From IMG/VR virus record IMGVR_UViG_3300028666_000001, positions 1 to 64,000 of that record: a DNA stretch of 64,000 nt. One strand, 5' to 3'. The stretch comes from a virus (lineage: Duplodnaviria > Heunggongvirae > Uroviricota > Caudoviricetes). The notes below the pieces were generated by a model. That model saw nothing but the letters and a program-made list of their open reading frames with translations. It was not told where the DNA came from and did no database searches. Positions 1 to 64,000 of the stretch are shown here, one piece after another; within the stretch, counting starts at the first letter, position 1; the number at the start of each line of letters is the position of its first letter. The translations under genes were made by a program, and so were the position numbers.

Positions 1-2
1 GA

Positions 3-260
3 GAACGTGGTATCTTCCAGATCATGCCAGATGAGTTTAGGGACTTTGATATTCATAAGAATTACTATAATGTAGACGTTAACACCTTGATGGCCTTTCG
101 AGTACTGCAATCCAAGTACAAGCAATATCCAGACTACAAGACGGCTATCATGGCCTATAATGGCTTGATAAAATTTAAGAATGGGCATTATTCGCAGAAG
201 TATTGGAAGAATTTTGAGAAGCGCAAGATTGCAGTAGATCTGGTATTAGCAGGACAATAA
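3..260 (+). CDS. lytic transglycosylase (SLT-domain) C-terminal fragment; ORF open to window start
   Basis: frame open from nt 3; GIFQIMPDEF and AIMAYNGL resemble SLT catalytic GLMQIMP..AYNAG motifs. Confidence 0.5.
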   Translation, partial: ERGIFQIMPDEFRDFDIHKNYYNVDVNTLMAFRVLQSKYKQYPDYKTAIMAYNGLIKFKNGHYSQKYWKNFEKRKIAVDLVLAGQ

Positions 261-270
261 AAAGGAATGG

Positions 271-807
271 ATGACAACATTTAGTTTGTCTGTATTATTT
301 TTAAGTATTGGTATTGTAGAATGGTATCTAGATACCTGGGAGAAATTGGTATCAGCTCGTCTTAAGTTCTGGGCTACTCTAGTATACAGTACTTTAAATC
401 AAGTCATTGACTTCTTCATGTATGTGTTCCTTTTCAGCATTCTTATCCAATTCTGGGAGACATGGCATAATGGTGTTCATGACTATTATAAATTGATCCC
501 ATATATTCTCTACACTATTGGTAAGATCCTTGGGACGGTATTAGCTACATGGTTGTATGCCAGGAATAAAAAGCAGCGTGATAAAGCTCGTGCTGTAGAT
601 ATTCTAGCTACTTCTAATAAAGCAAAGAAGAAACGAGGAAAACGAAAGTTAAGTAAAAAAACTCACTCAGTAGAAGTAGGACACCTGTTTGATTCAGTAG
701 AGACAGAAGATTTGAAAGATGAGATTAAGGCTCAAGTGGTAGAAAATGTGTCACAGAAGATCAGTGACAAGGTTGATGAAGCATTGAACCAGGAGACTAA
801 TTCATGA
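271..807 (+). CDS. membrane protein with 3-4 TM segments and long charged C-tail (holin-like?)
   Basis: hydrophobic N-terminal half, K/R/E-rich tail; follows SLT-domain gene. Confidence 0.4.
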   Translation: MTTFSLSVLFLSIGIVEWYLDTWEKLVSARLKFWATLVYSTLNQVIDFFMYVFLFSILIQFWETWHNGVHDYYKLIPYILYTIGKILGTVLATWLYARNKKQRDKARAVDILATSNKAKKKRGKRKLSKKTHSVEVGHLFDSVETEDLKDEIKAQVVENVSQKISDKVDEALNQETNS

Positions 808-1289
808 GTCTTACACGAATACAAAAAACTTTTGTAAGATTGGCAGCTCATAAATGGGGCCAAATGAGTAGTTATAGAACTAAAAGATATAGATTAGGTA
901 AATATCAACCTTCTAAAGCTAAAGTTAAAGTTGAGGTAATTGATGCAGTAACAGGTGAGAAAACATTTGGCAAAGCATCCGATGAATCAGCGGCTAAGCT
1001 CCGTAAGTGGCTAAAACTAAGAAATATTCGTGCTGAGTTTACTGATGTACTTCTTAAGAAGAAGTCTACATGGCTCAAATTGAGCGAGATGGAGTTTATC
1101 GACTATCCCGTAATAATTAAAGTAGGTTCCTATAAAGCTCCTTATTTAATTAAGCGTGTCCAGGATCGAGTTACCTATAGGGGTAAGACCACAATTAGTA
1201 TTCAACTGGAGACAACAAATAATATTGATTACTTGGGAATTTTAAGTGCAAAGAAGGAATTATTAGAAAAGAAAAAAGGATCTAAATGA
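804..1289 (+). CDS. hypothetical protein
   Basis: 161 aa ORF, start overlaps upstream stop (ATGA). Confidence 0.4.
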   Translation: MSLTRIQKTFVRLAAHKWGQMSSYRTKRYRLGKYQPSKAKVKVEVIDAVTGEKTFGKASDESAAKLRKWLKLRNIRAEFTDVLLKKKSTWLKLSEMEFIDYPVIIKVGSYKAPYLIKRVQDRVTYRGKTTISIQLETTNNIDYLGILSAKKELLEKKKGSK

Positions 1290-2416
1290 CTCCTGAACAG
1301 TATATAAAAACTCACGATCTGTGGGATCTTGAACGTTTGAAGCAACATGCTCAACATAACAATGTCTATGTGATTCAGTCGGAACGAATCCCCGATGTTG
1401 TCATGCTTCATTACATGGATGCAGTGCAGTATGATAACCTATGGGGCACATTCAATCGTATGTGTCGTGGACTCATTCTTGATATGAAGAATAGAAAGGT
1501 CCTTGCCTATCCCTTTGATAAGTTTTTTAACCTAGGGCAGATGTTAGAGACAAGCTATGATAGTCTCTCTGAGCTTGGTGGATTTGAAACCAGCGAGAAG
1601 CTTGATGGTAGCATGATTATTGGGTTCATTAATCCAAATAATGATAAGCTTACTTTTACCACTAAAGGCTCATTTGACTCTGAGCATGGGGCTTATGCTA
1701 ATACGTTTCCTTTATCTTTCAAACAACAAACAGTACTAAGAGCATTGGCTACTAAGGGAACATTGATGTTTGAGCTAATTGCTAAACCTTTTCAAATTGT
1801 TGTAGATTATAAAAAGAAAGGTTATGCTGAGGGATTGTATCTAATTGGTTTTAGGCATGAAATTTCAGATAAGCTTGCTTCTTTTGCATCTTTGAAGGAG
1901 ATAGCAGAAGAAATAAACTTACCTACTTTCAAGACCTATTCATTTAATGGCTTAGACCAGCTTATTGCTTTGGCAAAGGATCTACCAGTGCTTGAGGAAG
2001 GCTTTGTCCTGCGCTTTCCAGGTGATATTATGGTCAAAGTGAAGGGAAGTGCTTATCTGGCAGCTCATCGGTTTATAAGCCATTTGAGTGATAGGAACAT
2101 TCTACAGGCTGTGGCTGATGGGACAGCTTCAAACTTAGCTACTCTAGCTCCTGAAGAGTATCGGCAGGATGTACTAGATAAGATTACTCACTTCCAGAAA
2201 CGGGTAGCGGAATTAGAGAAGATATGCTATACTTATTATGAGAGATCACCAAAGGAAAGCTCAAGAAAGGACTTTGCTGCTTGGGTACAGGATAGTGTTC
2301 CTCCACATTTTAAAGGATTTTTGTTCCAATTATTAGATGGAAAAGTGGTTGATCGAAAAAGATTTTATAAAGTACTTGAAGAAATTGATAAGATAGATGG
2401 TAAAACGAGAATTTAA
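1286..2416 (+). CDS. rnlA: RNA ligase 1 family (T4 RnlA-like)
   Basis: CRGLILDM..YPFDKFFNLGQ..EKLDGSMIIGF matches T4 Rnl1 ECRGIMFE..PMEKFFNLNE..KEDGSL (motif I KxDG). Confidence 0.85.
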   Translation: MTPEQYIKTHDLWDLERLKQHAQHNNVYVIQSERIPDVVMLHYMDAVQYDNLWGTFNRMCRGLILDMKNRKVLAYPFDKFFNLGQMLETSYDSLSELGGFETSEKLDGSMIIGFINPNNDKLTFTTKGSFDSEHGAYANTFPLSFKQQTVLRALATKGTLMFELIAKPFQIVVDYKKKGYAEGLYLIGFRHEISDKLASFASLKEIAEEINLPTFKTYSFNGLDQLIALAKDLPVLEEGFVLRFPGDIMVKVKGSAYLAAHRFISHLSDRNILQAVADGTASNLATLAPEEYRQDVLDKITHFQKRVAELEKICYTYYERSPKESSRKDFAAWVQDSVPPHFKGFLFQLLDGKVVDRKRFYKVLEEIDKIDGKTRI

Positions 2417-2418
2417 TT

Positions 2419-2991
2419 ATGCCTTGGAAAGATCCTGAGCAAGCAAAATTGCATAAGAAGGAATATAGAAAACGAACTATAGCTCATATTAAGAAGTATA
2501 GGAAAGAATATCGTTTAAAAAATGGTGAAAAACTTCGTGCTAAAGCAAGGGAATACTACCAAGAACATAAGGATCAAATTATTGCACGAGCAGCTGAATG
2601 GTTAGAAAATAATCGAGAAAGAGCTAATAAATCTATGATAGCTTCTTATGGTAAAAGGTTAAAAGTAGATCCAAAATTGCAATTAAAAAATAGAATTAGA
2701 AGTCGTATTAAAAAAGCGATAAAAGGTAACTATAAAAAAGGTTCTGCATTACAGGAACTTGGGTGTTCTATAGAATTTTTAAAAGACCATATAGCTTCTA
2801 AATTCTATGATGGGATGTCCTGGAGTAATTCTGGTTTGGTATGGGAACTAGATCATATTGTTCCACTAGCTAACTTTGATTTAACTGATCCTGCTCAGTT
2901 TAGAACAGCAGTACACTATACAAACTTGCAACCTTTAACTATTAAAGATCATAGATTAAAAACCAAATTTGAACGAAAAGAGAGGTTATAA
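2419..2991 (+). CDS. HNH-type endonuclease, paralog 1 of 3 (basic N-terminus)
   Basis: WELDHIVPL..HYTNLQPL..K motif; paralogous to 24429 and 52398 genes. Confidence 0.6.
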   Translation: MPWKDPEQAKLHKKEYRKRTIAHIKKYRKEYRLKNGEKLRAKAREYYQEHKDQIIARAAEWLENNRERANKSMIASYGKRLKVDPKLQLKNRIRSRIKKAIKGNYKKGSALQELGCSIEFLKDHIASKFYDGMSWSNSGLVWELDHIVPLANFDLTDPAQFRTAVHYTNLQPLTIKDHRLKTKFERKERL

Positions 2992-3362
2992 TGTCTAATC
3001 GTAAATTCTTGCTTGGCATATTGGTTGGTCAGTTGATCATGTTTCCATATATTAGACACTTAATTGCTACACCACGCATTGAGGCATTGACAATTCCTAG
3101 CAGGTATTATGATTTTAGTGAGACACATCATGTGCAGATCAAGCATCTCCCTAATCGATACCATTTAGGTGGGGATACATTGAATATCTATATTGCTTCT
3201 GAGTCTAATGTCAATGCAGAGCACCATAAAGAGTTTCCAACAGATAAGTCAGTTGTTGAAGGATTCACTAATTATAGAACAAATACTATCTGGTGTATCT
3301 ATGACCCATTGGTATTGCATCATGAGATACGACATGTTACTGAAGGAGATTATCATCGATGA
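2991..3362 (+). CDS. hypothetical protein with HExxH motif and N-terminal hydrophobic segment
   Basis: HEIRHVTEGDYH near C-terminus; weak metalloprotease-like signature. Confidence 0.35.
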   Translation: MSNRKFLLGILVGQLIMFPYIRHLIATPRIEALTIPSRYYDFSETHHVQIKHLPNRYHLGGDTLNIYIASESNVNAEHHKEFPTDKSVVEGFTNYRTNTIWCIYDPLVLHHEIRHVTEGDYHR

Positions 3363-3756
3363 AATCATCAACGTTTAGTTATATCCTATGTGGGTTGTCA
3401 TTGTTTGCAGCTCTTGTTTCAGCATTAACACATCAATTGGCATGGTTATTTATTAATTTCTTTTTCGCTGTATACAATTGGTACATAGCAGGATGGAAGA
3501 GGAGACTTGAAGATGAAGCCAACGGAGAATCAGACGATACAGAAACAAAAGAGTAAGCTTTACGTTCTTTGTTTGCAATCAGAAGATGGTAAGATAGAAC
3601 GCATTTTTACAGGAAACGATTACGATCAGTTGTGGCTACAAGGAAGTACAGAGTCAAAAGCCATTGGTGGGTTTTGGTCAACCTATGATGTCCAGGGCAG
3701 ATTCATTGATGGGAATTATAGAAGTAAAGTAACTAAATAACTTAAGGAGAACTAAA

Positions 3757-4113
3757 ATGCCAGAGAATCCATTAAATCCACAAGCACCAAAACCATACGA
3801 AGGTGTAAAGCCTTGGGTACGTGATATGGTTACAGATAAACCAGGAGCACCAGGACTTGGAGCACCAGCTGCAAAGCCAGTGGTTCCAGGACTTGGAGCA
3901 CCAGTATTGGATAAACCAGTAGTTCCACCAGTTGCTGCGCCAGCTGTTGCCCCATTGCTTGACAAGCCATTGCTTGATAAACCAGTAGTTCCAGGAGCAA
4001 AACCAGTAGTTCCACCAGTGCTTGATGAGAAGCCAGCTGCTGCAGTTCCTGCTGCTACAACACCAGCACCTGCAGCAACAGTAACACCAACACCTCCCCC
4101 AGCCTCAAAGTAG
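3757..4113 (+). CDS. proline-rich tandem-repeat protein (KPVVPGLGAP repeats)
   Basis: strong RBS AAGGAGAACTAAAATG; repetitive KPVVP/GLGAP units; reverse-strand shadow ORFs. Confidence 0.45.
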   Translation: MPENPLNPQAPKPYEGVKPWVRDMVTDKPGAPGLGAPAAKPVVPGLGAPVLDKPVVPPVAAPAVAPLLDKPLLDKPVVPGAKPVVPPVLDEKPAAAVPAATTPAPAATVTPTPPPASK

Positions 4114-4145
4114 TTTAGGAGGTCAGTTAAAGGAGATCCATAGGT

Positions 4146-4655
4146 ATGAGTTGCAGAGTATACCTCAGTGGAAAAATGTCTAACCGTTACGTTGAGGATG
4201 TTAAGTCCGAGCGTAGACGAGCAACAGAAGAGTTAGCAAAGTATCAGATGAGGGCTGTAGATCCTGCAGCTGCTGAAGAGAAGTTGTGGCCTAATAAAAA
4301 GAAAGCAAAAATCTCTTCAACATTTAAGCGCAAGATTATGGAGATCATGGTTTGGCATGATCTTTGGCTCATTAGGCGTTGTGATGTAATGCTCGTTCTT
4401 ACAGGTGATGTGGTATCAGAGGGTACATTGTTAGAGTGGCGTTACGCTCAAAACATTGGTATCCCTGTTATTATGATTGCGCCTGAGAGAATGAAAGGAA
4501 ACTTTATGGGTTGGGTAAATATTCTAATACCCCAAGACCATACATTTCCAGACCTTAAATCAGCGGCTAGATTCATACACAAAAAGTATGCTAAAGAATA
4601 TGCAAAGCACCATGAGTACTTTGCAGCTGCTATTAAGAATCGCAGAGTAAGATAG
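4146..4655 (+). CDS. nucleoside 2-deoxyribosyltransferase-like protein
   Basis: VYLSGKM and DVMLVLTGDVVSEGTLLEWRYAQNIGIPVIMI resemble the deoxyribosyltransferase fold motifs. Confidence 0.45.
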   Translation: MSCRVYLSGKMSNRYVEDVKSERRRATEELAKYQMRAVDPAAAEEKLWPNKKKAKISSTFKRKIMEIMVWHDLWLIRRCDVMLVLTGDVVSEGTLLEWRYAQNIGIPVIMIAPERMKGNFMGWVNILIPQDHTFPDLKSAARFIHKKYAKEYAKHHEYFAAAIKNRRVR

Positions 4656-4658
4656 CCA

Positions 4659-4687
4659 TTGACAGGTTATCTTACTTCTGCTATACT
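4659..4687 (+). promoter_or_regulatory. sigma70-type promoter TTGACA-N17-TATACT
   Basis: exact hexamers read in sequence. Confidence 0.55.
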
Positions 4688-4704
4688 TAAATAAAGGAGA
4701 TAAA

Positions 4705-4809
4705 ATGTTAAATCCAATTGACGCTGCTGCAACAGTTACTACTATTGCTATGTGGATTGTTTCTATATGCACATTCTTTGGGGTATTGGCAGCTATTCTT
4801 ATAAACTAA
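4705..4809 (+). CDS. small hydrophobic peptide (34 aa)
   Basis: AAGGAGATAAAATG RBS immediately after promoter at 4659. Confidence 0.3.
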   Translation: MLNPIDAAATVTTIAMWIVSICTFFGVLAAILIN

Positions 4810-4813
4810 TAAA

Positions 4814-5275
4814 ATGACATTTGATCCAGATTTAGTTCGAGTTGACCTAATGCTAGTAAAGCGTAAGCTGTATATAAGGCATCCTGAAGGTTCACCAGAA
4901 CGTAAGGCATTTTTGCTTGCTTCTAAACTTTCAGAGCTTACTCATTTACAGAAGCTTGTTGATCCTTTAGTCACGGAAATGATTTTTAATGAATATAATA
5001 GTCAATTAAAAAATGAAGTTATTAATATTATATTGAGTATTGGTCTTGGAGCTTGCTTATCTGTGATGCTGTATGCATACCATCAATTGCATCCTACTAA
5101 TCTTTGGCTATGTTTCTATTTGACTCCAATAATCACAGGAACTTTATTTGCTTCCAGTCATGTATTCCACATGATTGATCGTTGGAAACATTTTCAACCC
5201 TTTAAAGAAGACTATGAAACTCTTTGTAAACAGATTGAGAAACTAACAAATGAAATAAAGGATTTTGCGAAATGA
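4814..5275 (+). CDS. membrane protein
   Basis: two to three predicted TM segments in C-terminal half. Confidence 0.4.
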   Translation: MTFDPDLVRVDLMLVKRKLYIRHPEGSPERKAFLLASKLSELTHLQKLVDPLVTEMIFNEYNSQLKNEVINIILSIGLGACLSVMLYAYHQLHPTNLWLCFYLTPIITGTLFASSHVFHMIDRWKHFQPFKEDYETLCKQIEKLTNEIKDFAK

Positions 5276-6474
5276 GCATTCAAGCATTTCATGATGCTAT
5301 AGTTAATCTGCAGCCAGTGGATCTTTTCCAATATGAGGATGAGATCCCTGAGTTCAAGCTGCTCCATGGCTGTGAACAAAGTCCTGAACATCATGCAGAG
5401 GGAAATGTTCTAATCCATTGTAACATGGCAGGTCAAATAGTTCTTCAGCTTATAGAGGCTGAGAACATTAAAGAAGAATATAAAGTCCTTCTTTATATTG
5501 CCACCATCCTACATGATATTGGTAAACCCTGCACGAGTGTCTTCAATGCAAAGAAAAATAAGATCACTGCATATGGGCATGATGATGCGGGAGTTCCCAT
5601 TGCTAATGAATTTCTTAAGAAGTATTTTCCTGAGTTCCATTATAAGCAGCGTGAATTAGTCTGTAGACTGATTGAACAACACATGCATCCTCGTATGTGG
5701 ATCAAAGATGGTACAGCTACAGTCATAAAGCTAAAGATGCTATCTCTCACTGTGAACACAAAGCTTCTTTATGTTCTATCACAAGCTGATACCCTGGGGC
5801 GAACAGCTAAAGATATGAATGCAAGTATGTCCTTGCTTGAATTGTTTAAACAAAATTGTGAAGACTTAGGCATATGGGATAGACCCTATCGTGTCCCTCT
5901 TGCTACTCATTTGGATAATGCTTCATACTCTCTTGCTAGATGGAATATTCTTATGCATAAGGCCCCAGAAGATTTGGATACTTACGATGCTGCTGTTGAG
6001 ATTATGGTCCAACCTCCTAAACCTAATTTCCAATTGATGGTCTTGATTGGGGCTCCAGGCTCAGGTAAGTCTACAGTTCGTGAACAGTTGGTTGCAAAGT
6101 ATCCTGGTATTAAGGTTATCAGCATGGATGAAAGACGTAAAGAGCTTACGGGTGATGCTAACAATCAGTCACGTAACAATGAAGTGTTTGGTTGGCAGCA
6201 AAAAGAGTTGAGGAAAGCCATGGAAGCGAGACAGAATACTATTGTAGATGCCACAAATACTAGTCGTAAATTGCGTAGAGTTCTTTGGGATATAGCTCGT
6301 GAGAATGGGGCTCTTTGTAGTGCTATCTATTTCGATTTGCCTTTAGCTGTGTTGCTTGAGCGTAATGCATCCAGGGAGAAGAGAGTTCCAGATAGTGTTG
6401 TGGAACGCTTCTATAATACAATGCAATCTGTATGTCCCTGGGAGGCAGACTTAGTTCAAGTTATCGATAAGTAA
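5272..6474 (+). CDS. pnk: HD-domain phosphohydrolase fused to polynucleotide 5'-kinase (Pnk) domain
   Basis: N-term H..HD (ILHDIGKP); C-term VLIGAPGSGKST..DATNTSRKLRRVLWDIARENG aligns with T4 Pnk kinase ILTIGCPGSGKST..SDTNLNPERR. Confidence 0.8.
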   Translation: MSIQAFHDAIVNLQPVDLFQYEDEIPEFKLLHGCEQSPEHHAEGNVLIHCNMAGQIVLQLIEAENIKEEYKVLLYIATILHDIGKPCTSVFNAKKNKITAYGHDDAGVPIANEFLKKYFPEFHYKQRELVCRLIEQHMHPRMWIKDGTATVIKLKMLSLTVNTKLLYVLSQADTLGRTAKDMNASMSLLELFKQNCEDLGIWDRPYRVPLATHLDNASYSLARWNILMHKAPEDLDTYDAAVEIMVQPPKPNFQLMVLIGAPGSGKSTVREQLVAKYPGIKVISMDERRKELTGDANNQSRNNEVFGWQQKELRKAMEARQNTIVDATNTSRKLRRVLWDIARENGALCSAIYFDLPLAVLLERNASREKRVPDSVVERFYNTMQSVCPWEADLVQVIDK

Positions 6475-6475
6475 C

Positions 6476-6676
6476 GTGCGAAACGTCCTGCTTCTACTAC
6501 TCATTTTTGCTGTATCCTTCCTAATCGCTGCTTGTGCTACCATTGAACCTGATGATGGTAGACATCTTACTCCACCTACATTCCACTGGCATGACTACAC
6601 ACCTAAAACATCTCTAGATTTCGATATGAATATTTCTGGAGACACAATAAAGATTTCCCTTGACAGAAGTAGATAA
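6476..6676 (+). CDS. small lipoprotein/secreted peptide
   Basis: signal peptide with LIAAC lipobox-like. Confidence 0.35.
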   Translation: MRNVLLLLLIFAVSFLIAACATIEPDDGRHLTPPTFHWHDYTPKTSLDFDMNISGDTIKISLDRSR

Positions 6677-6688
6677 GTATGTTATACT
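6660..6688 (+). promoter_or_regulatory. sigma70-type promoter TTGACA-N17-TATACT, spacer GAAGTAGATAAGTATGT
   Basis: near-identical 34-nt copy at 14282. Confidence 0.6.
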
Positions 6689-6715
6689 TATTATATGAAA
6701 GGGAGGAACAAACAA

Positions 6716-6994
6716 ATGGCTCAACTCAAAGCAGTGAAGCGTGGAAACGATTACTATTGTCAGTGTGGTGAAATGCTTTCCGTTGGTGGTTGGGGTCGTC
6801 GTCGTATTCCTCTAGGATTTGGATTTGCTGGCAAAGGATTCCAAGTTGATTTCGTCGAGATCAAGACAGTCATGGGGTATTGCTTTAAATGTAAGACTGA
6901 TGGACACTTTGACCTACCTAGTCGTAAGCCTAAGATCGTTACCCGCTATCCTCGTAAAATCAATAACAAAATAAATGCTGCAGGGAGGGTGTAA
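6716..6994 (+). CDS. hypothetical Zn-ribbon protein
   Basis: GGGAGG RBS 9 nt upstream of ATG 6716; promoter at 6660. Confidence 0.45.
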   Translation: MAQLKAVKRGNDYYCQCGEMLSVGGWGRRRIPLGFGFAGKGFQVDFVEIKTVMGYCFKCKTDGHFDLPSRKPKIVTRYPRKINNKINAAGRV

Positions 6995-7347
6995 TGTCTA
7001 AATTAAACGCCTATGGAGTGGCTGTTGATGTCGAGTTATTTGATCTAATCGAACTGTCTTATAAGTATAAAAGCTATAGCAAACAGTTCATTAAACGGGT
7101 CACTAAGTTCATTCTGAATACTGATCACATTTCAGGTTGCTTATTGATCCAAGCTACAACCATTAATTTGGTTAGTAAACTGGCAGAGAATGATGCTCTT
7201 TTAACCTATGTGGTTAAATTCATCAAAGTACATAGTGTGCCAAAGATTGATAAGATGCTTGCTGCACGTTATGGTGATGAGTTGCGCCGTTTAGAGCTGC
7301 GTATTCCTGCAGTTGATTATGCAAACGTTGTAAGATTGTTTCAATAA
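6994..7347 (+). CDS. hypothetical protein
   Basis: 117 aa ORF, ATGA-coupled to upstream gene. Confidence 0.4.
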   Translation: MSKLNAYGVAVDVELFDLIELSYKYKSYSKQFIKRVTKFILNTDHISGCLLIQATTINLVSKLAENDALLTYVVKFIKVHSVPKIDKMLAARYGDELRRLELRIPAVDYANVVRLFQ

Positions 7348-7353
7348 TAGCCC

Positions 7354-7382
7354 TTGACATTGTTACCTACTCATGCTATACT
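7354..7382 (+). promoter_or_regulatory. sigma70-type promoter TTGACA-N17-TATACT
   Basis: exact hexamers. Confidence 0.55.
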
Positions 7383-7388
7383 TATTTC

Positions 7389-7787
7389 ATGGAGGAAACA
7401 AAAATGAAAAATGATCAAGACACTGTGTTGTGGCTCTCTATACAAGATGCTCTTAATCTTTATCTTGAAGCGATCAAAGCTGATTACCTTCGTGGTTATC
7501 GTCCTGTGGCTAATGATTCTATTGCGGAGCAGATTCGTAATGAGTCTATCTATAATTTCTTCAAGGGCTTGACTTATGAAATTGGCAGCAAATATATCAA
7601 AGTTATTACAGCTCATGGACCTTCACGATCAGTTCATTCCTTTATTGTTCGTGAAGATGGCCCTAAGTTTAAGAAGGGTGATATCCTTAAGTCAGCTACC
7701 TGGAATGCTCCTGCTAAGAATCAGGCTCGTGGTAACATCTTTGGTCAATATCACATTAGTTGGACGGGTGCGGATTACCTTCGATGA
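7389..7787 (+). CDS. hypothetical protein
   Basis: GGAGG RBS, promoter at 7354. Confidence 0.45.
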   Translation: MEETKMKNDQDTVLWLSIQDALNLYLEAIKADYLRGYRPVANDSIAEQIRNESIYNFFKGLTYEIGSKYIKVITAHGPSRSVHSFIVREDGPKFKKGDILKSATWNAPAKNQARGNIFGQYHISWTGADYLR

Positions 7788-8008
7788 AAAAGCTTTCACT
7801 TTTAATTATTACCTTGGCCTTGATTGGTTGCCAGAAATGTAAGCGTGGTCATGTTGAAAGGGTCCATCATCCTGCTTGGGTGCAGATGATTACAACTTCC
7901 ATTAAGCCTTTGATTATGGTTCCTATTACACATCCAGCTTATGATGCTAATGAGTTTATGTGTGATGAATACTGTCAGAAAGGCGATACTTCAAAGGAGT
8001 GCAAATGA
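7784..8008 (+). CDS. lipoprotein
   Basis: MKKLSLLIITLALIGC lipobox. Confidence 0.45.
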   Translation: MKKLSLLIITLALIGCQKCKRGHVERVHHPAWVQMITTSIKPLIMVPITHPAYDANEFMCDEYCQKGDTSKECK

Positions 8009-8161
8009 TTGTTTACTTGGTTTGGGCTAATGAAGAGGATTGTGGCTCTGATAATTGTAGCTGCTATCCCAGGAGTTTAGATGGAATATTCACTACCAGG
8101 GAAGCAGCTGAAGCAGTTGCAAAGAGGCGTTGGGGTGGTCGTGTCGAAGAGCAAAAAGTCC

Positions 8162-8190
8162 TTGACAAGACTCCAAATTACTGATATACT
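8162..8190 (+). promoter_or_regulatory. sigma70-type promoter TTGACA-N17-TATACT
   Basis: exact hexamers; GGGAGG RBS downstream. Confidence 0.55.
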
Positions 8191-8212
8191 AAATTCATAA
8201 GGGAGGATTTAA

Positions 8213-8533
8213 ATGGCTAAAACTAATGCTCAGGCAGAATTGGAAAATCGTGGTATTGAACGGCTAGTTGAAACCAAAAGAATCATTGATACGTTCAATA
8301 AAGAAAATAAGAAAAGCGTTGTTGTACTGCGTCTCATTAATGAGGATACTTTGTCAGCAGCTTTTCAGATTCATTTCCGTTTCAAAGATAAATTTGTTGA
8401 TACTTCTATCTATGATCGAGGCAATGCAGTTATCTATCCTAGCGAGGAAGTCTATAAAGAGATTAAGCGTATCGCTGGCAAGCAAGAAGTGAATTGGAAT
8501 AACACAGCGTCAATTGGTTGGCTAAGCTTCTAA
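8213..8533 (+). CDS. hypothetical protein
   Basis: GGGAGG RBS; promoter at 8162. Confidence 0.45.
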   Translation: MAKTNAQAELENRGIERLVETKRIIDTFNKENKKSVVVLRLINEDTLSAAFQIHFRFKDKFVDTSIYDRGNAVIYPSEEVYKEIKRIAGKQEVNWNNTASIGWLSF

Positions 8534-8552
8534 TCCTGGGAGGGATAATCTA

Positions 8553-8828
8553 ATGGCTATCTGGAAACATCGTTTAGATCTTAAGACAGAATGGCAGTTA
8601 CGTGATGATGGTAAACTTACTGTTCAAGAGCTTGCTGCTAAGGTTGCATTGAAGCTTAAGAAAGTAGATTTCAAAGATGAAGATATCAACTTTGATCGAG
8701 ATGATATTGTTGATGAGTTCGAGGGTCTGTCAGAAGATTTGACAGTAGGAGTTGATGACTTCGATAGCGTGTTGGCCCGATTGTATGACTTCGCTGATGA
8801 GCATCGTTTATGGGTTGCAACATTCTAA
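8553..8828 (+). CDS. hypothetical acidic protein
   Basis: GGGAGG RBS. Confidence 0.4.
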   Translation: MAIWKHRLDLKTEWQLRDDGKLTVQELAAKVALKLKKVDFKDEDINFDRDDIVDEFEGLSEDLTVGVDDFDSVLARLYDFADEHRLWVATF

Positions 8829-9404
8829 TGAGTGAATATCAATTCATTGGGCTAGAAGATGAGATCATGTTGCGTCAATCTGTTCGTGCTGTGTTCAAGC
8901 ATGAGGGCTGGCCTGGGATCTTTAAGTGCATGGGAGAGTTGTCCCGTTCATTAGAGATTGTTGGTGAAGTGGCTCAAGAGATTGATGCTGAGCAGCGTAA
9001 GAACCAGGGAGGTATCTAATCATGGCATGGGATACACTCTTTAATGAATTTCCTTCGGAGGATCAGCAGGTATGGACTGGCAGAGGCTGGGCATGGTATC
9101 AGGCCCATCATGATCATGTAGAGAGTCTTATTAAAGAAGAAGATACTAGTTACTCACCTTCTGGTAGCGATTGTGGTAAGCCTGAACTATGGAAAGCTGG
9201 GCATTGGCGTTGGTTTTTTAAACTAGGGAGATAAAATGACAAAGAAATATAAGGTCTATGGACCCGTACAAGATGGGATGTTTACAGCATGGCAGGTTGT
9301 TGGTCCTCGTGGTGGGTTTGTTGCTGAGTTCTTCACTAAGAAGGCTGCGCTGGCATTCGTGAAGCATCGTAAGAATGTCACTATCATAAAGAAAGCAAAG
9401 GAGC

Positions 9405-9767
9405 TTGCCAGTGCGTCAAGATGATTTGACCCTGGAAGAACGTTTAGCTATCATCCGTAGTACAGCTGAGCCTATTAAAGAGCTTGCTCAGGTAAGTAAG
9501 GTTGCAGAGTTCTTATATAAGAATGCTTTTACCTTTACGCTTAATGCCAATGATACATTTGGTTGGGCTTGTGCTGATGCTGTTGATGTGGCTATTACAG
9601 ACTTGCCTAAGCTATTAGAGATGGATGAAAAGTTTGGCAATGATGGGATATGTGCTTTCATGGCACTCATTCGTGAAGAAGATGTGATGCCTGAAGCTCA
9701 AGGTGACAATTATAAAGCAGCGGTTGCATATTTAAAAGATTACTTGCCCTGTACTTGGGTGGGCTAA
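9405..9767 (+). CDS. hypothetical protein
   Basis: 120 aa ORF in coupled series. Confidence 0.35.
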   Translation: MPVRQDDLTLEERLAIIRSTAEPIKELAQVSKVAEFLYKNAFTFTLNANDTFGWACADAVDVAITDLPKLLEMDEKFGNDGICAFMALIREEDVMPEAQGDNYKAAVAYLKDYLPCTWVG

Positions 9768-9964
9768 AGGGAGATACAATGGCTAGAGGGATTAAAGTAG
9801 ATCATACCAAAGAGCTGCAGAATGAATTGGATATACTGAAGGATGAGCTGGAAGGTAACAAGCTAGAACAGGAAGAGTTGCGTAGCCTTGCCAGGGGTAT
9901 TGAAGAGCGTATCGAAGTGATAGAAGGTGAATTAGAAGAGGATGAGGCAGGAGACAATGACTAA
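9755..9964 (+). CDS. hypothetical acidic coiled-coil protein
   Basis: E/L-rich heptads. Confidence 0.35.
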   Translation: MGGLKGDTMARGIKVDHTKELQNELDILKDELEGNKLEQEELRSLARGIEERIEVIEGELEEDEAGDND

Positions 9965-10122
9965 CGAAGAGATAGACATCATGATAGGTCTTGATGATAT
10001 CGCTCACAATAGATTGTACTCCATGGATTCCAAGGGTAACACTACACCAGTACATGGCTATGGCAGACGCAACAAAGATTATAAATGTTATTGTAAAGAG
10101 CTGCGTGAGCTAGGTATTAGAA

Positions 10123-10332
10123 ATGGCTAATATTTGTCAGCATTGTGGTTATTCATCTCTTGCACATAGGCAGGTAACTGTTTATTCATCTCTTGTAATA
10201 CAAGCTGCAATTCATAGAGATATCCAGGAGTGGTCTGGTAATGCTAATAGACATTTAGCTGATAGACCATGTGATAATTACAAGAGAGATAATCTTTTGT
10301 ATTTAGAAAGCTTGGTAACTAACAATGGCTGA
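10123..10332 (+). CDS. DNLxYLE-tail small Zn-knuckle protein (family member)
   Basis: CQHCG..H Cys/His cluster; C-terminal DNLLYLESL. Confidence 0.6.
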   Translation: MANICQHCGYSSLAHRQVTVYSSLVIQAAIHRDIQEWSGNANRHLADRPCDNYKRDNLLYLESLVTNNG

Positions 10333-10552
10333 TATTCCTTGTACTTGTGGGGCTCTGAAGTCTCAGCATATAGAATTCGATGCTTTCATGAGCTTGAAGG
10401 GAACACCAGGGTTTGAGAAGATGATTCAGCGTGGGTTATCTCATCATATGCAAATGTATGGTGAGGTATGCATTGAATATAGAGCAGATAACCTTACGTA
10501 TTTAGAATGGGAAGTAGAACGTCGAGAACACATGAAGACGTTTGGATTATAA
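10325..10552 (+). CDS. DNLxYLE-tail small Zn-knuckle protein
   Basis: CTCG..H; tail DNLTYLEWE; start overlaps upstream member. Confidence 0.6.
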   Translation: MADIPCTCGALKSQHIEFDAFMSLKGTPGFEKMIQRGLSHHMQMYGEVCIEYRADNLTYLEWEVERREHMKTFGL

Positions 10553-10719
10553 TAAAGGAGGTATAAACAATGCTAGTGGCGGTCCATGGATGTAACCAAC
10601 AGGTCATGCATAAGGCTGTACAATTCAATAGATGTGAGAATAGTACAAGCGTTTATAGATGTGAAGATTGCGGTGAAGAGTTCGTTGAATATGATGATTC
10701 AGGCTGTGGTGGCTAGATA

Positions 10720-10860
10720 CACTGTACGTATAGATGTCCAATTGCAGATAGGTGAATAGATAAGAGTGTATCTTTGGAAGATAGTGGTTAGTAAGTATGT
10801 GTCTAGATAACAATGGGTTAATTCGCTCACATTATACTTATTATCTGTAGAGTAGATAAA
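10720..10860 (+). promoter_or_regulatory. intergenic cluster of degenerate copies of the promoter-spacer motif (TAGATAAG / GTAAGTATGT)
   Basis: GAATAGATAAGAGTGTATC, GGTTAGTAAGTATGTG, GTAGAGTAGATAAATGTG without intact -35/-10. Confidence 0.3.
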
Positions 10861-10861
10861 T

Positions 10862-11191
10862 GTGCCGACGTTTGAAGGATGGTTGCTCAGTCCAATAGAG
10901 AAGACATACAATGAAAGGGAATCATCATCTATGAGCAGCAAGGCACGTAAACGAGAGATCATCCTTACTTACTTAAGAAATATAGCTGGTGCATTGATAT
11001 CATTACCTATCTCATTAGTTATTGTAACTATTTTAATTTTAGCAGCCCTATTGCTTTTACCTTTGATTTGGGGTATAATGATATTGTGGTGGGTGAATGG
11101 CTTTAAGCAAACTCTGCTTGCTAAACAATTAGAACAGGAGATGGACCAATTGGAATGTGAATGTGTAGATTGGACCCATAAACATGCGTAG
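10862..11191 (+). CDS. membrane protein
   Basis: two TM helices. Confidence 0.4.
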   Translation: MPTFEGWLLSPIEKTYNERESSSMSSKARKREIILTYLRNIAGALISLPISLVIVTILILAALLLLPLIWGIMILWWVNGFKQTLLAKQLEQEMDQLECECVDWTHKHA

Positions 11192-11369
11192 GTTATTAGA
11201 AGAACAAAACTATTTTTGTCAGTGTGGTCATGTGAAGCGTCAGCATGAAGGTCCTGAATATCAATATGAGTGTAAGACATGGATCTATCTCACTGGTATT
11301 TGTCTATGCAATGAATTCAAGCTAGATAACCTTCGTTACTTGGAGGCATTAGTTGACAAGAATGGATGA
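11184..11369 (+). CDS. DNLxYLE-tail small Zn-knuckle protein
   Basis: CQCGHVKRQH..CLC; tail DNLRYLEAL. Confidence 0.65.
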   Translation: MRRLLEEQNYFCQCGHVKRQHEGPEYQYECKTWIYLTGICLCNEFKLDNLRYLEALVDKNG

Positions 11370-11646
11370 TATCTTTTTTATTGTTATACCAATTTTACTT
11401 GTTATGTACCTTATTCTTTGGTCATACATGCTAGTCAATGATTATAAGAAGCAGAAGGCAAGGAAGCGTGAAGCAATGCTTGACATGATCCCATGCTTGT
11501 GTGGTCACACTCGTTGGATTCATTGGCCTCATGATGAGGTTAGTACTTGTCATGATTTTAAATGGGAATGGGATAGGCCATGTCCTTGTAATAAGTATAG
11601 GATGGACAATCTTGTTTACTTGGAACGAGTGGGGCAAGGTAAATGA
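11353..11646 (+). CDS. DNLxYLE-tail small Zn-knuckle protein (N-terminal TM extension)
   Basis: CLCGHTRWIH..CPC; tail DNLVYLERV. Confidence 0.65.
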   Translation: MTRMDDIFFIVIPILLVMYLILWSYMLVNDYKKQKARKREAMLDMIPCLCGHTRWIHWPHDEVSTCHDFKWEWDRPCPCNKYRMDNLVYLERVGQGK

Positions 11647-11831
11647 GTAGCTTACCATGCAATTGCTTTCATAGTAAAGAAGATCATAAGGTATTTACAA
11701 ATGATGATGGATACCTGGATGATGACTTTCGAGGCTGGTGTATCTATAGTGAGATAGGGCAATGTCCTTGTGATTGCTATACACCAATGGACAACCTGGA
11801 GTATTTAGAATGGATGGCATATGGCAAATAA
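11643..11831 (+). CDS. DNLxYLE-tail small Zn-knuckle protein
   Basis: CNCFH..H..CPCDC; tail DNLEYLEWM. Confidence 0.65.
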   Translation: MSSLPCNCFHSKEDHKVFTNDDGYLDDDFRGWCIYSEIGQCPCDCYTPMDNLEYLEWMAYGK

Positions 11832-12027
11832 AACTTTTTATTTCCCTTGTACCTGTGGTCATACAGTAGATAAGCATCTATCTGAAGCTGATCCTAATTT
11901 TAGTTTCATGGGTGTACACTTCTGTTTGGCTAGAGATAGTACTGGCAGATTCCTAGACAATTGTAAAGACTATAGACCAGATAACCTTAGATGGTTGGAG
12001 GAACAGATTGAATCCAGAAACAAATGA
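11821..12027 (+). CDS. DNLxYLE-tail small Zn-knuckle protein
   Basis: CTCGHTVDKH; tail DNLRWLEEQ. Confidence 0.65.
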   Translation: MANKTFYFPCTCGHTVDKHLSEADPNFSFMGVHFCLARDSTGRFLDNCKDYRPDNLRWLEEQIESRNK

Positions 12028-12286
12028 ATTAACACTAGAAGAAAATGAATGGTGTGAAACCCTTTGCATTTGTGGGCATATGCGTGTATGGCATTTAGAT
12101 GAGGAGGAAATAGAAGATCCTCAATGGCATATACCAAAAGGAATGATTGAGCTTGATGATGATGAAACATGGTGCATTGAATGTGATTCTTCTGAATGTA
12201 CAGAGACTGGTGAATATATTGGAAAGCCTGAGCATCCATTTAAACAAGATAACCTTAGATGGTTGGAGAAACTAAGTGAGCGTTGA
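12008..12286 (+). CDS. DNLxYLE-tail small Zn-knuckle protein
   Basis: CICGHMRVWH..CIEC; tail DNLRWLEKL; shares identical 22-nt block with 11821 member. Confidence 0.65.
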   Translation: MNPETNELTLEENEWCETLCICGHMRVWHLDEEEIEDPQWHIPKGMIELDDDETWCIECDSSECTETGEYIGKPEHPFKQDNLRWLEKLSER

Positions 12287-12455
12287 TTTCCCTTGTAGGA
12301 ATTGTGGGCATGAAGAGTTCCATCATAGTGTTACTGGTTGCTGGCAATGTGTGTGCGATACAATCTATACAAATATGGGAGCTTGTGGTAATTATGTATC
12401 AGACAATTTAAAATACCTGGAGGAATTATATGAGAAAAGATCAGCCAAAAATTAA
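12276..12455 (+). CDS. DNLxYLE-tail small Zn-knuckle protein (GTG start, 59 aa, absent from ORF track)
   Basis: read from sequence: VSVDFPCRNCGHEEFHH..CWQCVCD..DNLKYLEELYEKRSAKN. Confidence 0.5.
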   Translation: MSVDFPCRNCGHEEFHHSVTGCWQCVCDTIYTNMGACGNYVSDNLKYLEELYEKRSAKN

Positions 12456-12675
12456 GAAAGAGATCAGAGACTTGAAGGCAGAGGTCAAGTTGCTGAAGCG
12501 TAAGCTTGAGCATCGAGAGGCCGTAATCAATTACTTAGATCAAGTGAACTTGGGTCTTAACCAGGATATACTCGTCTTCAATATTGAGTGCAGACGTTTG
12601 GCAGAGGGCAGACCAGCATTGACACAACCATTCGCTACAAAAATTAAGCTGGCAGCAGAAGTCAATGCTCTCTAA
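12430..12675 (+). CDS. hypothetical coiled-coil protein
   Basis: K/E/L heptads. Confidence 0.35.
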   Translation: MRKDQPKIKKEIRDLKAEVKLLKRKLEHREAVINYLDQVNLGLNQDILVFNIECRRLAEGRPALTQPFATKIKLAAEVNAL

Positions 12676-12889
12676 GTTGCGTAGGCTGTGGGATAGATTC
12701 TTTGGTGGTGAACCTCGTATTGATACGCTCAAAGAGTTGCAGAGAGCCAGGAGAGTTGAGGATCAATTGGAGCAGGTAACAAAGCTGCTTAAGTGTACGC
12801 CTGATGAAATGTTAACAAGACTTAACAAGATCCAGGCTCATATCTTAGAGCTTGAAGAGGAAAAGAAAAGGCTTGAAAGTAGTAAGTAA
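12665..12889 (+). CDS. hypothetical coiled-coil protein
   Basis: 74 aa, E/L rich. Confidence 0.35.
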   Translation: MLSKLRRLWDRFFGGEPRIDTLKELQRARRVEDQLEQVTKLLKCTPDEMLTRLNKIQAHILELEEEKKRLESSK

Positions 12890-12901
12890 GTATGCTATAC
12901 T
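12873..12901 (+). promoter_or_regulatory. promoter TTGAAA-N17-TATACT, spacer GTAGTAAGTAAGTATGC
   Basis: spacer related to 6660/14292 family. Confidence 0.45.
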
Positions 12902-13726
12902 GAAGTGCAATGGAAACACCGACATATCATAAGACAGCGAAAGAGATTATAGCAAGCGTCGAGGAATGGGTGATTCCTAAGCAATTAGATTTGGACCTTG
13001 ATGTTGTGGTAATCAAGGATGGTAAGCAGCGTTGGGTTGGAGAGCTGCCTTATTGAGGTGTTGCAATGAGAACATGGTGTGTTTCGTATGGGCATGGTGA
13101 TGATCGAGATGTTATTAGAGTCAAAGCAAAAACGGCAAGTGAAGCTGTACATGAAGCTTATATTCGAGTAGGACCTGTAGGTAATGTGTGGCCTGTTCGT
13201 CGAACTAAGAAAGAAATGAAAGGAGAATGAAATGAATCTATTAGCGTTGTCTTTGCTATCACATTTGACTATCTCAGCATTTAAGCCTTTAAATCTATGG
13301 AAAGCGATCACCAATACCCAAACGGTGGAAGCTGTGGTTAAACCAGCTCCTGCGGCTATTGCAGAGGCTTTTGGACGAGCTGCCTGATGCCTAGGGTTAA
13401 TCCTCATGATGCGTTGTGCCCTAGCTGTGGTGAATGCATTTGCATTGACTGTAATGCTAAAGGCTATTGTATCTGTGATGAACTGGAAATGGGTGACTAA
13501 ATGAAACGTAATCTGAAAAGCAATTTAGGTAGTATATGGCATATGATCCTTGGTGCTACCCTGTTCTTCCTTAGCTTCAAGGTTGGGGAAGCTGGGCTGC
13601 TTGGTGGGGCTATGCACTTGGTGGGTTGCGCTTTCTTTTGTACAGGTGTCCATGGGTTGCATGATGCCAGGATGGAAGAAGAGATCCATCCTCACGGTCA
13701 TCATTAAGATTGGGTCTATAGGCCCA

Positions 13727-13755
13727 TTGACTTTAGTAGATAAATATGTTATATT
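13727..13755 (+). promoter_or_regulatory. promoter TTGACT-N17-TATATT, spacer TTAGTAGATAAATATGT
   Basis: spacer related to family motif. Confidence 0.45.
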
Positions 13756-13789
13756 TAATAGAAGTTAATTTTCGATAAGGAGAACTTGA

Positions 13790-14281
13790 ATGTATAGTCC
13801 ATTCAATTCACAAGGAAAGATAAAGCAAAGTAGAGAATTTCGAGAAGTAGAGAACGCTATAAACAATCCAAGGCGTAAACGTTTGCCTAGCTATTACGAT
13901 GCTGCGCCTTTAGAGATTCAAAATGAAAGTCCTAAACGGCGTTATGGGCTTTGCAAAGCAGATCTTAATGAGGGTGACTGGCAGCTCCTCAGCAGTATAT
14001 TGAAGAAGCCTGTTGATGTTTTGCAATATACTTTTGATACAACACCTCGAAGATGGCATGGAAAACTAAAAGAAATCCATGCAGCTTCTAGAGACAAAGG
14101 ACCCTCACCAAAGCAATTAAGGGACGCTTTTAAAGTAGTTGCTATGGGAAAAGGTTGGACAAATGAAAGCAATACATCTAAAAGATTCTTAGAGAAACAA
14201 GGCTATAAAGCACGTCCTATTTTGTCAGCAGCGATATATGTTCCAATAGAGAACACTGTTGAGGAAGATTTGGATTGGTAA
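13790..14281 (+). CDS. hypothetical protein
   Basis: AAGGAGAACTTGAATG RBS; promoter at 13727. Confidence 0.45.
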   Translation: MYSPFNSQGKIKQSREFREVENAINNPRRKRLPSYYDAAPLEIQNESPKRRYGLCKADLNEGDWQLLSSILKKPVDVLQYTFDTTPRRWHGKLKEIHAASRDKGPSPKQLRDAFKVVAMGKGWTNESNTSKRFLEKQGYKARPILSAAIYVPIENTVEEDLDW

Positions 14282-14291
14282 AAGATTTCCC

Positions 14292-14320
14292 TTGACAAGA
14301 GTAGATAAGTATGTTATACT
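14292..14320 (+). promoter_or_regulatory. sigma70-type promoter TTGACA-N17-TATACT, spacer AGAGTAGATAAGTATGT
   Basis: duplicate of 6660 promoter. Confidence 0.6.
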
Positions 14321-14455
14321 TTAGTATGGATAAACAATACAGCGGGATGTCAACAGATAGTCCAGAGTATAAGAAGATCCAGAAGGAAACGCTGGCTAAT
14401 CTGTGGAAAGCTTTTCAGCCAAAGCAGCTTGAGTTAAACCTGGGAGGGAAATAAC

Positions 14456-14806
14456 ATGGCTAATGAATTTCATGATGAAGAGGTTTGTCAGTGTGGTTCA
14501 GTAAGATTCGTAGCGGTCCTGTGCCCTGATCAAAAGAAGTACATTGATATGTGCAAAGACTGTGGTGATTGTGGCTCCCATTTGTGTGATGATATCACCT
14601 GTGATTCCAATGCTGAGTTGGCTCAGCGATTGAAAGATGAAGAAGCTATTGCTGCGGGTGAAGCGAGATACCATGAGTCAGTGCTTAGAGAGGGTGGAGA
14701 CTTGCAGGATGATGTGGATGATTTCGCTGATGCTGAGATTGCTAGAGGCTATGCGAATCCTGATTACTTGGATAGCTCAGATGATTTTGAGGGGGATTTA
14801 CAATGA
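14456..14806 (+). CDS. Cys-rich acidic protein
   Basis: GGGAGG RBS; CQCG..CPD..CKDCGDCGSHLCDDITC. Confidence 0.4.
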   Translation: MANEFHDEEVCQCGSVRFVAVLCPDQKKYIDMCKDCGDCGSHLCDDITCDSNAELAQRLKDEEAIAAGEARYHESVLREGGDLQDDVDDFADAEIARGYANPDYLDSSDDFEGDLQ

Positions 14807-15072
14807 GCGATTATCAACCTAAATATTGGAACAATCGAGGCAGGTATCAAGAGGCTCATGATATCCTGTATAAGCTCCTACAGATTCCTTCGGAGGGTGA
14901 TGCGCCTACAGCTGATGGGCGTAAGCTCTGCAGACTCAACAATCAGTACTACCAGAAGTTTAATAATGGGGTGGGCCGATTGACAGCAGAACAGTTGGAT
15001 CAGCGGGTTGATGCCTTAGTGTGTCACTTGGCTGCTAAGTATCTACGGAAGGTTATTACCAATGCCAAATAA
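14803..15072 (+). CDS. hypothetical protein
   Basis: ATGA-coupled. Confidence 0.35.
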   Translation: MSDYQPKYWNNRGRYQEAHDILYKLLQIPSEGDAPTADGRKLCRLNNQYYQKFNNGVGRLTAEQLDQRVDALVCHLAAKYLRKVITNAK

Positions 15073-15343
15073 ACCTTTGAAGTCTGGTACGTTGGTCAGG
15101 ATCAATAAGGGTACAGCTTTATGGTCAACCAATCCTAGCAAGCGCAAGTTTCTAGCTGCTAAGACCTATACAGTTAAGATCCATGATTCCTATCCTGCAT
15201 ATGGAGATAAAGCAGAAGACCGATTCGCTGAGGTGTTGTGGGCTGGGACAGCTGGGTATTGGACATATGCTAGACTGAGTGATATTGAAGTCGTTGAGCC
15301 TTATACTGTGATTGGTTGCCAGTGTGGACAATCTAATGGCTAA
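15062..15343 (+). CDS. hypothetical protein
   Basis: 93 aa ORF. Confidence 0.35.
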   Translation: MPNKPLKSGTLVRINKGTALWSTNPSKRKFLAAKTYTVKIHDSYPAYGDKAEDRFAEVLWAGTAGYWTYARLSDIEVVEPYTVIGCQCGQSNG

Positions 15344-15459
15344 AAAGATGCTGTGCATCTTCTGTAATAAGTTACCTAGAGTAAAAGACAGATACTATTG
15401 TATTGAGTTTCAGAAGAGAAAGAAAGCTTATCTTAAAAAGCTCCTGAGAAGGATATCAA

Positions 15460-15762
15460 ATGGATAATCTAAAGAACCTTGAATCTATGCAGGTCGTGGT
15501 GAAAGAGTTCCGTACAGTTGGCAAACTCAATAGAGAGATCCTATTGACCATGCTGCAGAAAGAACATGAGATCATTGGAGATAGACTTGAGAATCCTGCG
15601 GTATCTTTTGAGGATATCAAGCATGAATATTTGGCTGCAGGTGGACGGAGCAATCAGACATTCATTCCATTCATTAAGCGAGTGAGAGAACATGCTCGTA
15701 ATCTTCCTGGTCAGCCTTTCTTTGGCCTTAAAGAGGCTAAAGAGTTGGTGGAGTCATGGTAA
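15460..15762 (+). CDS. hypothetical protein
   Basis: 100 aa ORF. Confidence 0.35.
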   Translation: MDNLKNLESMQVVVKEFRTVGKLNREILLTMLQKEHEIIGDRLENPAVSFEDIKHEYLAAGGRSNQTFIPFIKRVREHARNLPGQPFFGLKEAKELVESW

Positions 15763-15874
15763 AGAATTGGGCAGCACAACAGATAGCTGAACATGTTGTA
15801 GAGTTCTATAAGCTTACACCTGAAGAGATTCAAAAGGTTGTAGCTGAGCTTGCTCTATTATGGAAGAAAGCAAA

Positions 15875-16261
15875 ATGATTCGTAACCTTAAGCCTGATGA
15901 TAGAGATGCCTATCAATACCTGAAGCTTGAGGCATTTAATTATAAAGATATTAAACCTTTTGCAGATGATATCTTTGCTCGTGCATTCGTGTGGGAAGAG
16001 AATGGTCAGCTGATAGGATTCTGTAAGTGGACTCCATCGATTCATCTAAGTAAGTATGCTGTGGTTGAATCATTGATGGTTAATCCAGCTTTCCGTAGTA
16101 GGGGCATTGCAAAGGCTCTTGTGGCTGCAGCAGTAGAGGCAGCATTGAAACACTTTGATAATGTAAAGATGTATGATACGTCGAGATATGGGCAGACTTC
16201 TAAGATAGCTAAAGGCTTAGGCTTTATTGAGAAGGATGCAAGGGAATGGTGGTACAAATGA
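15875..16261 (+). CDS. GNAT family N-acetyltransferase
   Basis: VNPAFRSRGIAKALVAAAVEAA matches GNAT motif A (R/Q-x-x-G-x-G/A). Confidence 0.55.
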   Translation: MIRNLKPDDRDAYQYLKLEAFNYKDIKPFADDIFARAFVWEENGQLIGFCKWTPSIHLSKYAVVESLMVNPAFRSRGIAKALVAAAVEAALKHFDNVKMYDTSRYGQTSKIAKGLGFIEKDAREWWYK

Positions 16262-17311
16262 AAAAGTGTTGGTTAGAAGATAAGTTTGATGCTATTGTCG
16301 AGTGCATTATAATTAAGCTATTGAATATACCATGAAGACTAAGAAGATCAAGTATACAACGTGTTCCAGCTGCAAGCGTAAGTTTGTGTCAGATGGATTC
16401 CGTAAGTGTGGACCTTGTAACCTTAAAAGAAAGCCCTTGAAAAAGTCTGGTTTATGTGATAGTCTTATACCAGGGTGTACGTGCAATCAGTGGTCATTTG
16501 GAGGATAGATGGCTAAGCATTATTGTACAATATGTGCTACGTTAGATCAGGCGATTCAACTCTTCAGTACAGCCAAAGATACTGATACAGAAGAGGATCG
16601 TTGGGATGCTTTAAGGAAAATCTGTCATGGCTAATAAGATTGAGATCGGTCAGTGCTATCGTGTTGATGATACTGTGTTCATGGTTATGAGTGAATCAAA
16701 ACGATTACCTGGAGGTCAGCATTACAGATGTATCGAGAATACGCTTACTAGACAGCATGAAGATTGTATGGAAGAAAAGCTATTACGAATGGAAAGACCA
16801 TTTCAGAATTTCGGATAAGGAGATAGATAACAATGGCATTTGAAACTGATTGTAAATTCTGTGGTGAAGACTTCATTACCTATAATCCCAGAGAATTGTA
16901 TTGTTCCCCAGAGTGTGAAGATGCAGATGATGATAAGGCAGCAGAGGAAGCTAAATACAAATGAAACCATGTGTGTTGTGTAAGAAAGAGTTTGAAGAGA
17001 AAGACCTAGATTTCTTAGAACGTTGTGAGCCATGCTTTAAGACGTGGATGACAACACCAGAGAGTGAGAGACAGAAGATAAGTAAGCCTTATGTACCAAT
17101 ATATAATGGAGATTAAAATGATTAAAAGAAAGAGAAAAGATATTACTAAAGAAATTATAAGCTTAAGTTTTGAGGAGATGATTAAACAAGTTCAAAATGC
17201 TAAACCTCAAACGGCTAAGCAATGGGCTGAAACCCAAGAGATATTAAAAGAAATGGGTGCTGATGCTCCATTTGGATTCTTTGTAACTTCAAAAAAGAAA
17301 GGTAAATAACA

Positions 17312-17716
17312 ATGATTAAAAAGCTGTTGTTCTTACTGTTAGTTCCTTGTTTAGTTCATGCAGGACCATTGGATATCTTGGATGCTACTGCAGAGTTTGG
17401 AGGTAGGTTTGGACAAGAATACTTTCAAGCTGATGGGTCTATTGATAACAACATAATCTTTAACTTTGATCAGGGCATTCGTTTTGTAGGTGCGCCTTGG
17501 ATCGAACCTTATGTTGGTTTTAATAAAGCCCAGGCAGTATTTATTCTTGGTGGTAATACTGAAAGCTTATATGGAGGAGTTAGAAACAAAACATTCTTAC
17601 CCCCATTTGAGTTTGGTATGGAATATAGGTCTACTCTTGTACCTAACAATCCTTCAATCAAGTCAGTTGTCGGATATGTTTCGGTTTACAAAAGTGTTGA
17701 CTTACATAAAAATTAA
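17312..17716 (+). CDS. secreted beta-rich protein (possible small outer-membrane beta-barrel), paralog of 23365 gene
   Basis: cleavable signal peptide LVHAGP; alternating hydrophobic strands; shared ILGGN motif with 23365. Confidence 0.4.
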   Translation: MIKKLLFLLLVPCLVHAGPLDILDATAEFGGRFGQEYFQADGSIDNNIIFNFDQGIRFVGAPWIEPYVGFNKAQAVFILGGNTESLYGGVRNKTFLPPFEFGMEYRSTLVPNNPSIKSVVGYVSVYKSVDLHKN

Positions 17717-18155
17717 GGAGATCATATGATTCAAACTATCTTAGATTGTCTTCAACCTGTTACAGTGCTTGTGTTCGTTGTTGCTGGTACTCTCTCATTG
17801 CTGCTAGGTAAACAGACGCAAGGCGCAATTAACTTTGCATTGGCGTTGTGTAACTTTGTTATCTTCTACGGCTTTAAGATATTGGGGAAATAATATGGAA
17901 ATCAACGGAGAGCTGGTCCTATTCGGTAAGTTCAAATGCCAGTGGAAGGAAGGTCACTCGTACTCAAGTGGCTATTATACCTACCATGAAAAGCTGCAGC
18001 GTTGGGATCTTCCCAAGCTTGAGCTTTATGGATACGTCGATACGAACCAGACGATGGACCGTATCCAGTGTGACATCCAGGACGAAGTGAACCATGATTT
18101 AGAAAACAGAGAACGAGTGAAGCATAACTTGCCTAGCCTGTCAAGGTGCTGCTAA

Positions 18156-18302
18156 TGGAATGGCCTCAAGGTAACGTACCAGGGAATTGTTGGTGTGGAC
18201 ATGAAGAACGAGAACATGCTATACTTAACGTGGAAGGCCGTTGCACAAGTTGCCAGTGTGTAGGCTTTATCTTAGACAGGTGGGTGACTAATGAGCTTTG
18301 AT
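18156..18302 (+). CDS. small Zn-knuckle protein lacking the DNLxYLE tail (family relative)
   Basis: read from sequence: CWCGHEEREH..CTSCQCVGF, 48 aa. Confidence 0.35.
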
Positions 18303-18447
18303 CCCTGTGGTACACGAAGACTTGAAGGTAACGATATGCTTAATAGAATAGCTGAGTATCTTGACGTTGATCCAATGGATCTAGCGATTGCTTTAAAGTT
18401 TCAAGCTGAACTAGCTAATGCAGCACGATTAGAAAAGGAGAAGCAAA

Positions 18448-18753
18448 ATGGAAATTAAAGAGCTAGTTGATTATACACAACGTATTAAGCTCCTGCGTAA
18501 TGAACTTGAGTTCATCTCTATTGATTTAATGGAGCGACACGAACAGGATAAGGATAACCAGGATCGTATGGGCTTACCTTTCGATATCAAGGATAGCAAG
18601 TTGGATGATGTAGCTAGTAAGCTTGACTACGGGTTGGCTGATATCAATACGGCTGTGGCTTTACTTGAGATGGTATATAGAAACTCAGTGAGACTTAGGA
18701 AACAGGAAGAGAAAGATAATACACCTAAAGAGAACCAGGGCGAATCTAAATGA
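18448..18753 (+). CDS. hypothetical protein
   Basis: AAGGAG RBS. Confidence 0.4.
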   Translation: MEIKELVDYTQRIKLLRNELEFISIDLMERHEQDKDNQDRMGLPFDIKDSKLDDVASKLDYGLADINTAVALLEMVYRNSVRLRKQEEKDNTPKENQGESK

Positions 18754-18893
18754 AGAGATGTACTTGTGGTCATACTAAGAGGGAACACAAGATTAGGGAT
18801 AAGCACTTCGGTATAGTATGTGAGAGTTGCTGTGCAAACGGTAAGTTAGCTTGTGGAGAGATATGCAGAGAGTTCAAAATAAAAGGAGATTAA
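18750..18893 (+). CDS. small Zn-knuckle protein lacking tail (CTCGHTKREH..CESCC..C)
   Basis: read from sequence, 47 aa, ATGA-coupled. Confidence 0.35.
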   Translation: MKRCTCGHTKREHKIRDKHFGIVCESCCANGKLACGEICREFKIKGD

Positions 18894-18897
18894 AAAG

Positions 18898-19716
18898 ATG
18901 CGACCAGGATTGATTGCAACAATAGTAGCAGGTGGGTTTGGAGCGATATTACTACTCAGTGTATTCTTTGGTAGTTATGTCATTGTTCCAGCGGGAAGTC
19001 GAGCAGTAATTTATAGTAGTTTCCATGGAGTAGAGATGACACCATTGGATGAAGGCTTTCACTTGAAAGTACCTTTCTTCAATACGGCTAATATGATATC
19101 TGTCCAGGTCCAGAAGACCGAATATGATACCACGGCTGCTTCTAAGGATTTGCAGAATGTCCAGACGAAGCTTGCTGTGAACTTTCACACTACGCCTGAT
19201 GTTACTCCTAAATTGTTCCAGTCTTATGGATCAGATATTGTGGAGAACGTTGTGCATCCAGCTGTGAATGAAACGGTTAAGGCAGTGATGGCCCAATATC
19301 CAGCTGAAGAGCTTATTACGAAACGAGAAGAAGTGAAAGGCAAGATCGAGGTTGCATTGGCAGCTCAGTTGCTTAAAGCTAACGTAACAGTAGATAATGT
19401 TTATATCACCAACTTCGAGTTCAGCAAAGACTATGCAGATGCTATTGAAGCTAAGCAGGTTGCCCAACAGCGTGTGTTGAAATCCGAACAGGATCTTCAG
19501 CGTATCAAAGTTGAAGCAGCTCAGAAGATTGCAGGAGCTGAAGCAGAGGCAAAATCCCTGAGCTTACAGCGTGATGTCATTACAGCTCAGCTCGTACATT
19601 TACGTGAGATTGAAGCATTCCAGAAAGCCATTGATAAGTGGGATGGGCATTTGCCTACTACCGTTCTTGGTAATGGAACAAGTGCATTGCTTAATCTCAA
19701 AGAGAAAGGCGAATAA
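18898..19716 (+). CDS. SPFH/band-7 (prohibitin/HflC-like) membrane protein
   Basis: N-terminal TM then VPAGSRAVIYSSFHGV..GFHLKVPF typical of SPFH domain; AAGGAG RBS. Confidence 0.65.
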   Translation: MRPGLIATIVAGGFGAILLLSVFFGSYVIVPAGSRAVIYSSFHGVEMTPLDEGFHLKVPFFNTANMISVQVQKTEYDTTAASKDLQNVQTKLAVNFHTTPDVTPKLFQSYGSDIVENVVHPAVNETVKAVMAQYPAEELITKREEVKGKIEVALAAQLLKANVTVDNVYITNFEFSKDYADAIEAKQVAQQRVLKSEQDLQRIKVEAAQKIAGAEAEAKSLSLQRDVITAQLVHLREIEAFQKAIDKWDGHLPTTVLGNGTSALLNLKEKGE

Positions 19717-19858
19717 CAGGTCTATAAATCGTGTCGATTGAACCTATCCTCTCATGCCCGAAAGGGCACAAAAGAGTAGAATTGAGGTTAGATATTACAG
19801 CAGCTTATTGTTATGTCTGTGAGACGCTTTATAGTTATGGTCAGCTTAAAGAAAGCCA

Positions 19859-19887
19859 TTGACATTGTTATCTATTCATGGTATACT
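19859..19887 (+). promoter_or_regulatory. sigma70-type promoter TTGACA-N17-TATACT (leaderless ATG 19893)
   Basis: exact hexamers. Confidence 0.5.
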
Positions 19888-19892
19888 AAAGT

Positions 19893-20066
19893 ATGAAATT
19901 CGAAGAGCTTGAGGTTGGTCAGAAGGTAGCAGATCGTTGGTTCCCTCAGTGGGGAATTGGCAAAGTAACAATTCTGCTTAAGACTCGTGTGGTAGTGGCA
20001 TTTCCGAATATGAATCAGACTTATGATAAAGGTCACGTTCAATTTCTAACCAGGGGGATATATTAA
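19893..20066 (+). CDS. hypothetical protein, probably leaderless transcript
   Basis: ATG 5 nt after -10 TATACT of promoter at 19859. Confidence 0.35.
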   Translation: MKFEELEVGQKVADRWFPQWGIGKVTILLKTRVVVAFPNMNQTYDKGHVQFLTRGIY

Positions 20067-20067
20067 A

Positions 20068-20505
20068 ATGGCTACTGAACAAGTGATTGAAGAACGAGTT
20101 CTTGATGTGTATAAGGCTCACACTGAGTTGGCGGCTGAAGATGTGTTCCCCCTTTATGAAGAGCAGTATGGTGAAACCTCACGAAGTAACAGCATCCACA
20201 CTACAATCAGCAGATTAACAAAGAAGGGCTTACTTTATGTGGTGCGCCGTAAGACTTCCCCACTTACTAAGAAGACGGTTAATGTGTGGAAGTACAATGA
20301 TGGCTCTATCCCTGTGGATGAGTTGCCTCAGTTGGTTAATGAGGTGTCAGTTGCCAGGGAACAAGGCAAGCAAGCCTTGAGTCATGTCCCTGCAGTTAAG
20401 GAGTTGTTGAAGAAGCTGGATGTCTATTTCGCTGGGTTGTCTGATGATAAGAAGCAAGAGAACTTGCACTATGATGTCAACCAGCTCTTGGAAAAGCTTC
20501 AATGA
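20068..20505 (+). CDS. hypothetical protein
   Basis: 145 aa ORF. Confidence 0.4.
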   Translation: MATEQVIEERVLDVYKAHTELAAEDVFPLYEEQYGETSRSNSIHTTISRLTKKGLLYVVRRKTSPLTKKTVNVWKYNDGSIPVDELPQLVNEVSVAREQGKQALSHVPAVKELLKKLDVYFAGLSDDKKQENLHYDVNQLLEKLQ

Positions 20506-22358
20506 TGTCAGTTAAGGAAATTCAAGCTCTTAGGGATCAACATGCTGAATGTTTTTGTGAAGATTCCGTAAATATTGTTGAGTTGTGTGATCAATTACTT
20601 AATGAAATTGAGATACGAGCGGGGAGAGATATATGAGTCAATGGGGGGAATGGGAACACATACCAGATGATCAGAAATTTGAAACCTATAAGATGAAGGT
20701 TCCAGGTGGTTGGCTTATAAGAACAGTTGAGGTTGGCTATCATAACAGACACACAACAGTAACCTTTGTACCAGAGATAAAAGAATGAAGAAGTCTACAA
20801 AGATATTTCTATTACGAGTGGCAATTGCATTACCTTTGTCGCTCATTGCTTACTTTGGTGGATTTGGTCTTTGGGCCTTATTGTTTCTGTTGATCTTATC
20901 GGATGTGAAGGTGACACTCAAATGAAGAAGCGAAATAGAGTTCCTGCACCTTATAATAAATGGATTACTCTTGCAGGATGGAAGAATATTCCTAAAGCCG
21001 AGCGTAAGATTCTAACAGATTTGACTGCATTTCAGAATAAGATGTGGAAGAAATACCCAAAAGGTTTTACGTCGGATGAAGAGTATCACAATATGAACGC
21101 TGAGATTGAATATCTTAAATCAATAGGAGAGCATTAATGCTTACACCACGAGAGTTTGATCAGATTCACGTTGCACTATTTGCTATGGCTAAGACAAAGC
21201 TTAATGGTCGTCCTGTAGTAGATAACGATCATGTGCTTGCGCTGCTTAAATCATTTACACAGGGAGAATTTAAGATTGTCCCTGAAGATGATGATACACT
21301 ATCTGTTCAATTTACTCCTGCTCAGGAAAGCAAATGAAAAAAGAAATCCCATTTACAATAACCTGTCTTCCTGGGTCACTTACAATATGTATTGCCCTTG
21401 GTCTTGTATATGATTGGAAAACAGCTTTTATTACATTTATTATGTTCCTTGTGTTTGGCACAATTGTAGAGAATTTCCTATGAGCAGATTTAAGGCTATA
21501 TCAGGAATGAAGCGATATGGTGAAGGAATACTAAATCCTACTGTAAAGATACTTGTAGAATTAGCAAAGCTTTGGGATCTTACGGATTATGACGGTACAC
21601 TCTTAGCTGAGATTGTACATGAGGCAATGGATAAAGCTTATAGACGTGGATATACTGATGGAGCAAAGGATAGTAAATGAGTAAGGTCTATAGAACCTGG
21701 GCAGGATTGATTAGAGCAGCTGAGAAGGATGGCTTTTATCCCCTTCATTCTAGCTCTGATGATTTCTCAATCAGTTTTTATAAGACAGGCTATGATACCC
21801 TTCTCTATATCAAAGAGGTTGGCAGATGGGTGAAACAATGAACATTTTAGGGTTACACTTTCATGAGTGGAGTAAATGGGAACCTACTCTGTTACAATCC
21901 AGTTTCCCATTGCTTGAAGTCTTTGGTCATAATACAAAGACAGTTGTGCCAGGACAGAAAAGATATTGTAGTGATTGTGGCCTTGAAGCAATACGAAAGA
22001 TAAGTGGGTTCTAATATGAGTGAATTACGTAAACCTAAAATCCTTGTTAAATGCCCCCGTTGTTTAGGATTCAGAGGTATCTATGGCAAGAGTTCAATGG
22101 GATATCCTGCAACATTGCCATGCCCTCGTTGTATAAATAGCTCAGGTGAAGTTGATCTAGCTACACTTACTGAGGAGGAAAAGAAATGAACTGGCGTAAA
22201 TTATTTGGCTTAAAACCAAAAAAGGTTATTGTTATTCCAGATGAAGGTGACGATGCATTAGCTCAGGTGCTCCAAAGAGTTCTTGAGACAGGAAAGCCAG
22301 TTCATGCTGAAGTTGATGAGGATGGTACTATACATTTTATAGATGAGGAGAAAAGCTA

Positions 22359-22538
22359 ATGGGCTATTACGATTTCAGAGAATTCTCAAATGACTTTGAT
22401 GATAGGGAATGTATTGTGTGTAAAGCTGGTCTAATGTATCATTCTTATTATGGCACTGGAGATCATCCATTCATTACAGACAATTTACAATTCCTTGAAT
22501 GGAAACTAAAACAAAAGGAAGAGGCGGTAGCAGCATGA
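22359..22538 (+). CDS. DNLxYLE-tail family member (59 aa, not in ORF track)
   Basis: read from sequence: ..ECIVCKAGLMYHSYYGTGDHPFITDNLQFLEWKLKQKEEAVAA. Confidence 0.5.
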   Translation: MGYYDFREFSNDFDDRECIVCKAGLMYHSYYGTGDHPFITDNLQFLEWKLKQKEEAVAA

Positions 22539-23364
22539 TTACTCTAATTGCTGGTGCTGTCGCTTCAGTGCTTACACTTGCTCCTACTCATAAGATTGGG
22601 GTTGCAGCGTGGTGCAATGTTAATAAGACTGATGGAACAGTTCAATGTAACTATGACACTAAACAAGAATGTGAAGACTATAGAGCTACAGATGAATACT
22701 GTGAAAAGAATCCTGAGCCAGGGAAGAAATCCTAATGAACGATAGACAGAGAGCCATTAAGATATTAGTGAAACGTGGTGAACCTATTGAGCCTAATGAG
22801 TGGACTGATACCCTTATTAAGCAGGTTGTAAAAGAGATTAGGAATAGACGTAAGGCTCATAAAGTATGAAACTTTCCCATTGCAAAGCTAATGCCGTTTA
22901 TGATATACTAGTGGCAGAGGCTGGGGCTCATGAGAACAATAGACTATGCTTTGTCTACTCTCATTGTGAAGAGGAATATCCCTGTGATGAGTTTCGCTTT
23001 GGTGGACACTTTGGCTTTGGTGGTAAGTATTGGTCGGAGCGTAATGCAATCAGCTATTATCAAGAGAATCATACGAAGAAATTAGATAAGCTGGAAGCGA
23101 AGATCAATAAACTATTAGGAGAGATAAAATGAAACAACGATTGATTACGATAGGACTGTTCTTTATTATAAGTGGATTGTGTATCCTGGGAGCAGAGCTT
23201 ACAGCTCCAGTTAAACCAGTAGAGCTTGGTTCCAAATGGGAAGTCACTTGTACGGATACTGAGACAGGCAAGGTTACTTACCATGCTGTTGGAGTAGAGT
23301 ATCCTGTAAGTAATTTTCTCCCACGTAATAGCCGAACGGTATGTGTTGGTCGAAGGTTGCCTAA

Positions 23365-23745
23365 ATGAAGACTTTAGCAATATTATTAGCAGCTGTTAGC
23401 ATAGCAAATGCAGGACTGTTGGATGGAGTTAAAGATAATCCAGACAGATACATTAGTCTTGATCTGTTGGCAACTTGGGATCATAGCAACGGTACTACGA
23501 ATACTCCCTCTGAGTATGGTGGGTTGATACCTGCTGATCAACAGAACAGTCTTCAGAATGATAGAGGAATGCGAGGACAACTACGTATTCCATTAGAAAG
23601 TAATGTTACTTTCTTATTGGGAGGCAATTACTCTTATGGAGATTTTACTTATAGTCAAAGTATGAATAATGTATTGCTACCACAAAATGGGTCTGTCAGA
23701 GGTTATGGAGTGGAAGCAGGATTTCGTTTCTATATTCATAATTAA
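23365..23745 (+). CDS. secreted beta-rich protein, paralog of 17312 gene
   Basis: signal peptide SIANAGLL; LLGGNYSYGDF..GVEAGFRFY. Confidence 0.4.
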   Translation: MKTLAILLAAVSIANAGLLDGVKDNPDRYISLDLLATWDHSNGTTNTPSEYGGLIPADQQNSLQNDRGMRGQLRIPLESNVTFLLGGNYSYGDFTYSQSMNNVLLPQNGSVRGYGVEAGFRFYIHN

Positions 23746-24428
23746 TGGAGGATCAAATGTTTAAAGTTGGAGACAAAGTAAAGCTGAACGGTTGCCCCTA
23801 TGATGAACAGATAGTGGCAGAGCTTATCATTTATACGTTTATGAAAGATCAAGTACAGGCTGTTATAGAGACTAAAAGAGTATCTGAAGAAGGCACATCT
23901 GGTCAATGGATCAAGACAGATCATATGGCTGATTGGACTGATAGTGCATGGTTCACGGAGGTCAAATGAAATTTAGAAAGAAACCAGTAGTAATTGAAGC
24001 GGTCCAGTGGCTACCTAATGAACGAGGTAGCTTGATTGGTGGATGGCCTAAGAGTAAAGCTTGGAAACCTGCTAAGACATGGCTAGTAGGTCTTACCATT
24101 CAGAACTTATTCATTCCTACTCTTGAGGGTGAGACAGTTGCTAATGTTGGTGATTGGGTCATTAAAGGTGTAAAGGGTGAGTTCTATGCTTGCAAGCCAG
24201 ATATCTTTGAAATGACATATGAGAAGGTATCATGATAAAGGTACTGAAGTTGACAATTGTTGCATTAGCTATACTGTTTCTTTTACAGACATACAATCAA
24301 GGTAAACGAGATGGTGAGCAGCAGTATAAGCAAAGCCATAGAATGTACATGGCACTAAAGAGTGCTTATCACTTTGGCTATATAGATGGGCATGAAGGGA
24401 AAAAAGAAGATTGGGATGGCCCAGATCT

Positions 24429-25025
24429 ATGAGTAAAGTATGTGTTGGATGCAAAAAAGATAATACTCAGATCCAATTTGGTTCAGATAAACGAACTTTA
24501 TCTGGTTTAAGATCTCGTTGTAATGAATGTCGTAAAACAGAATCATCTCCAGAAGATGTGAAAGCTCGTGGACAACGTTGGTATATTAAAAATAGAAGTA
24601 AAGTATTGAAAAATGTTCAGGCTTATAAAAAGGCTCATATAGATTGGTGGAGAAAATACACTAATAATTATGATAAAATTAATGCTAAAGAAAGTATTAT
24701 TTATAAAATTAAACGAAATCTTCGTGCTCGTTTACGTGCAGCATTAAAACATAATTTAAAACAAGGATCAGCAGTTCAAGAGCTTGGTTGTTCAGTAGAT
24801 TATTTTAGGAAGTATTTAGAATCTAAATTCTATGGAAATATGTCATGGGATACTTATGGGCTTGGAAAAGATAAATGGCAAATAGATCATATTGTTCCTA
24901 TTAAGAGTTTTGATTTTACAAATAAAGAACAATTTAAAAAAGCTGTTCATTATACTAATCTTCAACCTTTATGGTATATTGATCATGTACTTAAAACCAA
25001 AGAAGATAGGAGGAGTTATAAATGA
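24429..25025 (+). CDS. HNH-type endonuclease, paralog 2 of 3
   Basis: CVGCKK..CNECR zinc site, basic region, WQIDHIVPIKSFDF..HYTNLQPLW. Confidence 0.6.
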   Translation: MSKVCVGCKKDNTQIQFGSDKRTLSGLRSRCNECRKTESSPEDVKARGQRWYIKNRSKVLKNVQAYKKAHIDWWRKYTNNYDKINAKESIIYKIKRNLRARLRAALKHNLKQGSAVQELGCSVDYFRKYLESKFYGNMSWDTYGLGKDKWQIDHIVPIKSFDFTNKEQFKKAVHYTNLQPLWYIDHVLKTKEDRRSYK

Positions 25026-25555
25026 GAGTGATGATGTTGGATTTTGATGGAGTATTGAACAGTAAGCAGCACTTCCTTGCTACCAAAGGCTTTAAGGTTC
25101 CAGGAGCTGATACGCTTAATGATGCAGATTTGTTTCGCATGAAGTCTGATGTCAATGCTAATAACATGTGGGTATTACGCTTTATCATGGATCAAGTACC
25201 AGACCTGAAGATTGTTATCTCCTCAGCTTGGAGAAGCTTCTATAGCCTTGAATCCTTTAAAGAGCTATTCAAGATCTATAAGCTAGATGGTGACAGGATC
25301 ATTGGAGTAACACCAAAGAAATTCAGCTCTGAGCGTATCCATGAGATTCACATGTGGTTGGATGACTATGTAGAACTTCACCACAAGCAGCCAGATTGGG
25401 TTGCCTTGGACGATCATGCTATCTTTAACCTAGGAGATCCAGAGAAGGTTAGAGAGTTCCTAACAGACAGCTGGGTGGGTTTAACGATGCAGGATGCTTT
25501 TAAAATTGTTCAGCACTTTCATCCTGAGTATCAACCTCCTGTGATACTGATATGA
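25022..25555 (+). CDS. HAD-superfamily phosphatase-like protein
   Basis: motif I MLDFDGVL, motif II VISSAW, motif IV ALDDH. Confidence 0.5.
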   Translation: MRVMMLDFDGVLNSKQHFLATKGFKVPGADTLNDADLFRMKSDVNANNMWVLRFIMDQVPDLKIVISSAWRSFYSLESFKELFKIYKLDGDRIIGVTPKKFSSERIHEIHMWLDDYVELHHKQPDWVALDDHAIFNLGDPEKVREFLTDSWVGLTMQDAFKIVQHFHPEYQPPVILI

Positions 25556-25882
25556 TGATTGAATTGTTTGTTAAACGTTTAGCTGGAAACCCCTGTGATG
25601 ATCATAGTAAGTATTATAGAGTCATGCGATATTGGGATTCCTTCTTTGCCGATTGGTCAATTAGAATTCATAAGCTTTATTGCTGCACTGGCATGGATGG
25701 AAGAAAGAGGAATCATTAATGCAATTACCAGTTCATAAAGAGAATCTATTGCCTAGAGGTAAACGAATAGGTAAGTATATTTATATTACACATAAGGGTG
25801 ATTATGCTCCTGGTTGGGTTGAAGTATGGAAACACTTCTTTGGCCCCTGGTACTATTGGAAAGAAACAAGGATACCTAAAAA

Positions 25883-26440
25883 ATGAGATACTTTACAAGC
25901 GATACACACTTTGGTCATGGGAACATTATTAAGTACTGCACACGTCCATTTAAAGATGCAGGTGAGATGGATCGTGCTATCATTGCTAATTGGAATGAAA
26001 CGGTGCAGCCTGATGATATTGTCTACCATCTTGGGGATGTAGCCTTTACTTCACCAGATAGAGCGAAACATATCCTTAGTTGCCTGAATGGGCATAAGAT
26101 ACTGATCCTGGGAAACCATGATAGGTCAGGTCATAAGATGGCAGAGTGGGGCTTTGCTGAAGTGTACCAGTCCAAACAGATTGAGCTGGAAGGTGGTATA
26201 ATCGCTAACCTTTCTCACTATCCATATCGTGGTGATAAGAATGATCCTTATCATAAAGTAAAGTTTGACACTAAGAATCTAGATGATGATGGGCGGCTAC
26301 TTATCTGTGGTCACGTTCATACTGCTTGGAAATCTATTCCAGGTAAGTATAAGAATCATATGATCAATGTGGGTCAGGATCAATGGGCCTTTAGACCTAT
26401 ATCTGAGACTCAGCTTCTAGAGTATCTAAAAACACTTTAA
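25883..26440 (+). CDS. calcineurin-like metallophosphoesterase
   Basis: SDTHFGH, GDVAF (GD), ILGNHD, GHVH motifs. Confidence 0.75.
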   Translation: MRYFTSDTHFGHGNIIKYCTRPFKDAGEMDRAIIANWNETVQPDDIVYHLGDVAFTSPDRAKHILSCLNGHKILILGNHDRSGHKMAEWGFAEVYQSKQIELEGGIIANLSHYPYRGDKNDPYHKVKFDTKNLDDDGRLLICGHVHTAWKSIPGKYKNHMINVGQDQWAFRPISETQLLEYLKTL

Positions 26441-26628
26441 GTCAAGGATTAGAGCGTACAGTCGTAAGTGCCAATACTCCTAGGACTATTGGACCAAAGG
26501 GGCCAGCTCTACAGGAATAATTGTAGGATGAAACTCAATTGGGTGAGTTAGGTGAGTACCCTGGTGCGGTCATTGTTCTAGAAGATGACGATCAGGTTAG
26601 GGGCCGAAACAATTCTCTACCTATGCCC

Positions 26629-26657
26629 TTGACAAATATAATGAAAGGATGTATACT
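26629..26657 (+). promoter_or_regulatory. sigma70-type promoter TTGACA-N17-TATACT (leaderless ATG 26663, ClpX-ZBD-like gene)
   Basis: exact hexamers. Confidence 0.5.
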
Positions 26658-26662
26658 ATAAC

Positions 26663-26851
26663 ATGGTTTGTTTATGTACAGGCTGTGCTCCAAAGCAATC
26701 ATTTAACTCCGCTGAGTGTATGTGGTGTCAGAAGGGATTGCAAGGTATGGGAAAACTTATTAGCCCTAATGGAGCCAGGGTCTGTCAAGACTGTATAAAG
26801 AAAGCTGCGGAGGCTCTTGAGAAGGCAATCAAGGGGGAAAGCAATGGATGA
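26663..26851 (+). CDS. ClpX N-terminal zinc-binding-domain-like protein (orphan ZBD)
   Basis: CMWCQKGLQGMGKLISPNGARVCQDC = CxxC-x18-CxxC, same spacing and GK..KLI..ICDEC pattern as E. coli ClpX [26 protein letters not shown]; leaderless from promoter 26629. Confidence 0.55.
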   Translation: MVCLCTGCAPKQSFNSAECMWCQKGLQGMGKLISPNGARVCQDCIKKAAEALEKAIKGESNG

Positions 26852-27074
26852 TGTGGCAACACCTATTGAACGAATCTGTAGACATTGTGATCATAATGAG
26901 GTTCGTCATTTACCAGCAGATGGTAATATGTTTCATTGTGGTTATGTAGCTACATTTTTTACTGAGACTAATTTGTTAGAGTTTTGCCCTTGTTATAAGT
27001 TTGTGCCAACAGATAATTTAGAGTATGTGGAGTTAAAGCTTAAAGAAAAAGAGGATGAAGTACTTCATTTATGA
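26817..27074 (+). CDS. DNLxYLE-tail small Zn-knuckle protein
   Basis: CRHCDHNEVRH..CPC; tail DNLEYVELK; overlaps ClpX-ZBD-like gene end. Confidence 0.6.
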   Translation: MRRQSRGKAMDDVATPIERICRHCDHNEVRHLPADGNMFHCGYVATFFTETNLLEFCPCYKFVPTDNLEYVELKLKEKEDEVLHL

Positions 27075-27245
27075 AACTATTATTTTGTAAGGTTGGATTG
27101 CATTGGCGTATGAAGATAGTTGAATCACTCTTTGTAGATGTTGTGAGTGGTAAGACGGTTTATAAAGCCATTTGTCCATGCAATGAATATTGGATGATTG
27201 ATACTCTATTAGGTTTTCCATTTTTTAAAGTTCCATTAAACTACG

Positions 27246-27593
27246 ATGAACCCCATGATTAATACCTGGGGTGAATTGTTTACAGCGATTAAGACATGGT
27301 GGAATACAGAGCTTAAATTTGAAACTAAGAAGCTACCTGAACCTTCTGAATATAAAGATATTTTAAGACCTGTTCAGAACATTTCTAGTGGAGAATGGAA
27401 CAGAATACAAAGAGCTGCTTTAAATAAATTAGCTGACCAGTATTTTTCTCACTTACGGGATCGACTAAAGCATGGTGAGATATTGAGTAATGAAGAGCAA
27501 ATCCGATTGAGGAATTATACTCTCCACCAGGATATTGGGCGTTTTCCAAATACATTACCTGAACCTCCTAAGAATATGGAGAGCAATGAATAG
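27246..27593 (+). CDS. hypothetical protein
   Basis: 115 aa ORF. Confidence 0.35.
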   Translation: MNPMINTWGELFTAIKTWWNTELKFETKKLPEPSEYKDILRPVQNISSGEWNRIQRAALNKLADQYFSHLRDRLKHGEILSNEEQIRLRNYTLHQDIGRFPNTLPEPPKNMESNE

Positions 27594-27877
27594 TGTATGG
27601 ATTGTAGGGTTAGTGGTTCTTGGGGGCGGTATCGTGATTACTATATGTCACGAGCTGTTTGATAAATGAGTGATCTAACAGATAAGCAATGGCAGGAGTA
27701 TCTTGGGTTAGATAAACGAAACATGCTATGGAGAGCGCATGAGGCTGTTTGTTCTGCTCAATGTGCATTAAACATTTTAGATCAGAATGATCTTCAATTA
27801 GAAGCTGCAACACTCGCTAAACATATTGAAGATAAGTTAAAAGAATTGTACGATATTCCTAATACAGGAGAAACCAA

Positions 27878-28261
27878 ATGAGCTGGGATCAAGAGTATCA
27901 TGTAGAATCATATTTAGAATTGCTTATTGAACTTACGGGCAAACACCCAGAAGAAGTTCTTGAACATTATCTATTGTTGCAGAAGCTCAGCGTGACAAAG
28001 AAAGAAGAAGTAGTGTTAGATGATGGATTCTTTGGTCCAGTCAAAGGCACTAAGATTACACTCTCTGATGGTCGAGTATATATACCTAAGCTCGTCGAGA
28101 AGTTCAATGAGAATGGTAATCACGGTATTGATACCTATAAATATAAATTGGAAAATGAACCATCATCTGTTATATACATAGGTTTAGATTCAGCTGATCC
28201 TGATGTCGATAGTTATACAGTGCCAGAAGGATATGGACAAGACGATGAGGTTGGTTGCTAA
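27878..28261 (+). CDS. hypothetical protein
   Basis: 127 aa ORF, ATGA-coupled. Confidence 0.35.
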   Translation: MSWDQEYHVESYLELLIELTGKHPEEVLEHYLLLQKLSVTKKEEVVLDDGFFGPVKGTKITLSDGRVYIPKLVEKFNENGNHGIDTYKYKLENEPSSVIYIGLDSADPDVDSYTVPEGYGQDDEVGC

Positions 28262-28488
28262 TGGCCTGGGCTAAAAAAATAGTTCGAAGAGTAATACCTG
28301 ATGTCCGAAGGGTTGGACCTTATAAAAGCTTTTGCCGTAAATGCTCTTGTCATCATCCATATGATAGTGAGGTAAGTGGGATGCTTAAGGGCTGTGTATG
28401 CAATCCTGCAGGTCGTAGAGGTGAATGTGGCTTATATGTCCCAACAGATAACCTTGAGTATTTAGAATTCTTAAATGAAAGTCTTTGA
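28255..28488 (+). CDS. DNLxYLE-tail small Zn-knuckle protein
   Basis: CRKCSCHH..CVC; tail DNLEYLEFL. Confidence 0.6.
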   Translation: MLMAWAKKIVRRVIPDVRRVGPYKSFCRKCSCHHPYDSEVSGMLKGCVCNPAGRRGECGLYVPTDNLEYLEFLNESL

Positions 28489-28705
28489 TAAAGATAAGTT
28501 AGTGGATGTATCACAAGCAATACCCTGGGACTTTCATTGTGTCTGTAGGCATGTAGCTGCTTCTCATTGGTATGCAACAGGTCGTGGAGAGTTGGTATCA
28601 GGACGATGTAATGAATGCCCTTTGGAGTTTGACTTTGATAAATGTGGTATGTTTAGACCAGACAATCTAGTTCACTTAGAGATGAAATCAAAGGAGAGAG
28701 TATGA
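28475..28705 (+). CDS. DNLxYLE-tail small Zn-knuckle protein
   Basis: CVCRH..H..CNEC; tail DNLVHLEMK. Confidence 0.55.
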   Translation: MKVFDKDKLVDVSQAIPWDFHCVCRHVAASHWYATGRGELVSGRCNECPLEFDFDKCGMFRPDNLVHLEMKSKERV

Positions 28706-28977
28706 GCGTCGAACTTAAACCAACAGGTGAGAAGTGTGAAAAGTGTACAGAAGGTTATCTAGTTGAGCGTGTAAACAGCTTAACAAAAAATAGTTTTATT
28801 GGTTGTTCTACTTGGCCCGACTGTGCCTTTACAAAACGTGGTGGAGAGAATCCTACTCCTCCTAGAGTTAAGACTGAATGCTTTGATGTCTATGATTATG
28901 ACAATGATTGTCCAGATAATATGTGCTTTGGTGACTTTGATTATTGTGATGGTCCAGGCAGCAGTGGTTGGTATTGA
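28702..28977 (+). CDS. topoisomerase-type C4 zinc-ribbon protein
   Basis: CEKCTEGYLVERV..FIGCSTWPDC resembles topo I zinc ribbon. Confidence 0.45.
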   Translation: MSVELKPTGEKCEKCTEGYLVERVNSLTKNSFIGCSTWPDCAFTKRGGENPTPPRVKTECFDVYDYDNDCPDNMCFGDFDYCDGPGSSGWY

Positions 28978-29217
28978 CAATGAATGATAAAAATGCTATA
29001 CTTATCTTGTGTATAGTCCTGGGGATTTGTGGTCATCCCTTCTGGGCTATAATACTATATTTAATTTTAACTGATGGTCTATGAAAAGGCTGTGGTTAAT
29101 TAACATTGGTAGGTGCTACCGATGTGGACATATTTTAGAATGGAGTATTGGTTGGGGTACAAAGAATTGGGGCTGGTGGGGTCCTTGGTTCATTCACACA
29201 TATCCCACGATTAGAAC

Positions 29218-29601
29218 TTGTCACGAGTAAAGGAGATTCAAATGAGCTTGATACTAGATTATAATGACGACGATAAGATTCTGTTTAATGATAACACTGC
29301 TGTACGTCAAACTAAAGATAGTATGGATTTTCTTCGTATATTCATAACTGATCGTGGTGCTTCCATTGGTCGTTACTGTGTGCCAGGACGTATTGATATT
29401 TATGATTTTGATTGGGTACGTGGATCAACAGGTTTAGGAAGTCGCGTGGCTTTCTTTACAGATACTCATCTATCATTAGATAAAGCTATTAAACAGGTTA
29501 AACGAGATTTAAAAAAGAAGCATGTTAAAGAGCTGCTTGCTGCGGCAAAGCTTAAGTGTCCACGAAGTTATCTTGATCCTTTGCTAGAAGCACTTCGATA
29601 G
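29218..29601 (+). CDS. hypothetical protein
   Basis: AAGGAG RBS near 29230. Confidence 0.4.
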   Translation: MSRVKEIQMSLILDYNDDDKILFNDNTAVRQTKDSMDFLRIFITDRGASIGRYCVPGRIDIYDFDWVRGSTGLGSRVAFFTDTHLSLDKAIKQVKRDLKKKHVKELLAAAKLKCPRSYLDPLLEALR

Positions 29602-29609
29602 GAGATCAA

Positions 29610-29843
29610 ATGTTAAAACTTATCCAAAAGTATTGGTTCCAAATCTCATTGGCATTTACAATCATAAGCAGCTTAGCAACAGGTGGTTGGTATCTCAAAG
29701 GCAAGATTGATGCACTTACTGATACTGTGGCTGATACAAACAAATGGGTCCAGGATCATGATGATGATATTCAGACATTGCACGATGATACTCTAAAGCT
29801 CAAAGAAGATGAACGTCTTCGAGAAGCAGGACTGTTGAAATAA
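29610..29843 (+). CDS. hypothetical TM + coiled-coil protein
   Basis: one N-terminal TM. Confidence 0.35.
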   Translation: MLKLIQKYWFQISLAFTIISSLATGGWYLKGKIDALTDTVADTNKWVQDHDDDIQTLHDDTLKLKEDERLREAGLLK

Positions 29844-29844
29844 T

Positions 29845-29979
29845 ATGGGTCATAAACGTAATGACTTTGGTGAATTAGTTTGTACTTGTGGTCATGAGCC
29901 TTGGGACCATGTGTTTGCTGATGGCTGTTGCGTACTTAGAAAATGTGGCTGCGAGAAGTTTGTTCAGGCATATGAATGA
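29845..29979 (+). CDS. small Zn-knuckle protein lacking tail (CTCGHEPWDH..C..C)
   Basis: read from sequence, 44 aa. Confidence 0.35.
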   Translation: MGHKRNDFGELVCTCGHEPWDHVFADGCCVLRKCGCEKFVQAYE

Positions 29980-30122
29980 TAATCACTTTGGTTTGTGAGT
30001 GTGATCATCCTAACTGGATGCATACCTATGATATGTGGTGTAACTTCTGTCGTTGCAATATCTTTAAGGTTGACAATCTCAAGTCTTTAGAGTACACTTA
30101 TGGATCTACTGTATCCTTGTAA
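29976..30122 (+). CDS. DNLxYLE-tail family member (48 aa, not in track)
   Basis: read from sequence: CECDHPNWMH..CNFCRC..VDNLKSLEYT. Confidence 0.45.
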   Translation: MIITLVCECDHPNWMHTYDMWCNFCRCNIFKVDNLKSLEYTYGSTVSL

Positions 30123-30282
30123 GACGTGTGGACATGCCTACGAAGATCATCTCGTAGGATTAAGCTGTGCCTTTTGCTGGGCAGATGCAGGGTTTAATAG
30201 ATCATCTGTTATCCATAATATGTGTAAAAGGTTCATAGGGGATAACCTGAAGTACTTAGAGGAGAAACATGCTGAGTCCTGA
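30100..30282 (+). CDS. DNLxYLE-tail small Zn-knuckle protein
   Basis: CKTCGHAYEDH..CAFC; tail DNLKYLEEK. Confidence 0.65.
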   Translation: MDLLYPCKTCGHAYEDHLVGLSCAFCWADAGFNRSSVIHNMCKRFIGDNLKYLEEKHAES

Positions 30283-30490
30283 TTACCTTTGTACCTGTGG
30301 TCATAGAAACAAAATGCATGTATCTCTTGCAGATGCAAAGAAGTACCGTAATCATGAGGGCAGAATGTGCATTGCGTATAAAGATGCTATCTCTGTAGCT
30401 GAGGTTGTTTATCATAATAAAGAAGAGATCTGCAGCTGCAATGATTTTGTAGGAGATAACCTTAAGACATTGGAGAATTTGAGTGTCTGA
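30269..30490 (+). CDS. DNLxYLE-tail small Zn-knuckle protein
   Basis: CTCGHRNKMH..CSC; tail DNLKTLENL. Confidence 0.6.
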   Translation: MLSPDYLCTCGHRNKMHVSLADAKKYRNHEGRMCIAYKDAISVAEVVYHNKEEICSCNDFVGDNLKTLENLSV

Positions 30491-30713
30491 GTATTATCAT
30501 TATCCAAAAGTCAGGGGTGATGAGTATTGCCGTTTCTGTAAGCATCAAGCTTTCTTCCATATGACTACCCAGAATTTTGGTGCTCCTAATATGTCAGCAG
30601 TATGGAAGCAATGTGACTTTGCAGCTAGAAAGTGTTCCTGTCCAGGCTTTGGTGCAATAGATAACCTTCTATACTTGGAGATGTGTGCCGATGACAAACG
30701 TAGTTCATTGTAA
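30483..30713 (+). CDS. DNLxYLE-tail small Zn-knuckle protein
   Basis: CRFCKH..H..CSC; tail DNLLYLEMC. Confidence 0.6.
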   Translation: MSEYYHYPKVRGDEYCRFCKHQAFFHMTTQNFGAPNMSAVWKQCDFAARKCSCPGFGAIDNLLYLEMCADDKRSSL

Positions 30714-30951
30714 ATCAGGTAGACCATACGATATCTATATAGGTCGTCCATCTATGTGGGGTAATCCATATCAGATTGGTATTGATGGAACTAGAGAAGA
30801 AGTGATAGAGAAGTTTGAAGCATTCTATTTAATGGATGGTTGGATGCAAGCTCATATAGGTGAGTTGAAGGATAAAACTTTAGGATGTTGGTGTAAACCT
30901 CTAGCATGTCACGGAGATATACTAGTCAAGTACGCAGAGGCAAATAGCTAA
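30685..30951 (+). CDS. conserved hypothetical (CWCxP..CHGD motif protein)
   Basis: GCWCKPLACHGDIL C-terminal signature. Confidence 0.35.
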   Translation: MPMTNVVHCKSGRPYDIYIGRPSMWGNPYQIGIDGTREEVIEKFEAFYLMDGWMQAHIGELKDKTLGCWCKPLACHGDILVKYAEANS

Positions 30952-31052
30952 CAATACTGTTGTTAAAGTGCTTATCTATATTACTTATTAGTATATATTA
31001 TAGATCAGATACAGATGTCTCCTTTAACAACATTTACAAAAGGATCTTTAAC

Positions 31053-31622
31053 ATGGCACAAAGTAGAAAAGAATACCAGCGTGATTATAGAAAGAAACAT
31101 CCTCGTACAAAATATTTTAGTGATCTGTATCAAGAGCAGAAAAAAGAACGCTTGACTTATCAGCGCAATTATGATATAATTAATAAAGAGGCTATTGTGA
31201 GTAAACGTAGAGCACTGACCATGCATCAACATATTACAGGGGTTTCTAAATGTACCACTAAGTGGGCCATTAAGTGGAAGGTTGCCTATGAATCTTTTGC
31301 TAAACTTTTGGGTTGGTCCTATAATGATCCTGTCTATGTTCAGCTTTATAATACCTGGAGAGATTCAGGATATGAACCTCTTCTACGTCCCGTTGTAATG
31401 CGTGGTATAAAGAAAAATGGATTTGTCCAAGAGAATTTGCATTGGGATATTAGAAAGAACTTTTCTTGGTGGAATGAGGATGCTCAGATCTATGCTGAGG
31501 TAGAGAAAGAGACAGAAGACTTTCAACGAGAGCATAATCAACGTAGTAAAGAATGGCGTAAGAAGGTTAGACAAGATTTGAAAGCTAAACAAAAAGAGGC
31601 TAAGAAACGTCATGTCTATTAG
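31053..31622 (+). CDS. basic (K/R-rich) putative nucleic-acid-binding protein
   Basis: AAAAGGA RBS; QRDYRKKHPRTKYF N-terminus similar to basic N-termini of the HNH paralogs. Confidence 0.4.
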   Translation: MAQSRKEYQRDYRKKHPRTKYFSDLYQEQKKERLTYQRNYDIINKEAIVSKRRALTMHQHITGVSKCTTKWAIKWKVAYESFAKLLGWSYNDPVYVQLYNTWRDSGYEPLLRPVVMRGIKKNGFVQENLHWDIRKNFSWWNEDAQIYAEVEKETEDFQREHNQRSKEWRKKVRQDLKAKQKEAKKRHVY

Positions 31623-31956
31623 TTGCTGGTCTGATGGTTGGACAAGTACAGCTGGAGCTAAAGCTGTAGCTGAAGTTGGACATGCTGATTGCTCTGAAAG
31701 TTGGGGGATGGAGATGATGCATGTATTCCAATTAGAAGGGGGTCAGTATGCAGTTGTGCATGAGTCTGGTTGCTCTTGCTATGATTCAAATGATGCTGAT
31801 ATTGAATTGCTTCCATTTGCTAGAGCCTTTGAAAAGTATATTCGGTATAAGAAAGATAATGGTCTAGAGTTTACTAATCTAGAGTATTTAGAATTTAAAT
31901 CACAGGAGAAAGAAAATGAGCTACTTAATCGAAACAAGTCTACCCCCTCTGCATAG
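31612..31956 (+). CDS. DNLxYLE-tail family, long form
   Basis: tail TNLEYLEFK. Confidence 0.5.
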   Translation: MSISCWSDGWTSTAGAKAVAEVGHADCSESWGMEMMHVFQLEGGQYAVVHESGCSCYDSNDADIELLPFARAFEKYIRYKKDNGLEFTNLEYLEFKSQEKENELLNRNKSTPSA

Positions 31957-32560
31957 AGATTGGGATATCAATGATATGGTTGGTGCTGACAACCTTGAAG
32001 AGGTTCAGCAGAATTCAGTTAAGTATTTGAATAACCCAGATGTAATTACTAGAGGCAATAACCTCTATATTTATTCTGGTCAGAATGGAACAGGTAAGAC
32101 TCGAACAGCTTATTGGCTTTTATATAAACTTCATGAACCACGTCTAGGTCCTGAAGGTAGAGCAGTTATATATCCCATAGCTGCTATTTCCTATGGGGAA
32201 TACATTACCATTTGTGAGGATAAGTTTTCTGCAGATGCTAAGGCAGCTCGTCAAACTGTTATGACAGTTCCTATTCTTTTGCTGGATGATGTATCAGCAG
32301 CCTTTGGCTGTGGCAATCTGCATACGGATAAGAGACACTTGCTGTTGCTTATGAAGTATCGTCGAGAGCATTTGTTAACTACTATCATTACTAGTAACCT
32401 AACTCCTGGAGCTTTTGATAAGCTCTATGGTCCTACAGCTTCTTCTAAGGCCCTGGAGAATTTCAGCTATATCGAAGTAAGGGGTGGAGATGTTCGTCAG
32501 GCTATTTACCCAGATCAGTTAGCTGTACCAGAAGATGAAGATGCTGAGGCTTGCCGATGA
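31916..32560 (+). CDS. P-loop ATPase (DnaC/IstB-like helicase-loader?)
   Basis: Walker A GQNGTGKTRTA, Walker B ILLLDDVS. Confidence 0.45.
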   Translation: MSYLIETSLPPLHRDWDINDMVGADNLEEVQQNSVKYLNNPDVITRGNNLYIYSGQNGTGKTRTAYWLLYKLHEPRLGPEGRAVIYPIAAISYGEYITICEDKFSADAKAARQTVMTVPILLLDDVSAAFGCGNLHTDKRHLLLLMKYRREHLLTTIITSNLTPGAFDKLYGPTASSKALENFSYIEVRGGDVRQAIYPDQLAVPEDEDAEACR

Positions 32561-33048
32561 TGAATACTCTGTGGGGATTTGTAGGAATGATCTTTGGTAT
32601 GTTGGTAGCTGTTTTCTGTGGTATTAATCTCCTTAGTTATTTTCAGAAAAAGAATGAGATGAATAAACTTGTAGACTTAAAGGATTGCCCATTTAAATTC
32701 CGTTTAGATCTGAGTGACTATAGAAGCTATGCTATCTTTGATCTAGGTAACAATGCTGAGCTGTATTGCGAATATCATTACGGAGTTCGTAGTGATGGCC
32801 TTTATGGGGTAAGTAGTATAGAACTTAAGGGACTCAATGGAAGCAGTGGTAGAAGTATTGAGTTAAATATAGGTCAAAGTATTTTTCCAATTATCTCAAA
32901 GCTTGATGATTTTGAATCCTGGGCTAAGATGAAAGCTTTTGACTATGCATGGGATCATGAGTTTAGTGCTTGTTGGCAGCGTACTCTCAAGAGTATAGAT
33001 AATCTTCGCTTTCTTGAATCAAAGCTCAAAGATAAGAAGAAGAAATGA
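32551..33048 (+). CDS. membrane protein with DNLxYLE-type C-terminal tail
   Basis: N-terminal TM; tail DNLRFLESK. Confidence 0.5.
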   Translation: MPMMNTLWGFVGMIFGMLVAVFCGINLLSYFQKKNEMNKLVDLKDCPFKFRLDLSDYRSYAIFDLGNNAELYCEYHYGVRSDGLYGVSSIELKGLNGSSGRSIELNIGQSIFPIISKLDDFESWAKMKAFDYAWDHEFSACWQRTLKSIDNLRFLESKLKDKKKK

Positions 33049-33299
33049 ACGCTGCTTGGGGTTGGGACCCAGAAGTAATTAAGAAGTATTTTGAAGGGCC
33101 AAAGATCAAATACAAATATGTTATTACAGATGATAAGGATGAGTTCCTTGCTTCAATGAATAGGATTGCTGAGAAACACTTTGCCGAGACTAAAGACAAT
33201 CTCAGGTATCTAGAGCACTTGGATAGGATTAAAGCAATAGAAGAAGGTGCTGAGCTGCGTGATGTGTTTACTTGGCTAAAGGATTTTGATGATAAATAA
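33045..33299 (+). CDS. DNLxYLE-motif protein (no Zn knuckle)
   Basis: DNLRYLEHL internal. Confidence 0.5.
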   Translation: MNAAWGWDPEVIKKYFEGPKIKYKYVITDDKDEFLASMNRIAEKHFAETKDNLRYLEHLDRIKAIEEGAELRDVFTWLKDFDDK

Positions 33300-33498
33300 A
33301 GATTTCCCATGCAAGACTTGTCATCATGCAGCTGATAAGCATTACTCTAATATATCAGATGGTGAGACTATTTGTGTAAATTGTGTTGATCAACGTATAT
33401 CATATGATGGTGAGCAGTTCCATGAGTTCATTGGTGATAATTTAAAATATATGGAACTTCTAAATAGAAGGGAGCAGATTAAAAATGAGCAAATGTAA
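33286..33498 (+). CDS. DNLxYLE-tail small Zn-knuckle protein
   Basis: CKTCHHAADKH..CVNC; tail DNLKYMELL. Confidence 0.6.
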   Translation: MMINKDFPCKTCHHAADKHYSNISDGETICVNCVDQRISYDGEQFHEFIGDNLKYMELLNRREQIKNEQM

Positions 33499-33787
33499 TG
33501 GATGATCTTGTTTGGGGAACCATTAAATATAAAGGTCCACCTCTTCAATATGAGTGGTTTCATTTTTGTTCTGATGGCACATTGATTTGGAATTGTCTAT
33601 GGTCTAATTGTGAGAACTGTAAAAAACTAGAGGAATATTACAATGAGCAAGCCTAAAGTAAAAGATCGCTCAGGCTTTAGCCATGATTGCCCATTCTGTG
33701 GGTATCACATTGTAGTCTGTTGTTCCCCTGAGTATTTGAAATGTATCTATTGCTGTAGACGTTGGAAATTAGAAAAGGATGAGAACA

Positions 33788-34504
33788 ATGAGCAAACCCC
33801 AGAAAGATAGTCTTGGTGATAGGATGAAAGGGTATGAAAACGTCACTAGGACGTTTTTAACTGGTAGGATGCCTTGTATCATTAGGATTGATGGAAAAGC
33901 CTTCCACACCTTAACTAAGGGCCTTAAGAAGCCATTTGATAAGGACTTTGCAGATGCTATGTTAGCTACAACCAGAGATCTATGTGATGAGATTCAGGGA
34001 GCTGCTTTAGCCTATTGGCAATCAGATGAGATATCGATTCTTTTAATTGATTATTTAAGGTTAACTTCTCAGTCATGGTTTGATAAGAATATTCAGAAGA
34101 TGGTATCAGTTAGTGCCAGCATTGCGACAGCTAGTTTCAATAGTTGGTTCCAATTCCCCGATACCTGCAACTCAAGAGCTACTTTTGATAGTAGGGTCTT
34201 TACTTTACCTAGAGAAGAGGTTTGTAACTATTTTTTATGGAGACAACAAGATGCTACTAGAAATAGTATCAATTCTGTTGGTCAAGCTTATTTCTCCCAT
34301 AAGCAATTACATGGTAAAAATACAGATCAAGTTCAAGATATGCTTTTTAAAGAGAAAGGGATCAATTGGAACGATCTACCAGTTATTGAGAAAAGGGGTG
34401 CTTGTATAGTGAAGCAGGAAGGTGGTTGGATAGTAGACAGAGAAATCCCTATCTTTAGTCAAGATAGAGAATATGTAAATAAGTTTGTTAATATAGGAGA
34501 TTAA
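33788..34504 (+). CDS. Thg1-like protein (tRNA-His guanylyltransferase family, 3'-5' polymerase; tRNA 5'-end repair)
   Basis: CIIRIDGKAFHTL / KPFDKDFADAM / YWQSDEISILL / FLWRQQDA align with Thg1 VVVRLDGRNFHRF / KPNDSRALQLM / YGQSDEYSFVF / YLSWRQADC. Confidence 0.85.
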   Translation: MSKPQKDSLGDRMKGYENVTRTFLTGRMPCIIRIDGKAFHTLTKGLKKPFDKDFADAMLATTRDLCDEIQGAALAYWQSDEISILLIDYLRLTSQSWFDKNIQKMVSVSASIATASFNSWFQFPDTCNSRATFDSRVFTLPREEVCNYFLWRQQDATRNSINSVGQAYFSHKQLHGKNTDQVQDMLFKEKGINWNDLPVIEKRGACIVKQEGGWIVDREIPIFSQDREYVNKFVNIGD

Positions 34505-34642
34505 AAATGATTACATTGAAGTTTATATTTAGACCAGATTGGATGTGTAGACCACATTTTAATATTTGCAAACGTCATATATCAATTGACCTTGGAATTA
34601 TTGACCTGTCAATTCAATGGAGGGAATAGCTAATATTAGGAC

Positions 34643-34671
34643 TTGACAGACTAAGCTTTAGGGGGTATACT
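34643..34671 (+). promoter_or_regulatory. sigma70-type promoter TTGACA-N17-TATACT (leaderless ATG 34678, HNH gene)
   Basis: exact hexamers. Confidence 0.5.
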
Positions 34672-34677
34672 ATTATT

Positions 34678-35148
34678 ATGAAGTCTAAAGCAAAAGAATT
34701 ATACGATAAACAGTATTATCAAAGAACTAAAGAGCAACGTAAACAGCATAGAGATTTACATCGTGCTGAGCATCTTATTTATGATAAAGAGCGATATGTT
34801 AGATTGAAGAATGAGTTTGCTAAAAGAGCTAGAACATTAGAGGTTCGTTTTAAATCGGGAGTTTCAAAAGCTAAGAAGATGAAGCGAGAATGGCAAATAT
34901 CTTTTGTTGAATATAAGCAATTAATTAAATTGGGTTGCTATTATTGTGGTGTGGACTTGACAGATACAGCAGGAACAAATTTGGATAGGGTAGATAATAA
35001 GAAAGGCTATACACTGAATAATGTTTTACCTGCATGTGGCCCCTGTAATGAAAGTAGATTTGATCATTTCACAGTGCCAGAGTGGGTTGCTATGATTCGA
35101 GCTTTGCAGGTCTATAGACATAACAAGGAGAATGGCTATGTCCGTTGA
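34678..35148 (+). CDS. HNH homing-endonuclease-like protein
   Basis: CYYCGVDL..NLDRVDNKKGYTLNNVLPACGPCNESR canonical HNH. Confidence 0.65.
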   Translation: MKSKAKELYDKQYYQRTKEQRKQHRDLHRAEHLIYDKERYVRLKNEFAKRARTLEVRFKSGVSKAKKMKREWQISFVEYKQLIKLGCYYCGVDLTDTAGTNLDRVDNKKGYTLNNVLPACGPCNESRFDHFTVPEWVAMIRALQVYRHNKENGYVR

Positions 35149-36178
35149 AAGAAAGTTAGCATCAATTCAAAAAGTCTTAGATGTCCAGCCTATTCCTGGG
35201 GCTGATGCTATTGAATGTCTTACTGTTCTTGGTTGGAAGGTTGTTAGCAAGAAAGGTGAATTCAAGGTTGGAGACTTGGTTGTTTACTTTGAAGTTGATT
35301 CGATTCTCAAAGAATCTCCTGATGTTGAGTTCCTGCGTAAGTCAGGCTTTCGTATCAAAACGATACGATTACGAGGTCAAGTTAGTCAGGGTCTTTGTTT
35401 GCCACTATCCATCTTGGCAGGTGAGTCTGAGTTGCCACATGAGCCACATGCTGAGGGTGATGATGTCACTGAGCTGCTTGGAGTAGTTAAGTATGAACCA
35501 TATGTGCCAGCTCAGTTGGCTGGTCTTGCCAAAGGTAACTTCCCAGAGTTCTTGCATAAGACAGATGAGACTCGTATCCAGGCTGTGCCAGCAGTATTAT
35601 ACAGACACCAAAACAAAAAGTTTTATGTGACAGAGAAGGTTGACGGGTCCAGCATGACTGTCTATTTCAGACGCAATGAGCACTTCGCTGATGGAGAGTT
35701 TGGCGTTTGCTCTCGTAATATAGATATGAAAGAAGAAGGTGGTACATCGTTCTGGAAAGTAGCTAGAGAGCTTGACCTTGAGAACAAGCTGCGTAGCCTT
35801 AATCGTAACATTGCGCTGCAGGGTGAGTTGCTTGGTCCAGGTGTCCAGGGCAATAAGTATAAGCTAGAGAAACTTGGCTACTATGTGTTCAACGTTTTTG
35901 ATATTGATACTGGTCTTCATTTTAATTATGATGACTTTGTTAAGATGATAATTTATTTGCAATTGCAGCCTGTTCCTTTGGTTGATGATTCATTTATATT
36001 ACCTAACACTATAGATGAATTGGTCCAATACTCTAAAGGTAAGAGTGCAATGAATAAAGATTCTCATCGTGAGGGTATTGTGTTGCGTCCTTTGATTGGT
36101 GAGTATGATGAAGATCTGCGTGGTCGCTTAAGTTTCAAGTGCATTAACCCAGATTTCCTGTTAAAATATGATGCGTGA
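35138..36178 (+). CDS. ATP-dependent RNA ligase (Rnl2/Rnl5 superfamily) with N-terminal tRNA-binding-type OB domain
   Basis: motif I TEKVDGSS, motif IV REGIVLRPL, motif V LSFKCINPDF; N-term IPGADAIECLTVLG..GDLVVYFEVDSIL resembles Myf/EMAP-II tRNA-binding fold. Confidence 0.75.
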   Translation: MSVERKLASIQKVLDVQPIPGADAIECLTVLGWKVVSKKGEFKVGDLVVYFEVDSILKESPDVEFLRKSGFRIKTIRLRGQVSQGLCLPLSILAGESELPHEPHAEGDDVTELLGVVKYEPYVPAQLAGLAKGNFPEFLHKTDETRIQAVPAVLYRHQNKKFYVTEKVDGSSMTVYFRRNEHFADGEFGVCSRNIDMKEEGGTSFWKVARELDLENKLRSLNRNIALQGELLGPGVQGNKYKLEKLGYYVFNVFDIDTGLHFNYDDFVKMIIYLQLQPVPLVDDSFILPNTIDELVQYSKGKSAMNKDSHREGIVLRPLIGEYDEDLRGRLSFKCINPDFLLKYDA

Positions 36179-36353
36179 TGAAGTTGATTGCAGGTGTGGT
36201 CATTTAGAAGATATGCATATATTGGACATAGAAGGGCAACTTGATGGGACATATTGTTCAAATTGTTACATGTTTGGCTTTGAATGTTCTGAATATAGAA
36301 TGGACTCTTTAAAATTGTTGGAGTATAGATATGAGCAAAAAGAAAAGTTGTAA
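36168..36353 (+). CDS. DNLxYLE-tail small Zn-knuckle protein
   Basis: CRCGHLEDMH..CSNC; tail DSLKLLEYR. Confidence 0.55.
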   Translation: MMRDEVDCRCGHLEDMHILDIEGQLDGTYCSNCYMFGFECSEYRMDSLKLLEYRYEQKEKL

Positions 36354-36580
36354 ATGCCAGTTTTGTAAAGACTACGCATGGCTCAATAATGAGTTGCTTC
36401 CAGCTGTCCCTAAGAAGATGAGGAAGCGAGTTGATGCTTTCTTTTCTAATGCTTGGAATGCACAAGAGGATCTGTCCTATAAAGCAGCAATTTTAGATGG
36501 CTCATGGCCTGATGCTGTTCAGATATTGGGATGGCACTTAGAGAGTGCTAAATTAAAGGTAGCTAAAGAGGAGGCATTAT

Positions 36581-36745
36581 ATGACCCCAAAAACGAAATT
36601 TAATACAACACCCTGCGCTACTTGTAAGCATCCTAAAGGGATTCATAAACCAGCCTGTTGGTCTTATGGCTTGGTTGAACCAAAGTGCAGAAAGCATTGT
36701 TTGAGGTTTGTGAAATTAAATGAACAGCCTAGTAAGAAGAGTTAA
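36581..36745 (+). CDS. small Zn-knuckle protein lacking tail (CATCKHPKGIH..C..C)
   Basis: read from sequence, about 54 aa. Confidence 0.3.
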   Translation: MTPKTKFNTTPCATCKHPKGIHKPACWSYGLVEPKCRKHCLRFVKLNEQPSKKS

Positions 36746-36992
36746 GAAGATACATCCTCAAAAGGGTGACTTTGTTATTGTAACCCTGAAGGGTGATCCT
36801 TCCGATTATCAAATGCAGATAATACGGAATAAGTTTACCAATATGCCATTCCTAACAGGTGTGTATGTGCTGTTCATTAATGATATGATCATCATTCGAG
36901 AACAGAAAGCCAATAAAGGTAAACATGCAGTTTACCTAAACAATTTAGAATACCTAGAATACGTAAGTAAGAAAAAAGGAGAAGATAAATGA
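36720..36992 (+). CDS. DNLxYLE-tail family, no Zn knuckle
   Basis: tail NNLEYLEYV. Confidence 0.5.
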   Translation: MNSLVRRVKKIHPQKGDFVIVTLKGDPSDYQMQIIRNKFTNMPFLTGVYVLFINDMIIIREQKANKGKHAVYLNNLEYLEYVSKKKGEDK

Positions 36993-37170
36993 GTTTATTT
37001 GGTGGAGATAAGACACCTGAAGTAGAAAAGCCTGATATTTGGGAAGAGGTTGGAGAGGATACAGATATCTATCGTACACGTACTCCTGAAGGTTGGTTAA
37101 TTATGGATAATCAATATCATAGAGGCGGGTTAACATATGTGCCAGATGCAGATCATAAATGGAGGCTAGG

Positions 37171-37821
37171 ATGAACATAATTCCCACAGTCATAGAAAAG
37201 AATCCAGGTGCAGGTAGCATGGTGTCGTATGATCTGTTGTCACGTCTCATGCAGGATAGGATCTTGTTTGTTGGTGGTAATCATGGAGCTATCAGCCTTG
37301 ATGATGCTAACATTCTAATTGCCCAGCTTCTGTATCTGGAGTCTATTGATCCAGGCAAGCTGATTCAGATGTATATCAATTCTCCAGGTGGAGAAGTTTC
37401 CGCTGGATTGGCTATTCTTGATACAATGCGCCACATTACAAGTCCAATTCAAACTATCTGCATGGGTATGGCTATGAGCTTTGGAGCTGTGCTGCTTAGC
37501 TCAGGAGCTAAAGGCAAACGTTTTGCATTGCCTAATGCTCGTATCATGATCCATCAACCATTGATCAGCGGTGGTGGCATATCTGGTCAGGCTACAGATA
37601 TTGCTATTGAAGCTAAAGAAATGGTTCATTGCAAAGAGTCTCTTACTAAAATCATGGCTAAAAACTGTGGTCAAGAATATGAGAAGGTACTTGCTGATTG
37701 TGAACGCAATTTCTACATGTCAGCCGAGGAAGCAAAAGCGTATGGTTTGATTGATTCGGTTATTTACCCAGCAGAAGAAGGTAAGTCAAAGACCAAAGGT
37801 TATTGGGACGACGGTAAATAA
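37171..37821 (+). CDS. clpP: ClpP-family serine peptidase (S14), copy 1
   Basis: INSPGGEV, GMAMSFGAVLLSSGAKGKRFALPNARIMIHQP closely parallels E. coli ClpP [32 protein letters not shown]; GGAGG RBS. Confidence 0.8.
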   Translation: MNIIPTVIEKNPGAGSMVSYDLLSRLMQDRILFVGGNHGAISLDDANILIAQLLYLESIDPGKLIQMYINSPGGEVSAGLAILDTMRHITSPIQTICMGMAMSFGAVLLSSGAKGKRFALPNARIMIHQPLISGGGISGQATDIAIEAKEMVHCKESLTKIMAKNCGQEYEKVLADCERNFYMSAEEAKAYGLIDSVIYPAEEGKSKTKGYWDDGK

Positions 37822-37824
37822 GTA

Positions 37825-37853
37825 TTGACAGGACGTTGAATATCTGTTATAAT
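37825..37853 (+). promoter_or_regulatory. perfect consensus sigma70 promoter TTGACA-N17-TATAAT driving an ORF-free region
   Basis: exact consensus hexamers and spacing. Confidence 0.6.
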
Positions 37854-37859
37854 TAATTA

Positions 37860-38125
37860 GGTGGGTTGAGGCCCAATAAAAGAATAAGCCTGGATGCTCA
37901 TAAGAGTAGCCTAACGCATCCCATCAAATATGGAAACTAGGGGTTCAGCGGGATCTCTCCCTAGGAGTACGAAGTAAAGACGAGTCCCGCACAATTTAAG
38001 ATCATAGTGACACGAACGGTGACGTGGTAAAAAACATAATCAGACGTTAGCCAGTTCGATTCTGGGGTGTCCTCTGGGAGAGTGAAGTCTGATTCAGCTG
38101 GTTCAAGTCCAGCATATGATCGCAA
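37860..38125 (+). ncRNA. candidate structured RNA / tRNA-like element downstream of consensus promoter
   Basis: no ORF >35 aa for about 370 nt; hairpins GCTGG-TTCAAGT-CCAGC (38097-38113) and CCAG-TTCGATT-CTGG (38051-38065) are T-arm-like; 7-bp helix GATCATA(38000-06)/TATGATC(38115-21); hairpin CTAGGG..CCCTAG at 37928-37956. Confidence 0.3.
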
Positions 38126-38592
38126 ATTTGTGAGTGGATTAAATGAGTGACATGAGGTTCCAATTGGATCATATATAATCCAAGATGCCTACACTTCTCA
38201 CAAAGCCCTTTAAAGGAGATGCAAATGAAAATAATTATTGTTACAACCGTTGTTATTTTTTGGTATGCAGTAGCTGTTTGGTTAACCTATAAGATTGCTC
38301 AGTGGTTTGAGCGTAACTCATAAGGAGAGTAGAATGCAATTAGAATGTGAAACGTTTCTATTAGCTGCAGGTAGTACATACAATGAAGTAGTTAAAAGAT
38401 CAGGTCGTTTACGGATTTCTACAAGTGGAGCAATTAAGGCTTGTTCAGTTATTGGAATAACTGAAGGATTTCCTCTATTTATAAATGAATCCACTAATTA
38501 TTTAGATGTAAAAAAAGGAAGTATACTTCGTATTATAAATAGAGATGTGAGTGTTAATGTTTATTTAAGTTATGAGGGGAAAGGAAAATAAT

Positions 38593-38829
38593 ATGGCTGA
38601 TGAAATTCAATTAGAAGGTGTAGTGAGCAGCAATATATCTGCAATCGGTTTTGAAGCAAAGTCAGGAACCATGCAGGTGAAGTTCAACAATGGTGGATTG
38701 TATGAAACAGTTGGTGCTTCCCAGGCCGATTATGATACCTTCAAACTTGCTAAGAGCAAAGGTGTTCACTTCAATAAGGTTTTGAAGAGAGCATTTGCTT
38801 GGAGTAAAGTAGAGAAGAAAGGAGTATAA
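38593..38829 (+). CDS. KTSC-domain-like protein
   Basis: ISAIGFEAKSGTMQVKFNNGGLYETVGASQADYDTFKLAKSKGVHFNKVLKR resembles the KTSC domain. Confidence 0.4.
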   Translation: MADEIQLEGVVSSNISAIGFEAKSGTMQVKFNNGGLYETVGASQADYDTFKLAKSKGVHFNKVLKRAFAWSKVEKKGV

Positions 38830-38951
38830 AATGGAAACATTACTGTTGGGAAGTGTATTGTTACTTCTAGCCGTTGTATTACGTTTGTATCGTAATAAAC
38901 ATCAAGTAGAACAAGCTCGTCGCAAACATAAAAAGCTACCTCGTTAATAGA

Positions 38952-39134
38952 ATGGAGTCGTTTGTTTGTAGAACCTGTGGTCATATTCTTGGTCATGGCT
39001 TGAATTTTGCAGAGACAGGTAGATATGATTCTGTATGTCATTGTGGTTGCACTGATTGGATTCCATCAGGTAATTTACAGTATTTGGAATGGTGTTTGGA
39101 TCATAAGGTGAATAATGTACAACAGTCGTTGTAG
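38952..39134 (+). CDS. DNLxYLE-tail small Zn-knuckle protein
   Basis: CRTCGHILGH..CHCGC; tail GNLQYLEWC. Confidence 0.6.
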   Translation: MESFVCRTCGHILGHGLNFAETGRYDSVCHCGCTDWIPSGNLQYLEWCLDHKVNNVQQSL

Positions 39135-39306
39135 GAATTGCTTTTGTCTTCATTTTAATAAAGACACGAGCTTAAATTACCCAGAGAAATGTTATTGTCC
39201 AGAAGCATTTAAAGCCATACTAAGATGTATCAATTATGTGCCAAAAGAGAACTTAGAGTATTTAGAATGGGTACTAGAACATGAAACGAAATTGGAAAGT
39301 AGATAA
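39115..39306 (+). CDS. DNLxYLE-tail small Zn-knuckle protein
   Basis: CRNCFCLH..CYC; tail ENLEYLEWV. Confidence 0.6.
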   Translation: MYNSRCRNCFCLHFNKDTSLNYPEKCYCPEAFKAILRCINYVPKENLEYLEWVLEHETKLESR

Positions 39307-39538
39307 TACTGCTTTAATTGGTGAGTTTAGGTTCTGGCATGGTGAACCTAGTAGACTTCCTGCTCCCTGGGCACATCGATGTTTTTATAAGCATCCATGG
39401 AACCAAACAGTAGAAGGTAGATGTCCAGCAGCTAATCAGGTTAGAGGTAATCGTTTTACTGATCTTTGTGTAATTCAGAAGCTTGATAATCTGTTATACT
39501 TAGAATACAAGTTGGATGAAAAGGAAAAAATAAAATGA
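39281..39538 (+). CDS. DNLxYLE-tail family member
   Basis: tail DNLLYLEYK. Confidence 0.55.
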   Translation: MKRNWKVDNTALIGEFRFWHGEPSRLPAPWAHRCFYKHPWNQTVEGRCPAANQVRGNRFTDLCVIQKLDNLLYLEYKLDEKEKIK

Positions 39539-39650
39539 GTGACGATTGTAAGCACGAATGGGTACATACTTGTAAGGTTCCTGGTCAGGGACTTTGCTAC
39601 TGGTGCGATAAATGTAAATACTGTGGTGTTAAACCAATAGAAACATTCAA

Positions 39651-40040
39651 ATGACTGATATTATAAATGATTTAAAAAAGCTTGAATCAGAACATGAGAA
39701 GCAGCTACTTGAAATACGCCTGAAGATTCGTGATATTGATAGTATACCCAAAGCTAAGGCTTTGGTTGGGCGATACTTTAGATATTCAGGGGGCTTTGGA
39801 TTCTTTCATACTGCTAAAGTAAAGTCCTATATTTATAAACGTGTTATTGGTGTTGATGTGGATAGAGTTATTACTGATAGTTTCCAGGTTGAGAGAAGTG
39901 GAAAGATTGAGATCGCTTATGGACAGTCAGATTATGTAGATCATTTTACCAATAAATTCTATACAGAGATTACTGAAAGACAATATTTTGCAGCATACAA
40001 AAAGATGCTTAAATCTGTTCAGGAACATGGTAAACGTTAA
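39651..40040 (+). CDS. hypothetical protein
   Basis: 129 aa ORF. Confidence 0.4.
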   Translation: MTDIINDLKKLESEHEKQLLEIRLKIRDIDSIPKAKALVGRYFRYSGGFGFFHTAKVKSYIYKRVIGVDVDRVITDSFQVERSGKIEIAYGQSDYVDHFTNKFYTEITERQYFAAYKKMLKSVQEHGKR

Positions 40041-40130
40041 TGTTTAGATTAGAGCAGTTCATGTGGTGGTTGATTGGTAAGCAAATGAACTTTGTTTGGT
40101 GGTTGAAGGATAGAAGGCTGAGGAGTTATT

Positions 40131-40502
40131 GTGAAACTCTACGTAGACGATCTTAGGATTTGTCCAGAGGGTTGGACATTAGCCCGTACAAACACAGAAG
40201 CTATTAGACTTTTAGCTACTGGATATGTTACAGAGATATCTATAGATCATGATATTTGTGTGCCTAATGCTCATCTTATAAATCAGACTGTCCGTAAACG
40301 TCTTGCCATTGGAGAAGAGACATATCAGCCTGTGGCTTATTATATTGCTGCTATGCCAAAGCCCAATCTGATTAAAGTAAATTTCCATACAGCTAATCCA
40401 GAGGGAGCAGCAAAGATGAAGAGTATCCTTGATGCAGTAGGTATTGAATCTACCTATACCCCAGGCAGTTATCTTATTGACTTAGGAGATACAGAGATAT
40501 GA
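40131..40502 (+). CDS. hypothetical protein (GTG start per track)
   Basis: 123 aa ORF. Confidence 0.35.
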   Translation: MKLYVDDLRICPEGWTLARTNTEAIRLLATGYVTEISIDHDICVPNAHLINQTVRKRLAIGEETYQPVAYYIAAMPKPNLIKVNFHTANPEGAAKMKSILDAVGIESTYTPGSYLIDLGDTEI

Positions 40503-40888
40503 GAGAGATTGAGTTTCGAGCTTGGAATAAAAAGACCCAGAAGATGCTTCATGCTCCTGGTCCTTGTGAGAGTACTCTAGGACCTACTATGACGTTTGAT
40601 GGTCGCACATATATAAATGGTGTATATCAAGATCTGATTTACATGACATGGAGTGGTTTAATTGATAAAGAAGCTGAGAAGATCTTTGAAGGTGATATCC
40701 TTGGTGGGTTTTGGGAAGGTGGCTATATCGCATATTGCGATTTGTGCAAGAGCCTTCAATACCATTCAATGGATATATGTTTTGCCTGTGAGGGTGATGT
40801 TCACTGGTATGAGCTGGTTGAAGCAGATGGAACGCTTGAGATTTTGGGGAATGTGTATGAGAATCCAGAACTAATGGAGATAAGATGA
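40499..40888 (+). CDS. YopX-family phage protein
   Basis: N-terminal MREIEFRAWNKKTQKM typical of YopX domain. Confidence 0.5.
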   Translation: MREIEFRAWNKKTQKMLHAPGPCESTLGPTMTFDGRTYINGVYQDLIYMTWSGLIDKEAEKIFEGDILGGFWEGGYIAYCDLCKSLQYHSMDICFACEGDVHWYELVEADGTLEILGNVYENPELMEIR

Positions 40889-41109
40889 AAAAAATAGTTT
40901 TGTTTGGATTGCTGCTTGGCTTTATTGGTTGTGCTAAAGAATCTCATGAAGTTACTTGTATTGCAGATTTCTCTATAATTCCTTATCACACTCACACACA
41001 AGGTCCAGTATTTACTGTGACAGTGAATGATCAGACTTATCTTACCTTTGTAGATGCACAAGGTAAGAAAACGATCTTCGATAAGCATTATATGTGTGAG
41101 ATCAATTGA
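40885..41109 (+). CDS. lipoprotein
   Basis: MKKIVLFGLLLGFIGC lipobox. Confidence 0.45.
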   Translation: MKKIVLFGLLLGFIGCAKESHEVTCIADFSIIPYHTHTQGPVFTVTVNDQTYLTFVDAQGKKTIFDKHYMCEIN

Positions 41110-41534
41110 AGATAGAAGTGTATTCAGATGGCTCAGGCATGACAAAGGCCACACCAGCAGGGTATGGCTTTGTGGTCACTAAAAATTCCGTTAAGGTACA
41201 TGAAGGGTCAGGATATTTACCATTGGGCACTAACAATGACGCTGAGCTTCAGGGTGCGATTGAGGGGCTTAATTCTGTTCATGATGTCTTTGGTGAGTTG
41301 GAAAAGGATGATGAAGTAATCTTGGTGTCCGATTCCCAGATCATTTTGAATTGGGCTGATGGCACTAATCAATTTAAACAGGAAGAGAAGATGGATAAAT
41401 ACTTTGCCCTACGTAATCTAATGGGAGATCTAAAGGCAAAGACTCGTTGGGTCCCAGGTCATAGTGGAGATCTACATAACGAGCGTTGTGATAAACTTGC
41501 TAATGCAGCAAGACTTGGAGGCGTAAATGGATAA
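41106..41534 (+). CDS. rnhA: ribonuclease H
   Basis: VYSDGSG, TNNDAELQGAIEGL, VSDSQ, HSGDLHNERCDKLA: DEDD catalytic pattern of RNase HI. Confidence 0.8.
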   Translation: MKIEVYSDGSGMTKATPAGYGFVVTKNSVKVHEGSGYLPLGTNNDAELQGAIEGLNSVHDVFGELEKDDEVILVSDSQIILNWADGTNQFKQEEKMDKYFALRNLMGDLKAKTRWVPGHSGDLHNERCDKLANAARLGGVNG

Positions 41535-41687
41535 TTTTGTTATTACAACTGGTAGTGGTTCATACACTGGCCCTGTTACATTGGTCGCATGGATATTTAT
41601 TCATCCATGGATGACATTATTTATTTGTCTTTCCATTGCTGAAGCATTTGAAGCATGGGGTAAAGCATTTGGTCGGAGGAAGAAATA

Positions 41688-42308
41688 ATGAAACGAGTAC
41701 TTAGCAGCGGTTTTATAAAAGTACACCAGATTCTTGGAACTGAGAAAGAACGCCTAGATACCATTACTTGTCTTGGCTATCTTGGTGATAAAGCAATAGA
41801 ATACATCCTCTTTAATAACCCAGCGGTGCTTGATTACGTTGAGTTTAGATTTGAAGTCAAGGCTCCTCTGCTTACCCTTCTAGACTTCCAGGATGCCCAT
41901 TTAGGCACTATAAGTAAGCCAGAGGACTCTGAGCATCAAGTAGCCTATTTACCCTCCCAATTCTATTCCAAGGATGGTTTAACGTACAAGATTATGGACG
42001 TTAAGAGCTGTAATGCTCACTATACTAAACTTAACAACTTCTTTGAATGGTCCTTCAATTTTTATAATAAATTGGTCAAAGAGGGAATGTGTCAGGAGCA
42101 AGCTAAGCTTGTGCTGCCTCAAGGTGTATTTGTCACCTTTATGTGGAATATCACAGCCAAAGATCTAATCGAATTCATTGAACAGCATTATAATGACTCA
42201 CCAGAAATCTATGGATATTGTTCTACATTTGTGTTATATCTTGAAGAACATTTGCCACTTACTATGAGATATCTGAAGGCTCACGAATGGCAACACATAA
42301 GCCTGTAA
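41688..42308 (+). CDS. hypothetical protein
   Basis: 206 aa ORF. Confidence 0.4.
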   Translation: MKRVLSSGFIKVHQILGTEKERLDTITCLGYLGDKAIEYILFNNPAVLDYVEFRFEVKAPLLTLLDFQDAHLGTISKPEDSEHQVAYLPSQFYSKDGLTYKIMDVKSCNAHYTKLNNFFEWSFNFYNKLVKEGMCQEQAKLVLPQGVFVTFMWNITAKDLIEFIEQHYNDSPEIYGYCSTFVLYLEEHLPLTMRYLKAHEWQHISL

Positions 42309-42505
42309 TTGATGTACCTTGTAAGCTTTGTAGTCATAATCAAAGCCAACATGAGGATTTAGTAAATCCTAGTATTGACCCAATTGGTTTACAATATTGT
42401 AGTGGATGCTATAATTCTTTGGGTGAAGAAAGTTGCTTTCACGATTTTAGTCCAGACAATTTAAAATACCTGGAATTAGAGTATGAACGAAAAGAACAGC
42501 GTTAG
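42287..42505 (+). CDS. DNLxYLE-tail small Zn-knuckle protein
   Basis: CKLCSHNQSQH..CSGC; tail DNLKYLELE. Confidence 0.6.
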   Translation: MATHKPVIDVPCKLCSHNQSQHEDLVNPSIDPIGLQYCSGCYNSLGEESCFHDFSPDNLKYLELEYERKEQR

Positions 42506-42734
42506 GTTTGTAGGTGAAGGATCGAAGTGCAAGAATTGCCCCCATTTAAAGTATATTCATGAGTCTACTAATGGTATGGCTGTTCTCACATGCGGGAATT
42601 TTGAGTTCGAAGATAATCTCCAGTATTTGGAGTATCAACTTCAGTTAAAGGAAAAACGTGTTAAGACTTATTGGGATCGCTTGTGCAACTATTGCCCTAT
42701 TTTTCGAATTTTCAAGTTATCTAAGACAGATTAA
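42483..42734 (+). CDS. DNLxYLE-motif Zn-knuckle protein
   Basis: CKNCPHLKYIH..C; DNLQYLEYQ. Confidence 0.55.
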   Translation: MNEKNSVRFVGEGSKCKNCPHLKYIHESTNGMAVLTCGNFEFEDNLQYLEYQLQLKEKRVKTYWDRLCNYCPIFRIFKLSKTD

Positions 42735-42940
42735 GAAGACACTTAGAGCTAGACATTCCAATCAAGTGTCATCTTCTTCTTATCTATTTAAGATAGCAAA
42801 GATCTCTTTCAATTTAATTAATTTAGCTATATTCTCTAATTGGGTTGGTTTTGGGATGGAGTCTGCAGCTCTTGTTATTTGTGTAGCAGCCTTAACGGTT
42901 ATCTCGCATTTTAAACCAAAAGGTTGGAGGTTGATTCACT

Positions 42941-43126
42941 TTGGAAAATAATTTCATATGCGTTTGTGGGCATCCAAAAAGTATGCATAGAGATAGTGAT
43001 CCCTGGTTTGATGGACGAGCTACTTGTTTGATGTCTAACTCTTCTTCTGGGGTTCATTTCTGTTTGTTTAAACTTGATAATCTTAGGTATTTAGAATATG
43101 TCCTCAATCAGCGAAAATTGGTTTAG
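42941..43126 (+). CDS. DNLxYLE-tail small Zn-knuckle protein
   Basis: CVCGHPKSMH; tail DNLRYLEYV. Confidence 0.6.
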   Translation: MENNFICVCGHPKSMHRDSDPWFDGRATCLMSNSSSGVHFCLFKLDNLRYLEYVLNQRKLV

Positions 43127-43520
43127 ATCATCAGTAGTTGGAACTGATCCCGTTACTAAGGGAACATTCATAATTCAATGGGCTAATTTTATTTATGACC
43201 TTGAATCTCAGGATGATGGTACTGGAACTGCAGTATTCAAAGAGGCTAGGGTAGAGGGTCAGATTTTAATTGAGGGTCCAGCTAGTCGCAATCCATTGTA
43301 TCAAGTAGCGAGAGATCATATGTTACGTTTGCAGGGGTTAATGGCAACAGTTATATTTGGTGCTGAGAAGAAGCTTATTCGTTTTGATTCCATATCAGAC
43401 TATCAGATCCAGGAAGATGGAATTGTAAATGAGATTGAATTAAAGGCTGTATTTGAGATATTAAATAATTTAGAATATTTAGAGAACATACAAGCCTATA
43501 AGGAGAACAATCTATTATGA
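43098..43520 (+). CDS. DNLxYLE-tail family, long form
   Basis: tail NNLEYLENI. Confidence 0.5.
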   Translation: MSSISENWFRSSVVGTDPVTKGTFIIQWANFIYDLESQDDGTGTAVFKEARVEGQILIEGPASRNPLYQVARDHMLRLQGLMATVIFGAEKKLIRFDSISDYQIQEDGIVNEIELKAVFEILNNLEYLENIQAYKENNLL

Positions 43521-43720
43521 GAAAAATGGAATGTGATGATTGTGGTTGCATAAAGAGCCTTCACAAAAAAACATCTGATAGGAAACCTTATTGTTATGGA
43601 TGTTGGGAAATCTTGCGTGATAATAGAACAGAATATATTAAAAGTGGTACATCTGCGTGGCATATTTTTAAATTAAATAATTTGAAGTGGCTTGAACAGC
43701 AGTATGAAAAGACCTTGTAA
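43517..43720 (+). CDS. DNLxYLE-tail small Zn-knuckle protein
   Basis: CDDCGCIKSLH..CYGC; tail NNLKWLEQQ. Confidence 0.6.
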   Translation: MRKMECDDCGCIKSLHKKTSDRKPYCYGCWEILRDNRTEYIKSGTSAWHIFKLNNLKWLEQQYEKTL

Positions 43721-43883
43721 ATGTGGCTGTAGCTTTGAGGATCATGTAGAATTAAGATTTGAAACTCCAAAACCATTTATCTATTATTGTAGGAATTGTG
43801 GAAGTAAACCTCCAAGTTGGTGTTACAATTATGTACCAATTGACAATTTAGAATACCTAGAGTGGTTACTACGTGATGAATAA
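43692..43883 (+). CDS. DNLxYLE-tail small Zn-knuckle protein
   Basis: CKCGCSFEDH..CRNC; tail DNLEYLEWL. Confidence 0.6.
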   Translation: MNSSMKRPCKCGCSFEDHVELRFETPKPFIYYCRNCGSKPPSWCYNYVPIDNLEYLEWLLRDE

Positions 43884-44067
43884 ACATTGTAAGAATTGTG
43901 GATTTCTGTGGAACCAACATCCTGATGGTGCAAAAGATTCTGAGACGTTCGCTTATATTCGTATTATGGCAAAGAATGATAATCCTCATTCAAAGTGTAA
44001 GTGTAAGAGATTCAAACCAATGAGTAATTTAGAATTCTTGGAGTGGAAGGTTAAACATGGTAGATAA
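43873..44067 (+). CDS. DNLxYLE-tail small Zn-knuckle protein
   Basis: CKNCGFLWNQH..CKC; tail SNLEFLEWK. Confidence 0.6.
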   Translation: MMNKHCKNCGFLWNQHPDGAKDSETFAYIRIMAKNDNPHSKCKCKRFKPMSNLEFLEWKVKHGR

Positions 44068-44386
44068 GATTTGTTCCTGTGATCATGAAGAGGTATCTCA
44101 TAAGCTCAGAGATAAGAGCGTGGATGAGATCCTTAATGCTATGCGTCAGGATCGAACTATTGAGGCCAAATATAGTCCAGGCCAAATGGAAGCATTAGGA
44201 TTCTTTGTACCACAAGATAATAATAAGTATTATACCTATGGTGACATAAAAGATGCTATAGCTCGAATCAGAGATACTTATAGTCCATGTCAGAAGCGGT
44301 TTTGTCCTTGTAGAAAGTTTGAGGCAGACAATCTTAAGACCTTGGAGAAAATGTGTGAGCGTAAAACCAGTCAGATTGTACATTGA
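44057..44386 (+). CDS. DNLxYLE-tail Zn-knuckle protein
   Basis: CSCDHEEVSH..CPC; tail DNLKTLEKM. Confidence 0.55.
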   Translation: MVDKICSCDHEEVSHKLRDKSVDEILNAMRQDRTIEAKYSPGQMEALGFFVPQDNNKYYTYGDIKDAIARIRDTYSPCQKRFCPCRKFEADNLKTLEKMCERKTSQIVH

Positions 44387-44804
44387 TCCTATCCTTCATA
44401 AGCCCTGTGAGTTGATTACAGACTTCTCAGGACTAGATAACCTTGCTGGTGATATGATTGAAACAATGTTATCTTATCGAGGTATTGGACTTGCTGCCAA
44501 TCAGATTGGGGTGAACAAAAATCTCGCTGCTCTTTATTTAGAAGATAAGACTAAAATTATTCTAGTTGCGAATATTATAATAAAGGGGTATACTAAAGAG
44601 ACAGACATTCAGAAAGAAGGGTGTTTGAGTTGTCCTGGTGTATCTGTTCCAATGACAAGATGTTTAGGGATTGAAATAGAAGCACAACGTTTGAATGGAC
44701 AGAAAATTAATTTAAAGTTTGAAGGATTTGATGCAAGGATTTTGCAGCACGAGTATGATCATTTGAATGGAAAACTTATTATAAACAATTTAATGAAATT
44801 ATGA
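44355..44804 (+). CDS. def: peptide deformylase
   Basis: GIGLAANQIG, EGCLSCPG, HEYDHLNG = PDF motifs 1-3; likely GTG start 44355 in-frame with track ORF 44319. Confidence 0.85.
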   Translation: MSVKPVRLYIDPILHKPCELITDFSGLDNLAGDMIETMLSYRGIGLAANQIGVNKNLAALYLEDKTKIILVANIIIKGYTKETDIQKEGCLSCPGVSVPMTRCLGIEIEAQRLNGQKINLKFEGFDARILQHEYDHLNGKLIINNLMKL

Positions 44805-45262
44805 AAGCAAAATTAGAATCACAACTTGTTAAAGATTTTCCCCTTACCTTCCTGCGTGATGCCAATGGACGTGAGCCTTGGTCCATGTTTGGTTTTGAGT
44901 GTGGTGATGGTTGGGAACCTTCTATTCGTAAGGTAGCTGAGAAGCTTGAACCTCTAATCAAAGCTGCAAAAGAAATAGATCCAGAAGGATATAAAGCTGG
45001 ATTCTATCGAACCTCCCAATTAAAAGAAAAGTTTGGTACTGGTCGCTGGTATCTCTCAGGTGGTACGGATGAGATGCAGAATATAGTAGATACTTGGGAA
45101 GCAGGAACGGATAAGATTTGTGAGACGTGTGGTGAGCCAGGTAAACTCTTTACTAATGGTTGGTATTATACAGCTTGCTGGGATCATACAAGATTACAAG
45201 ATAAAGGTAACTTAGGAATTGTTGAGAAAGCATTAGATGAAAAGGAGAAACGCAATGGGTAA
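44801..45262 (+). CDS. hypothetical protein
   Basis: 153 aa ORF, ATGA-coupled to def. Confidence 0.4.
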   Translation: MKAKLESQLVKDFPLTFLRDANGREPWSMFGFECGDGWEPSIRKVAEKLEPLIKAAKEIDPEGYKAGFYRTSQLKEKFGTGRWYLSGGTDEMQNIVDTWEAGTDKICETCGEPGKLFTNGWYYTACWDHTRLQDKGNLGIVEKALDEKEKRNG

Positions 45263-45423
45263 ATTTGAACGAGAAGACAGCAAGAGAGTATTAGCAGGTA
45301 AACCAGTTATGAGAGGCACACGAAGACCAACACTATGGGATCTTCTTACTTGGCCCTATCGTGCATTCCAACAACGTCAACGTGAGCGAGAGATTCGTAA
45401 GAATCTATTTAAAGGAGAATAAG

Positions 45424-45762
45424 ATGAGTGAAAAGCAGGAAGTACATGTCTGTAAAGCATGTGGAACAATTCAGATTGTTGAATCTGCATATTCCAAAAT
45501 GACTGAGCTTCAGAAAGCCACAGTAGCAGCACAGCAAGCAGCAATCGATTTCTTGGAGTCTATTGCTGATGGATATGATCAAGATAGCGCACCTCTTCAT
45601 GGAACATCAGCTGAGCATCTTCAATGCTCTGATGTTCGAGAGAAGATTCCTGTCGTATCAGATGTTAATATTTCACAGTTGCAGAAGTTACTAGTAGATT
45701 TCTTTCAAAGAAATATCTCACTCGAAATAAAGGAGACTCAAAATGGCACGAAGAACAATTGA
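45424..45762 (+). CDS. hypothetical protein
   Basis: AAAGGAGAATAAGATG RBS. Confidence 0.4.
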   Translation: MSEKQEVHVCKACGTIQIVESAYSKMTELQKATVAAQQAAIDFLESIADGYDQDSAPLHGTSAEHLQCSDVREKIPVVSDVNISQLQKLLVDFFQRNISLEIKETQNGTKNN

Positions 45763-45931
45763 TCCAGCAGTAAAGACAGCAGTAGTTGCAGCAGCATTGG
45801 CAGATGGAGCTAATCTTCCAGAGATCGCAAAGCAATACGGCGTTTCTCTCCCAACGGTTTACAATTGGAAGAATGCCGTACTTCGAGCAGAACAGCCAGC
45901 ATTGGCCCCAGCAGCAGTACCAGTGGTGTAA
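45743..45931 (+). CDS. helix-turn-helix DNA-binding protein
   Basis: LPEIAKQYGVSLPTVYNWK resembles transposase/terminase-small-subunit HTH. Confidence 0.4.
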   Translation: MARRTIDPAVKTAVVAAALADGANLPEIAKQYGVSLPTVYNWKNAVLRAEQPALAPAAVPVV

Positions 45932-46301
45932 TCATGGGATTCTTTCTAGGTTGGTTTGCTTTTTGTCTAATCTTTAATTTGATCTTGCTTGGCGTAGCTG
46001 TATGGGCAGTGATTAAGATCGTAAGGAAGATCTGTAAATGAATAAGAATTCAGTTGTAATGGTTGTTCCAAATACAAAAGAGGGACTGTCGGCAATTAAA
46101 GAACTTGCCAAACAAATTGTTGATAACGAGATCTTTGTTAGACTTGTTACTAAGAAAGAGTTTGAGAAGGGATTCGCTAGAATCAAATAGACATGTGGCT
46201 ACTTGATGATGATGTTTGCCCTACATGTTTGGAGAATAAACGTCAGTTGGGTTGTATAAGTGAATTTCATATTAAGTATGAAAAAATAAAGGAGACTCAA
46301 A

Positions 46302-46670
46302 ATGCGTGAAGAAACGATTATCAATGGATTCAAATCTTTAGAACAACGTCTTGGTCAGGTTGTCCAATTCCTTCAGGGTTTCCAACAGGCTATCCGTTTG
46401 GATTCAACCAGCAAAGAGATTCGTCTCTTGGCTATTCAGCAGCTTTTGGTTAAAAAAGCCTTGCTAACTGAAGCAGAGATCACAGAACAATCAGGTGAAG
46501 TTATTAAGCAGATGCAGAAACAGGCTGAAGAAGAAGCAGCTAAAGCAGCTGAAGCAGCTAAAACTCCAGTCATTGTTCCAGCTACTCCAGAACAGACAGC
46601 ACAAGTTGCAGCAACACCAACAGCAGCAGCTGAAGCAGAAGTAACAGCAGTAGTTCCACCTCAAGCTTAA
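46302..46670 (+). CDS. hypothetical A/E/Q-rich protein
   Basis: GGAG RBS. Confidence 0.35.
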   Translation: MREETIINGFKSLEQRLGQVVQFLQGFQQAIRLDSTSKEIRLLAIQQLLVKKALLTEAEITEQSGEVIKQMQKQAEEEAAKAAEAAKTPVIVPATPEQTAQVAATPTAAAEAEVTAVVPPQA

Positions 46671-47234
46671 TGCTTAAAAGCATGGCGCAACAGGTAGTTG
46701 TATTCTTCGTGTTAGCATTGTATACTTCTGTTATATTAGGTATAGGATGGTTTGCAGCTATAACATATGAATCTTCTGCTATTGAGTTGGAAAGGTCAGT
46801 TTATTCTTCGGTCAAGTTTGCTAAGCATTTTCCTCCCCCTCAACCAGGATATGAAGAGTGTACAAGTGATCCTGTACCAGGGGAAAAGAATTTCTTTATT
46901 AAACTTTGTCAGGATACACCTTTGGAGAAATAAGGAGATATGAATGGAAAACCATGAGAGATTTACTGTTTCAGTAAGTTTCACTGTATGTGAAGGTTTA
47001 AAAGATAAAGCCTTAGAAGAAGTCAAAGATCTTCTTAATCATATTCATACAAAAGCATTGGATCATGCTAGTGATGTAAAAGTTAAAGTTACACATGAGC
47101 CAATAGAATGAAAGACTTTTACGGGTTTGCTTCAGAACATCCGTTTCTAACTTTCTTTTTGTTTGCAATTGTATTTGATTGTATTTCAGATTGTTTTAAA
47201 GCTATAGCAGGTATATTTAAAAGGAGATCTTAAT

Positions 47235-47915
47235 ATGGAACTAGTTCAGAAAGATTCAAATGATCCAAAGTATGTTGCGGATAATCCAGGTATGAATGCT
47301 GAACAGGCTAAAGCTTTTGCTGCCCTCGCTGGTGTAGCTACAGCAGCTAAAGCAGCAGATCCAAGACTTGCAATGGCACAAACGATTGCAGCTCAAACAG
47401 GTAAAACTATAGAAGAAGTATTGTCATTCATGGGTCCTGCAGTTTCAGCTCCAGTACCAGCAGCACCAGCAGAGATCTTTGCAGAAGAGCCTCTTGAAGA
47501 GATTAAAGATGCAAAGCCAGCAAAGGTTGTAGTTCCAGTAGCTGAAGTCCCAGGTGATGATAAGTTCGTCGTTACTGAGATCGTCAATCTGGAAGATGCT
47601 TCTGAAGCAGATCTTGACAAACTTGCACAGGAAGAGGAAGACGAAACGCAAGATTGGAGTGGAAAGATCCGAGTAGGTAGCAAAGTAAAGATCATCTATC
47701 AGGTTTCTGCCAGCCGTATCAATTGGATTGGTAAGAAAGGCAAAGTAACCCGTATCATTGGTAATGAAGCTGCTAAGGTATTCGATGTTGAGTTCCAGGG
47801 TGGTAAGATTCCAAAGATTCGTTTGAATAAGAAAACTGGCAAACTTGAGCGTGGTTATGAGAAGAAGGTTATTCGTAATACGTTCTCAGAAGACCAGATC
47901 GAACTAGCCGACTAA
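47235..47915 (+). CDS. hypothetical acidic protein with KOW-like C-terminal region
   Basis: AAAGGAG RBS; A/P-rich N-half. Confidence 0.4.
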   Translation: MELVQKDSNDPKYVADNPGMNAEQAKAFAALAGVATAAKAADPRLAMAQTIAAQTGKTIEEVLSFMGPAVSAPVPAAPAEIFAEEPLEEIKDAKPAKVVVPVAEVPGDDKFVVTEIVNLEDASEADLDKLAQEEEDETQDWSGKIRVGSKVKIIYQVSASRINWIGKKGKVTRIIGNEAAKVFDVEFQGGKIPKIRLNKKTGKLERGYEKKVIRNTFSEDQIELAD

Positions 47916-48100
47916 TGAATAGAAGTCCTTGTAGAATTTGTGGGGCTTGGAGAGTACAAGGTTATCATTTTGTTCCTGTGGATATAGGTGGACCTACTAC
48001 TAATATCCCCAATCCTTATGTCCGTAAAGAAGAATGTGTTCCATCTGATAATCTTGAGTATTTAGAACAGCAATATGAGAAACGAAATGTTCAAAAGTGA
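47915..48100 (+). CDS. DNLxYLE-tail small Zn-knuckle protein
   Basis: CRICG..H; tail DNLEYLEQQ. Confidence 0.6.
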   Translation: MNRSPCRICGAWRVQGYHFVPVDIGGPTTNIPNPYVRKEECVPSDNLEYLEQQYEKRNVQK

Positions 48101-48260
48101 TTGCAGAAACTGCAAACACAATAATCATGGTGATCACTGTGATGTTGTTTATTGTTCTTATGGTGATCCAAGTGAACCTGATTATTGTGAGTGTTCAGAG
48201 TATATACCATCCAACAATTTAGAATATGTTGAATGGTCCTATCTTAGGAGTGTAAAATGA
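48075..48260 (+). CDS. DNLxYLE-tail small Zn-knuckle protein
   Basis: CRNCKHNNHGDHC..CEC; tail NNLEYVEWS. Confidence 0.6.
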   Translation: MRNEMFKSDCRNCKHNNHGDHCDVVYCSYGDPSEPDYCECSEYIPSNNLEYVEWSYLRSVK

Positions 48261-48571
48261 GTATGACAATTGGTATTCCAACAGGTGCTTCACAAATAGT
48301 TCCAGTAGGAGCTTATCCTCCCCCACCCACAGGTAATCTTAAAATGCCCTCTTATCCAGGTGAAGATCTTAAGCCTGAAAAAGAATGGGAACCAGAATTC
48401 AGAGAAACCTTTTCTAAGGGGATTCTGAAGATGAGAATGCAGGAGTATTTTGGTGGGAAATATACAAAGAAATACATTGATACTTATTTAGAATTTATGG
48501 TTCTTAGTGGTATGGTTAATAACCTCGAATATTTAGAATTCAAGGGGATGTTGGCAAGGGAGTCTCTATGA
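48257..48571 (+). CDS. DNLxYLE-tail family, long form
   Basis: tail NNLEYLEFK. Confidence 0.5.
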   Translation: MSMTIGIPTGASQIVPVGAYPPPPTGNLKMPSYPGEDLKPEKEWEPEFRETFSKGILKMRMQEYFGGKYTKKYIDTYLEFMVLSGMVNNLEYLEFKGMLARESL

Positions 48572-48987
48572 GACGTATCCAGCGATTCCATGTACTATCT
48601 GTCTTTGGTGATATGAAACCCCACAATTATAATGATGCTATTATGATTGGTTCTTTGCACATTTCTAATCCAGCTAATCGTATGGAGATTTGGCCTGGGC
48701 AGAAGATCAGCAAGAATATGTATGCCAGTCAGGTATTCGAAGCAATGGTTAAAAAGTTGATGGAAGATGGTCTATTAAAACGTGTAGAAACCAATGAGAT
48801 TCGAATGGCAAGACTTAATAAAGAATACATGATTGATGCACGAGACTGGAATATTCAGATTACAGAAAAGGGTCGTGATTGCTTAGGTATGGAACAGATC
48901 GCTCGTTCAGGTGATTATAGCTTCTATAAGAACTTTGATGGTACAACAGGCAGCGCAGCAAAGATTAACCCAGGTCTGTTTAAATAA
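48568..48987 (+). CDS. hypothetical protein
   Basis: 139 aa ORF. Confidence 0.4.
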   Translation: MRRIQRFHVLSVFGDMKPHNYNDAIMIGSLHISNPANRMEIWPGQKISKNMYASQVFEAMVKKLMEDGLLKRVETNEIRMARLNKEYMIDARDWNIQITEKGRDCLGMEQIARSGDYSFYKNFDGTTGSAAKINPGLFK

Positions 48988-49184
48988 TGAAAGATCTTTG
49001 TAGGTGTGGGCATTTAAAACCAATGCATATTACTTGGTCTAATGGCGGTGTTGCTGTTAGCTATGATGTTACAACATGTATTGGGTATAGAGATGAAGCA
49101 TTGGGTGTATGTCCATGCAAGAGTTTTATTCCAGATGACAATCTTGAATTTCTAGAACTTGAAGCAGCGAAGAGAGGTAAATAA
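48987..49184 (+). CDS. DNLxYLE-tail small Zn-knuckle protein
   Basis: CRCGHLKPMH..CPC; tail DNLEFLELE. Confidence 0.6.
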   Translation: MKDLCRCGHLKPMHITWSNGGVAVSYDVTTCIGYRDEALGVCPCKSFIPDDNLEFLELEAAKRGK

Positions 49185-49368
49185 CAATGCCATATGGTAG
49201 ACGTAAATATGGGAGACTTAAAAGACAGGGGGTAAAACCAGTGGATGTGAGCATACCAAATTTTATCTGTCCTAAGTGTAAGAAGATTAGACCCATTGAT
49301 ACACAGCACACCGAAATAACAGCCCTTGAAAATAAACAATTATTGATGTATACTAAGCTGTGTGGTGA

Positions 49369-49680
49369 TTGTACAAAGCTATTGCAAGAATGGTTGAAAG
49401 GATGAAAGTATTTCTTCTTTGGTTTAATGAATGGGAAGCTAACTATGTGCTTGGGATCTTTGAGTCTAAAGAACAGGCTGAACGATGGCAATCTTATTTT
49501 GTAGCTAATCCACTTGACGATGATTATGGTCCTGATATGGCGCATTTTGCAAGGGGTGAAGTTGATTGGACAAGTAGATTTATGATTGAGGAATATGAGG
49601 TTGGTAAGCTAAAACCAAGTATCAAAATTGATAACCTGAAGTATGTCGAGCATTTATTTACGGAGAATGAAGATGCATGA
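49369..49680 (+). CDS. DNLxYLE-tail family, long form
   Basis: tail DNLKYVEHL. Confidence 0.5.
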   Translation: MYKAIARMVERMKVFLLWFNEWEANYVLGIFESKEQAERWQSYFVANPLDDDYGPDMAHFARGEVDWTSRFMIEEYEVGKLKPSIKIDNLKYVEHLFTENEDA

Positions 49681-49928
49681 GAAATTAGTAGAATTAAGTT
49701 TACTGGAAAAGAATTGGGATTCTTATGGTGGAAAGCCTATGACACGACTTGCCCTACAACAGGCTGAATTACTTCTCCGATGCTTTGCAGCTATTGATGC
49801 AGTTGAACCTTTTGTTATTCCCACAAGCGGTGGTGGTATTCAACTAGAATGGCATACAGGTGGTTATGATTTAGAGATGGAAATTTTAGACAGTGGAATA
49901 GTGGGGGAAGTATATACTACGAGATATA

Positions 49929-50531
49929 ATGAAAAAACGAACGCCTAAAGTATTTTTACGTGATACTAATGAGAACGTAGTGTTCTTCTGGAAAAAGTAT
50001 TTTAAACCTTTTCCTGAAGTAGAGATTTCCAGTGGTGATATCTTTGAGATTAAAGCTGATGCTATAGTCTCACCCGCCAATAGCTTTGGTATGATGAGTG
50101 GTGGGATTGATTTGATTTATAGAGATAAATTTGGACTAGATGTAGAAAAGCTTGTGCAGAAGAATATTGATCTCCATTACTATGGTGAGTTGCCAGTTGG
50201 TCAAGCGTTGAGTGTTCCTATGAAAGGCCAGGATTACAATTATTTGATTGTGGCTCCTACCATGCGTCTTCCAATGAGTGTAGATAATACCCTCCATCCT
50301 TATGCTGCCTTTCGTGCTACCCTTTTAAGAGCTAAAGATAAAGAAATTGAGTCACTTGTGTGCCCAGGACTTGGAACGGGTGCTGGTATAGCATGTCCAG
50401 AAATGGTAGCCCGTCAAATGTTTATTGCTTATATCAATGTTGTTCTAAATATAAGTCCTACCAATTATGATCATCTATTAAAGCAAATGGGTTGGATGTT
50501 ACGTTGTTCTCAGGATAAAAGAGTTCTCTAA
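49929..50531 (+). CDS. macro-domain protein (ADP-ribose binding/hydrolase)
   Basis: IKADAIVSPANSFGMMSGGIDLIY and CPGLGTGAGI match macro-domain signature. Confidence 0.6.
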   Translation: MKKRTPKVFLRDTNENVVFFWKKYFKPFPEVEISSGDIFEIKADAIVSPANSFGMMSGGIDLIYRDKFGLDVEKLVQKNIDLHYYGELPVGQALSVPMKGQDYNYLIVAPTMRLPMSVDNTLHPYAAFRATLLRAKDKEIESLVCPGLGTGAGIACPEMVARQMFIAYINVVLNISPTNYDHLLKQMGWMLRCSQDKRVL

Positions 50532-50640
50532 GGAGCTTTAATGGATTCATCGACGGGTAGATGTATGTTGTGCAATGGTACGACGATTCAGATTAGTGAG
50601 CATGAGTTTAGATGTTTAGAGTGTAATTATACAAATCACC

Positions 50641-50856
50641 GTGGGAAATAAGCGTAGAATATTAATTTGTAGCTGTGGTCATAAGAAGAAACTGCATGAG
50701 TCAGGTCCTTGTTGGGGATGTCTTGAACTTAACCTAAAGGATAATATGGCTGGTATTACTGTTAATGATAGACATATTATGTGCATAAGATTTAAATTAG
50801 ACAATCTTAGATACTTAGAAATGGAATATGCGAGACTATCAAAAAGAATATCTTGA
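50641..50856 (+). CDS. DNLxYLE-tail small Zn-knuckle protein
   Basis: CSCGHKKKLH..CWGC; tail DNLRYLEME. Confidence 0.6.
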   Translation: MGNKRRILICSCGHKKKLHESGPCWGCLELNLKDNMAGITVNDRHIMCIRFKLDNLRYLEMEYARLSKRIS

Positions 50857-51007
50857 GCATCCAGTTAAATGTGTTAAATGTGGACAGGCTTGGGTTCCTG
50901 ATGCAAGACATGTGGTAGATGACCGAGTAGAAAATTGCAAGCCAGATAATTTAACTTATTTAGAATTCATGTATGAAAAAAGCCTTAATAAACCACAAGT
51001 CGAATGA
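50828..51007 (+). CDS. DNLxYLE-tail family member (59 aa, not in track)
   Basis: read from sequence: ..CVKCGQAWVPDARH..CKPDNLTYLEFMYEK. Confidence 0.5.
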   Translation: MRDYQKEYLEHPVKCVKCGQAWVPDARHVVDDRVENCKPDNLTYLEFMYEKSLNKPQVE

Positions 51008-51218
51008 TCCAAGAGAGTACTGTCGTACTTGTAGCCATGCTGATTGGTTGCACGTTAAAACATATTATTATGCTTGTGGTAGAAAACCACGTTCCTATCA
51101 TGAGGCACAATATGCCTCTGAGATTTGTCCCTGTAAAGAATTTTTGCCTGAAGATAATTTAGCTTACTTAGAGCAGTTAGAGAAAAGGAGTCACACTAAT
51201 GAAACCCCACAATCATGA
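50973..51218 (+). CDS. DNLxYLE-tail small Zn-knuckle protein
   Basis: CRTCSHADWLH..CPC; tail DNLAYLEQL. Confidence 0.6.
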   Translation: MKKALINHKSNDPREYCRTCSHADWLHVKTYYYACGRKPRSYHEAQYASEICPCKEFLPEDNLAYLEQLEKRSHTNETPQS

Positions 51219-51834
51219 GGATGAAGAATCTCAAGGTACACCATTTAATCCATATAATGAATTTGAAATTGATACCTATAAGGCTCTTCTTAAAGATAGG
51301 ATCATTCTTTATAATGGTGATATCGATAAAAGTGTAATTGAACGAATTGTTCTACCACTCACCACTTTGGCACAGAAAAGTGTAAAGCCAATAAAGCTCC
51401 TGATCAATTCTCCAGGTGGGTCTGTAACAGATGGGCAAATGGTTGTAGATTCTATCTTAACTTCTAAAGCACCAGTTATCACCGTTGCACTTGGAGAAGC
51501 TATGAGTGCAGCCTTTGATATATTTCTTGCTGGAGATAGACGCATTGTGTACCCAAATACAGTCCTCATGATGCACTCAGGCTCATCTAGGTTTGAATCT
51601 CAGACTTTACCTCAGATCAATGTAGAGGCTGATCTTCATCGTAGGTACTTTGAGAGATGGTCTGCTTGGTATGCCTCCCGCACTAAAGTTGATCAGAAGG
51701 CTTGGCATGACATGCTTAGTACTGGATTAAATTATTATTATTTTCCAGAGGAAGCATTAAAGGTTGGTTTGGTTCATGAGATCATTAAACCAGTAAGTAA
51801 GAATGTTTCTGGAAGAAAACGATTTAAATTATAA
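51199..51834 (+). CDS. ClpP-fold serine peptidase (S14), divergent copy 2
   Basis: LINSPGGSV, GEAMSAAFDIFLAGDRRIVYPNTVLMMHSGSS parallels ClpP Ser/His regions; AAAAGGAG RBS. Confidence 0.65.
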   Translation: MKPHNHEDEESQGTPFNPYNEFEIDTYKALLKDRIILYNGDIDKSVIERIVLPLTTLAQKSVKPIKLLINSPGGSVTDGQMVVDSILTSKAPVITVALGEAMSAAFDIFLAGDRRIVYPNTVLMMHSGSSRFESQTLPQINVEADLHRRYFERWSAWYASRTKVDQKAWHDMLSTGLNYYYFPEEALKVGLVHEIIKPVSKNVSGRKRFKL

Positions 51835-51843
51835 TAGATAACA

Positions 51844-52143
51844 ATGGAAGACGAGATCTTTGATTTAGATTTGGAGTCTCTTGCAAAAGAAGCTGCTGAT
51901 CAGGATAATAGCTACATTTGGTATGTAGGCACTCACGTTGAGATTGAGGATGGTATTTCTAGATTCCTTAACAACTTACGTTATAATGGTCATATCTTGC
52001 TTGAAGAGCCCAAGATTTACGATTATCTCTACCAGGGACGAGATATTCTTTATATTATTTTTTATAAATCCCTAACAAAGCTAGAGTATTTAGAATATAA
52101 ATACCAACAGAAGGTAGATAACAATGGTAGCGATACTTTGTAA
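51844..52143 (+). CDS. DNLxYLE-tail family, divergent long form
   Basis: tail TKLEYLEYK. Confidence 0.45.
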   Translation: MEDEIFDLDLESLAKEAADQDNSYIWYVGTHVEIEDGISRFLNNLRYNGHILLEEPKIYDYLYQGRDILYIIFYKSLTKLEYLEYKYQQKVDNNGSDTL

Positions 52144-52342
52144 ATGTGGTCACAGGAAGTACAAACATAGTCCTTATCCAATTGATGCTCCCCATTGTAA
52201 GGGTGAGAAGTGGCATTGGTATCATGTACCAATTGTATTTGGCTGCAGATGTCGAGCTTATGATGATACTGGTAATTTGGAATTATTAGAATGGCTCTCT
52301 TCTAGACGAGTAGATAAGAATAAAAAGGGTAGAAAAGTATAA
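52124..52342 (+). CDS. DNLxYLE-tail small Zn-knuckle protein
   Basis: CKCGHRKYKH..CRC; tail GNLELLEWL. Confidence 0.6.
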   Translation: MVAILCKCGHRKYKHSPYPIDAPHCKGEKWHWYHVPIVFGCRCRAYDDTGNLELLEWLSSRRVDKNKKGRKV

Positions 52343-52397
52343 TATTTCCGTGTTAATATAGGAGTTCTATGCACTGTAGCAGGATTTGGTTATTTTA

Positions 52398-52922
52398 ATG
52401 GGTAGACCTAAGAAACAATTTTGTCCTAAAGGACATGATACTTTTATTTGTGGTAGAACTGATAATAATTGTTGCAGACAATGTAATAGAGACAGTACCA
52501 GAATATGGATTAATTTACATAAAGACCAACATAAGATTGTTAATGCCAATTGGAAGAAAGAAAATAAAGAAGCATATAATGCCTATCATAGAAATAGATA
52601 TCATACAAATATAAATCACAAATTGGCTAGTAGGATTCGCAATCGTATTAATGACGTTTTAAATGGCAAGGTAAAAGTATCACATGTCCTAGATGTGCTT
52701 GGTTGCGGTTTGGATTTTTTAAAGGTTCATATAGAAAAACAATTTAAAGATGGCATGTCCTGGAGTAATTGGAATAAGTGGGGATGGCACATCGATCATA
52801 TTACTCCACTGGATAGTTTTGATTTGTCTGACAAAGAACAGTTTGCAAAAGCAGTTCATTATACCAATCTTCAGCCTATGTGGGCTACCGATAATTGGTC
52901 GAAAGGAAATAGAATAAAGTGA
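52398..52922 (+). CDS. HNH-type endonuclease, paralog 3 of 3
   Basis: CPKGH..CCRQCNRD, basic region, WHIDHITPLDSFDL..HYTNLQPMW. Confidence 0.6.
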   Translation: MGRPKKQFCPKGHDTFICGRTDNNCCRQCNRDSTRIWINLHKDQHKIVNANWKKENKEAYNAYHRNRYHTNINHKLASRIRNRINDVLNGKVKVSHVLDVLGCGLDFLKVHIEKQFKDGMSWSNWNKWGWHIDHITPLDSFDLSDKEQFAKAVHYTNLQPMWATDNWSKGNRIK

Positions 52923-53091
52923 AAGATGAAGTAAAAATACGTAAGTCGTTTCCAAATGATTTTGATCCAAATACCAAAATTCATAAGGTCAAAACGGATT
53001 ACCAAAGAAATAATAACAAAAAAGAAATCCAGAAAGCCTTAGAACAAGAGGCATTGGATAATGCTGATTCCGATTTAGACTGGCTCCCCTA

Positions 53092-53241
53092 ATGAAACGT
53101 AGTCCTAAAGAATTAAAAATCAAAATATGTTGGTGTGGTCACTCCGCTGAATCTCATCCTAGATACTTAGAGTATACAGGATATATTTGCGTAGATTGTG
53201 ACAAGTGCAATGACTATGGCCCAGCGACTGTTAATAGATAA
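53092..53241 (+). CDS. divergent family relative (CWCGHSAESH..PRYLEY then extra Cys cluster), 49 aa
   Basis: read from sequence. Confidence 0.3.
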   Translation: MKRSPKELKIKICWCGHSAESHPRYLEYTGYICVDCDKCNDYGPATVNR

Positions 53242-53380
53242 AAAGTTTCCATGTAAATGTGGTCATGATAAAGATGAGCATCATCTTCATTCCAGAGCAT
53301 GTTGGTTTTGTGCTCTCTATGGTGAATGGTGTGAGAATTTTGTTGGAGACAATTTAAAATACTTGGAAGGTAAAATTTAA
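53198..53380 (+). CDS. DNLxYLE-tail small Zn-knuckle protein
   Basis: CKCGHDKDEHH..CWFC; tail DNLKYLEGK. Confidence 0.65.
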   Translation: MTSAMTMAQRLLIDKKFPCKCGHDKDEHHLHSRACWFCALYGEWCENFVGDNLKYLEGKI

Positions 53381-53391
53381 GGAGAATCACA

Positions 53392-56193
53392 ATGACAAAC
53401 TTCGAATGGCTTGATAATATGCTGGGAAACAAAATTTCTAAAGAGGCTATGGAGTCTCAAGGAACAGATAAACAGGATCATTTTGAGCGCAAGGTTAAGG
53501 CTCATGATTGGATCAATGGTGTTACTGAGCTAGATCCCGTTCAAGTTGAAGCAGAGTATCAGGCTAAGCTGAAAGAAGAGGCTATGACTCTTGGTAAGAC
53601 AGCTGCTTATGATGAACACGAAACTCCTAAAGAAACAATTAATAAAGATTTTGAACGTGACGTAAAGATTCTTTCTGATTATGCTCTCGCTGAAATGCTT
53701 GCAGAAGCACGAGGCCATGAGAAGCAGAATTCGATGGAGATGTTCTATGAGCTTAAGGAAAAGGCTAAGTCAGAAGTAGCCTCTTCTCGTGAGAAGGCTG
53801 AGAAAGCCTTGCTCGAACTTATTCCCGATCACACCATGCTGGATTGGAAGAAAGCCTTTGAGAAATTCACTAAAGATTCAAAACCAGCAGAAGCTACAGA
53901 GAAAGATCTCTATCACTCTGATGTACCAGATAAAGCACATAATTTTGATAGTCCATCTGAAGAGAAGTTTAAAGTTCCAGCAGATCAAGAGAAAGCAATC
54001 CCAGGTAATGGACGTGAAGCTGATGAACGTACTGATGCAACGAAAGAAGCAGGAGTACTTCAAGCTGATATTACAAAGGGTCTTGGAAAAGAAGCTGCTA
54101 AGAAAGAACATACAGAAGATTGTATAGAAGCTAATGATGATACCTCAGTACTCAAGGGCCATTGTATTTGTCCCTCCGACAAAAAAGCTGAGAAGGTTAA
54201 AAATAACCCCGCAGATGATAAGGGAAATCTTGCTATGCCAGAAGGTAAAAAATCCGCTGGTGATGCAGCAGTAGAGTCTGTTGAAGAGCCAACCGCTGGT
54301 GACAGCAAGAAAACTGTTGGTGATAAAGATGAGCAATCTGCTGAAGCTAATGGTCCTGAGAAGGGCGATAAAGCAAAGCATGAAGAGTCAGTACAGAAAG
54401 ATGCTTCTGAGAAAGTAGCTGAAGGTACACCAAAATGTAAAACTTGTAAGCATACTTCTGGTACACATAAAGAAGATTCTTGTCATGGTGATGGCTCTCC
54501 CTGTGATTGCACAGGTTATAAAGCATTAGATAAAGAAGCTCATTGTGGTTCTTGCCCAGGCGATCCAGGAATGGAACAAAAAGGCGCACCCGAAGAAATG
54601 GAAAAAGATGCTGCTTCGAATGATGCTGCAATTGCTGGTTTTATGAGTGGTCAAGGTGGAGCTTCAAGTGCAAACCTTCATGTTGTTAAAGGTACAAAAG
54701 GTATGGTACTAGTTAACTATGAGACTCCAATTGCTTATCGATCAGCAGATGGTACTCTCTATATGAATTCTGATAAATATTCACAGACAACTTCAAGCAT
54801 TCAAAGTAAAATTCGTCAAGCAGCTGGTGGAAAGATTAAAGAAGTCTCAGCTGGTGAACTAGAAACAATCATGGAAGGCAAACCAGGGATCGTTCCTAAT
54901 GCCCCCAATGCAGCTCAGCCAATTGCTGAAAAGACAGCAGATGGTGCAAGTGCAAGTGATAACTGTCCCGTTTGTGGTACAGCTGGTCAAGATTTAATGA
55001 ATGGTGCAAAAGAGAATATGTCTTGTGAAGCATGTGGTCTTACATATGCATGTGGTAGCATGTCATCTAAAGCTGATCTAGAATCTGATGGAGTTTACTC
55101 TCCTGAAGAAATTGCTGAAACATTCGTTAATGGGAATATTAAAGATGCTCGCGCAGCAGTTGGTGGGGATCTAGATACATTTATGTCTGTATTAGAAATC
55201 CTTGGTCATGGTTCACCTGAAGGTCAGTCATTTGCACGACTTATGCGTAAAGCTGCTTTAAGAGAAATTAAGAACATTTCTAAAAAAGCTGATGTAATTA
55301 AAAAGATTGCCGAAGTTCCTAGCCCTTGGATTGTTAAGACTGATGAAAATGGTCAAGAGGTTATTGCACGAGTAGAACCAGTTGCTAATGAGAAAGTTTC
55401 CGAAGAAGATCCTACTACAGATCTTACTAAATCAGCAGGACTTATTAAATCTGCAGCAGAAGCACCAGCTGCTCCTGCCACTGATGAAGAAGATAAAGAT
55501 AAAGCCCCAACAGATGCTGCTCCTAAAGCAGAAGATGCTGCTACACCAGCTCCCGTAGCTGCCCCAGCAGCAGTTGTCGCTCCTGCAGCAGCTCCAGTCG
55601 CTGCTCCTGCAGCAGCCGTAGTTCCTCCAGCTCCAGCTGCATCAACTGGTGATACAACTTCCCCAACTCGAACCAATACAGAAACAGGTGGTTCAAGTCC
55701 TGGTGGTGCTTCAACAGGTGGAGTCGGTAGTGGAATTGGTGGTGCTGGTACAGGTGGTGCTGCAACAGGCGGTGCATCAACTGGTGGTGCTGGAACTGTA
55801 AATGTAACTCTTTCTGGTAACAGTGGAACAGGCTCAAACAGTGATGGTGAGAAAGGTGAGCCAATTACGATTAATATAAGTAACGTTGGTGGAACCACAG
55901 ATGCTGGTGATGTTGCCAGTGGTGATGGTCCTGGTAGTGCAGGAGAAGGTGGGTCAGGCAAAGGTTCTGGTGGTGGTGGCGGTGGTGCTTCTCCAGATGA
56001 ACCAAGAAATTTTAGTACATCTAAAAAAGATGAGAAAAAAGATGAATCTGATTCATCTATGTTTGATAAAGATGATGACGCAGATAAAGCTCCTGAAGAT
56101 GCAGCTCCCGCTGCAGCTCCAGTTGCCCCAACCGCAGCTCCTTTAAAGCCACTTAATTCAGCAGCTTCTTGGATAAGAGAATTACTTAAATAA
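53392..56193 (+). CDS. giant acidic protein with family-type Zn knuckle (CKTCKHTSGTH) and A/P/G-rich low-complexity C-terminal region
   Basis: AAGGAGAATCACAATG RBS; 933 aa uninterrupted; minus-strand ORFs here are low-complexity shadows. Confidence 0.5.
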   Translation: MTNFEWLDNMLGNKISKEAMESQGTDKQDHFERKVKAHDWINGVTELDPVQVEAEYQAKLKEEAMTLGKTAAYDEHETPKETINKDFERDVKILSDYALAEMLAEARGHEKQNSMEMFYELKEKAKSEVASSREKAEKALLELIPDHTMLDWKKAFEKFTKDSKPAEATEKDLYHSDVPDKAHNFDSPSEEKFKVPADQEKAIPGNGREADERTDATKEAGVLQADITKGLGKEAAKKEHTEDCIEANDDTSVLKGHCICPSDKKAEKVKNNPADDKGNLAMPEGKKSAGDAAVESVEEPTAGDSKKTVGDKDEQSAEANGPEKGDKAKHEESVQKDASEKVAEGTPKCKTCKHTSGTHKEDSCHGDGSPCDCTGYKALDKEAHCGSCPGDPGMEQKGAPEEMEKDAASNDAAIAGFMSGQGGASSANLHVVKGTKGMVLVNYETPIAYRSADGTLYMNSDKYSQTTSSIQSKIRQAAGGKIKEVSAGELETIMEGKPGIVPNAPNAAQPIAEKTADGASASDNCPVCGTAGQDLMNGAKENMSCEACGLTYACGSMSSKADLESDGVYSPEEIAETFVNGNIKDARAAVGGDLDTFMSVLEILGHGSPEGQSFARLMRKAALREIKNISKKADVIKKIAEVPSPWIVKTDENGQEVIARVEPVANEKVSEEDPTTDLTKSAGLIKSAAEAPAAPATDEEDKDKAPTDAAPKAEDAATPAPVAAPAAVVAPAAAPVAAPAAAVVPPAPAASTGDTTSPTRTNTETGGSSPGGASTGGVGSGIGGAGTGGAATGGASTGGAGTVNVTLSGNSGTGSNSDGEKGEPITINISNVGGTTDAGDVASGDGPGSAGEGGSGKGSGGGGGGASPDEPRNFSTSKKDEKKDESDSSMFDKDDDADKAPEDAAPAAAPVAPTAAPLKPLNSAASWIRELLK

Positions 56194-56245
56194 AAGATAA
56201 GACCATAGAGTTGCAAAAATAATTTTATCTTTTAAGGAGTCTTAA

Positions 56246-58858
56246 ATGGCTATTATCACCCAAAAAATCACAAGTCTTGTAACACATGATTTCACAATGT
56301 TTGCACCTGGAAGTAATAATACTTACAGTGCTAATATTATGATTCCAGCTTCTGCTGTCAATTTAGATCTACTTACACTTTGTACTGAAGATACATTATG
56401 GGCTCTTCAACCCTCTCTTGATGCTTTGATACGTGGTGGATTCATTGTTGTTACAGGAACTATTGATACAGCTCAATTTGATTACACAGGCGTTGGTTCT
56501 ATTACTGCTGATGCTAATCCAAGTTTGCGCGGTAGTGTTAACTTTTTATCTGGTACAAATGTTACTTTTTCCCAAGTTGGTCAAGACATTACAATTAATG
56601 CTGCTGGTGGAAGTGGATCTCCTGCGGGAGCAAATACTCAATTACAATTTAATAACTCTGGAGCTTTTGGTGCAAGTTCCAATTTGACTTGGGATGGAAC
56701 AACTTTAACAGATGGTGGTAATTTATTTGTTGTTGGAGCATCTAATTTAGATAATGGTAATATTTCTACAGATGGTGGTGGTAGTCTCAATGTAGGTGGA
56801 CATATCACTGTTAATGGTGATATAAATATTAATGGTGTTACTTATCATTGGCCTTCAGCTGATGGAGCACTTAATGATGTATTAACTATTTCTGCTGTTG
56901 GAATCGGTAACACATTAAGTTGGATTCCTGCTGCGGGTAGTACTTTACCTGCTGGTGTTGATGGTCAGATCCAATTTAATAATTCTGGTGCTTTTGGTGC
57001 TGATTCAAATCTTACATATGTTGGTGGAGTGCTTACTCTTGGACTTGGTTTATCTACTCCAGCTATTCAAATCACAACAGCTCCAACAGCTGGTTATGTT
57101 CTTACTTCTGATGTATCTGGTAATGGTACATGGCAAGCCGCTAGTGGTGCTGCTCCAGGTGGTACAAATACAGCAGTTCAATTTAATAACTCTGATGTTT
57201 TTGCTGGAGATTCTGATTATTTTAGTTGGGATGATTCAGGATTTAATCTTAATTTGCGAGGTCCTGATTTAACTGGTGGTGGTCAAGGTTCTACTGGTGC
57301 AAATCTAAACTTAACTACTGGTGCTGGTGTAGCAAATGACACCTTAACTGGTGGTAATATTACACTCACTACTGGTGATCAATCAACTATTGGTGGTCTT
57401 AGTACTGGTGGTAATATTACACTTACTACTGGTATTGGACATAATAATACTGGTGGTAGCATTACACTTACAACTGGTCAAGCTGGTCTTGTAAATGTTG
57501 GTGGTAGCATTACACTTACAACTGGTCCTGGTCCTAGTACAAGTGGTGGAAGTATTACACTTACAGCTGACAATCCTGCTAATGGTGGAAATATTACTCT
57601 TACTGGAACAGGTTCAAATGGTCTAGTTACAGCTAATAAAGCTATTTTAACAGCCCTTCAAGTTACTACTGCTCCAACAGCTGGTTATGTTCTTACTTCT
57701 GATGCAGGTGGTAATGGAACGTGGCAAGCAGCTTCTGGTGGTAGTAGTAGTCCAATTACCCCTACATATTCCATAAGTCTTCCAACAAATACTGACTTTG
57801 CTACTATTACTAATGCTGCTTTCGCAGATGCTTTACCTAATTTATCATTTAACTTCTGGATAAATACGACAAGTATTAATGCGCGTATTTTTGGTAAAAC
57901 AAGTGATAATACTGCAGATGGTGGTTGGAGTGCCGATATTCTAGCTGGTGGTCAATTCGCTTTAACATTATGGCAACCAGCTGCTCAGTTTCAATATGTA
58001 ACTGCAACTGTTGCTCCTTTTAATGATGGAGTTTGGCATAACGTCCTAATGACATATGATTCAGTACTTGGTAGTGTAGTGTACATTGATGGTGTGCTTG
58101 TTCCACAAACATCAAATACTCCTATCCCTGGAACTAATTATGTTTCTCCTAATCCTCTAGGTATTGGAGATTGGGATACTCAAGTTCCAATGGCTCCAGG
58201 TCATTTGGCTCATTTCCAAATATGGAATACTACACTAACGCTTGCTAATGCCCAGACACTTGCAACAGGTGGGTCAATTCCAGCAGGACTTATTGCTTCC
58301 TGGGCTTTTTCTGAAGGAACAGGAATTACAGCTGCCGATACAATTGGTGGTAATACACTTACTTTCACAGCAGTAAATTGGAATAATGTTATTCCTGGTG
58401 GTAGTAATGGGGATATTCAAATCAATGTTAATGGATCTTTTGGGAGTCTTAAATTTACCCCAACATTTTTAGGAACATATGGTGGAAGTCCATTTACAAC
58501 AAGTTCAACTCCTAGTGATACATCTATCGTTCAGTCTTTCACAATGGCTGATCCAACACATCGTGTAAAAGTAACTGTTGTATCTGATGGATATCAGGCT
58601 GATGCTTTAGGTGGTATGGATGCATATCTTGCAATAGATGGTGCAACTGCAACAGGAAGTCATCTTGTGAATTATGGAGAAACTGGTGGTTTGACTCCTG
58701 GCGTGAACCAGAATTCACCAGTTCATCTTCAATGGATCTTTACTCCTGGTGATATCTTACCACATACTTATTCAGCACAATATGCATCAAGTGATAATGC
58801 CAGTCGTGTGATATATCCTAATGTTAATGCAACAATGATTATTGAAGAGATCATCTAA
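56246..58858 (+). CDS. tail fibre / receptor-binding protein with LamG (concanavalin-like) C-terminal domain
   Basis: AAGGAG RBS; three QFNNSGAFG.DSNLT repeats; G/T/N-rich beta-repeat region; C-term FNFWINTTS..GVWHNVLMTYD..VYIDGVL LamG-like. Confidence 0.55.
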   Translation: MAIITQKITSLVTHDFTMFAPGSNNTYSANIMIPASAVNLDLLTLCTEDTLWALQPSLDALIRGGFIVVTGTIDTAQFDYTGVGSITADANPSLRGSVNFLSGTNVTFSQVGQDITINAAGGSGSPAGANTQLQFNNSGAFGASSNLTWDGTTLTDGGNLFVVGASNLDNGNISTDGGGSLNVGGHITVNGDININGVTYHWPSADGALNDVLTISAVGIGNTLSWIPAAGSTLPAGVDGQIQFNNSGAFGADSNLTYVGGVLTLGLGLSTPAIQITTAPTAGYVLTSDVSGNGTWQAASGAAPGGTNTAVQFNNSDVFAGDSDYFSWDDSGFNLNLRGPDLTGGGQGSTGANLNLTTGAGVANDTLTGGNITLTTGDQSTIGGLSTGGNITLTTGIGHNNTGGSITLTTGQAGLVNVGGSITLTTGPGPSTSGGSITLTADNPANGGNITLTGTGSNGLVTANKAILTALQVTTAPTAGYVLTSDAGGNGTWQAASGGSSSPITPTYSISLPTNTDFATITNAAFADALPNLSFNFWINTTSINARIFGKTSDNTADGGWSADILAGGQFALTLWQPAAQFQYVTATVAPFNDGVWHNVLMTYDSVLGSVVYIDGVLVPQTSNTPIPGTNYVSPNPLGIGDWDTQVPMAPGHLAHFQIWNTTLTLANAQTLATGGSIPAGLIASWAFSEGTGITAADTIGGNTLTFTAVNWNNVIPGGSNGDIQINVNGSFGSLKFTPTFLGTYGGSPFTTSSTPSDTSIVQSFTMADPTHRVKVTVVSDGYQADALGGMDAYLAIDGATATGSHLVNYGETGGLTPGVNQNSPVHLQWIFTPGDILPHTYSAQYASSDNASRVIYPNVNATMIIEEII

Positions 58859-59274
58859 TATTATACTGGAGTTTTCCAATGGCTTTTCGTGATAAGAATA
58901 ATATCATGCTTTTCATTGGAGATATAGTTGAGAAAGATGGACAAAGATTCATAGTATATGGTATAGCCACATTTCCTTGTGCTACAGTAGCCATTGCAGA
59001 GAATATCATTACTAAAAGTGTTGAGACACTTCTTTTACAAGATATAATAAAGATATGAGTATAATGACAGATCGTAATGGTAAAGTTATTCATGAGGGTG
59101 AGCTTATAAAGATTGTTGATATGCTCGATGTTTATGATACTGTTAATTTTTGGACAATATTTGACTGTATAAAATATGGAACTTTTACAGACTTTATTTT
59201 AAAACATTGTGTTACTAATGAGATTAGAATCGTCTCACAAAAGAATATAGAACGAACCTATTGAGGACATTAAA

Positions 59275-62200
59275 ATGATTGATAAAACAGCAGGGCTACC
59301 AACTCAAATCCGTCAACTTGAAAAGCGTCTGAAGGAAATGGATGCTTCAAAGATTAAGCCAGCTTTGGTTAAGGAGATTACTGATACTATTCAGAATCTC
59401 AAAAACATGCTTAAAGAAAAGATGGAAAAGAAAGAACAGCGCAAGAAAGATAAAGAGCAAAAGGCTACTCCTGAAGTTCAGGTAGAAGCTGCCCCCGCTG
59501 GTAGTGCTACTAGCGTTGGTGCTGTTGCTCCCCAATCTCTTACTCCTGCTCCTGGTGCTCCAACTGCTACTCCTACGACACCAGATGACCAGAAAGTATC
59601 CTGTCCACTTTGTGGTGGTATTACATTTCCCGATCAATCCTCATATCAACAGCATATGGAATTTACCCATGCCTCTGATGTTATGCCAACAACCCCAGGC
59701 CAAAAGCTTGATAAGACTGTTGCCTCTGTAGATGCAGATGCCGCAGCTTCCCCCAAGTGCGCCATTTGTGGTATTGATTTTGCTTCATTTCCTGAGTATC
59801 AACAACACCGTGATCAGGCCCATAGTAAAGAACCAGCTAAAGAGAAAGTAATGGGTGATCAGGAAACAGGTCCTTCATTTAAATTAGATGATGAAGTGAA
59901 ACCAATTCGTGGTAGTGAGTCTACTGGTAAGGTTATGCGTTGGGATGGCAAGCCAAATGATTTAGTGTATGTCTCTTGGGATTCAGGTCCTCTTGCAGAT
60001 CGTGATGGTTTTGGTGGATACTATCCCCATGATTTAGCATTAGTAGAGACAGAAGCTCCAGTAACAGCAACGGCTGATGGTGCTCCTGCAGAAGAAGAGC
60101 ATTGCCCATGCTGGGAAGATAAATCTTCTTATTGTCCTAAGTGCAAAAGTCGTAAAACATCTGATTTGCGAACCAACTATGATGCCCTTCTGAAAGACCT
60201 AAAAGAAGAGCGTGATGTCCATTATACACAAGGTAACAGTGCTTGGGTCGCTCGTTTGGATCAGAAGATTGTAGACCTTGAGAAGTCAATTGAAGAAAAA
60301 TTTAAAGAAGATAAAATAGAACCAGAATCATGTTCTGCATGTGGTCAAAAAAAAGAATCAGCTTCTAATAAATGTGTTTGTGGAAATCCCACTAATCCAA
60401 AAACTAAACAACCTTTTAGTCATGCTCTCTGTGATTCATGTCTTCAGGCAGAAAAAGATGTAGATCGTATGGAACGTAATGATGCCTATAAAGAAGGTGG
60501 AGCACAGAATGCTGAAGAGCTAACAGTCATGGATCATACACCTCCACGAGCCAATAGTGGACCAGATGCAGGTGGTAAAGATACTCATGATGAATTTCAA
60601 GATGAATGGGCTATGCCAGCAGGAATTGAATTAGAATCTAAGCTTCCTAAGCAGCAACAGAAAGAATTAGATTCTTTAGTTCAAAAAGCTGTGTATGGTT
60701 ATCAGATCAATATCATGGACATGAGCAAGATTTATCAGGCTGGTGAGGCTGCATTTATAGCAGGTCAAGATGTAACGGCTGCAGTTCATACCTTTTTAGA
60801 TAGTATGGTTGCTTCTGGTAAGGCAATGAAGACAGCTGATTTAAAACCTTTTGTTACAGAACCAACCAAAATCTCTATATTTAAGAAAGAGTTTCTTGCT
60901 ACCCCTGTAAATGGGCAGAAGAAGTTCGCTGGGTACGATATTAGCCAGGATGGAAAAAAACTTTTTAATATTGGCTCCAAAGATAGCCAACCCATGACTA
61001 AAGAACAGCTTGAGTTTTGTGCTCAAATTGAACTTACCAGGGGATATAAACAAGCAAAACTAGTTGAAAAGATAGCCTTTTTAGAAGCTGGTTCTAGAGT
61101 TTATATCATTGCTTCAGATAAATCTGGGAAACGGGTTAAATTCGCTTCTATGGACAAAGGAGTGCGTGGATGGGCTCCAGTGTCAAAATTCGCTTTTGTG
61201 GCTAAGCAGGGCGAAATGCGTAAGCATAATGACCATATAGACAACACTTTCGGACACAATGGTAAAGAGATCCTGGTGGATTGCCCAAATGGATCAGGTA
61301 ATATGGTTTGGCTCCCAATTAATGCATTGTTACCTATTGAAGCTCCTCCAGCTACACCTGAGAGTCTTAATGATTTAGAAGGTTCTTCTAAACAATCTAC
61401 AAAGCCCTCCCTCCCTCCTTATAAGGGGGATACTCGAAGTTGTAGTCGTTGTGGAGTTAATTTTTTAGATACAGATAATTTATCAAAATGCCCAGATTGC
61501 ATGAAAGTGTCAAAACATAATATGGAAGTGGAAATGGAAAGATACCAGAATGATAAACATAAACCATTACCTGAAACAGTTCCTGGAGAATCTTATGCTC
61601 CCAATTTTAGTGATGAAATTGAAGATCCTATGGCTGATGTAAAACCATTTTTTAATCCTTATATGAAACGTAAAAAGTCGGCAAAGGAATGCCCAGATTG
61701 CCATGGAACTTTTGAAGGTGCAGAGAATGAGAAGTGTCCTACATGTGGACAATTCGCTGTACAGAAAACAGCCCTTAAACCTCAACTTCCTCTTGCAATT
61801 CCTAACCAGAGAGTAGATGTTAATTCTTCAGGTTGTGATCAATGTGCTGCCTCTATGATCAATGGCGTATTTTGTCATGAGACTGGTTGCCCAGCTAAGG
61901 CTAAAGAAGATAGAATTAGACAACAGAATGATGATCTGTATGATATGGAGATGAATGATATTGAGTCTTCTACAAAAAAACAGGCTGATCCTAAATGGAA
62001 TGAATGTGCATCTTGCAATAAAGTTTTTAAGGTTGATCCTAATCAGAAGTTGAATCATTCCTATTGTCCAGATTGTCATAAAATATGGCCTGTATTAATG
62101 GATGCATGGGATCAAGGTACTTTAACTCCTGAACAGGAGCAACAATTGAACCAGATGAATGCTAATGTTTCTAAACATTTTAATGATGGGCGTTCTGGTA

Positions 62201-62811
62201 GAAGGCCAGGAGGAAAAGAACCATCTTTTCCATCTAGCTATAGAAATGAGATTGAAGATCCTTTAGAACATATGCCTGATCCTTTGAATGAGAATGTTGA
62301 AGCTTCTTTAAATAAGAGAGCTACAGTTACTCATCGTGAAGATGGATGGCATGTACTTAGTGAGAAAGGCAAAAATCTGGGTGGACCTTATAAGTCTAAA
62401 GGTGAAGCAGTTAAACGTCTTCGCCAAGTAGAATATTTTAAACATGCTTCACTTAAGCCTTTTTCTAAGAAAGCCGATGTATTGACTGATCATATTACTG
62501 ATATGAAAGGTCGTATGGATCAAGTTCAAGAGAGACTTCAGCAAGTTCCAGCTATTAAAACAGCTGATACTATAACAGATGATACAGTTGTAACAAATGA
62601 TCCCAATGCTGTTATTCCAAATCCCAATGATCCCAATGCTCCTCCTGCTCCTGTTATTAAAAATGTGCAGCCAACAGATAATGATAATCTAGAGATTCCA
62701 GTTCCAATGCCTTCCTCTCCTCCTTCTCCAGGACAGAAGTGGGTATTTGATACACAGAATAATGTCTATGTGTCTATGCCAGATCCTGCTTATCATGGCG
62801 CAGCAATTTAA
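59275..62811 (+). CDS. giant multi-zinc-ribbon protein with two C2H2-like fingers and N-terminal coiled coil
   Basis: CPLCGGITFPDQSSYQQHMEFTH and CAICGIDFASFPEYQQHRDQAH; at least 8 further CxxC pairs. Confidence 0.5.
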   Translation: MIDKTAGLPTQIRQLEKRLKEMDASKIKPALVKEITDTIQNLKNMLKEKMEKKEQRKKDKEQKATPEVQVEAAPAGSATSVGAVAPQSLTPAPGAPTATPTTPDDQKVSCPLCGGITFPDQSSYQQHMEFTHASDVMPTTPGQKLDKTVASVDADAAASPKCAICGIDFASFPEYQQHRDQAHSKEPAKEKVMGDQETGPSFKLDDEVKPIRGSESTGKVMRWDGKPNDLVYVSWDSGPLADRDGFGGYYPHDLALVETEAPVTATADGAPAEEEHCPCWEDKSSYCPKCKSRKTSDLRTNYDALLKDLKEERDVHYTQGNSAWVARLDQKIVDLEKSIEEKFKEDKIEPESCSACGQKKESASNKCVCGNPTNPKTKQPFSHALCDSCLQAEKDVDRMERNDAYKEGGAQNAEELTVMDHTPPRANSGPDAGGKDTHDEFQDEWAMPAGIELESKLPKQQQKELDSLVQKAVYGYQINIMDMSKIYQAGEAAFIAGQDVTAAVHTFLDSMVASGKAMKTADLKPFVTEPTKISIFKKEFLATPVNGQKKFAGYDISQDGKKLFNIGSKDSQPMTKEQLEFCAQIELTRGYKQAKLVEKIAFLEAGSRVYIIASDKSGKRVKFASMDKGVRGWAPVSKFAFVAKQGEMRKHNDHIDNTFGHNGKEILVDCPNGSGNMVWLPINALLPIEAPPATPESLNDLEGSSKQSTKPSLPPYKGDTRSCSRCGVNFLDTDNLSKCPDCMKVSKHNMEVEMERYQNDKHKPLPETVPGESYAPNFSDEIEDPMADVKPFFNPYMKRKKSAKECPDCHGTFEGAENEKCPTCGQFAVQKTALKPQLPLAIPNQRVDVNSSGCDQCAASMINGVFCHETGCPAKAKEDRIRQQNDDLYDMEMNDIESSTKKQADPKWNECASCNKVFKVDPNQKLNHSYCPDCHKIWPVLMDAWDQGTLTPEQEQQLNQMNANVSKHFNDGRSGRRPGGKEPSFPSSYRNEIEDPLEHMPDPLNENVEASLNKRATVTHREDGWHVLSEKGKNLGGPYKSKGEAVKRLRQVEYFKHASLKPFSKKADVLTDHITDMKGRMDQVQERLQQVPAIKTADTITDDTVVTNDPNAVIPNPNDPNAPPAPVIKNVQPTDNDNLEIPVPMPSSPPSPGQKWVFDTQNNVYVSMPDPAYHGAAI

Positions 62812-62835
62812 TTCAGATTAAAAAGGTAAGAGCAT

Positions 62836-64000
62836 ATGAAAAGATTTTCTAAAAAGGGTGTAGCCCAATGTCCTAATTGTGGGGAAATGAAACCCACTAA
62901 TGCAACACCCCAACAAATTGAAGAGGGTGATTGGGAGTGTACTGACTGTTATAATCGTTCTGGGAAGGAACATGCTGAAGACAAATCTATTGAACGTGGT
63001 CAGAAAGAGATCTCAAAGTATGATCCTGAATATGAATTTCTAGTAAGACTTGTAAAACTTGTAACTGCTGAAGGTGTACCCCCCGAAGAAATCAAAGCCC
63101 TTTCTGAAGCACATCCTTTTGTTACTGTAGATGACGTTGGAGATTTAGCTGCACAGATTTGGACTCTTGCTACCCAGAAATATCAGATCCCTAGTGAGTG
63201 GCTTCAAAAGAAACTTCCTAAATCAGGTAGCTTAAAGAAAGCCAATACAACTTATGATGAAGAATGGCAAGCTCAGAAAGAGACAGAGGACATGCTTAAC
63301 CATGCTCCAAATTCTCTTGCTTATGAATATGGTCAAGATAAAACCGCTGATGGAGAATTCAAAGGTTCTGAATTCAGTGGTACAGATGCTGCACCAAATC
63401 CCCTAACAGATATAGGCCCCTGGTCTTCTCCTGAAGATCATGGTAAAAAACCCCAAAAATCCCCTTTTCCAAATACCAATTGGTTGCCAGCTGATGATCA
63501 AAATTTAGATCAGCAAGCACCTTCGAATGTTGCTGCTTCTTTGAATAAAGAAGCTCTTGCTCAGCAGGATGTTGTAGATTTTTATCTTATGTCCCTTATT
63601 CCAGCAGATTACCTTGCTAAAGAAGTAACCCCAGATCACTATGATGGTTTGGCTATTTTTAAAGGCATTATTGAATCTCTTAGAAATGAATATATTGAAC
63701 GTGGAATGGCAGAACTTCAAGATGAAGCTGAAACAACCAAATGGACCAAAGTTATTAGTGATGCTGAAATGCCTGAACAGATTAAGCCCTATTACACTTT
63801 TAAAGAAGGTCCTATGTCCTGGCAACATGCCAATGATATAGATGATGAAGATGAAGACGATTATGATTCAGAGCCACAGTATGATTATAGTTGTGGTTCA
63901 TGTGGAGTAGGACTTCATGAGGAGGATGTACATAGTTTTAATGATGAACACTATTGCGAGAGTTGTCAAGATGAAGCAATTCATAATGCTATTCTATCTG
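62836..64000 (+). CDS. hypothetical acidic protein, 5' part (runs off window end)
   Basis: ATG 62836 after AAAAGG; frame open to nt 64000. Confidence 0.4.
   Translation, partial: MKRFSKKGVAQCPNCGEMKPTNATPQQIEEGDWECTDCYNRSGKEHAEDKSIERGQKEISKYDPEYEFLVRLVKLVTAEGVPPEEIKALSEAHPFVTVDDVGDLAAQIWTLATQKYQIPSEWLQKKLPKSGSLKKANTTYDEEWQAQKETEDMLNHAPNSLAYEYGQDKTADGEFKGSEFSGTDAAPNPLTDIGPWSSPEDHGKKPQKSPFPNTNWLPADDQNLDQQAPSNVAASLNKEALAQQDVVDFYLMSLIPADYLAKEVTPDHYDGLAIFKGIIESLRNEYIERGMAELQDEAETTKWTKVISDAEMPEQIKPYYTFKEGPMSWQHANDIDDEDEDDYDSEPQYDYSCGSCGVGLHEEDVHSFNDEHYCESCQDEAIHNAILS

Follow-up and report, generated by a model that had tools for sequence, protein, structure and literature searches.

A conserved phage gene pair for a Thg1-like protein and an Rnl5-type RNA ligase, split by a PacI-type nuclease

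What brings a 3'-5' RNA polymerase, a nuclease and an RNA ligase together in a phage genome, and do the three belong to one pathway? This question is raised by positions 33788-36178 of a 64-kb stretch of Caudoviricetes phage DNA (64,000 nucleotides, here called the window), where three + strand genes encode, in this order, a Thg1-like protein (TLP), a His-Me finger nuclease and an Rnl5 ligase (Table 1). Judged by sequence, all of these component proteins are members of known families. The phage itself is known from metagenome contigs alone, chiefly ENA ERZ27245386 (192,099 bp) together with a JGI sample, and no near-identical DNA was found in phage records. Contigs related to it have been binned with Bacteroidota MAGs.

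Table 1. Features of the TLP-Rnl5 locus and of the wider repair genes, by position in the window
Feature	Position	Strand	Evidence or remark
Rnl1-type RNA ligase	1286..2416	+	Pfam RNA_lig_T4_1 3.8e-19; PHROG 562 6e-54
Canonical HNH ORF	2419-2991		directly after the Rnl1 gene
HD phosphoesterase + P-loop polynucleotide kinase (HD-Pnk-like, end-healing)	5272..6474	+	Pfam HD 2.6e-9, AAA_33 3.2e-27
HAD_SAK_2 phosphatase ("Swiss Army Knife" RNA-repair HAD family)	25022..25555	+	PF18143 1.8e-19
Metallophosphoesterase	25883..26440	+	Pfam Metallophos_2 5.2e-8; PHROG 547 1.2e-49
TLP (Thg1-like protein, 3'-5' template-dependent RNA polymerase)	33779..34504	+	ORF of 241 aa
Small ORF, 40 aa, of doubtful reality	34507..34629	+	no family match; ends in a TAG in frame with the nuclease ORF
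Promoter-like site, sigma-70-type, TTGACA-17-TATACT	34643..34671	+	11/12 consensus matches
PacI-type His-Me finger (HNH) nuclease, 156-aa ORF	34678..35148	+	motif LDRVDNKKGY...N...CGPCN; Cys4 zinc site
Rnl5 nick-sealing RNA ligase, 348-aa ORF	35132..36178	+	PF21189 + PF09414, TIGR02306
Ligase N-terminal OB domain, residues 1-127	35132..35512	+	structure model
cREC_REC (cyclic-phosphate-processing receiver) protein	40131..40502	+	PF20274 8.4e-19

Translation of the first gene probably starts at Met4 of the ORF (position 33788), where public gene callers place it; the resulting 238-aa form is on record as P0001. A sequence-only reading of this DNA had called the gene Thg1-like from four conserved blocks. 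All four (IRIDGKAFH, KPFD, QSDEISILL and WRQQDA) lie in the ORF, and the product scores above the curated cut-offs of both Pfam Thg1 (PF04446; 2.8e-29, 102.1 bits, cut-off 29.2) and Pfam Thg1C (1.8e-6, 28.6 bits, cut-off 26.3), besides matching PHROG 4717 at 2e-95. Its closest structural relative is the TLP of Bacillus thuringiensis (BtTLP; PDB 4KGK/4KGM), which it matches at 1.3e-79 with 58% identity over 229 aligned residues and which it resembles in length and two-domain layout. Eukaryotic Thg1 and archaeal TLP structures match far more weakly (1e-11 to 1e-15), the yeast, human and Candida Thg1 enzymes giving 1.9e-13 to 1e-11.

Alignment with BtTLP reveals that every residue named for binding metal, activating the 5' end or transferring the nucleotidyl group is retained. 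The three active-site carboxylates D38, D83 and E84 correspond to BtTLP D30, D75 and E76, and K51 corresponds to K43; the activation and transfer residues R36, K107, R139, E20, R24, S82 and R155 are likewise conserved. In fact, 11/11 of the BtTLP positions compared (E12, R16, R28, D30, K43, S74, D75, E76, K99, R131, R147) are conserved in the phage protein. The alignments thus identify it as a predicted TLP of the bacterial, repair type rather than a eukaryotic tRNA-His-specific Thg1. In most phage databases TLP genes are annotated as tRNA-His guanylyltransferase. TLPs mend 5'-truncated tRNAs (PMC3061083, PMC3701042). Unlike BtTLP, the phage protein is virus-encoded, adjoins an Rnl5 ligase, and has an activity predicted from its sequence.

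The ligase probably starts at ATG 35138, giving 346 aa. This ATG follows an AAGGAG within the 3' end of the nuclease gene; public callers begin the protein there, two codons after the start of the 348-aa ORF, and the 346-aa form is on record as P0122. Nucleotidyltransferase motifs had been read from the sequence alone in this ORF, and they are found at residues 169-174 (KVDGSS), 314-320 (EGIVLRP) and 336-342 (KCINPDF). Profile searches agree, with PHA02142 OB (PF21189) at 1.6e-32 over residues 9-92 of 348, RNA_ligase (PF09414) above its cut-off at 7.4e-25 over residues 163-337 of 348, and the NCBIfam equivalog TIGR02306 at 198.6 bits (cut-off 151.15) over residues 9-345.

The solved structure of Naegleria gruberi NgrRnl (PDB 5COT) matches the ligase at 6.9e-66. 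Careful alignment places the motif I lysine, on which the earlier assignment hinged, at K169, equivalent to NgrRnl K170, and D171, E232, E314 and K336 of motifs I, III, IV and V fall on D172, E227, E312 and K326. Together with R148, R7, D56 and K120 (NgrRnl R149, R4, D53 and K121), which include ATP and metal ligands of the N-domain, all nine ATP and metal ligands of NgrRnl are conserved (9/9). An N-terminal OB domain is followed by a C-terminal nucleotidyltransferase domain with no C-terminal appendage, the layout shared by NgrRnl and by DraRnl of Deinococcus radiodurans. We therefore assign the protein, as a prediction, to the nick-sealing Rnl5 (DraRnl/NgrRnl) type, whose members join RNA-3'-OH nicks in duplexes (PMC4408790, PMC5397189). 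It differs from NgrRnl and DraRnl in an insertion of about eight residues (YDEDLRGR) between motifs IV and V, in being phage-borne, and in that its start codon lies, in this lineage, inside an inserted nuclease gene.

The N-domain had been likened to the Myf/EMAP-II tRNA-binding domains. This likeness holds at the level of the fold: the modelled domain matches NgrRnl best and then the tRNA-binding OB domains of Trbp111, CsaA, EMAP-II and PheRS-beta, so that in the model it has a tRNA-binding-type OB fold. It does not extend to the sequence, where the profile of the tRNA_bind family (Trbp111/CsaA/EMAP-II/MetRS-C/PheRS-beta B2), PF01588, gave no match in the ligase at E <= 0.1. The characterised role of the Rnl5 N-domain is binding of the ATP gamma-phosphate and metal, which is required for adenylylation, and not tRNA binding (PMC7261155). 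We found no report in the literature of tRNA binding by, or action on tRNA of, any Rnl5.

Comparison across relatives reveals that TLP and Rnl5 form a conserved two-gene unit and that the nuclease stands outside the conserved part. The two genes adjoin in at least seven deeply divergent lineages (L121, L132, L192, L204, L217, L065 and the window's own clade), in both gene orders and on one strand, with gaps of 23-936 bp, often 23-130 bp, among the divergent phage and MAG lineages; all of the tabulated pairs (20/20) share a strand. Between any two of these lineages TLP identity mostly stays at or below 54% (about 62% for L204 and L217), and Rnl5 identity at or below 42%. Among close relatives the order TLP...Rnl5...ClpP is preserved in L088, L169, L170, L171, L252 and L253, and 18 of 21 TLP homologues of at least 60% identity on contigs of at least 19 kb could be matched to an Rnl5 homologue on an equal-sized contig. 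Rnl5 lies within 10 kb of TLP in 21 of 80 viral and 7 of 80 genome TLP loci, and TLP within 10 kb of Rnl5 in 8 of 80 viral Rnl5 loci, against a chance expectation of about 0.1-0.25 such loci per 80 (from 165 TLP and 354 Rnl5 places in the 2.3 Gb of INPHARED), counts that are to be read with the loci being phylogenetically non-independent and with co-occurrence inflated by large phages, which are rich in accessory genes of all kinds. We found no description of this specific pairing in the literature, and Burroughs & Aravind 2016 NAR may contain one.

The middle gene is of a different nature. Searches with Pfam and NCBIfam profiles placed its product in no family, and it was identified by an exhaustive HMMER search combined with a family profile and a structure model. 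Its motif LDRVDNKKGY...N115...N124 aligns with VDRSDSFEGY...N...CN of PacI, and all 35 relatives compared keep R104, Y111 and N124 unchanged. In the model, a long N-terminal helix accompanies a beta-beta-alpha-metal core that carries a Cys4 zinc site; in the omega-loop the general-base His is replaced by a Tyr, and the Asp and Asn metal ligands are present. The gene product is therefore a His-Me finger nuclease of PacI type. The HNH label given to it earlier is right as to the superfamily and fails as to the Pfam model, since HNH PF01844 is touched by just 2 of the 35 relatives (E = 0.003) and not by the window protein; PacI-type proteins were without a Pfam family in the 2017 classification. 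Nor is the gene a conserved member of the unit, although it had been grouped with its two neighbours in one repair island.

In fact, we find that the nuclease is a lineage-specific insertion into the TLP-Rnl5 unit, because the site is empty in the close relative L252 and holds other cargo in other relatives. In L252 the TLP-Rnl5 spacer is 39 bp and carries TTGACA-17-TATACT-7-ATG, so that the promoter motif stands 7 nt before the ligase ATG. Elsewhere the site is taken by a dCMP deaminase, SprT or Endonuclease_7 gene or by small ORFs: L088, L169, L170 and L253 have non-nuclease cargo, and L171 has Endonuclease_7, a different His-Me nuclease, at the same position and overlapping Rnl5. Searched with the family profile, the window yields a single copy and a set of about 170 loci just two positions, both unrelated; none of 80 Rnl5 loci has the family beside Rnl5. 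No significant similarity, as paralogy would leave, links the nuclease to ORF 30960-31622 or to the Endonuclease_7 genes of L171.

PacI itself (PDB 3LDY/3M7K; His-Me finger group 20) is 19% identical. Unlike PacI, the window nuclease has a long basic N-terminal helix and is a phage gene at a polymorphic intergenic site; these differences, in helix, target, phage setting and site, suggest homing rather than restriction. The nuclease is probably a free-standing homing endonuclease, and its likely function is to propagate itself, not to repair RNA.

The insertion can be read in some detail from its borders. The promoter-like site, the best in the region, ends 6 nt before the nuclease ATG, and its class occurs in 13 copies on the + strand and in none on the - strand. 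The nuclease gene lies between this phage promoter and the ligase, to which it gives a Shine-Dalgarno sequence and a start codon, by which ligase expression would be preserved. As read from the sequence, the locus is a clean natural case of a probable homing nuclease placed between a promoter and a gene whose expression is kept. With a promoter between them, TLP and Rnl5 may be on separate transcripts.

The 40-aa ORF upstream falls within the sequence missing from L252. A 213-aa database protein, P0121, fuses it to the nuclease and suggested that TAG is recoded as Gln; the fusion arose when a gene caller took TAG for Gln, and the 2.4-kb source contig has the same TAG. Recoding is ruled out, as TAG ends 8 of 82 ORFs with short read-through extensions only and the large genes are intact in code 11.

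The pair has company in the window. The sequence-only reading had counted two ligases, a kinase-phosphoesterase and a 5'-end polymerase, and all four (Rnl1, HD-Pnk, Rnl5 and TLP) are indeed present, joined by a HAD phosphatase, a metallophosphoesterase and a cREC protein. The kinase domain of HD-Pnk matches CthPnkp (5.8e-13) and T4 Pnk (1.7e-9). Homologues of the metallophosphoesterase adjoin TLP in many other phages, and one lies within 10 kb of TLP in 29/80 viral and 14/80 genome loci. The cREC gene is conserved downstream of Rnl5 in relatives, and linkage of cREC to RNA ligases has been described (PMC7824862).

To call this set unusually complete, as the same reading did, is an overstatement: jumbo phages have comparable RNA-repair sets, likewise with Rnl1, kinase-phosphoesterase, HAD phosphatase and cREC, in which Thg1 is described as sporadic only (PMC7824862). 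Nor is the link between Thg1 and repair new, since phage Thg1 genes and their linkage to PNK, Macro and RNA ligase genes are on record (PMC2904730, PMC7824862), the former account dating from 2010. The logic is the healing-and-sealing of host-inflicted tRNA breaks known from the T4 Pnkp and Rnl1 pathway. Beyond what T4 has, the window encodes a 3'-5' polymerase and a duplex-nick ligase.

We consider it likely that this conserved TLP-Rnl5 unit, split here by a PacI-type and probably homing nuclease, acts with the other repair genes of the window to mend RNAs cut by the host. From the biochemistry of its family, TLP would use ATP to activate an RNA end bearing a 5'-monophosphate and would then extend it in the 3'-to-5' direction against the 3' strand of a helix, so that a truncated acceptor stem of a tRNA is restored. 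Rnl5 would self-adenylylate on K169, pass AMP to a 5'-PO4, and close a nick between a 3'-OH (RNA) and a 5'-PO4 within a duplex. Alongside HD-Pnk, Rnl1, the HAD and metallophosphoesterase enzymes and cREC, the pair would then mend tRNAs or other structured RNAs that host nucleases cleave in the course of infection. Such a counter-defence role is plausible. In the 64-kb window a tRNA scan found no tRNA genes, an Rfam scan found nothing, and there was no identifiable host nuclease target. Genes of replication and nucleotide metabolism (for a DnaC/IstB-like ATPase, RNase H and ThyX) are among the neighbours, so the region as a whole need not be read as one of RNA repair.

More tentatively, and with a rather low chance of being right, TLP and Rnl5 may constitute a dedicated "reverse gap-fill and seal" pathway for double-stranded RNA segments. 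In a helix such as a tRNA acceptor stem, a host nuclease would strip or excise nucleotides of the 5' strand; TLP would rebuild the strand 3'-to-5' on the opposite-strand template up to the upstream 3'-OH; and the remaining nick would be closed by Rnl5, which would dock by way of its tRNA-binding-type OB domain.

It is unlikely that TLP serves tRNA maturation instead, adding G-1 to phage or host tRNA-His or editing the 5' ends of mismatched phage tRNAs beside a functionally unrelated ligase. Addition of G-1 opposite C73 is within the reach of BtTLP-type enzymes, and 5'-editing has a precedent in Dictyostelium mitochondria, with TLP2 and with TLP3, which performs it (PMC6471195); the prevailing database annotation points the same way, and a phage tRNA-His may lie elsewhere, the window being 64 kb of a 192-kb genome. 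However, the window is without a tRNA gene, none of 33 loci examined has a tRNA-His within 10 kb of TLP, and the recurrent same-strand adjacency to a ligase, with frequent phosphoesterase and Pnk linkage, fits repair better.

We also give little credence to Rnl5 acting in phage nucleic-acid metabolism, for instance on RNA-3'-OH/DNA-5'-PO4 junctions in replication or recombination, with TLP nearby merely through a shared early/middle accessory region. DraRnl and NgrRnl do need RNA on the 3'-OH side only, accepting DNA in the 5'-PO4 and template strands, and deletion of rnl in Deinococcus slows genome reassembly after irradiation (PMC5397189). The metabolic neighbours named above, the dCMP deaminase of relatives, and a DnaB-like helicase with a primase-type zinc ribbon in L087 are also in keeping with it. 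Against it, TLP adjacency persists amid wholly different surrounding genes and with the order inverted, which descent-only synteny would not lead one to expect, and among the 80 viral Rnl5 loci the ligase co-occurs with Rnl1, HD-Pnk and metallophosphoesterase as well.

Very improbable is a working partnership of nuclease and ligase, after the reported HNH-ligase fusions (PMC7824862), where, for HNH-Rnl2, competing DNA is the proposed target of the nuclease and the ligase is proposed to mend RNA: the nuclease gene overlaps the ligase start under the same promoter, L171 has its His-Me nuclease in the same position, and an HNH ORF follows Rnl1, but the empty or otherwise filled site in relatives and the lack of this family beside Rnl5 speak against it, and L171 has four scattered Endonuclease_7 genes in 17 kb, as is typical of mobile nucleases.

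The recurrence of the pair in many unrelated phages provides a concrete, testable setting for the natural roles of TLP and Rnl5, two families with well-studied biochemistry, and raises the questions of which host nuclease causes the damage and whether TLP and Rnl5 work one after the other. In that case phages would possess a templated repair of RNA helices, distinct from the healing-and-sealing of anticodon loops in T4. Gap-filling and sealing, if true, would parallel DNA excision repair on the RNA side and would give both the TLP and the Rnl5 families their first physiological function in bacteria.

Translation of the ORFs in 33779-36178 reveals three on the plus strand, and no minus-strand ORF longer than 133 aa is found in this interval. 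GC skew is positive over the entire window, which fits a single coding strand. Each of the three proteins clearly belongs to a known family: they are a Thg1-like protein (TLP, a 3'-5' RNA polymerase), a His-Me finger nuclease and a nick-sealing RNA ligase of the Rnl5 type.

Features of the island and of other parts of the window
Feature	Position	Strand	Remarks
TLP	33779-34504	+	241-aa ORF; public gene callers start at Met4 (33788), giving P0001 (238 aa)
Promoter of the same type as that of relative L252	34643-34671	+	11/12 matches; 6 nt before nuclease ATG
PacI-type His-Me nuclease	34678-35148	+	156-aa ORF
Rnl5 ligase	35132-36178	+	348-aa ORF; public data start at ATG 35138, giving P0122 (346 aa)
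Rnl1-type ligase	1286-2416
Canonical HNH ORF	2419-2991		190 aa; directly after Rnl1
HD + polynucleotide-kinase protein	5272-6474
HAD_SAK_2 phosphatase	25022-25555
Metallophosphoesterase	25883-26440
DUF4326 gene	30685-30951		flanks island, kept in relatives
KTSC domain gene	38572-38829		flanks island, kept in relatives
cREC_REC gene	40131-40502		flanks island, kept in relatives
ClpP	37159-37821

The first protein exceeds the Pfam cut-offs for Thg1 (2.8e-29) and Thg1C (1.8e-6), in agreement with the sequence-only reading, and its PHROG match (2e-95) bears the annotation tRNA-His guanylyltransferase. Its solved-structure match is the B. thuringiensis protein BtTLP (1.3e-79, 58% identity), while matches to an archaeal TLP (1.2e-15) and to eukaryotic Thg1 (about 1e-12) are far weaker. 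Mapping of the key BtTLP residues named by Hyde et al. (PMC3701042) reveals that the carboxylates D30, D75 and E76 and the activation lysine K43 are all kept, and likewise E12, R16, R28, S74, K99, R131 and R147. Because of this closeness and the conservation of every named residue, we assign the protein as a bacterial-type TLP, a group that favours template-dependent repair of tRNAs with truncated 5' ends over G-1 addition (PMC3061083).

The third protein carries the PHA02142 OB (1.6e-32) and RNA_ligase nucleotidyltransferase (7.4e-25) domains of Pfam, scores 198.6 bits against the NCBIfam equivalog for the Deinococcus DRB0094 ligase (cut-off 151), and matches NgrRnl, the Rnl5 ligase of Naegleria gruberi, at 6.9e-66. 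Residues R7, D56, K120, R148, K169, D171, E232, E314 and K336 align to NgrRnl active-site residues, with K336 assigned directly from the SFK motif; the earlier identification of motifs I, IV and V was thus right (K169, E314 and K336, respectively). These data place it among the Rnl5 ligases, which join 3'-OH(RNA)/5'-PO4 nicks within duplexes and whose physiological role has been described as uncharted (PMC4408790, PMC5397189). The sequence-only reading had also likened the N-terminal domain to a tRNA-binding OB domain: the likeness is real at the level of the fold, but Pfam tRNA_bind has no match in the ligase sequence, and the demonstrated job of the NgrRnl N-domain is instead gamma-phosphate and metal binding during adenylylation.

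The middle protein has no match in Pfam or NCBIfam and only modest ones in PHROG (endonuclease VII, 1.2e-10; HNH, 1.2e-9). Its family is very large; at E <= 1e-3, an exhaustive HMMER search yields 11,977 representatives. In a 35-member alignment, C87, Y89, D103, R104, G110, Y111, N115, P118, C120, N124 and E135 are invariant, C90, C119 and C123 are at least 90% conserved, and an arginine occupies the position of the classical HNH general-base histidine. In His-Me finger group 20, which is defined by PacI, a loop tyrosine stands in place of histidine, and most members are said to be viral (PMC5714182, PMC4081073). Since the family profile (2.2e-7 against PacI restriction endonuclease) and the conserved residues match PacI and group 20, the original call of an HNH endonuclease holds and can be refined to the PacI type. 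We note that database record P0121 (213 aa; window 34507-35148, L168 374-1015) fuses the nuclease with a 40-aa ORF, taking TAG 34627-34629 for Gln. We consider it a gene-calling artefact; its short source contig carries the same in-frame TAG, and there is no sign of stop-codon recoding within the window.

The TLP and Rnl5 genes recur together across lineages. Near-identical DNA is absent from phage records. The identical TLP occurs on an ENA metagenome contig of 192,099 bp, and five other samples yield it on shorter contigs, with the same gene order wherever their reach suffices. Within the window's own clade, TLP (at least 60% identity) and Rnl5 homologues lie on equal-sized contigs in 18 of 21 cases, counting contigs of at least 19 kb, and the order TLP, Rnl5, ClpP, KTSC, cREC, RNase H is kept in L087, L088, L169, L170, L171, L252 and L253. 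Outside the clade, Rnl5 lies within 10 kb in 21/80 TLP-centred IMG/VR loci and in 7/80 TLP loci of GTDB genomes, and TLP within 10 kb in 8/80 Rnl5-centred loci. Chance would give about 0.1 to 0.25 loci per 80, given 165 TLP and 354 Rnl5 places in 2.3 Gb of phage records, a rough figure since the densities cross databases and the loci lack independence. The strongest evidence comes from adjacency: gaps of 23-936 bp separate the two genes in the window's clade and in L121, L132, L192, L204, L217 and L065, lineages whose TLPs are mostly at most 54% identical (L204 and L217, about 62%) and whose Rnl5s are at most 42% identical. Both gene orders occur, always on the same strand (20/20 pairs tabulated). 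The pattern is one of a functionally linked gene neighbourhood, beyond inherited synteny. A metallophosphoesterase like that of the window is present no more than 10 kb from TLP in 29/80 viral loci (L012-L039 and others), about 600 bp downstream in the main viral group, and in 14/80 genome loci (drawn from L172-L241).

L121 and L087 hold further genes. In L121, a gut-phage lineage (8220-9780, 12126-14395), a DUF2828/DUF7788 protein that seems to be divided between two overlapping ORFs stands before the adjacent Rnl5-TLP pair; after the pair come unannotated ORFs of 301 and 219 aa and a PP2C-like phosphatase. In the relative L087 (TLP 72% identical), the gene right after TLP encodes an RF-1-domain protein, and Macro and PTH2 (peptidyl-tRNA hydrolase) genes are also present (10720-11097, 14542-14997, 18219-18524), a set that could serve translation rescue.

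Family biochemistry suggests how these proteins may work together. Host RNases would leave 2',3'-cyclic-PO4/5'-OH ends or take away nucleotides; ends would be healed by HD-Pnk, the HAD phosphatase, the metallophosphoesterase and cREC; loop breaks would be sealed by Rnl1, missing 5' helix nucleotides rebuilt by TLP with the 3' strand as template, and duplex-held nicks sealed by Rnl5. The earlier reading correctly listed two ligases, a kinase-phosphoesterase and a 5'-end polymerase. The tight linkage of the two genes suggests that TLP and Rnl5 may act in sequence on one substrate, by reverse gap filling and then sealing. A 5'-triphosphate left by TLP is unusable by a classical ligase without trimming. 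That TLP is instead a tRNA maturation enzyme seems unlikely, given that the 64-kb window has no tRNA gene and none of 33 loci has a tRNA-His near TLP. We hold it just as doubtful that Rnl5 acts at RNA-DNA junctions in replication, a role in line with the replication and nucleotide-metabolism genes nearby and with the effect of DraRnl, the Deinococcus radiodurans Rnl5, on genome reassembly.

The nuclease gene is an insertion between TLP and Rnl5. The pattern TTGAC[AT]-N16-18-TA[TC]A[ACT]T is found at 13 places on the plus strand of the window and nowhere on the minus strand (TTGACA-N17-TATACT copies at 4659, 6660, 7354, 8162, 14292, 19859, 26629, 28974, 34643 and others), and because of this bias the predicted promoter before the nuclease is not a chance match. 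In 6/13 copies an ATG follows only 5-6 nt past the -10 element, so these mRNAs may be leaderless or nearly so. The same close layout precedes the ligase of L252, an empty-site relative from the same study (ligase 80% identical), where the 39 bp between TLP end and ligase ATG are essentially promoter: TTGACA-17-TATACT, 7 nt, ATG. In the window, this type of promoter now stands before the nuclease, AAGGAG lies within the nuclease's last codons ahead of the ligase start, and ligase homology to relatives picks up again at E/D-R-K-L-A-S-I; the nuclease ORF therefore sits between the ligase promoter and coding sequence and provides a ribosome-binding site. Other relatives hold different genes at this spot: a small ORF and dCMP deaminase (L169, L253, L254), deaminase and two small ORFs (L088), a 135-aa ORF (L170), or SprT, deaminase and a classical Endonuclease_7 gene (L171). 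The PacI-type profile finds one copy in the window and only two others, at unrelated positions, over about 170 loci. All of this insertion evidence is consistent with a free-standing homing endonuclease gene. A working partnership of nuclease and ligase is less likely, indeed quite improbable, though HNH-ligase fusions are known (PMC7824862) and in L171 another nuclease occupies this position. The ORF directly after the Rnl1-type gene carries a canonical HNH core (WELDHIVPL...N...H; PHROG endonuclease VII, 4.8e-7), so that both ligase genes adjoin a His-Me nuclease gene.

The window also encodes YopX, RNase H and ThyX. At E <= 0.01, Pfam yields nothing for three very large ORFs of 933, 870 and 1178 aa (53392-56193, 56246-58858 and 59275-62811). 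A C-terminal motif, D-N-L-x-Y-L-E (loosely [DNG][NS]Lx[YFLTAS][LM]E), has 34 matches on the plus strand and 0 on the minus strand window-wide, nearly all 3-16 residues before the stop of a 45-150-aa ORF (for example 30100-30282, 30269-30490, 33286-33498, 36168-36353 and 39115-39306; in L088, 8152-8403 and 11052-11261). Many of these ORFs are Cys-rich and zinc-ribbon-like, and the phage ClpP gene lies in the same region. Their shared tail marks them as a large paralogous small-protein family, present also in relatives.

A link between Thg1 and genes for PNK, Macro and RNA ligase, and a Thg1 in a phage, were already reported by Anantharaman et al. (2010; PMC2904730). Iyer et al. (2021) describe Thg1 as a sporadic 5'-end restorer among jumbo-phage RNA-repair genes (PMC7824862), and a 2019 review of TLPs is silent on both phages and ligases. 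Given these reports and the membership of all three proteins in known families, the locus is a further case of such families. In sum, the recurrent, specific TLP-Rnl5 pairing, which Burroughs & Aravind (2016) may already cover, is a modest addition, as is the clean empty-site evidence for nuclease insertion.

What the first reader, a model, noticed from the sequence alone, without database searches (positions are those of the whole stretch)
37171..51834. Two divergent ClpP-fold proteases embedded in small-gene arrays rather than in a head-morphogenesis module
The 37171 gene has INSPGG, GMAMSFG and MIHQP; the 51199 gene has INSPGG, GEAMSAA and MMHSG. Both are clear S14-fold proteins but are highly divergent from each other. 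Each sits at the 3' end of a run of DNLxYLE-tail genes and is followed by more of them. Neither is adjacent to portal, capsid or scaffold genes, so a prohead-protease role is not supported by context. By my manual alignment the residue at the catalytic Asp position looks substituted (RNFYMSA versus E. coli RDRFLSA), though a D lies three residues upstream. Together with the orphan ClpX ZBD, this suggests a phage-encoded proteolysis module. It might act on, or be directed by, the tail-bearing family; that link is inference only.
Basis: partly seen in the sequence, partly recalled or inferred. Interest (0 to 1): 0.75.

Follow-up and report, generated by a model that had tools for sequence, protein, structure and literature searches.

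The report
Phage with two ClpP protease genes
A large uncultured phage carries two ClpP protease subunit genes, one copied from its probable Elusimicrobiota host and one divergent phage-only copy, which may pair as bacterial ClpP1/ClpP2 do but remain untested.

Summary
Both genes are real ClpP-family (MEROPS S14, PF00574) proteins. They are 28% identical, and both have Ser-His-Asn instead of Ser-His-Asp.

ClpP-A (37171-37821) is a canonical ClpP. It keeps the N-terminal loop, most of the unfoldase-docking pocket and the Glu/Arg sensor. It groups with Elusimicrobiota ClpPs (60-68% identical). All 23 of those fetched also carry Asn, and one sits in a tig-clpP-clpX-lon operon. So the Asn is inherited from the donor lineage, not a phage defect.

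ClpP-B (51199-51834) belongs to a phage-only family of about 85 proteins. Ser and His are invariant and Asn is near-invariant. The docking pocket, N-terminal loop and Arg sensor are lost, but the model keeps the handle helix.

Both genes occur in the same order in all five related genomes where both positions can be seen. ClpP-A is missing at that site in one relative, replaced by another variant in two, and elsewhere in two.

Best reading (about 0.4): ClpP-B forms a non-docking ring that pairs with a canonical ring (ClpP-A or host ClpP) driven by a host unfoldase. Main rival: ClpP-B is the capsid-maturation protease.

The link to the DNLxYLE-tail genes is not supported. Interest is moderate: a new variant of a known kind.

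The parts
37171..37821 (+). ClpP-A: a canonical, host-type ClpP proteolytic subunit (216 aa) with a Ser-His-Asn triad. The N-terminal loop (MNIIPTVIE), most of the IGF-loop pocket and the Glu/Arg oligomerisation sensor are intact.
   Evidence: Pfam CLP_protease 230 bits. PDB ClpP hits reach E 1e-60. The triad and pocket were mapped. The closest cellular relatives are Elusimicrobiota ClpPs at 60-68% identity, and an NJ tree places the phage clade with them.
51199..51834 (+). ClpP-B: a divergent ClpP paralogue found only in this phage clade (211 aa). It has Ser103, His126 and Asn178. The docking pocket, canonical N-terminal loop and Arg sensor are lost, and it has a basic C-terminal tail (RKRFKL).
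   Evidence: Pfam CLP_protease 105 bits. The family has about 85 proteins at 49-100% identity, and the next cellular ClpPs are 37% identical or less. Conservation comes and feature mapping. The AF2 model has pLDDT 87.4, and the top Foldseek PDB hits are all ClpP.
52919..53092 (+). A 57-aa ORF conserved downstream of ClpP-B in all eight related loci. Its role is unknown. It is listed as a linked neighbour, not a proven part.
   Evidence: tblastn gives 50-78% identity at the same relative position in L001-L007 and L090.
26663..26851 (+). A stand-alone ClpX-type C4 zinc-finger (ZBD-like) ORF of 62 aa. It may be an accessory of the Clp theme and lies 10 kb upstream of ClpP-A.
   Evidence: Pfam zf-C4_ClpX E 5e-5, below the cut-off. 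BLASTP against an Endomicrobiaceae ClpX N-terminus gives E 8e-7. An exhaustive HMMER search found six stand-alone representatives, then repeat proteins with several ClpX-type zinc fingers carrying CSFCGK...ICDEC.
37825..37853 (+). A perfect sigma-70 consensus promoter (TTGACA, 17 nt, TATAAT, with TG) four bases after the ClpP-A stop. It suggests ClpP-A ends one transcription unit.
   Evidence: It is the only 12/12 match in 36-54 kb. This is a consensus match only, and the total number of promoter-like sites is no higher than in shuffled sequence.

Best explanation
The phage encodes two ClpP proteolytic subunits that are not equivalent.

Shown:
- ClpP-A is a canonical ClpP captured from an Elusimicrobiota-type genome. 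It keeps what is needed to dock an AAA+ unfoldase: the N-terminal loop, pocket residues L23, L48, Y62, H82, I90, M92, F112, L114 and I189, and the Glu169/Arg170 sensor. Only Y60 is changed.
- Its Ser-His-Asn triad is the normal state in that phylum.
- ClpP-B is an old, phage-specific paralogue. Ser and His are invariant, and the third residue is Asn (Asp in a few members). The model shows the full ClpP fold with the handle helix.
- ClpP-B has lost the aromatic pocket residues (Y60K, Y62L, F82T, L48T), the canonical N-terminal loop and the Arg sensor.

Inferred, by analogy with ClpP1/ClpP2 of Listeria, Pseudomonas, Mycobacterium and Streptomyces:
- ClpP-B assembles as a heptameric ring that cannot bind an unfoldase itself.
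- It stacks on a canonical ring, either ClpP-A or, in phages without it, the 60-68% identical host ClpP.
- This gives a mixed tetradecamer driven by host ClpX or another host Clp ATPase through the canonical face.
- The mixed enzyme would have altered activity or cleavage preference during infection.
- No unfoldase gene is present in the window, so the ATPase is presumed to come from the host.
For: Family membership and triad.

Host origin of ClpP-A:
- The top 20 or so genome hits are Elusimicrobiota or Endomicrobia at 60-68% identity. Other phyla reach at most about 59%.
- All of those hits are S-H-N.
- The NJ tree groups the phage clade with them.
- The operon tig-clpP-clpX-lon is seen in an Endomicrobiaceae chromosome.

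Asymmetry in docking features.

ClpP-B appears to be under selection as an enzyme. S103 and H126 are invariant across 41 sequences and across all full-length family members. The model has pLDDT 87.4 with a long handle helix at 137-161. The top Foldseek hits include the Listeria ClpP1/2, P. aeruginosa ClpP1/P2, Streptomyces ClpP1P2 and M. tuberculosis ClpP1P2 complexes.

The pair is conserved. Both genes lie in the same order (RNA ligase, ClpP-A, KTSC ... cREC, RNase H, ThyX, PDF ... Macro, ClpP-B) in contigs of 188,674, 182,960, 119,809 and 114,237 bp. Both also occur on contigs of 192,099, 151,359, 146,401, 141,877 and 117,595 bp.

Literature:
- LmClpP1 has Ser98-His123-Asn172, is an inactive heptamer that cannot bind AAA+ partners, and becomes active in a ClpP1/2 heterocomplex to which ClpX docks only through ClpP2 (PMC9257651).
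- Pseudomonas ClpP1 has a non-canonical triad and a truncated N-terminus, does not bind ClpX, and works within ClpP1P2 (PMC12900304).
- ClpP in jumbo phages is thought to be deployed against the host (PMC7824862).
Against: - No physical or structural evidence of a mixed complex could be obtained, because no multimer prediction was available.
- The two genes are 13.4 kb apart and are not co-operonic. A consensus promoter follows ClpP-A.
- In two relatives they lie about 91 kb apart.
- In L004, ClpP-A is absent between the orthologues of its flanking genes, so ClpP-B does not strictly need a phage ClpP-A.
- ClpP-A history does not match ClpP-B history. ClpP-A is 87-88% identical where ClpP-B is 50-55%, and 56-58% where ClpP-B is 73%. 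This argues against tight co-evolution of the pair.
- Loss of docking features is also what a prohead protease would show.
- ClpP-B lacks the Asp/Arg sensor that stabilises ring-ring contacts in canonical ClpP.
Confidence: 0.4

Rival explanations
1. ClpP-B is the capsid (prohead) maturation protease of this phage clade. ClpP-A is an unrelated, host-derived auxiliary ClpP that only supplements host ClpXP. The two do not interact.
For: - ClpP-B is present in every related locus, and its divergence tracks that of the genome.
- Its best PHROG hit is phrog_94, 'head maturation protease', at E 4.5e-22.
- It matches mycobacteriophage capsid maturation proteases over 94% of its length at 26.7% identity.
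- It lacks unfoldase-docking features.
- It has a conserved basic C-terminal tail that could target it to a procapsid.
- It is always followed by conserved large proteins of unknown function. The first is a highly charged, low-complexity 933-aa protein.
- ClpP-A can be absent.
Against: - No portal, scaffold or major capsid gene was recognised in the window, and the mostly large ORFs scanned from related loci also gave none.
- The conserved 1178-aa neighbour is a mosaic protein rich in zinc ribbons, not a capsid or portal protein.
- ClpP-B is closer to cellular ClpPs (E 1e-15, 35% identity) than to annotated prohead proteases (E 3e-6).
- The genuine host-type ClpP-A hits phrog_94 even more strongly (E 9.4e-36), so that label does not discriminate.
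- The gene overlaps small genes in a region that looks like early or host-takeover genes.
Confidence: 0.27
2. Each ClpP acts alone. ClpP-A forms homo-tetradecamers with host ClpX. ClpP-B is an unfoldase-independent peptidase, or works with an unidentified phage partner encoded outside the window.
For: - The genes are not adjacent and their histories do not match.
- ClpP-B keeps Ser and His and the full fold.
- About two thirds of the genome was not seen.
Against: - ClpP-B lacks the Arg sensor and the glycine (E. coli Gly127, Ser/Ala/Thr in the family) of the handle strand, features that stabilise canonical homo-tetradecamers.
- Characterised divergent ClpP paralogues of this type are weak or inactive alone (PMC9257651, PMC12900304).
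Confidence: 0.15
3. ClpP-B is a decoy or poison ring. It caps host ClpP heptamers to block or re-route host ClpXP, for example to protect phage proteins or to disable a defence that depends on Clp.
For: - Docking features are lost while the ring-forming fold is kept.
- A stand-alone ClpX-type zinc finger in the same genome could likewise compete for ClpX adaptor or substrate binding.
Against: - The catalytic Ser and His are invariant across the family. This is not expected for a pure decoy.
- The phage often brings its own canonical ClpP, which would be pointless if the aim were inhibition.
Confidence: 0.08
4. One reading: the ClpP genes act on, or are directed by, the DNLxYLE-tail family, with the tail serving as a degron or targeting signal.
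For: - The tail family was found only in loci of the ClpP-B phage clade, at 2-22 per 20 kb. None was found in 1,390 kb of other viral ClpP loci or in 675 kb of bacterial loci.
- Orthologous tail-family genes flank ClpP-B in several relatives.
- The motif also occurs on unrelated, Cys-free bodies, as a portable tag would.
Against: - The co-occurrence amounts to a single phylogenetic event.
- Adjacency is not significant, P about 0.08.
- The motif is internal, 3-20 residues from the end, whereas known ClpX C-terminal degrons sit at the extreme C-terminus (established knowledge of ssrA-type and MuA-type tags).
- No sequence resemblance to known Clp degrons or adaptor-binding motifs was recognised; this rests on recall, not on a test.
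Confidence: 0.06

Closest known systems
Listeria monocytogenes ClpP1/ClpP2 heterocomplex (PDB 4RYF)
   Same: - It has one canonical paralogue that docks ClpX, and one divergent paralogue with a Ser-His-Asn triad that cannot bind AAA+ partners and is active only in a mixed 7+7 complex (PMC9257651).
- 4ryf chains are the top Foldseek hits for the ClpP-B model.
   Different: - Here both paralogues carry Asn, including the canonical one.
- The genes are on a phage.
- ClpP-B has also lost the Asp/Arg sensor, and it has a basic KFKF-type C-terminal tail.
- Complex formation is untested.
Pseudomonas ClpP1/ClpP2 and Mycobacterium/Streptomyces ClpP1P2
   Same: - The divergent paralogue has a non-canonical triad or altered N-terminus and does not bind ClpX.
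- The heterocomplex is driven through the canonical ring (PMC12900304; PMC4416901 abstract).
   Different: - Those are chromosomal paralogues of one organism.
- Here the canonical partner looks horizontally acquired from the host lineage and is replaceable.
ClpP genes of jumbo phages (for example Agrobacterium phage Atu_ph07; groups 1 and 2.2 of Iyer et al.)
   Same: Large phages carry ClpP serine protease genes in a patchy pattern, which has been read as deployment against the host (PMC7824862, PMC6102473). About 170 IMG/VR contigs carry cellular-type ClpP.
   Different: - None of the 83 other viral loci examined has two ClpP-like ORFs within 10 kb, and only 5 of 83 are Ser-His-Asn.
- Atu_ph07 brings its own ClpX, ClpA and ClpS. 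No unfoldase is seen in this window.
ClpP-like (S14) prohead maturation proteases of siphoviruses and mycobacteriophages
   Same: They have a similar size of about 200 aa, the ClpP fold, Ser and His, and no need for an unfoldase. ClpP-B aligns to Mycobacterium phage Malithi gp4 at 26.7% identity.
   Different: Those genes sit between portal and capsid genes. ClpP-B sits among small genes and metabolic genes, and it is closer to cellular ClpPs.
Elusimicrobiota housekeeping ClpP
   Same: ClpP-A is 60-68% identical to it. It shares the Ser-His-Asn triad, the GGNHG-type insertion and the ISGGGISGQ handle strand.
   Different: ClpP-A is phage-borne and forms its own clade. It has family-specific Cys residues (DCERN, NCGQ).

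Membership tests
ClpP / MEROPS S14 (Pfam PF00574) | Profile match over the whole ClpP domain, above the curated cut-off | tested here: met
   ClpP-A scores 230.4 bits over profile positions 4-179 of 182. ClpP-B scores 104.8 bits over 6-180 of 182. The cut-off is 20.2 bits.
ClpP / MEROPS S14 (Pfam PF00574) | Catalytic Ser and His in the G-x-A-x-S and M-x-H motifs | tested here: met
   Both have Ser and His at the positions of E. coli S97 and H122. They are invariant in both families.
ClpP / MEROPS S14 (Pfam PF00574) | Catalytic Asp (E. coli D171) completing the triad | tested here: not met
   Both have Asn. This is a known rare variant, as in LmClpP1 (PMC9257651, PMC12900304), and it is universal in the Elusimicrobiota ClpPs fetched. 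It does not exclude membership.
ClpP / MEROPS S14 (Pfam PF00574) | N-terminal axial loop and hydrophobic pocket for IGF/LGF loops of ClpX/ClpA/ClpC | tested here: inconclusive
   ClpP-A keeps them: IPTVIE plus L23, L48, Y62, H82, I90, M92, F112, L114 and I189, with only Y60 changed to Q. ClpP-B does not: L48T, Y60K, Y62L, F82T, F112I, L114Y and an unrelated N-terminus. These are sequence positions only; no binding test was possible.
ClpP / MEROPS S14 (Pfam PF00574) | Handle region (helix E and strand 9) for stacking two heptamers | tested here: met
   In ClpP-A it is conserved in alignment. The ClpP-B AF2 model has a helix at 137-161 with pLDDT of about 83-96 across this stretch. However, ClpP-B has Gly-Leu in place of the Glu/Asp-Arg sensor.
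ClpP / MEROPS S14 (Pfam PF00574) | Tetradecameric barrel and ATPase-dependent proteolysis | not testable with these tools
   This needs biochemistry or multimer modelling.
Two-isoform ClpP1/ClpP2 heterocomplex systems | Two divergent clpP paralogues in one genome, one docking-competent and one not | tested here: met
   They are 28% identical, and their docking features are asymmetric.
Two-isoform ClpP1/ClpP2 heterocomplex systems | Both paralogues retained together across relatives | tested here: inconclusive
   Both are present in the same order in all five related contigs where both sites are visible, including the window's own record. They are present but about 91 kb apart in two contigs. 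ClpP-A is absent at the syntenic site in L004. The slot holds a 56-58% identical variant in two contigs.
Two-isoform ClpP1/ClpP2 heterocomplex systems | Physical 7+7 hetero-tetradecamer with enhanced or altered activity | not testable with these tools
   No multimer prediction or experiment was available.
ClpP-like prohead (capsid maturation) protease | Gene located beside portal, scaffold or major capsid genes | tested here: not met
   No such gene was recognised by Pfam or PHROGs in the window, nor among the mostly large ORFs scanned from related loci. The neighbours are small ORFs, a Macro domain protein, a DUF7249 protein and a zinc-ribbon mosaic protein. Caveat: several large ORFs are unannotated and about two thirds of the genome was not seen.
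ClpP-like prohead (capsid maturation) protease | Closer to phage prohead protease families than to cellular ClpP | tested here: not met
   The best phage-record hits are cellular-type ClpPs (35% identity, E 1e-15). Annotated capsid maturation proteases score E 3e-6. The phrog_94 hit is shared with ClpP-A, where it is stronger.
ClpP-like prohead (capsid maturation) protease | Presence in proheads and processing of capsid proteins | not testable with these tools
   This needs virion proteomics.
NfeD/STOPP membrane protease partnered with SPFH proteins | NfeD-type profile match and adjacency to an SPFH gene | tested here: not met
   ClpP-B hits NfeD1b_N at only 19.3 bits against a cut-off of 40. 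The SPFH gene (18898-19716) is 32 kb away.
ClpX N-terminal zinc-binding domain (zf-C4_ClpX), for ORF 26663-26851 | C4 zinc finger matching the ClpX profile | tested here: inconclusive
   Pfam gives E 5e-5 but 23.5 bits, below the 27-bit cut-off. The ORF is 30% identical over 43 aa to an Endomicrobiaceae ClpX, with identical Cys spacing. Library-wide HMMER hits are to proteins with several ClpX-type zinc fingers.

The most novel reading that the evidence does not exclude
ClpP-B rings capture a host-type ClpP ring (the phage's own ClpP-A or the host's) to build a hybrid phage-host ClpXP with new specificity. The clade-specific DNLxYLE helix, carried by about 40 small early proteins, together with the stand-alone ClpX-type zinc finger, would form a phage-encoded tagging and adaptor system. 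That system would time the destruction of those proteins, or of host proteins bound to them. A variant of this reading is that the seven KFKF C-terminal tails of a ClpP-B ring mimic IGF loops and dock on the seven pockets of a canonical ClpP ring.
Probability: 0.06. Interest if true: 0.8.

Novelty: new variant of a known kind. Interest (0 to 1): 0.45.

Why it matters
- If ClpP-B pairs with a host-type ClpP ring, this would be, as far as I could find, the first viral example of the ClpP1/ClpP2 principle. A phage would remodel the core of the host's main regulated protease rather than only supplying adaptors or inhibitors.
- The canonical partner gene appears to be swapped among related phages (87% identical in distant genomes, 56% in close ones). 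That would fit a need to match the current host's Clp system.
- Separately, the survey shows that Ser-His-Asn is the standard triad of the ClpP encoded beside tig, clpX and lon in Elusimicrobiota. In the Listeria literature this triad is described as 'impaired', so Asn by itself should not be read as inactivating.
- The ClpP-A phylogeny also gives a host-phylum prediction (Elusimicrobiota) for an uncultured phage clade of roughly 120-190 kb.

Tried and rejected
- **DNA search against phage records.** A megablast of 36-52 kb found no match, so no close sequenced phage is in that collection.
- **First IMG/VR scan with ClpP-B alone.** It found nothing. An alignment was needed.
- **IMG/VR pattern scans for ClpP-A.** These are not exhaustive. 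They missed the variant ClpP in the 119,809-bp contig, which the gene look-up later showed. I therefore withdrew an earlier inference that most ClpP-B phages lack a canonical ClpP.
- **Large downstream ORFs as structural genes.** Pfam, PHROGs and PDB sequence searches gave nothing for the 933-, 870- and 1178-aa proteins or for nine homologues or neighbours. Reading the 1178-aa sequence shows repeated zinc ribbons and low-complexity linkers, so I ran no further search on it.
- **L008/L009, the nearest viral outgroup of ClpP-B.** Their neighbours gave no head-module annotation either.
- **The 470-nt gap after ClpP-A as a tmRNA or tRNA-like RNA.** ARAGORN found none. Rfam found none at gathering score, and only a 12-bit permuted-tmRNA hit at E 4. 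The fold z-score is -0.53, and the gap is not conserved. Rejected.
- **An ACP-like gene after ClpP-A, as in relatives.** It is absent from the window.
- **NfeD/SPFH pairing.** Rejected.
- **ClpP-B as a recent duplicate of ClpP-A because both have Asn.** Not supported. The two are 28% identical, the best cellular hits of ClpP-B are Asp-type Firmicutes ClpPs, and the most basal family member has Asp.

Full report
**Observation.** The window looks like part of a large phage genome. About 145 of 163 predicted ORFs are on the + strand, GC content is about 38%, and most genes are small. Two ORFs are ClpP-family proteins.

ClpP-A is listed as 37159-37821. Database homologues start at the ATG at 37171, which overlaps the upstream stop codon, giving 216 aa. 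ClpP-B is 51199-51834, 211 aa. Pfam CLP_protease scores are 230.4 bits and 104.8 bits against a cut-off of 20.2. The two proteins are 28% identical.

**Catalytic triad.** HMMER alignments to solved ClpPs place Asn at the catalytic Asp position in both proteins. ClpP-A 'cerN' and ClpP-B 'tglN' both align with 'tdrD'. A MAFFT alignment with E. coli ClpP gives Ser-His-Asn for both.

**ClpP-A is a captured host-type ClpP.**
- Its homologues fall into a phage group at 66-100% identity that grades into cellular ClpPs at 63-70%. Nearly all of these are also Ser-His-Asn.
- In a scan of one genome per prokaryotic species, the best 20 or so hits are all Elusimicrobiota or Endomicrobia at 60-68% identity. 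Other phyla reach at most about 59%.
- All 23 Elusimicrobiota loci carry Asn, whereas most other phyla carry Asp.
- In an Endomicrobiaceae chromosome this ClpP lies in tig-clpP-clpX-lon. In another MAG it lies in tig-clpP-lon.
- An NJ tree places the phage ClpP-A clade as sister to, or within, the Elusimicrobiota Asn clade.

So the Asn is inherited from the donor lineage, where it is the form encoded in the main Clp operon. It is not a phage-specific lesion. This also points to Elusimicrobiota as the likely host phylum.

ClpP-A keeps the N-terminal loop (MNIIPTVIE). It keeps pocket residues L23, L48, Y62, H82, I90, M92, F112, L114 and I189; only Y60 is changed. It also keeps the Glu169/Arg170 sensor and the glycine-rich handle strand. 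It therefore looks fully able to dock a Clp ATPase.

**ClpP-B is a divergent family seen only in this phage clade.**
- About 85 database proteins are 49-100% identical to it, on contigs of up to 192 kb. Identity then drops to 37% or less for cellular ClpPs.
- Ser103 and His126 are invariant. Asn178 is present in about 90% of members.
- The most basal member has Asp, and one small subclade has reverted to Asp. Asp and Asn therefore appear interchangeable in this family.
- Pocket residues are replaced: L48T, Y60K, Y62L, F82T, F112I/V, and L114Y (invariant).
- The N-terminus is unrelated to the canonical loop and is disordered in the model.
- The Glu/Asp-Arg sensor next to the third triad residue is Gly-Leu.
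- The AF2 model built from the family alignment is confident (pLDDT 87.4, pTM 0.80). It has the full ClpP fold, including a long handle helix at 137-161.
- The top 50 Foldseek PDB hits are all ClpP. The first are chains of the Listeria ClpP1/2 heterocomplex, followed by the Pseudomonas, Streptomyces and Mycobacterium two-isoform complexes. The E-values differ little, so the ranking itself carries no weight.
- The C-terminus is always basic. In 49 of 81 members it ends aromatic-basic-hydrophobic, typically KFKF. This is unexplained.

**Context.** Pfam places both genes among RNA-repair, nucleotide-metabolism and host-interaction genes. These include two RNA ligases, an HD-kinase, a HAD_SAK_2 protein, Thg1, cREC_REC, YopX, RNase H, ThyX, peptide deformylase, a Macro domain protein, KTSC and an SPFH protein (YopX from relatives).

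No portal, scaffold, capsid or terminase gene was recognised. No AAA+ unfoldase is present in the window, and no tRNA was found.

Downstream of ClpP-B lie several conserved genes: a 57-aa ORF, a 933-aa charged low-complexity protein whose relative carries DUF7249, and a 1178-aa mosaic protein rich in zinc ribbons. An 870-aa ORF between the last two is an insertion unique to this genome. Further downstream are a 1026-aa protein, DeoC and a protein of more than 2000 aa. None could be annotated as structural.

**Conservation of the pair.** Looking up peptide-deformylase homologues, which lie midway between the two ClpP genes, allowed both positions to be seen at once. Contigs of 188,674, 119,809 and 114,237 bp, together with the 182,960-bp contig, all show the same order: RNA ligase, ClpP, KTSC ... 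cREC, RNase H, ThyX, PDF ... ClpP-B. In a 139,494-bp contig the locus ends before the ClpP-B position.

The canonical slot is unstable, however:
- In the 119,809-bp and 139,494-bp contigs it holds a different Ser-His-Asn ClpP. This is only 56-58% identical to ClpP-A, although PDF is 71-76% and ClpP-B is 73% identical.
- In two more distant genomes (151 and 142 kb), ClpP-A is 87-88% identical but lies about 91 kb from ClpP-B. There ClpP-B is only 50-55% identical and other shared genes are 26-59%.
- In L004 the orthologues of the genes flanking ClpP-A are adjacent, with no ClpP between them.

ClpP-B therefore behaves as a clade-defining gene whose divergence tracks that of neighbouring genes. 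The canonical ClpP behaves as a replaceable and probably horizontally exchanged gene. Among 83 other viral ClpP loci, none had a second ClpP-like ORF within 10 kb, and only 5 were Ser-His-Asn.

**Mechanism.** The asymmetry matches the characterised bacterial two-isoform systems.
- Listeria ClpP1 has Ser98-His123-Asn172. It is an inactive heptamer that cannot bind AAA+ chaperones. It becomes active only when stacked on ClpP2, and ClpX docks only on ClpP2 (PMC9257651).
- Pseudomonas ClpP1 has a non-canonical triad and a truncated N-terminus and does not bind ClpX. It works within a ClpP1P2 complex driven through ClpP2 (PMC12900304).

By analogy, I propose that ClpP-B forms a non-docking ring that pairs with a canonical ring, either ClpP-A or the 60-68% identical host ClpP. 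Host ClpX or another host Clp ATPase would drive the complex. What is shown is family membership, the triad, the pattern of docking features, the origin of ClpP-A and the co-occurrence. The heterocomplex, its ATPase and its substrates are inferred. I give this reading about 0.4.

**Main rival.** ClpP-B could be the clade's prohead protease (about 0.27).
- For: it is present in every relative, lacks docking features, has a conserved basic tail, and precedes conserved large proteins, one of which could be scaffold-like. PHROGs labels it 'head maturation protease'.
- Against: the same PHROG family matches the genuine host-type ClpP-A even better. ClpP-B is closer to cellular ClpPs than to annotated capsid proteases. 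No head gene is recognisable nearby.

About two thirds of the genome could not be examined, so this rival is not excluded.

**The tail family and the zinc finger.** At least 39 small ORFs between 10.1 and 53.4 kb carry [DN]NLxYLE 3-20 residues before the C-terminus. Most have CxCGH...CxC zinc-ribbon bodies, but four have Cys-free bodies. Adjacency to the ClpP genes is not significant (P about 0.08).

Among everything fetched, the family occurs only in loci of the ClpP-B clade. That amounts to one phylogenetic co-occurrence. The motif is not at the extreme C-terminus, as known ClpX degrons are. The proposed functional link therefore stays speculative (about 0.06).

The 62-aa ORF at 26663-26851 is a plausible stand-alone ClpX-type zinc finger. 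It lies 10 kb from ClpP-A and its role is unknown.

**Novelty and verdict.** ClpP genes in large phages are already known from genome annotation (PMC7824862, PMC6102473). I found no functional study of a phage ClpP. The Ser-His-Asn triad is known from Listeria ClpP1. Three things appear new:
1. A phage-only ClpP family with ClpP1-like loss of docking features.
2. Its conserved pairing with a host-derived canonical ClpP whose gene is swapped among related phages.
3. As a by-product, the finding that Asn is the standard third triad residue in Elusimicrobiota ClpP.

I rate this a new variant of a known kind, with moderate interest (0.45).

Noticed in passing
window 10123-53380: At least 39 small paralogous ORFs carry [DN]NLxYLE 3-20 residues before the C-terminus. 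Most have CxCGH...H...CxC zinc-ribbon bodies, but four have Cys-free bodies (36720-36992, 43098-43520, 48257-48571, 49369-49680). Two members gave no Pfam hit. Among the fetched loci, the family is seen only in the ClpP-B phage clade.
   Followed up: partly
window 37825-38294: A perfect sigma-70 consensus promoter (TTGACA, 17 nt, TATAAT, with TG) lies four bases after the ClpP-A stop. About 440 nt without an ORF follow it, including two T-arm-like hairpins. There was no tRNA, tmRNA or Rfam hit, the fold z-score is -0.53, and the stretch is not conserved in related loci. Relatives carry an ACP-like PP-binding gene at this position (L091 10660-10899, L179 4444-4683).
   Followed up: yes
window 26663-26851: A stand-alone 62-aa ClpX-type C4 zinc-finger ORF with an extra N-terminal Cys cluster. 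Only six stand-alone representatives exist among 1.8 billion cluster representatives. The next hits are proteins with three or four repeated ClpX-type zinc fingers.
   Followed up: partly
L010-L032, L042 (Elusimicrobiota genome loci): Every Elusimicrobiota or Endomicrobia ClpP fetched (23 loci) has Ser-His-Asn instead of Ser-His-Asp. One lies in a tig-clpP-clpX-lon operon (L025). A few other lineages (one Myxococcota, one Hydrothermia, one WOR-3) also have Asn. I did not check whether these genomes also hold an Asp-type ClpP.
   Followed up: partly
window 1286-2416, 5272-6474, 25022-26440, 33779-36178, 40131-40502: A large set of RNA-repair-type genes: two RNA ligases, an HD + AAA_33 kinase, HAD_SAK_2, a metallophosphatase, a Thg1-like tRNA-His guanylyltransferase and a cREC_REC receiver. 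This resembles the 'Swiss Army Knife' RNA repair systems.
   Followed up: no
window 56246-58858: An 870-aa ORF has no homologue in eight related loci. It is inserted between the conserved 933-aa and 1178-aa genes. Only weak PDB hits to pentraxin or carbohydrate-binding-like regions were found.
   Followed up: partly
L180 4612-5265 and L178 4093-4695 (contigs of 119,809 and 139,494 bp): In these contigs the slot occupied by ClpP-A (RNA ligase ... ClpP ... KTSC) holds a different Ser-His-Asn ClpP with INCPGG and ARIMMHQ. It is only 56-58% identical to ClpP-A, although neighbouring genes are 70-76% identical. This suggests replacement of the canonical ClpP gene in place.
   Followed up: partly
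window 51790-51834 (ClpP-B C-terminus) and family P0001-P0083: The ClpP-B C-terminus is always basic. In 49 of 81 family members it ends aromatic-basic-hydrophobic (KFKF, KYKF, KFKL). One subclade ends in RKRK or RKSK instead. Its function is unknown.
   Followed up: no
window 18898-19716: An SPFH/Band 7 protein (Pfam 112 bits; phrog_200) is encoded on the phage. It is 32 kb from ClpP-B, so an NfeD-type pairing is unlikely.
   Followed up: partly
window 59275-62811 and L175 13562-23537: A run of very large mosaic proteins (1178 aa, 1026 aa and more than 2049 aa) has many CxxC zinc ribbons, low-complexity linkers and a DUF2188-like segment. They resemble the polyvalent proteins of large phages.
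   Followed up: no

Follow-up and report, generated by a model that had tools for sequence, protein, structure and literature searches.

A conserved tRNA-like RNA domain with the architecture of phage T5 RNA2 in a chain of exchangeable modules behind a consensus phage promoter

RESULTS

The locus studied here lies in a 64,000-nt stretch of DNA from a tailed phage, which was analyzed as a whole and is called the window below. It begins with a sigma-70-type promoter that agrees with the consensus at 12/12 positions (Table 1). This is the single perfect TTGACA-17-TATAAT match on both strands of the window, which justifies its earlier description as the best promoter present, and transcription is predicted to start at about position 37860. 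Relatives of the phage were recovered through the neighboring ClpP gene; an equivalent promoter, resembling AAGTATTGACA...TATAAT, occupies the same locus in L060, L061, L063, L064, L153, and L158.

The first-pass annotation had pointed to an ORF-free region behind the promoter. Positions 37822 to 38333 are indeed the largest gap in the window without ATG-started plus-strand ORFs of at least 45 aa, but the tiny 32-aa ORF within it is a genuine gene. Its start codon follows the Shine-Dalgarno (SD) sequence AAGGAG by 6 nt, the gene is called at the equivalent position in L052 to L057 and L158, and in L064, L067, and L158 the RNA region is likewise followed by a homologous hydrophobic peptide. As judged from its sequence, it is a membrane-peptide gene, the first gene of the operon behind the leader. 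Since the ORF is real, the noncoding stretch shrinks to 37822-38224. No terminator was found between the RNA region and the downstream operon, and the region is therefore physically the leader of that operon. The noncoding stretch, about 400 bases long, is a chain of swappable structured RNA modules behind the promoter. Elsewhere in the window, we saw no enrichment of the motifs ACAATTT, CAGCGGG, or AAGATGC.

Table 1. Features of the promoter, the RNA modules, and the first gene (positions in the window)
Feature	Position	Strand	Description	Evidence
Promoter	37825-37853	+	TTGACA-N17-TATAAT, sigma-70-type; extended -10 TG at 37845-46	Consensus scan, 12/12
5' domain	37860-37925	+	Predicted three-helix fold	RNAfold, -20.1 kcal/mol, z = -2.24
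PK1	37930-37997	+	Hairpin/pseudoknot module	Comparison with L061/L062, L153, L158
PK1 S1	37937-43 / 37958-64	+	CTAGGGG/TCCCTAG	
PK1 S2 (candidate)	37948-53 / 37985-90	+	GCGGGA/UCCCGC	
PK1 loop	37965-84	+	Purine rich	
PK1 linker	37991-97	+	ACAAUUU	
TLS	38000-38122	+	tRNA-like domain, 123 nt, four-way junction	L064/L065 comparison, RNAalifold
TLS closing stem	38000-06 / 38115-21	+	Acceptor-like	
TLS D-arm	38011-38026	+	Stem CACG/CGUG, loop AACGGUGA	A-U to C-G at 38012-38025 in L064/L065
TLS long arm	38038-38094	+	In place of the anticodon arm	A-U to G-C at 38038-38094 in L064/L065; RNAalifold; motif scan
Long arm, 8 bp	38038-45 / 38087-94	+		
Long arm, 3 bp	38047-49 / 38083-85	+		RNAalifold
T-arm-like hairpin 1	38051-54 / 38062-65	+	Caps the long arm; loop UUCGAUU	Motif scan
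Mini-hairpin	38070-72 / 38077-79	+	Contains GG; follows hairpin 1	RNAalifold
T-arm 2	38097-38113	+	GCUGG-UUCAAGU-CCAGC; adjoins 3' acceptor strand	Motif scan, 5/5 Watson-Crick pairs
3' hairpin domain	38127-38203	+	UGUGAGUG.../...CUUCUCACA closing inner UUGGAU/AUCCAA hairpin	RNAfold, -19.3 kcal/mol, z = -1.5
SD and 32-aa gene	38213-38323	+	SD AAGGAG at 38213-18; hydrophobic peptide gene at 38225-38323	ORF list

The modules differ in how widely they are shared. The 5' domain is predicted to consist of a closing stem, GGUGGG/CCCAUC, and two further helices, AGGC/GCCU and either GGAUGC/GCAUCC or its minimum free energy (MFE) variant; it was not found outside identical sister contigs, and L153 and L158 carry different 5' domains. 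PK1 is 92.5% identical in L061/L062 and is present also in L153 and L158. In its stem S1, both partners have changed in 4/7 pairs, and pairing holds in 100% of cells. The observed covariation score and percentage paired were each reached by no more than 2/500 shuffles, and the covarying-pair count was reached by 7/500. S2 is invariant across all four sequences, hence without covariation signal, and can join S1 only as an H-type pseudoknot, which is accordingly a candidate; the nested MFE fold of PK1 uses S2, not S1. The purine-rich loop is nearly invariant; L158 has the only change, from A to C. Each pseudoknot module in the relatives compared is trailed by an AU-rich linker, ACAAUUU. A 6-bp hairpin had previously been placed at 37928-37956; the hairpin exists, but its true position, that of S1, is about 9 nt away. 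The 3' hairpin domain lacks comparative support and is not followed by a terminator-like T-run.

Between PK1 and the 3' hairpin lies the tRNA-like domain (TLS). The three elements that had drawn attention to the region, a T-stem/loop (GCTGG-TTCAAGT-CCAGC), a second T-loop-like hairpin (CCAG-TTCGATT-CTGG), and a 7-bp long-range helix, are all present, as T-arm 2, hairpin 1, and the closing stem of this domain, respectively. The TLS has a 7-bp acceptor, a 5-bp T-stem with a 7-nt UUCRANY-type loop, and a D-arm with G18 G19, all of which are kept in L064/L065; its D-loop, AACGGUGA, resembles A14 R15 Y16 G18 G19 Y20 A21. Alternatively, the acceptor can be read as a 7-bp stem, in which 7:66 is a G.A pair, extended by G-1:C73. 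The domain departs from tRNA geometry in several ways. The D-arm and the long arm are separated by 11 nt, an A-rich linker, and there is one extra base after G9 before the D-stem, or two beyond the canonical number if the acceptor is 38000-06. No CCA is encoded. At the place of the anticodon, no stem-loop of 5 bp with a 7-nt loop, U33, and R37 was found; an arm of 8 + 3 bp ending in a three-way junction stands there. The earlier remark that a canonical 76-nt cloverleaf could not be folded is thus borne out.

Several observations indicate that the TLS is conserved as a folded RNA, in line with the tRNA-like RNA that had been proposed in general terms for the region behind the promoter. L064/L065 have a copy that is 89% identical; it preserves 28/28 modeled pairs, two of them through compensatory changes and one through a change from G-C to G-U. 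RNAalifold independently recovers the same four-way junction. A 1-nt indel within the TLS separates the window from L064 and so excludes a conserved ORF on either strand. In L064, the module just upstream of the TLS is a different pseudoknot, and the sequence just downstream is unrelated to that of the window; that the TLS stays 89% identical while both flanking modules are replaced argues for purifying selection on the folded RNA. The G-C to G-U change, in T-arm 2 of L064, fits the plus strand only. A minus-strand reading was rejected, since the G-U pairs in this arm and in S1 would turn into A.C. Also rejected was a tRNA nested within the domain and built from hairpin 1: its pairing GACAC/GUGUC (38009-13 / 38067-71) is broken in L064, where the D-stem is kept.

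The covariation of the TLS rests on two double substitutions in two distinct sequences, and 52/500 column shuffles equal it. RNAfold, which had been suggested as a check, returned folds slightly better than those of shuffled sequences, but with z scores of only -1.0 to -2.2, and our hand model of the TLS lies 6 kcal/mol above the MFE. The window contains two T-arm-like hairpins against a mean of 3.2 in Markov simulations, that is, no excess. What is nonrandom is the presence of two T-arms, 47 nt apart on the transcribed strand, in one conserved acceptor-closed domain.

Comparison of the relatives showed that cassettes are exchanged at this locus. In L060, the promoter is directly followed by an SD sequence and gene, with no RNA module. 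Other cassettes occupy the slot of the TLS in L158, whose ClpP is 95% identical, and in L153, L067, and L061. The L061 slot, downstream of ClpP/ACP, holds a true tRNA gene (5241-5338) that scores 42.8 bits with the Rfam tRNA model, above threshold; where a 17-nt anticodon arm would stand, it has 42 nt, with a readable anticodon stem and a 26-nt insert. The TLS is missing in most relatives, and its absence from L158, the closest nonidentical relative, implies that it is dispensable. Its distance from the SD sequence is ~11 nt in L064 versus ~90 nt in the window. The best reading of these data is that the TLS behaves like cargo in a slot rather than as a fixed regulator.

We searched the locus with tRNA and RNA-family models. 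ARAGORN found no tRNA genes and no tmRNA in the whole window at default settings, and nothing at the locus in intron mode (introns up to 120 nt) at default stringency. Relaxed and organellar modes, also suggested earlier, gave low-stringency artifacts only: a tRNA-Pro with a 107-nt intron, whose 5' strand at 37923 is not conserved in L064, and, in mitochondrial mode, an mtRNA-Leu. The covariance models of Rfam 15, which cover riboswitches, ribozymes, Y RNA/YrlA, 6S RNA, and other families, had no matches in the window at gathering thresholds; over 37700-38450, only two chance-level matches were obtained at E ≤ 10, and the tRNA model RF00005 gave none even at this cutoff. No relevant structured-RNA family was therefore matched. 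Applied to the homologous modules of L061, L063, L064, and L065, Rfam detected nothing but the L061 tRNA. Together with the lack of a 5-bp/7-nt anticodon stem-loop, these results speak against a decoding tRNA, and so against the phage tRNA that was one of the initial suggestions.

A blastn search ("distant") with 37700-38400 against 50,697 phage records gave no match, the RNA region is absent from the syntenic IMG/VR ClpP relatives L001/L002, IMG/VR contained no relatives of the 85-aa protein encoded downstream, and a metagenome scan with ClpP returned mostly bacterial ClpP. A DNA pattern with both T-arms and a PK1 pattern found no homologs. A pattern of two T-loops 25 to 50 nt apart found 37 loci, none homologous by blastn or nhmmer; the 20-mer pattern of the inner T-arm found only an ordinary tRNA fragment, and a three-block TLS pattern found two chance matches in GTDB genomes. 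In the literature, we found no description of the present RNA, nor of a function for T5 RNA2, the RNA with which it is compared below.

A covariance model built from the TLS only (R1; 150 to 158 bits on its own members) was run over positions 27000 to 42000 of phage T5, a region with 25 tRNAs and 8 stable RNAs. The single match, full length at 24 bits (E = 3.6e-5), was rna2 (T5s06; NC_005859, 32959-33083), which is annotated as "tRNA-like stable RNA with unknown functions." The two RNAs share their architecture. T5 RNA2 is 125 nt long, compared with 123 nt for the TLS; both have an 8-bp acceptor-like closing stem abutting the T-arm, a 4-bp D-arm with a GG loop, and a long interrupted arm that replaces the anticodon arm. 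At the tip of this arm, each carries a second T-arm hairpin with the loop UUCGAUU on the 5' side (GCUCG-UUCGAUU-CGAGU in T5 RNA2) and, on the 3' side, a single strand that contains GG. The TLS thus has the anatomy of a T5 RNA2-type RNA, i.e., ~120 to 125 nt, an 8-bp acceptor-like stem, a GG D-arm, a terminal T-arm, and a long arm with a second T-arm hairpin. The plan of T5 RNA2 is supported by 8 covarying pairs, at a score that 0/500 shuffles attained; it is kept, with covariation, in 425 Demerecviridae genomes.

The resemblance has limits. T5 RNA2 and the TLS have no sequence similarity by BLAST or nhmmer. A reciprocal model built from T5 RNA2 (R2) scored 17.8 bits on the L064 TLS (E = 0.015) and 10.7 bits on that of the window (E = 1.4, the sole match in the window), and it scored a T4 tRNA-Ser higher than either, at 21.2 bits; given this weak reciprocal result, common descent is not established. 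T5 RNA2 is part of a tRNA gene array; the window has no tRNA genes, and its TLS follows a pseudoknot module within the leader of an operon. T5 RNA2 joins the D-arm directly to the long arm, where the TLS has its 11-nt A-rich linker, and the variable region is 4 nt in T5 RNA2 versus 2 nt in the TLS. The two RNAs are alike, on the other hand, in how they score with the Rfam tRNA model: the STG2 copy of RNA2 (L037) reaches only 12.5 bits (E = 5.3), no more than noise, and the TLS has no match. We note that the copies of T5 RNA2 in more than 400 genomes are mostly unannotated or misannotated.

DISCUSSION

The reading that we favor, to which we give a little better than an even chance, is that this is a noncoding RNA locus whose central module is a T5 RNA2-type tRNA mimic cut from an early transcript. 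An early consensus promoter would drive a leader of ~365 nt, made of independently evolving structured modules, and then the small-peptide operon, with no terminator in between. The TLS retains the parts of a tRNA that are seen by processing and elbow-binding factors, namely, an acceptor stacked on the T-arm, a U8-like base, a GG D-loop, and the UUCAAGU T-loop, and its long arm of ~11 bp, ending in a second T-arm hairpin and a GG segment, would resemble a second "elbow." Host tRNA-processing enzymes could excise it, RNase P cutting at ~37999/38000 and 3' trimming following; the AU-rich ACAAUUU linkers are possibly cleaved too. The product would be a stable RNA of ~123 nt, unable to decode, which may act by mimicry, occupying a protein that recognizes tRNA shape. 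Its transcription, processing, stability, and partner are what we infer from this anatomy.

The set of RNA repair genes in the phage, which encodes Rnl1-like and Rnl5-like ligases, HD-Pnk, HAD_SAK_2, Thg1-like, and Macro proteins, makes a tRNA damage/repair conflict the most plausible source of such a partner. Phage RNA repair and tRNA-targeting defenses have been described (PMC7824862, PMC10264068, PMC11555353, PMC11464382). A more far-reaching idea, which we regard as speculative and rather improbable, is that the TLS, T5 RNA2, and an element in L026 represent widespread, unannotated "double-elbow" tRNA mimics of phages, acting in trans in the tRNA arms race as decoys for immune nucleases or sensors or as partners of the phage Thg1-like 3'-5' polymerase and RNA ligases. 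The common plan may be an acceptor/T-arm minihelix plus a second T-loop/GG elbow, with no anticodon. The G-1:C73 pair, which in the TLS is encoded in the genome, is a hallmark of tRNA-His acceptor ends and of Thg1 chemistry.

An alternative that is possible, although we think it unlikely, is that the modules form a cis-acting 5' leader of the small-peptide operon, setting its stability, processing, or translation, with no free functional small RNA. The TLS could, for example, be an RNase P signal that sets a new 5' end, and the pseudoknots could counteract 5'-end-dependent decay or act on RNA polymerase like HK022 put. The order of promoter, RNA, and genes without an intervening terminator is consistent with this, as are the short distance (~11 nt) from the end of the L064 TLS to the SD sequence, the start of the pseudoknot modules ~5 to 15 nt from the predicted start site in L061 and L064, and the ACAAUUU linker after every pseudoknot. 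However, a cis-regulator normally covaries with its gene and keeps its register, whereas here L060 has the same promoter and operon without any RNA module, unrelated cassettes replace the TLS where ClpP is 82 to 95% identical, and the spacing to the SD sequence differs between L064 and the window. The first-pass annotation had allowed that the region might be simply a 5' untranslated region. It is the leader of an operon, but its modules are swapped between close relatives and absent in L060, which argues against an ordinary cis-regulatory one.

It is improbable that the TLS is a nonfunctional remnant or a selfish cassette, i.e., the debris of tRNA genes, in the form of two T-arm fragments, or a mobile element derived from a tRNA, lodged in a recombination hot spot that GATC...GATC stems and ACAATTT-like flanks delimit. 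The locus is a hot spot of cassette exchange, which takes place at the conserved ACAATTT linker, 4/4 cassette types begin and end with the palindrome GATC, an ordinary phage tRNA in L154 contains the inner segment GTTAGCCAGTTCGATTCTGG unchanged as its variable-loop/T-arm part, and most relatives lack the TLS, all of which would be expected of such an insert. Debris would not explain that both double substitutions relative to L064 restore pairing and that 0 substitutions break a helix, nor the purifying selection indicated by 89% identity next to replaced neighbors, nor the recurrence of so unusual a plan, with covariation, in the T5 RNA2 of 425 Demerecviridae genomes.

We consider it very improbable that the TLS is a decoding tRNA whose long arm is a large protein-spliced intron, cut by a nuclease and resealed by the phage RNA ligases. 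Intron-bearing tRNA genes do exist, both at this locus, in L061 (5241-5338), and in the other phage contigs L018, L021, and L020 (ARAGORN -i), and the phage has genes for two RNA ligases and for an end-healing enzyme. Nonetheless, none of the 5-bp segments of the long arm leads into a U33-NNN-R37 loop, the linkers are of noncanonical length, ARAGORN is empty at default and its relaxed tRNA-Pro is poor, and the Rfam tRNA model finds nothing at E ≤ 10. Finally, a tmRNA-like RNA or a short protein-coding region can practically be dismissed: the combination of a tRNA-like domain, a pseudoknot, and a neighboring ClpP is superficially alike, and there are a weak Rfam permuted-tmRNA match (12 bits, 38135-38281) and a possible GCA-started 13-codon frame after the pseudoknot, but ARAGORN detects no tmRNA, the Rfam score compares with a gathering threshold of 47 bits and falls over the real peptide gene, the acceptor has U-A rather than G3:U70 at position 3:70, in L064 an indel disrupts the candidate tag frame, which then reaches a stop, and the 1-nt indel inside the TLS rules out conserved coding on both strands.

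Other RNAs resemble the TLS in part. T4 species 1 RNA (rnaC; AF158101, 70908-71046) and T5 RNA1 are phage-encoded stable RNAs of ~140 nt, also of unknown function. In these RNAs, as in the TLS, a canonical T-arm (CCGGG-UUCGAAU-CCCGG in rnaC) adjoins the closing stem, which is acceptor-like, and the remaining arms are unusually large; RNAs of this type are cotranscribed and processed with other RNAs. Unlike the TLS, T4 species 1 and T5 RNA1 have a single T-loop and another arm layout and lie in tRNA clusters, and the R1 model gave no match at E ≤ 10 in the T4 region L157. Canonical and intron-containing phage tRNAs have the acceptor, D-arm, and T-arm in common with the TLS, and one of them, in L061, occupies the same slot; that tRNA passes the Rfam threshold and has an anticodon stem, whereas the TLS fails with ARAGORN and the Rfam tRNA model and has no anticodon loop. 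The tRNA-like domain of tmRNA and YrlA are, like the TLS, nondecoding and keep the acceptor/T-arm half. RNAs of the YrlA type, which are bacterial and resemble Y RNA, have a link to RNA repair operons. The ends of the TLS lie at its acceptor stem; in YrlA, the corresponding stem is closed off, and the ends leave the molecule through the opposite arm. Among the window ORFs of at least 150 aa, none contained a TROVE domain; a TROVE protein with a tRNA-like partner is present in some jumbo phages (PMC7824862).

T4 species 1 and T5 RNA1 and RNA2 have been in the catalogs for decades with no function assigned; Rfam does not contain them, and tRNA finders do not see them. The T5 RNA2 plan recurs in an unrelated, uncultured large phage from peat and soil that is heavily armed with RNA repair enzymes. 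There, the RNA2-like plan is under structural constraint and is predicted to be one interchangeable cassette of a strongly transcribed early "RNA slot." This gives a comparative handle on an old question, for which T5 is a tractable model in which the function of RNA2 can be studied. If these RNAs are tRNA decoys or repair cofactors, they would add an RNA layer to phage counter-defense; otherwise, the locus still illustrates cleanly how modules of noncoding RNA are exchanged.

A structured RNA behind the promoter

The window has a G+C content of ~39% and comes from a large uncultured phage; a 192-kb contig identical to it occurs, along with several fragments, in peat and soil assemblies. The promoter singled out by the first-pass annotation, TTGACA-N17-TATAAT with an extended -10 TG, is the sole perfect match in 64 kb, and the ClpP stop codon lies 3 nt before it. 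The region behind it is indeed ORF-free: the ~400 nt after the promoter form the window's largest gap without an ATG-started plus-strand ORF of at least 45 aa. This non-coding stretch is bounded 3' by a good Shine-Dalgarno (SD) site and a 32-aa ORF, which had been taken for a mere candidate; it is a real hydrophobic peptide gene, since it is called in sister contigs and conserved in relatives. Both T-arm hairpins and a 7-bp helix were found as described, while the reported 6-bp hairpin exists at 37937-37964, not at 37928-37956. Besides ClpP, the window encodes a peptide deformylase and another, divergent member of the ClpP family.

On its own, the sequence would be weak evidence for a structured RNA. 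ARAGORN returned no tRNA and no tmRNA in the window, and its relaxed-mode candidates were artefacts only; Rfam 15 gave nothing at gathering thresholds and just two chance-level matches at E<=10. Fold stability is unremarkable (z-scores of -1.0 to -2.2), and T-arm-like hairpins show no excess in the window (2 observed, 3.2 expected under a Markov model).

For comparison, loci of ClpP relatives at 82-95% amino-acid identity were fetched singly. Contigs with identical ClpP were uninformative because their RNA region is identical too. All the more distant relatives keep a strong promoter, which follows either ClpP itself or an acyl-carrier gene that is inserted between ClpP and the promoter; the sequence 3' of the promoter varies. 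The promoter-proximal module PK1 recurs in L061/L062, L153 and L158, loci fetched from this set. In its helix S1, both members of four of the seven pairs have changed, and pairing holds in 100% of cells; the observed covariation score or share of paired cells was reached by at most 2 of 500 shuffles, and the count of covarying pairs by 7 of 500. The S1 loop GCGGGA could form a second helix, S2, with a downstream UCCCGC, giving an H-type pseudoknot; this pairing stays hypothetical because neither segment ever varies. A purine-rich connector of 20 nt is nearly invariant.

Next comes the 123-nt tRNA-like domain (TLS). The stretch 37987-38129 has a copy with 88.9% identity in L064/L065, where the upstream pseudoknot and the downstream sequence are unrelated to those of the window. 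All 28 modelled TLS pairs are kept in this copy: a D-stem pair changes from A-U to C-G, the outermost long-arm pair from A-U to G-C, and one T-stem pair from G-C to G-U. RNAalifold, run without the hand model, gave the identical four-way junction together with three long-arm pairs and the mini-hairpin. A 1-nt indel within TLS rules out coding, and the G-U pairs assign it to the plus strand. As a structured and conserved non-coding RNA locus, the finding is real.

Anatomy of the tRNA-like domain

TLS opens with the acceptor stem GAUCAUA/UAUGAUC (alternatively, G-1:C73 followed by a seven-pair stem that includes G.A at 7:66) and a U8-like U at position 8. The 4-bp D-stem bears the loop AACGGUGA, which fits A14-R15-Y16-G18-G19-Y20-A21. 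An A-rich 11-nt connector leads into a long arm of 8+3 bp, whose tip carries a second T-arm (CCAG-UUCGAUU-CUGG) on its 5' side and a GG-containing mini-hairpin (UCC-UCUG-GGA) on its 3' side; a 2-nt variable region and the T-arm GCUGG-UUCAAGU-CCAGC follow. An anticodon stem-loop and an encoded CCA are both absent from TLS, so that it fails the defining tests for a tRNA or tmRNA. What it retains is the acceptor/T-arm/elbow half of tRNA, the half that RNase P, the CCA-adding enzyme and other shape-readers recognise.

Relationship to T5 RNA2

A loose IMG/VR scan for two T-loops 25-50 nt apart returned 37 loci, none of them similar to TLS by BLAST or nhmmer. A covariance model, R1, built from three TLS sequences only, gave weak full-length matches to a few of these, L037 among them. 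The L037 element occurs in 425 Demerecviridae genomes and is rna2 of the curated T5 record, a 125-nt "tRNA-like stable RNA with unknown functions". In Demerecviridae it is almost always unannotated, sometimes overlapped by a hypothetical protein CDS; once, in Enterobacter phage KKP_3711, half of it is labelled tRNA-Arg(ccg). Over a 15-kb T5 region with 25 tRNAs and 8 stable RNAs, chosen without any T-loop pattern, R1 matched rna2 only at E<=10, at full length (24 bits, E = 3.6e-5). As in TLS, the plan of T5 RNA2 starts from an 8-bp acceptor-like stem and a GG D-arm; its long interrupted arm has the tip GCUCG-UUCGAUU-CGAGU and then a GG-containing strand, and a second T-arm is present, with a variable region of 4 nt against two in TLS. 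Across seven diverse copies, this fold is supported by pairing in 98% of cells and by 8 covarying pairs; 0 of 500 shuffles reach the score.

The reciprocal model built from T5 RNA2, R2, was much weaker on TLS: 17.8 bits in L064 (E = 0.015) and 10.7 bits in the window (E = 1.4), where TLS is its only match over 64 kb. R2 scores a class II T4 tRNA-Ser at 21 bits. Because of this weakness, we claim only that TLS and T5 RNA2 are alike in architecture, though they may share a common origin. T4 species 1 RNA and T5 RNA1, with one T-arm each, are looser analogues. The core of the locus is a new variant of the T5 RNA2-type phage tRNA-like stable RNA, within a modular early leader.

Several other phage elements were observed. 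In an alternative fold of T5 RNA2, its 5' strand CAUUCU could pair with an internal AGAAUG after the first T-arm; KKP_3711 does not keep this fold. Yet another double-T-arm tRNA-like element, of a third kind, lies in an unrelated 48-kb viral contig (L026), ~122 nt long and 8 nt after a tRNA-Glu, without a match in Rfam; its T-hairpin arm adjoins the terminal T-arm at the variable-arm position, and a distinct hairpin, of 6 bp with a loop of 3 nt, takes the anticodon position. In some IMG/VR phage contigs, tRNA genes are interrupted near position 37/38 by inserts of 46-84 nt. The inserts of L018 and L021 fold like a mini-tRNA (closing stem, GGUUCGAUUCC T-arm beside the 3' strand, D-like segment), in effect a predicted tRNA-like unit nested within the anticodon loop. 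In L023/L041, L025, L033 and L049, a second T-arm (GGUUCAAGUCC) occurs 5-30 nt after CCA-ending tRNA genes, with a short 3' strand that likewise terminates in ACCA/GCCA; the resulting elements resemble acceptor/T-arm minihelices, and in one of them the third pair is G.U.

A variable slot in the leader

The module 3' of the promoter-proximal pseudoknot differs from relative to relative. It is TLS in the window and L064/L065, an unrelated module X of ~100 nt in L067 and L147-150, and a module Y of ~210 nt, whose 3' end is X, in L061/L062 and L063; L061/L062 have an intron-bearing tRNA in addition (Rfam 42.8 bits). Two other domains with GATC-initiated closing stems occupy the slot in L153 and L158, and in L060 SD and gene directly follow the promoter. 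L158, with ClpP 95% identical to that of the window, has PK1 and lacks TLS. Between modules an ACAAUUU linker recurs, placed after a helix whose 3' strand is C-rich.

These arrangements fit RNA cargo that functions independently and sits behind a strong early promoter, where T4 and T5 likewise place tRNAs and stable RNAs. A cis-acting leader role, the main rival to the excised tRNA mimic proposed below, appears rather unlikely; a fixed cis-regulator of downstream genes fits the slot pattern less well than does cargo. Selfish or neutral cassettes would be compatible with the pattern too.

Module Y, with X as its 3' part, has no match in Rfam; its motifs are GAUUCGA(G/A)AAC, a hairpin of the type CUCCC-ACAAUUC-GGGAG, and GAUGC(A/G)G(C/U)GGG...CCUGC, which in L061 and L067 is readable as SD plus a mini-ORF, MQRVEPAL. 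Every post-pseudoknot cassette has a GATC palindrome at both ends, forming its closing stem, and the cassette is preceded by ACAA(A)TTT. The window's flanks, CAATTT and CAAATTT, resemble a duplicated target, and such flanks could be a punctuation mark for recombination or processing. The L061 tRNA (also in L062) is a true tRNA in which 42 nt stand where an anticodon arm would take 17 nt; ARAGORN misses the gene at default settings and recovers it with -i, as a tRNA whose intron of 26 nt falls at about 36-38. For a phage that uses bacterial-type promoters and has SD sites, a short intron at the canonical position is unusual.

Coordinates of features in the window and in the loci compared
Feature	Location	Remark
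Rnl1-like ligase	window 1286-2416	
HD-Pnk	window 5272-6474	HD + P-loop kinase
HAD_SAK_2	window 25022-25555	
Metallophosphoesterase	window 25883-26440	
Gap after metallophosphoesterase gene	window 26441-26648	208 nt without ATG-started ORF >=45 aa; TTGACA-like box at end
Thg1-like protein	window 33779-34504	
OB-fold RNA ligase	window 35132-36178	
ClpP	window 37159-37821	
Promoter	window 37825-37853	
PK1	window 37930-37998	
S1	window 37937-43 / 37958-64	
S2	window 37948-53 / 37985-90	candidate helix
TLS	window 38000-38122	
7-bp helix	window 38000-06 / 38115-21	
T-arm hairpins	window 38051-38065, 38097-38113	
Peptide gene	window 38225	32 aa
Peptide deformylase	window 44319-44804	
Macro domain protein	window 49929-50531	
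Second ClpP-family gene	window 51199-51834	
GATC-ended cassettes	window 37991-38006 and 38115-38129; L064 4822-4839; L153 ~3958-4060; L158 ~902-985	
Module Y or its 3' part X	L061 5017-5230; L063 5165-5391; L067 898-1014; L147 3830-3935; L158 ~985-1095	
Intron-bearing tRNA	L061 5241-5338	same locus
Extended ligase gene	L063 780-2891	
T5 RNA2 copies	L037 3891-4014; L048; L050; L159-L163; L164 5960-6084	L164 is T5 rna2
Double-T-arm element	L026 4219-4340	
Insert-bearing tRNA genes	L018 902-1021; L021 3638-3765; L020 3273-3427, 4498-4634, 5548-5710	L018 = L034, L038

RNA repair and a possible role

No tRNA genes were detected in the 64-kb window, and its RNA-repair kit is unusually full: it comprises the Rnl1-like ligase, HD-Pnk, HAD_SAK_2, the metallophosphoesterase, the Thg1-like protein, the OB-fold RNA ligase and the Macro domain protein. 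In L063, the OB-fold RNA ligase gene encodes 703 aa (in place of ~345 aa) with a LAGLIDADG_2 domain, and the extension looks like an intein or homing-endonuclease insertion. We propose that tRNA-processing enzymes would excise TLS from the transcript and that the excised RNA would act as a non-decoding tRNA mimic. We lean towards the first part of this reading, a T5 RNA2-type RNA released by tRNA-processing enzymes; any particular partner of the mimic is a much less secure proposal. RNA-repair kits are interpreted as a phage response to host defences that cleave tRNA (PMC7824862), and phage tRNAs neutralise several such defences (PMC10264068, PMC11555353, PMC11464382). Taken as context rather than as evidence of function, these findings make a tRNA-shape mimic in this phage biologically plausible.
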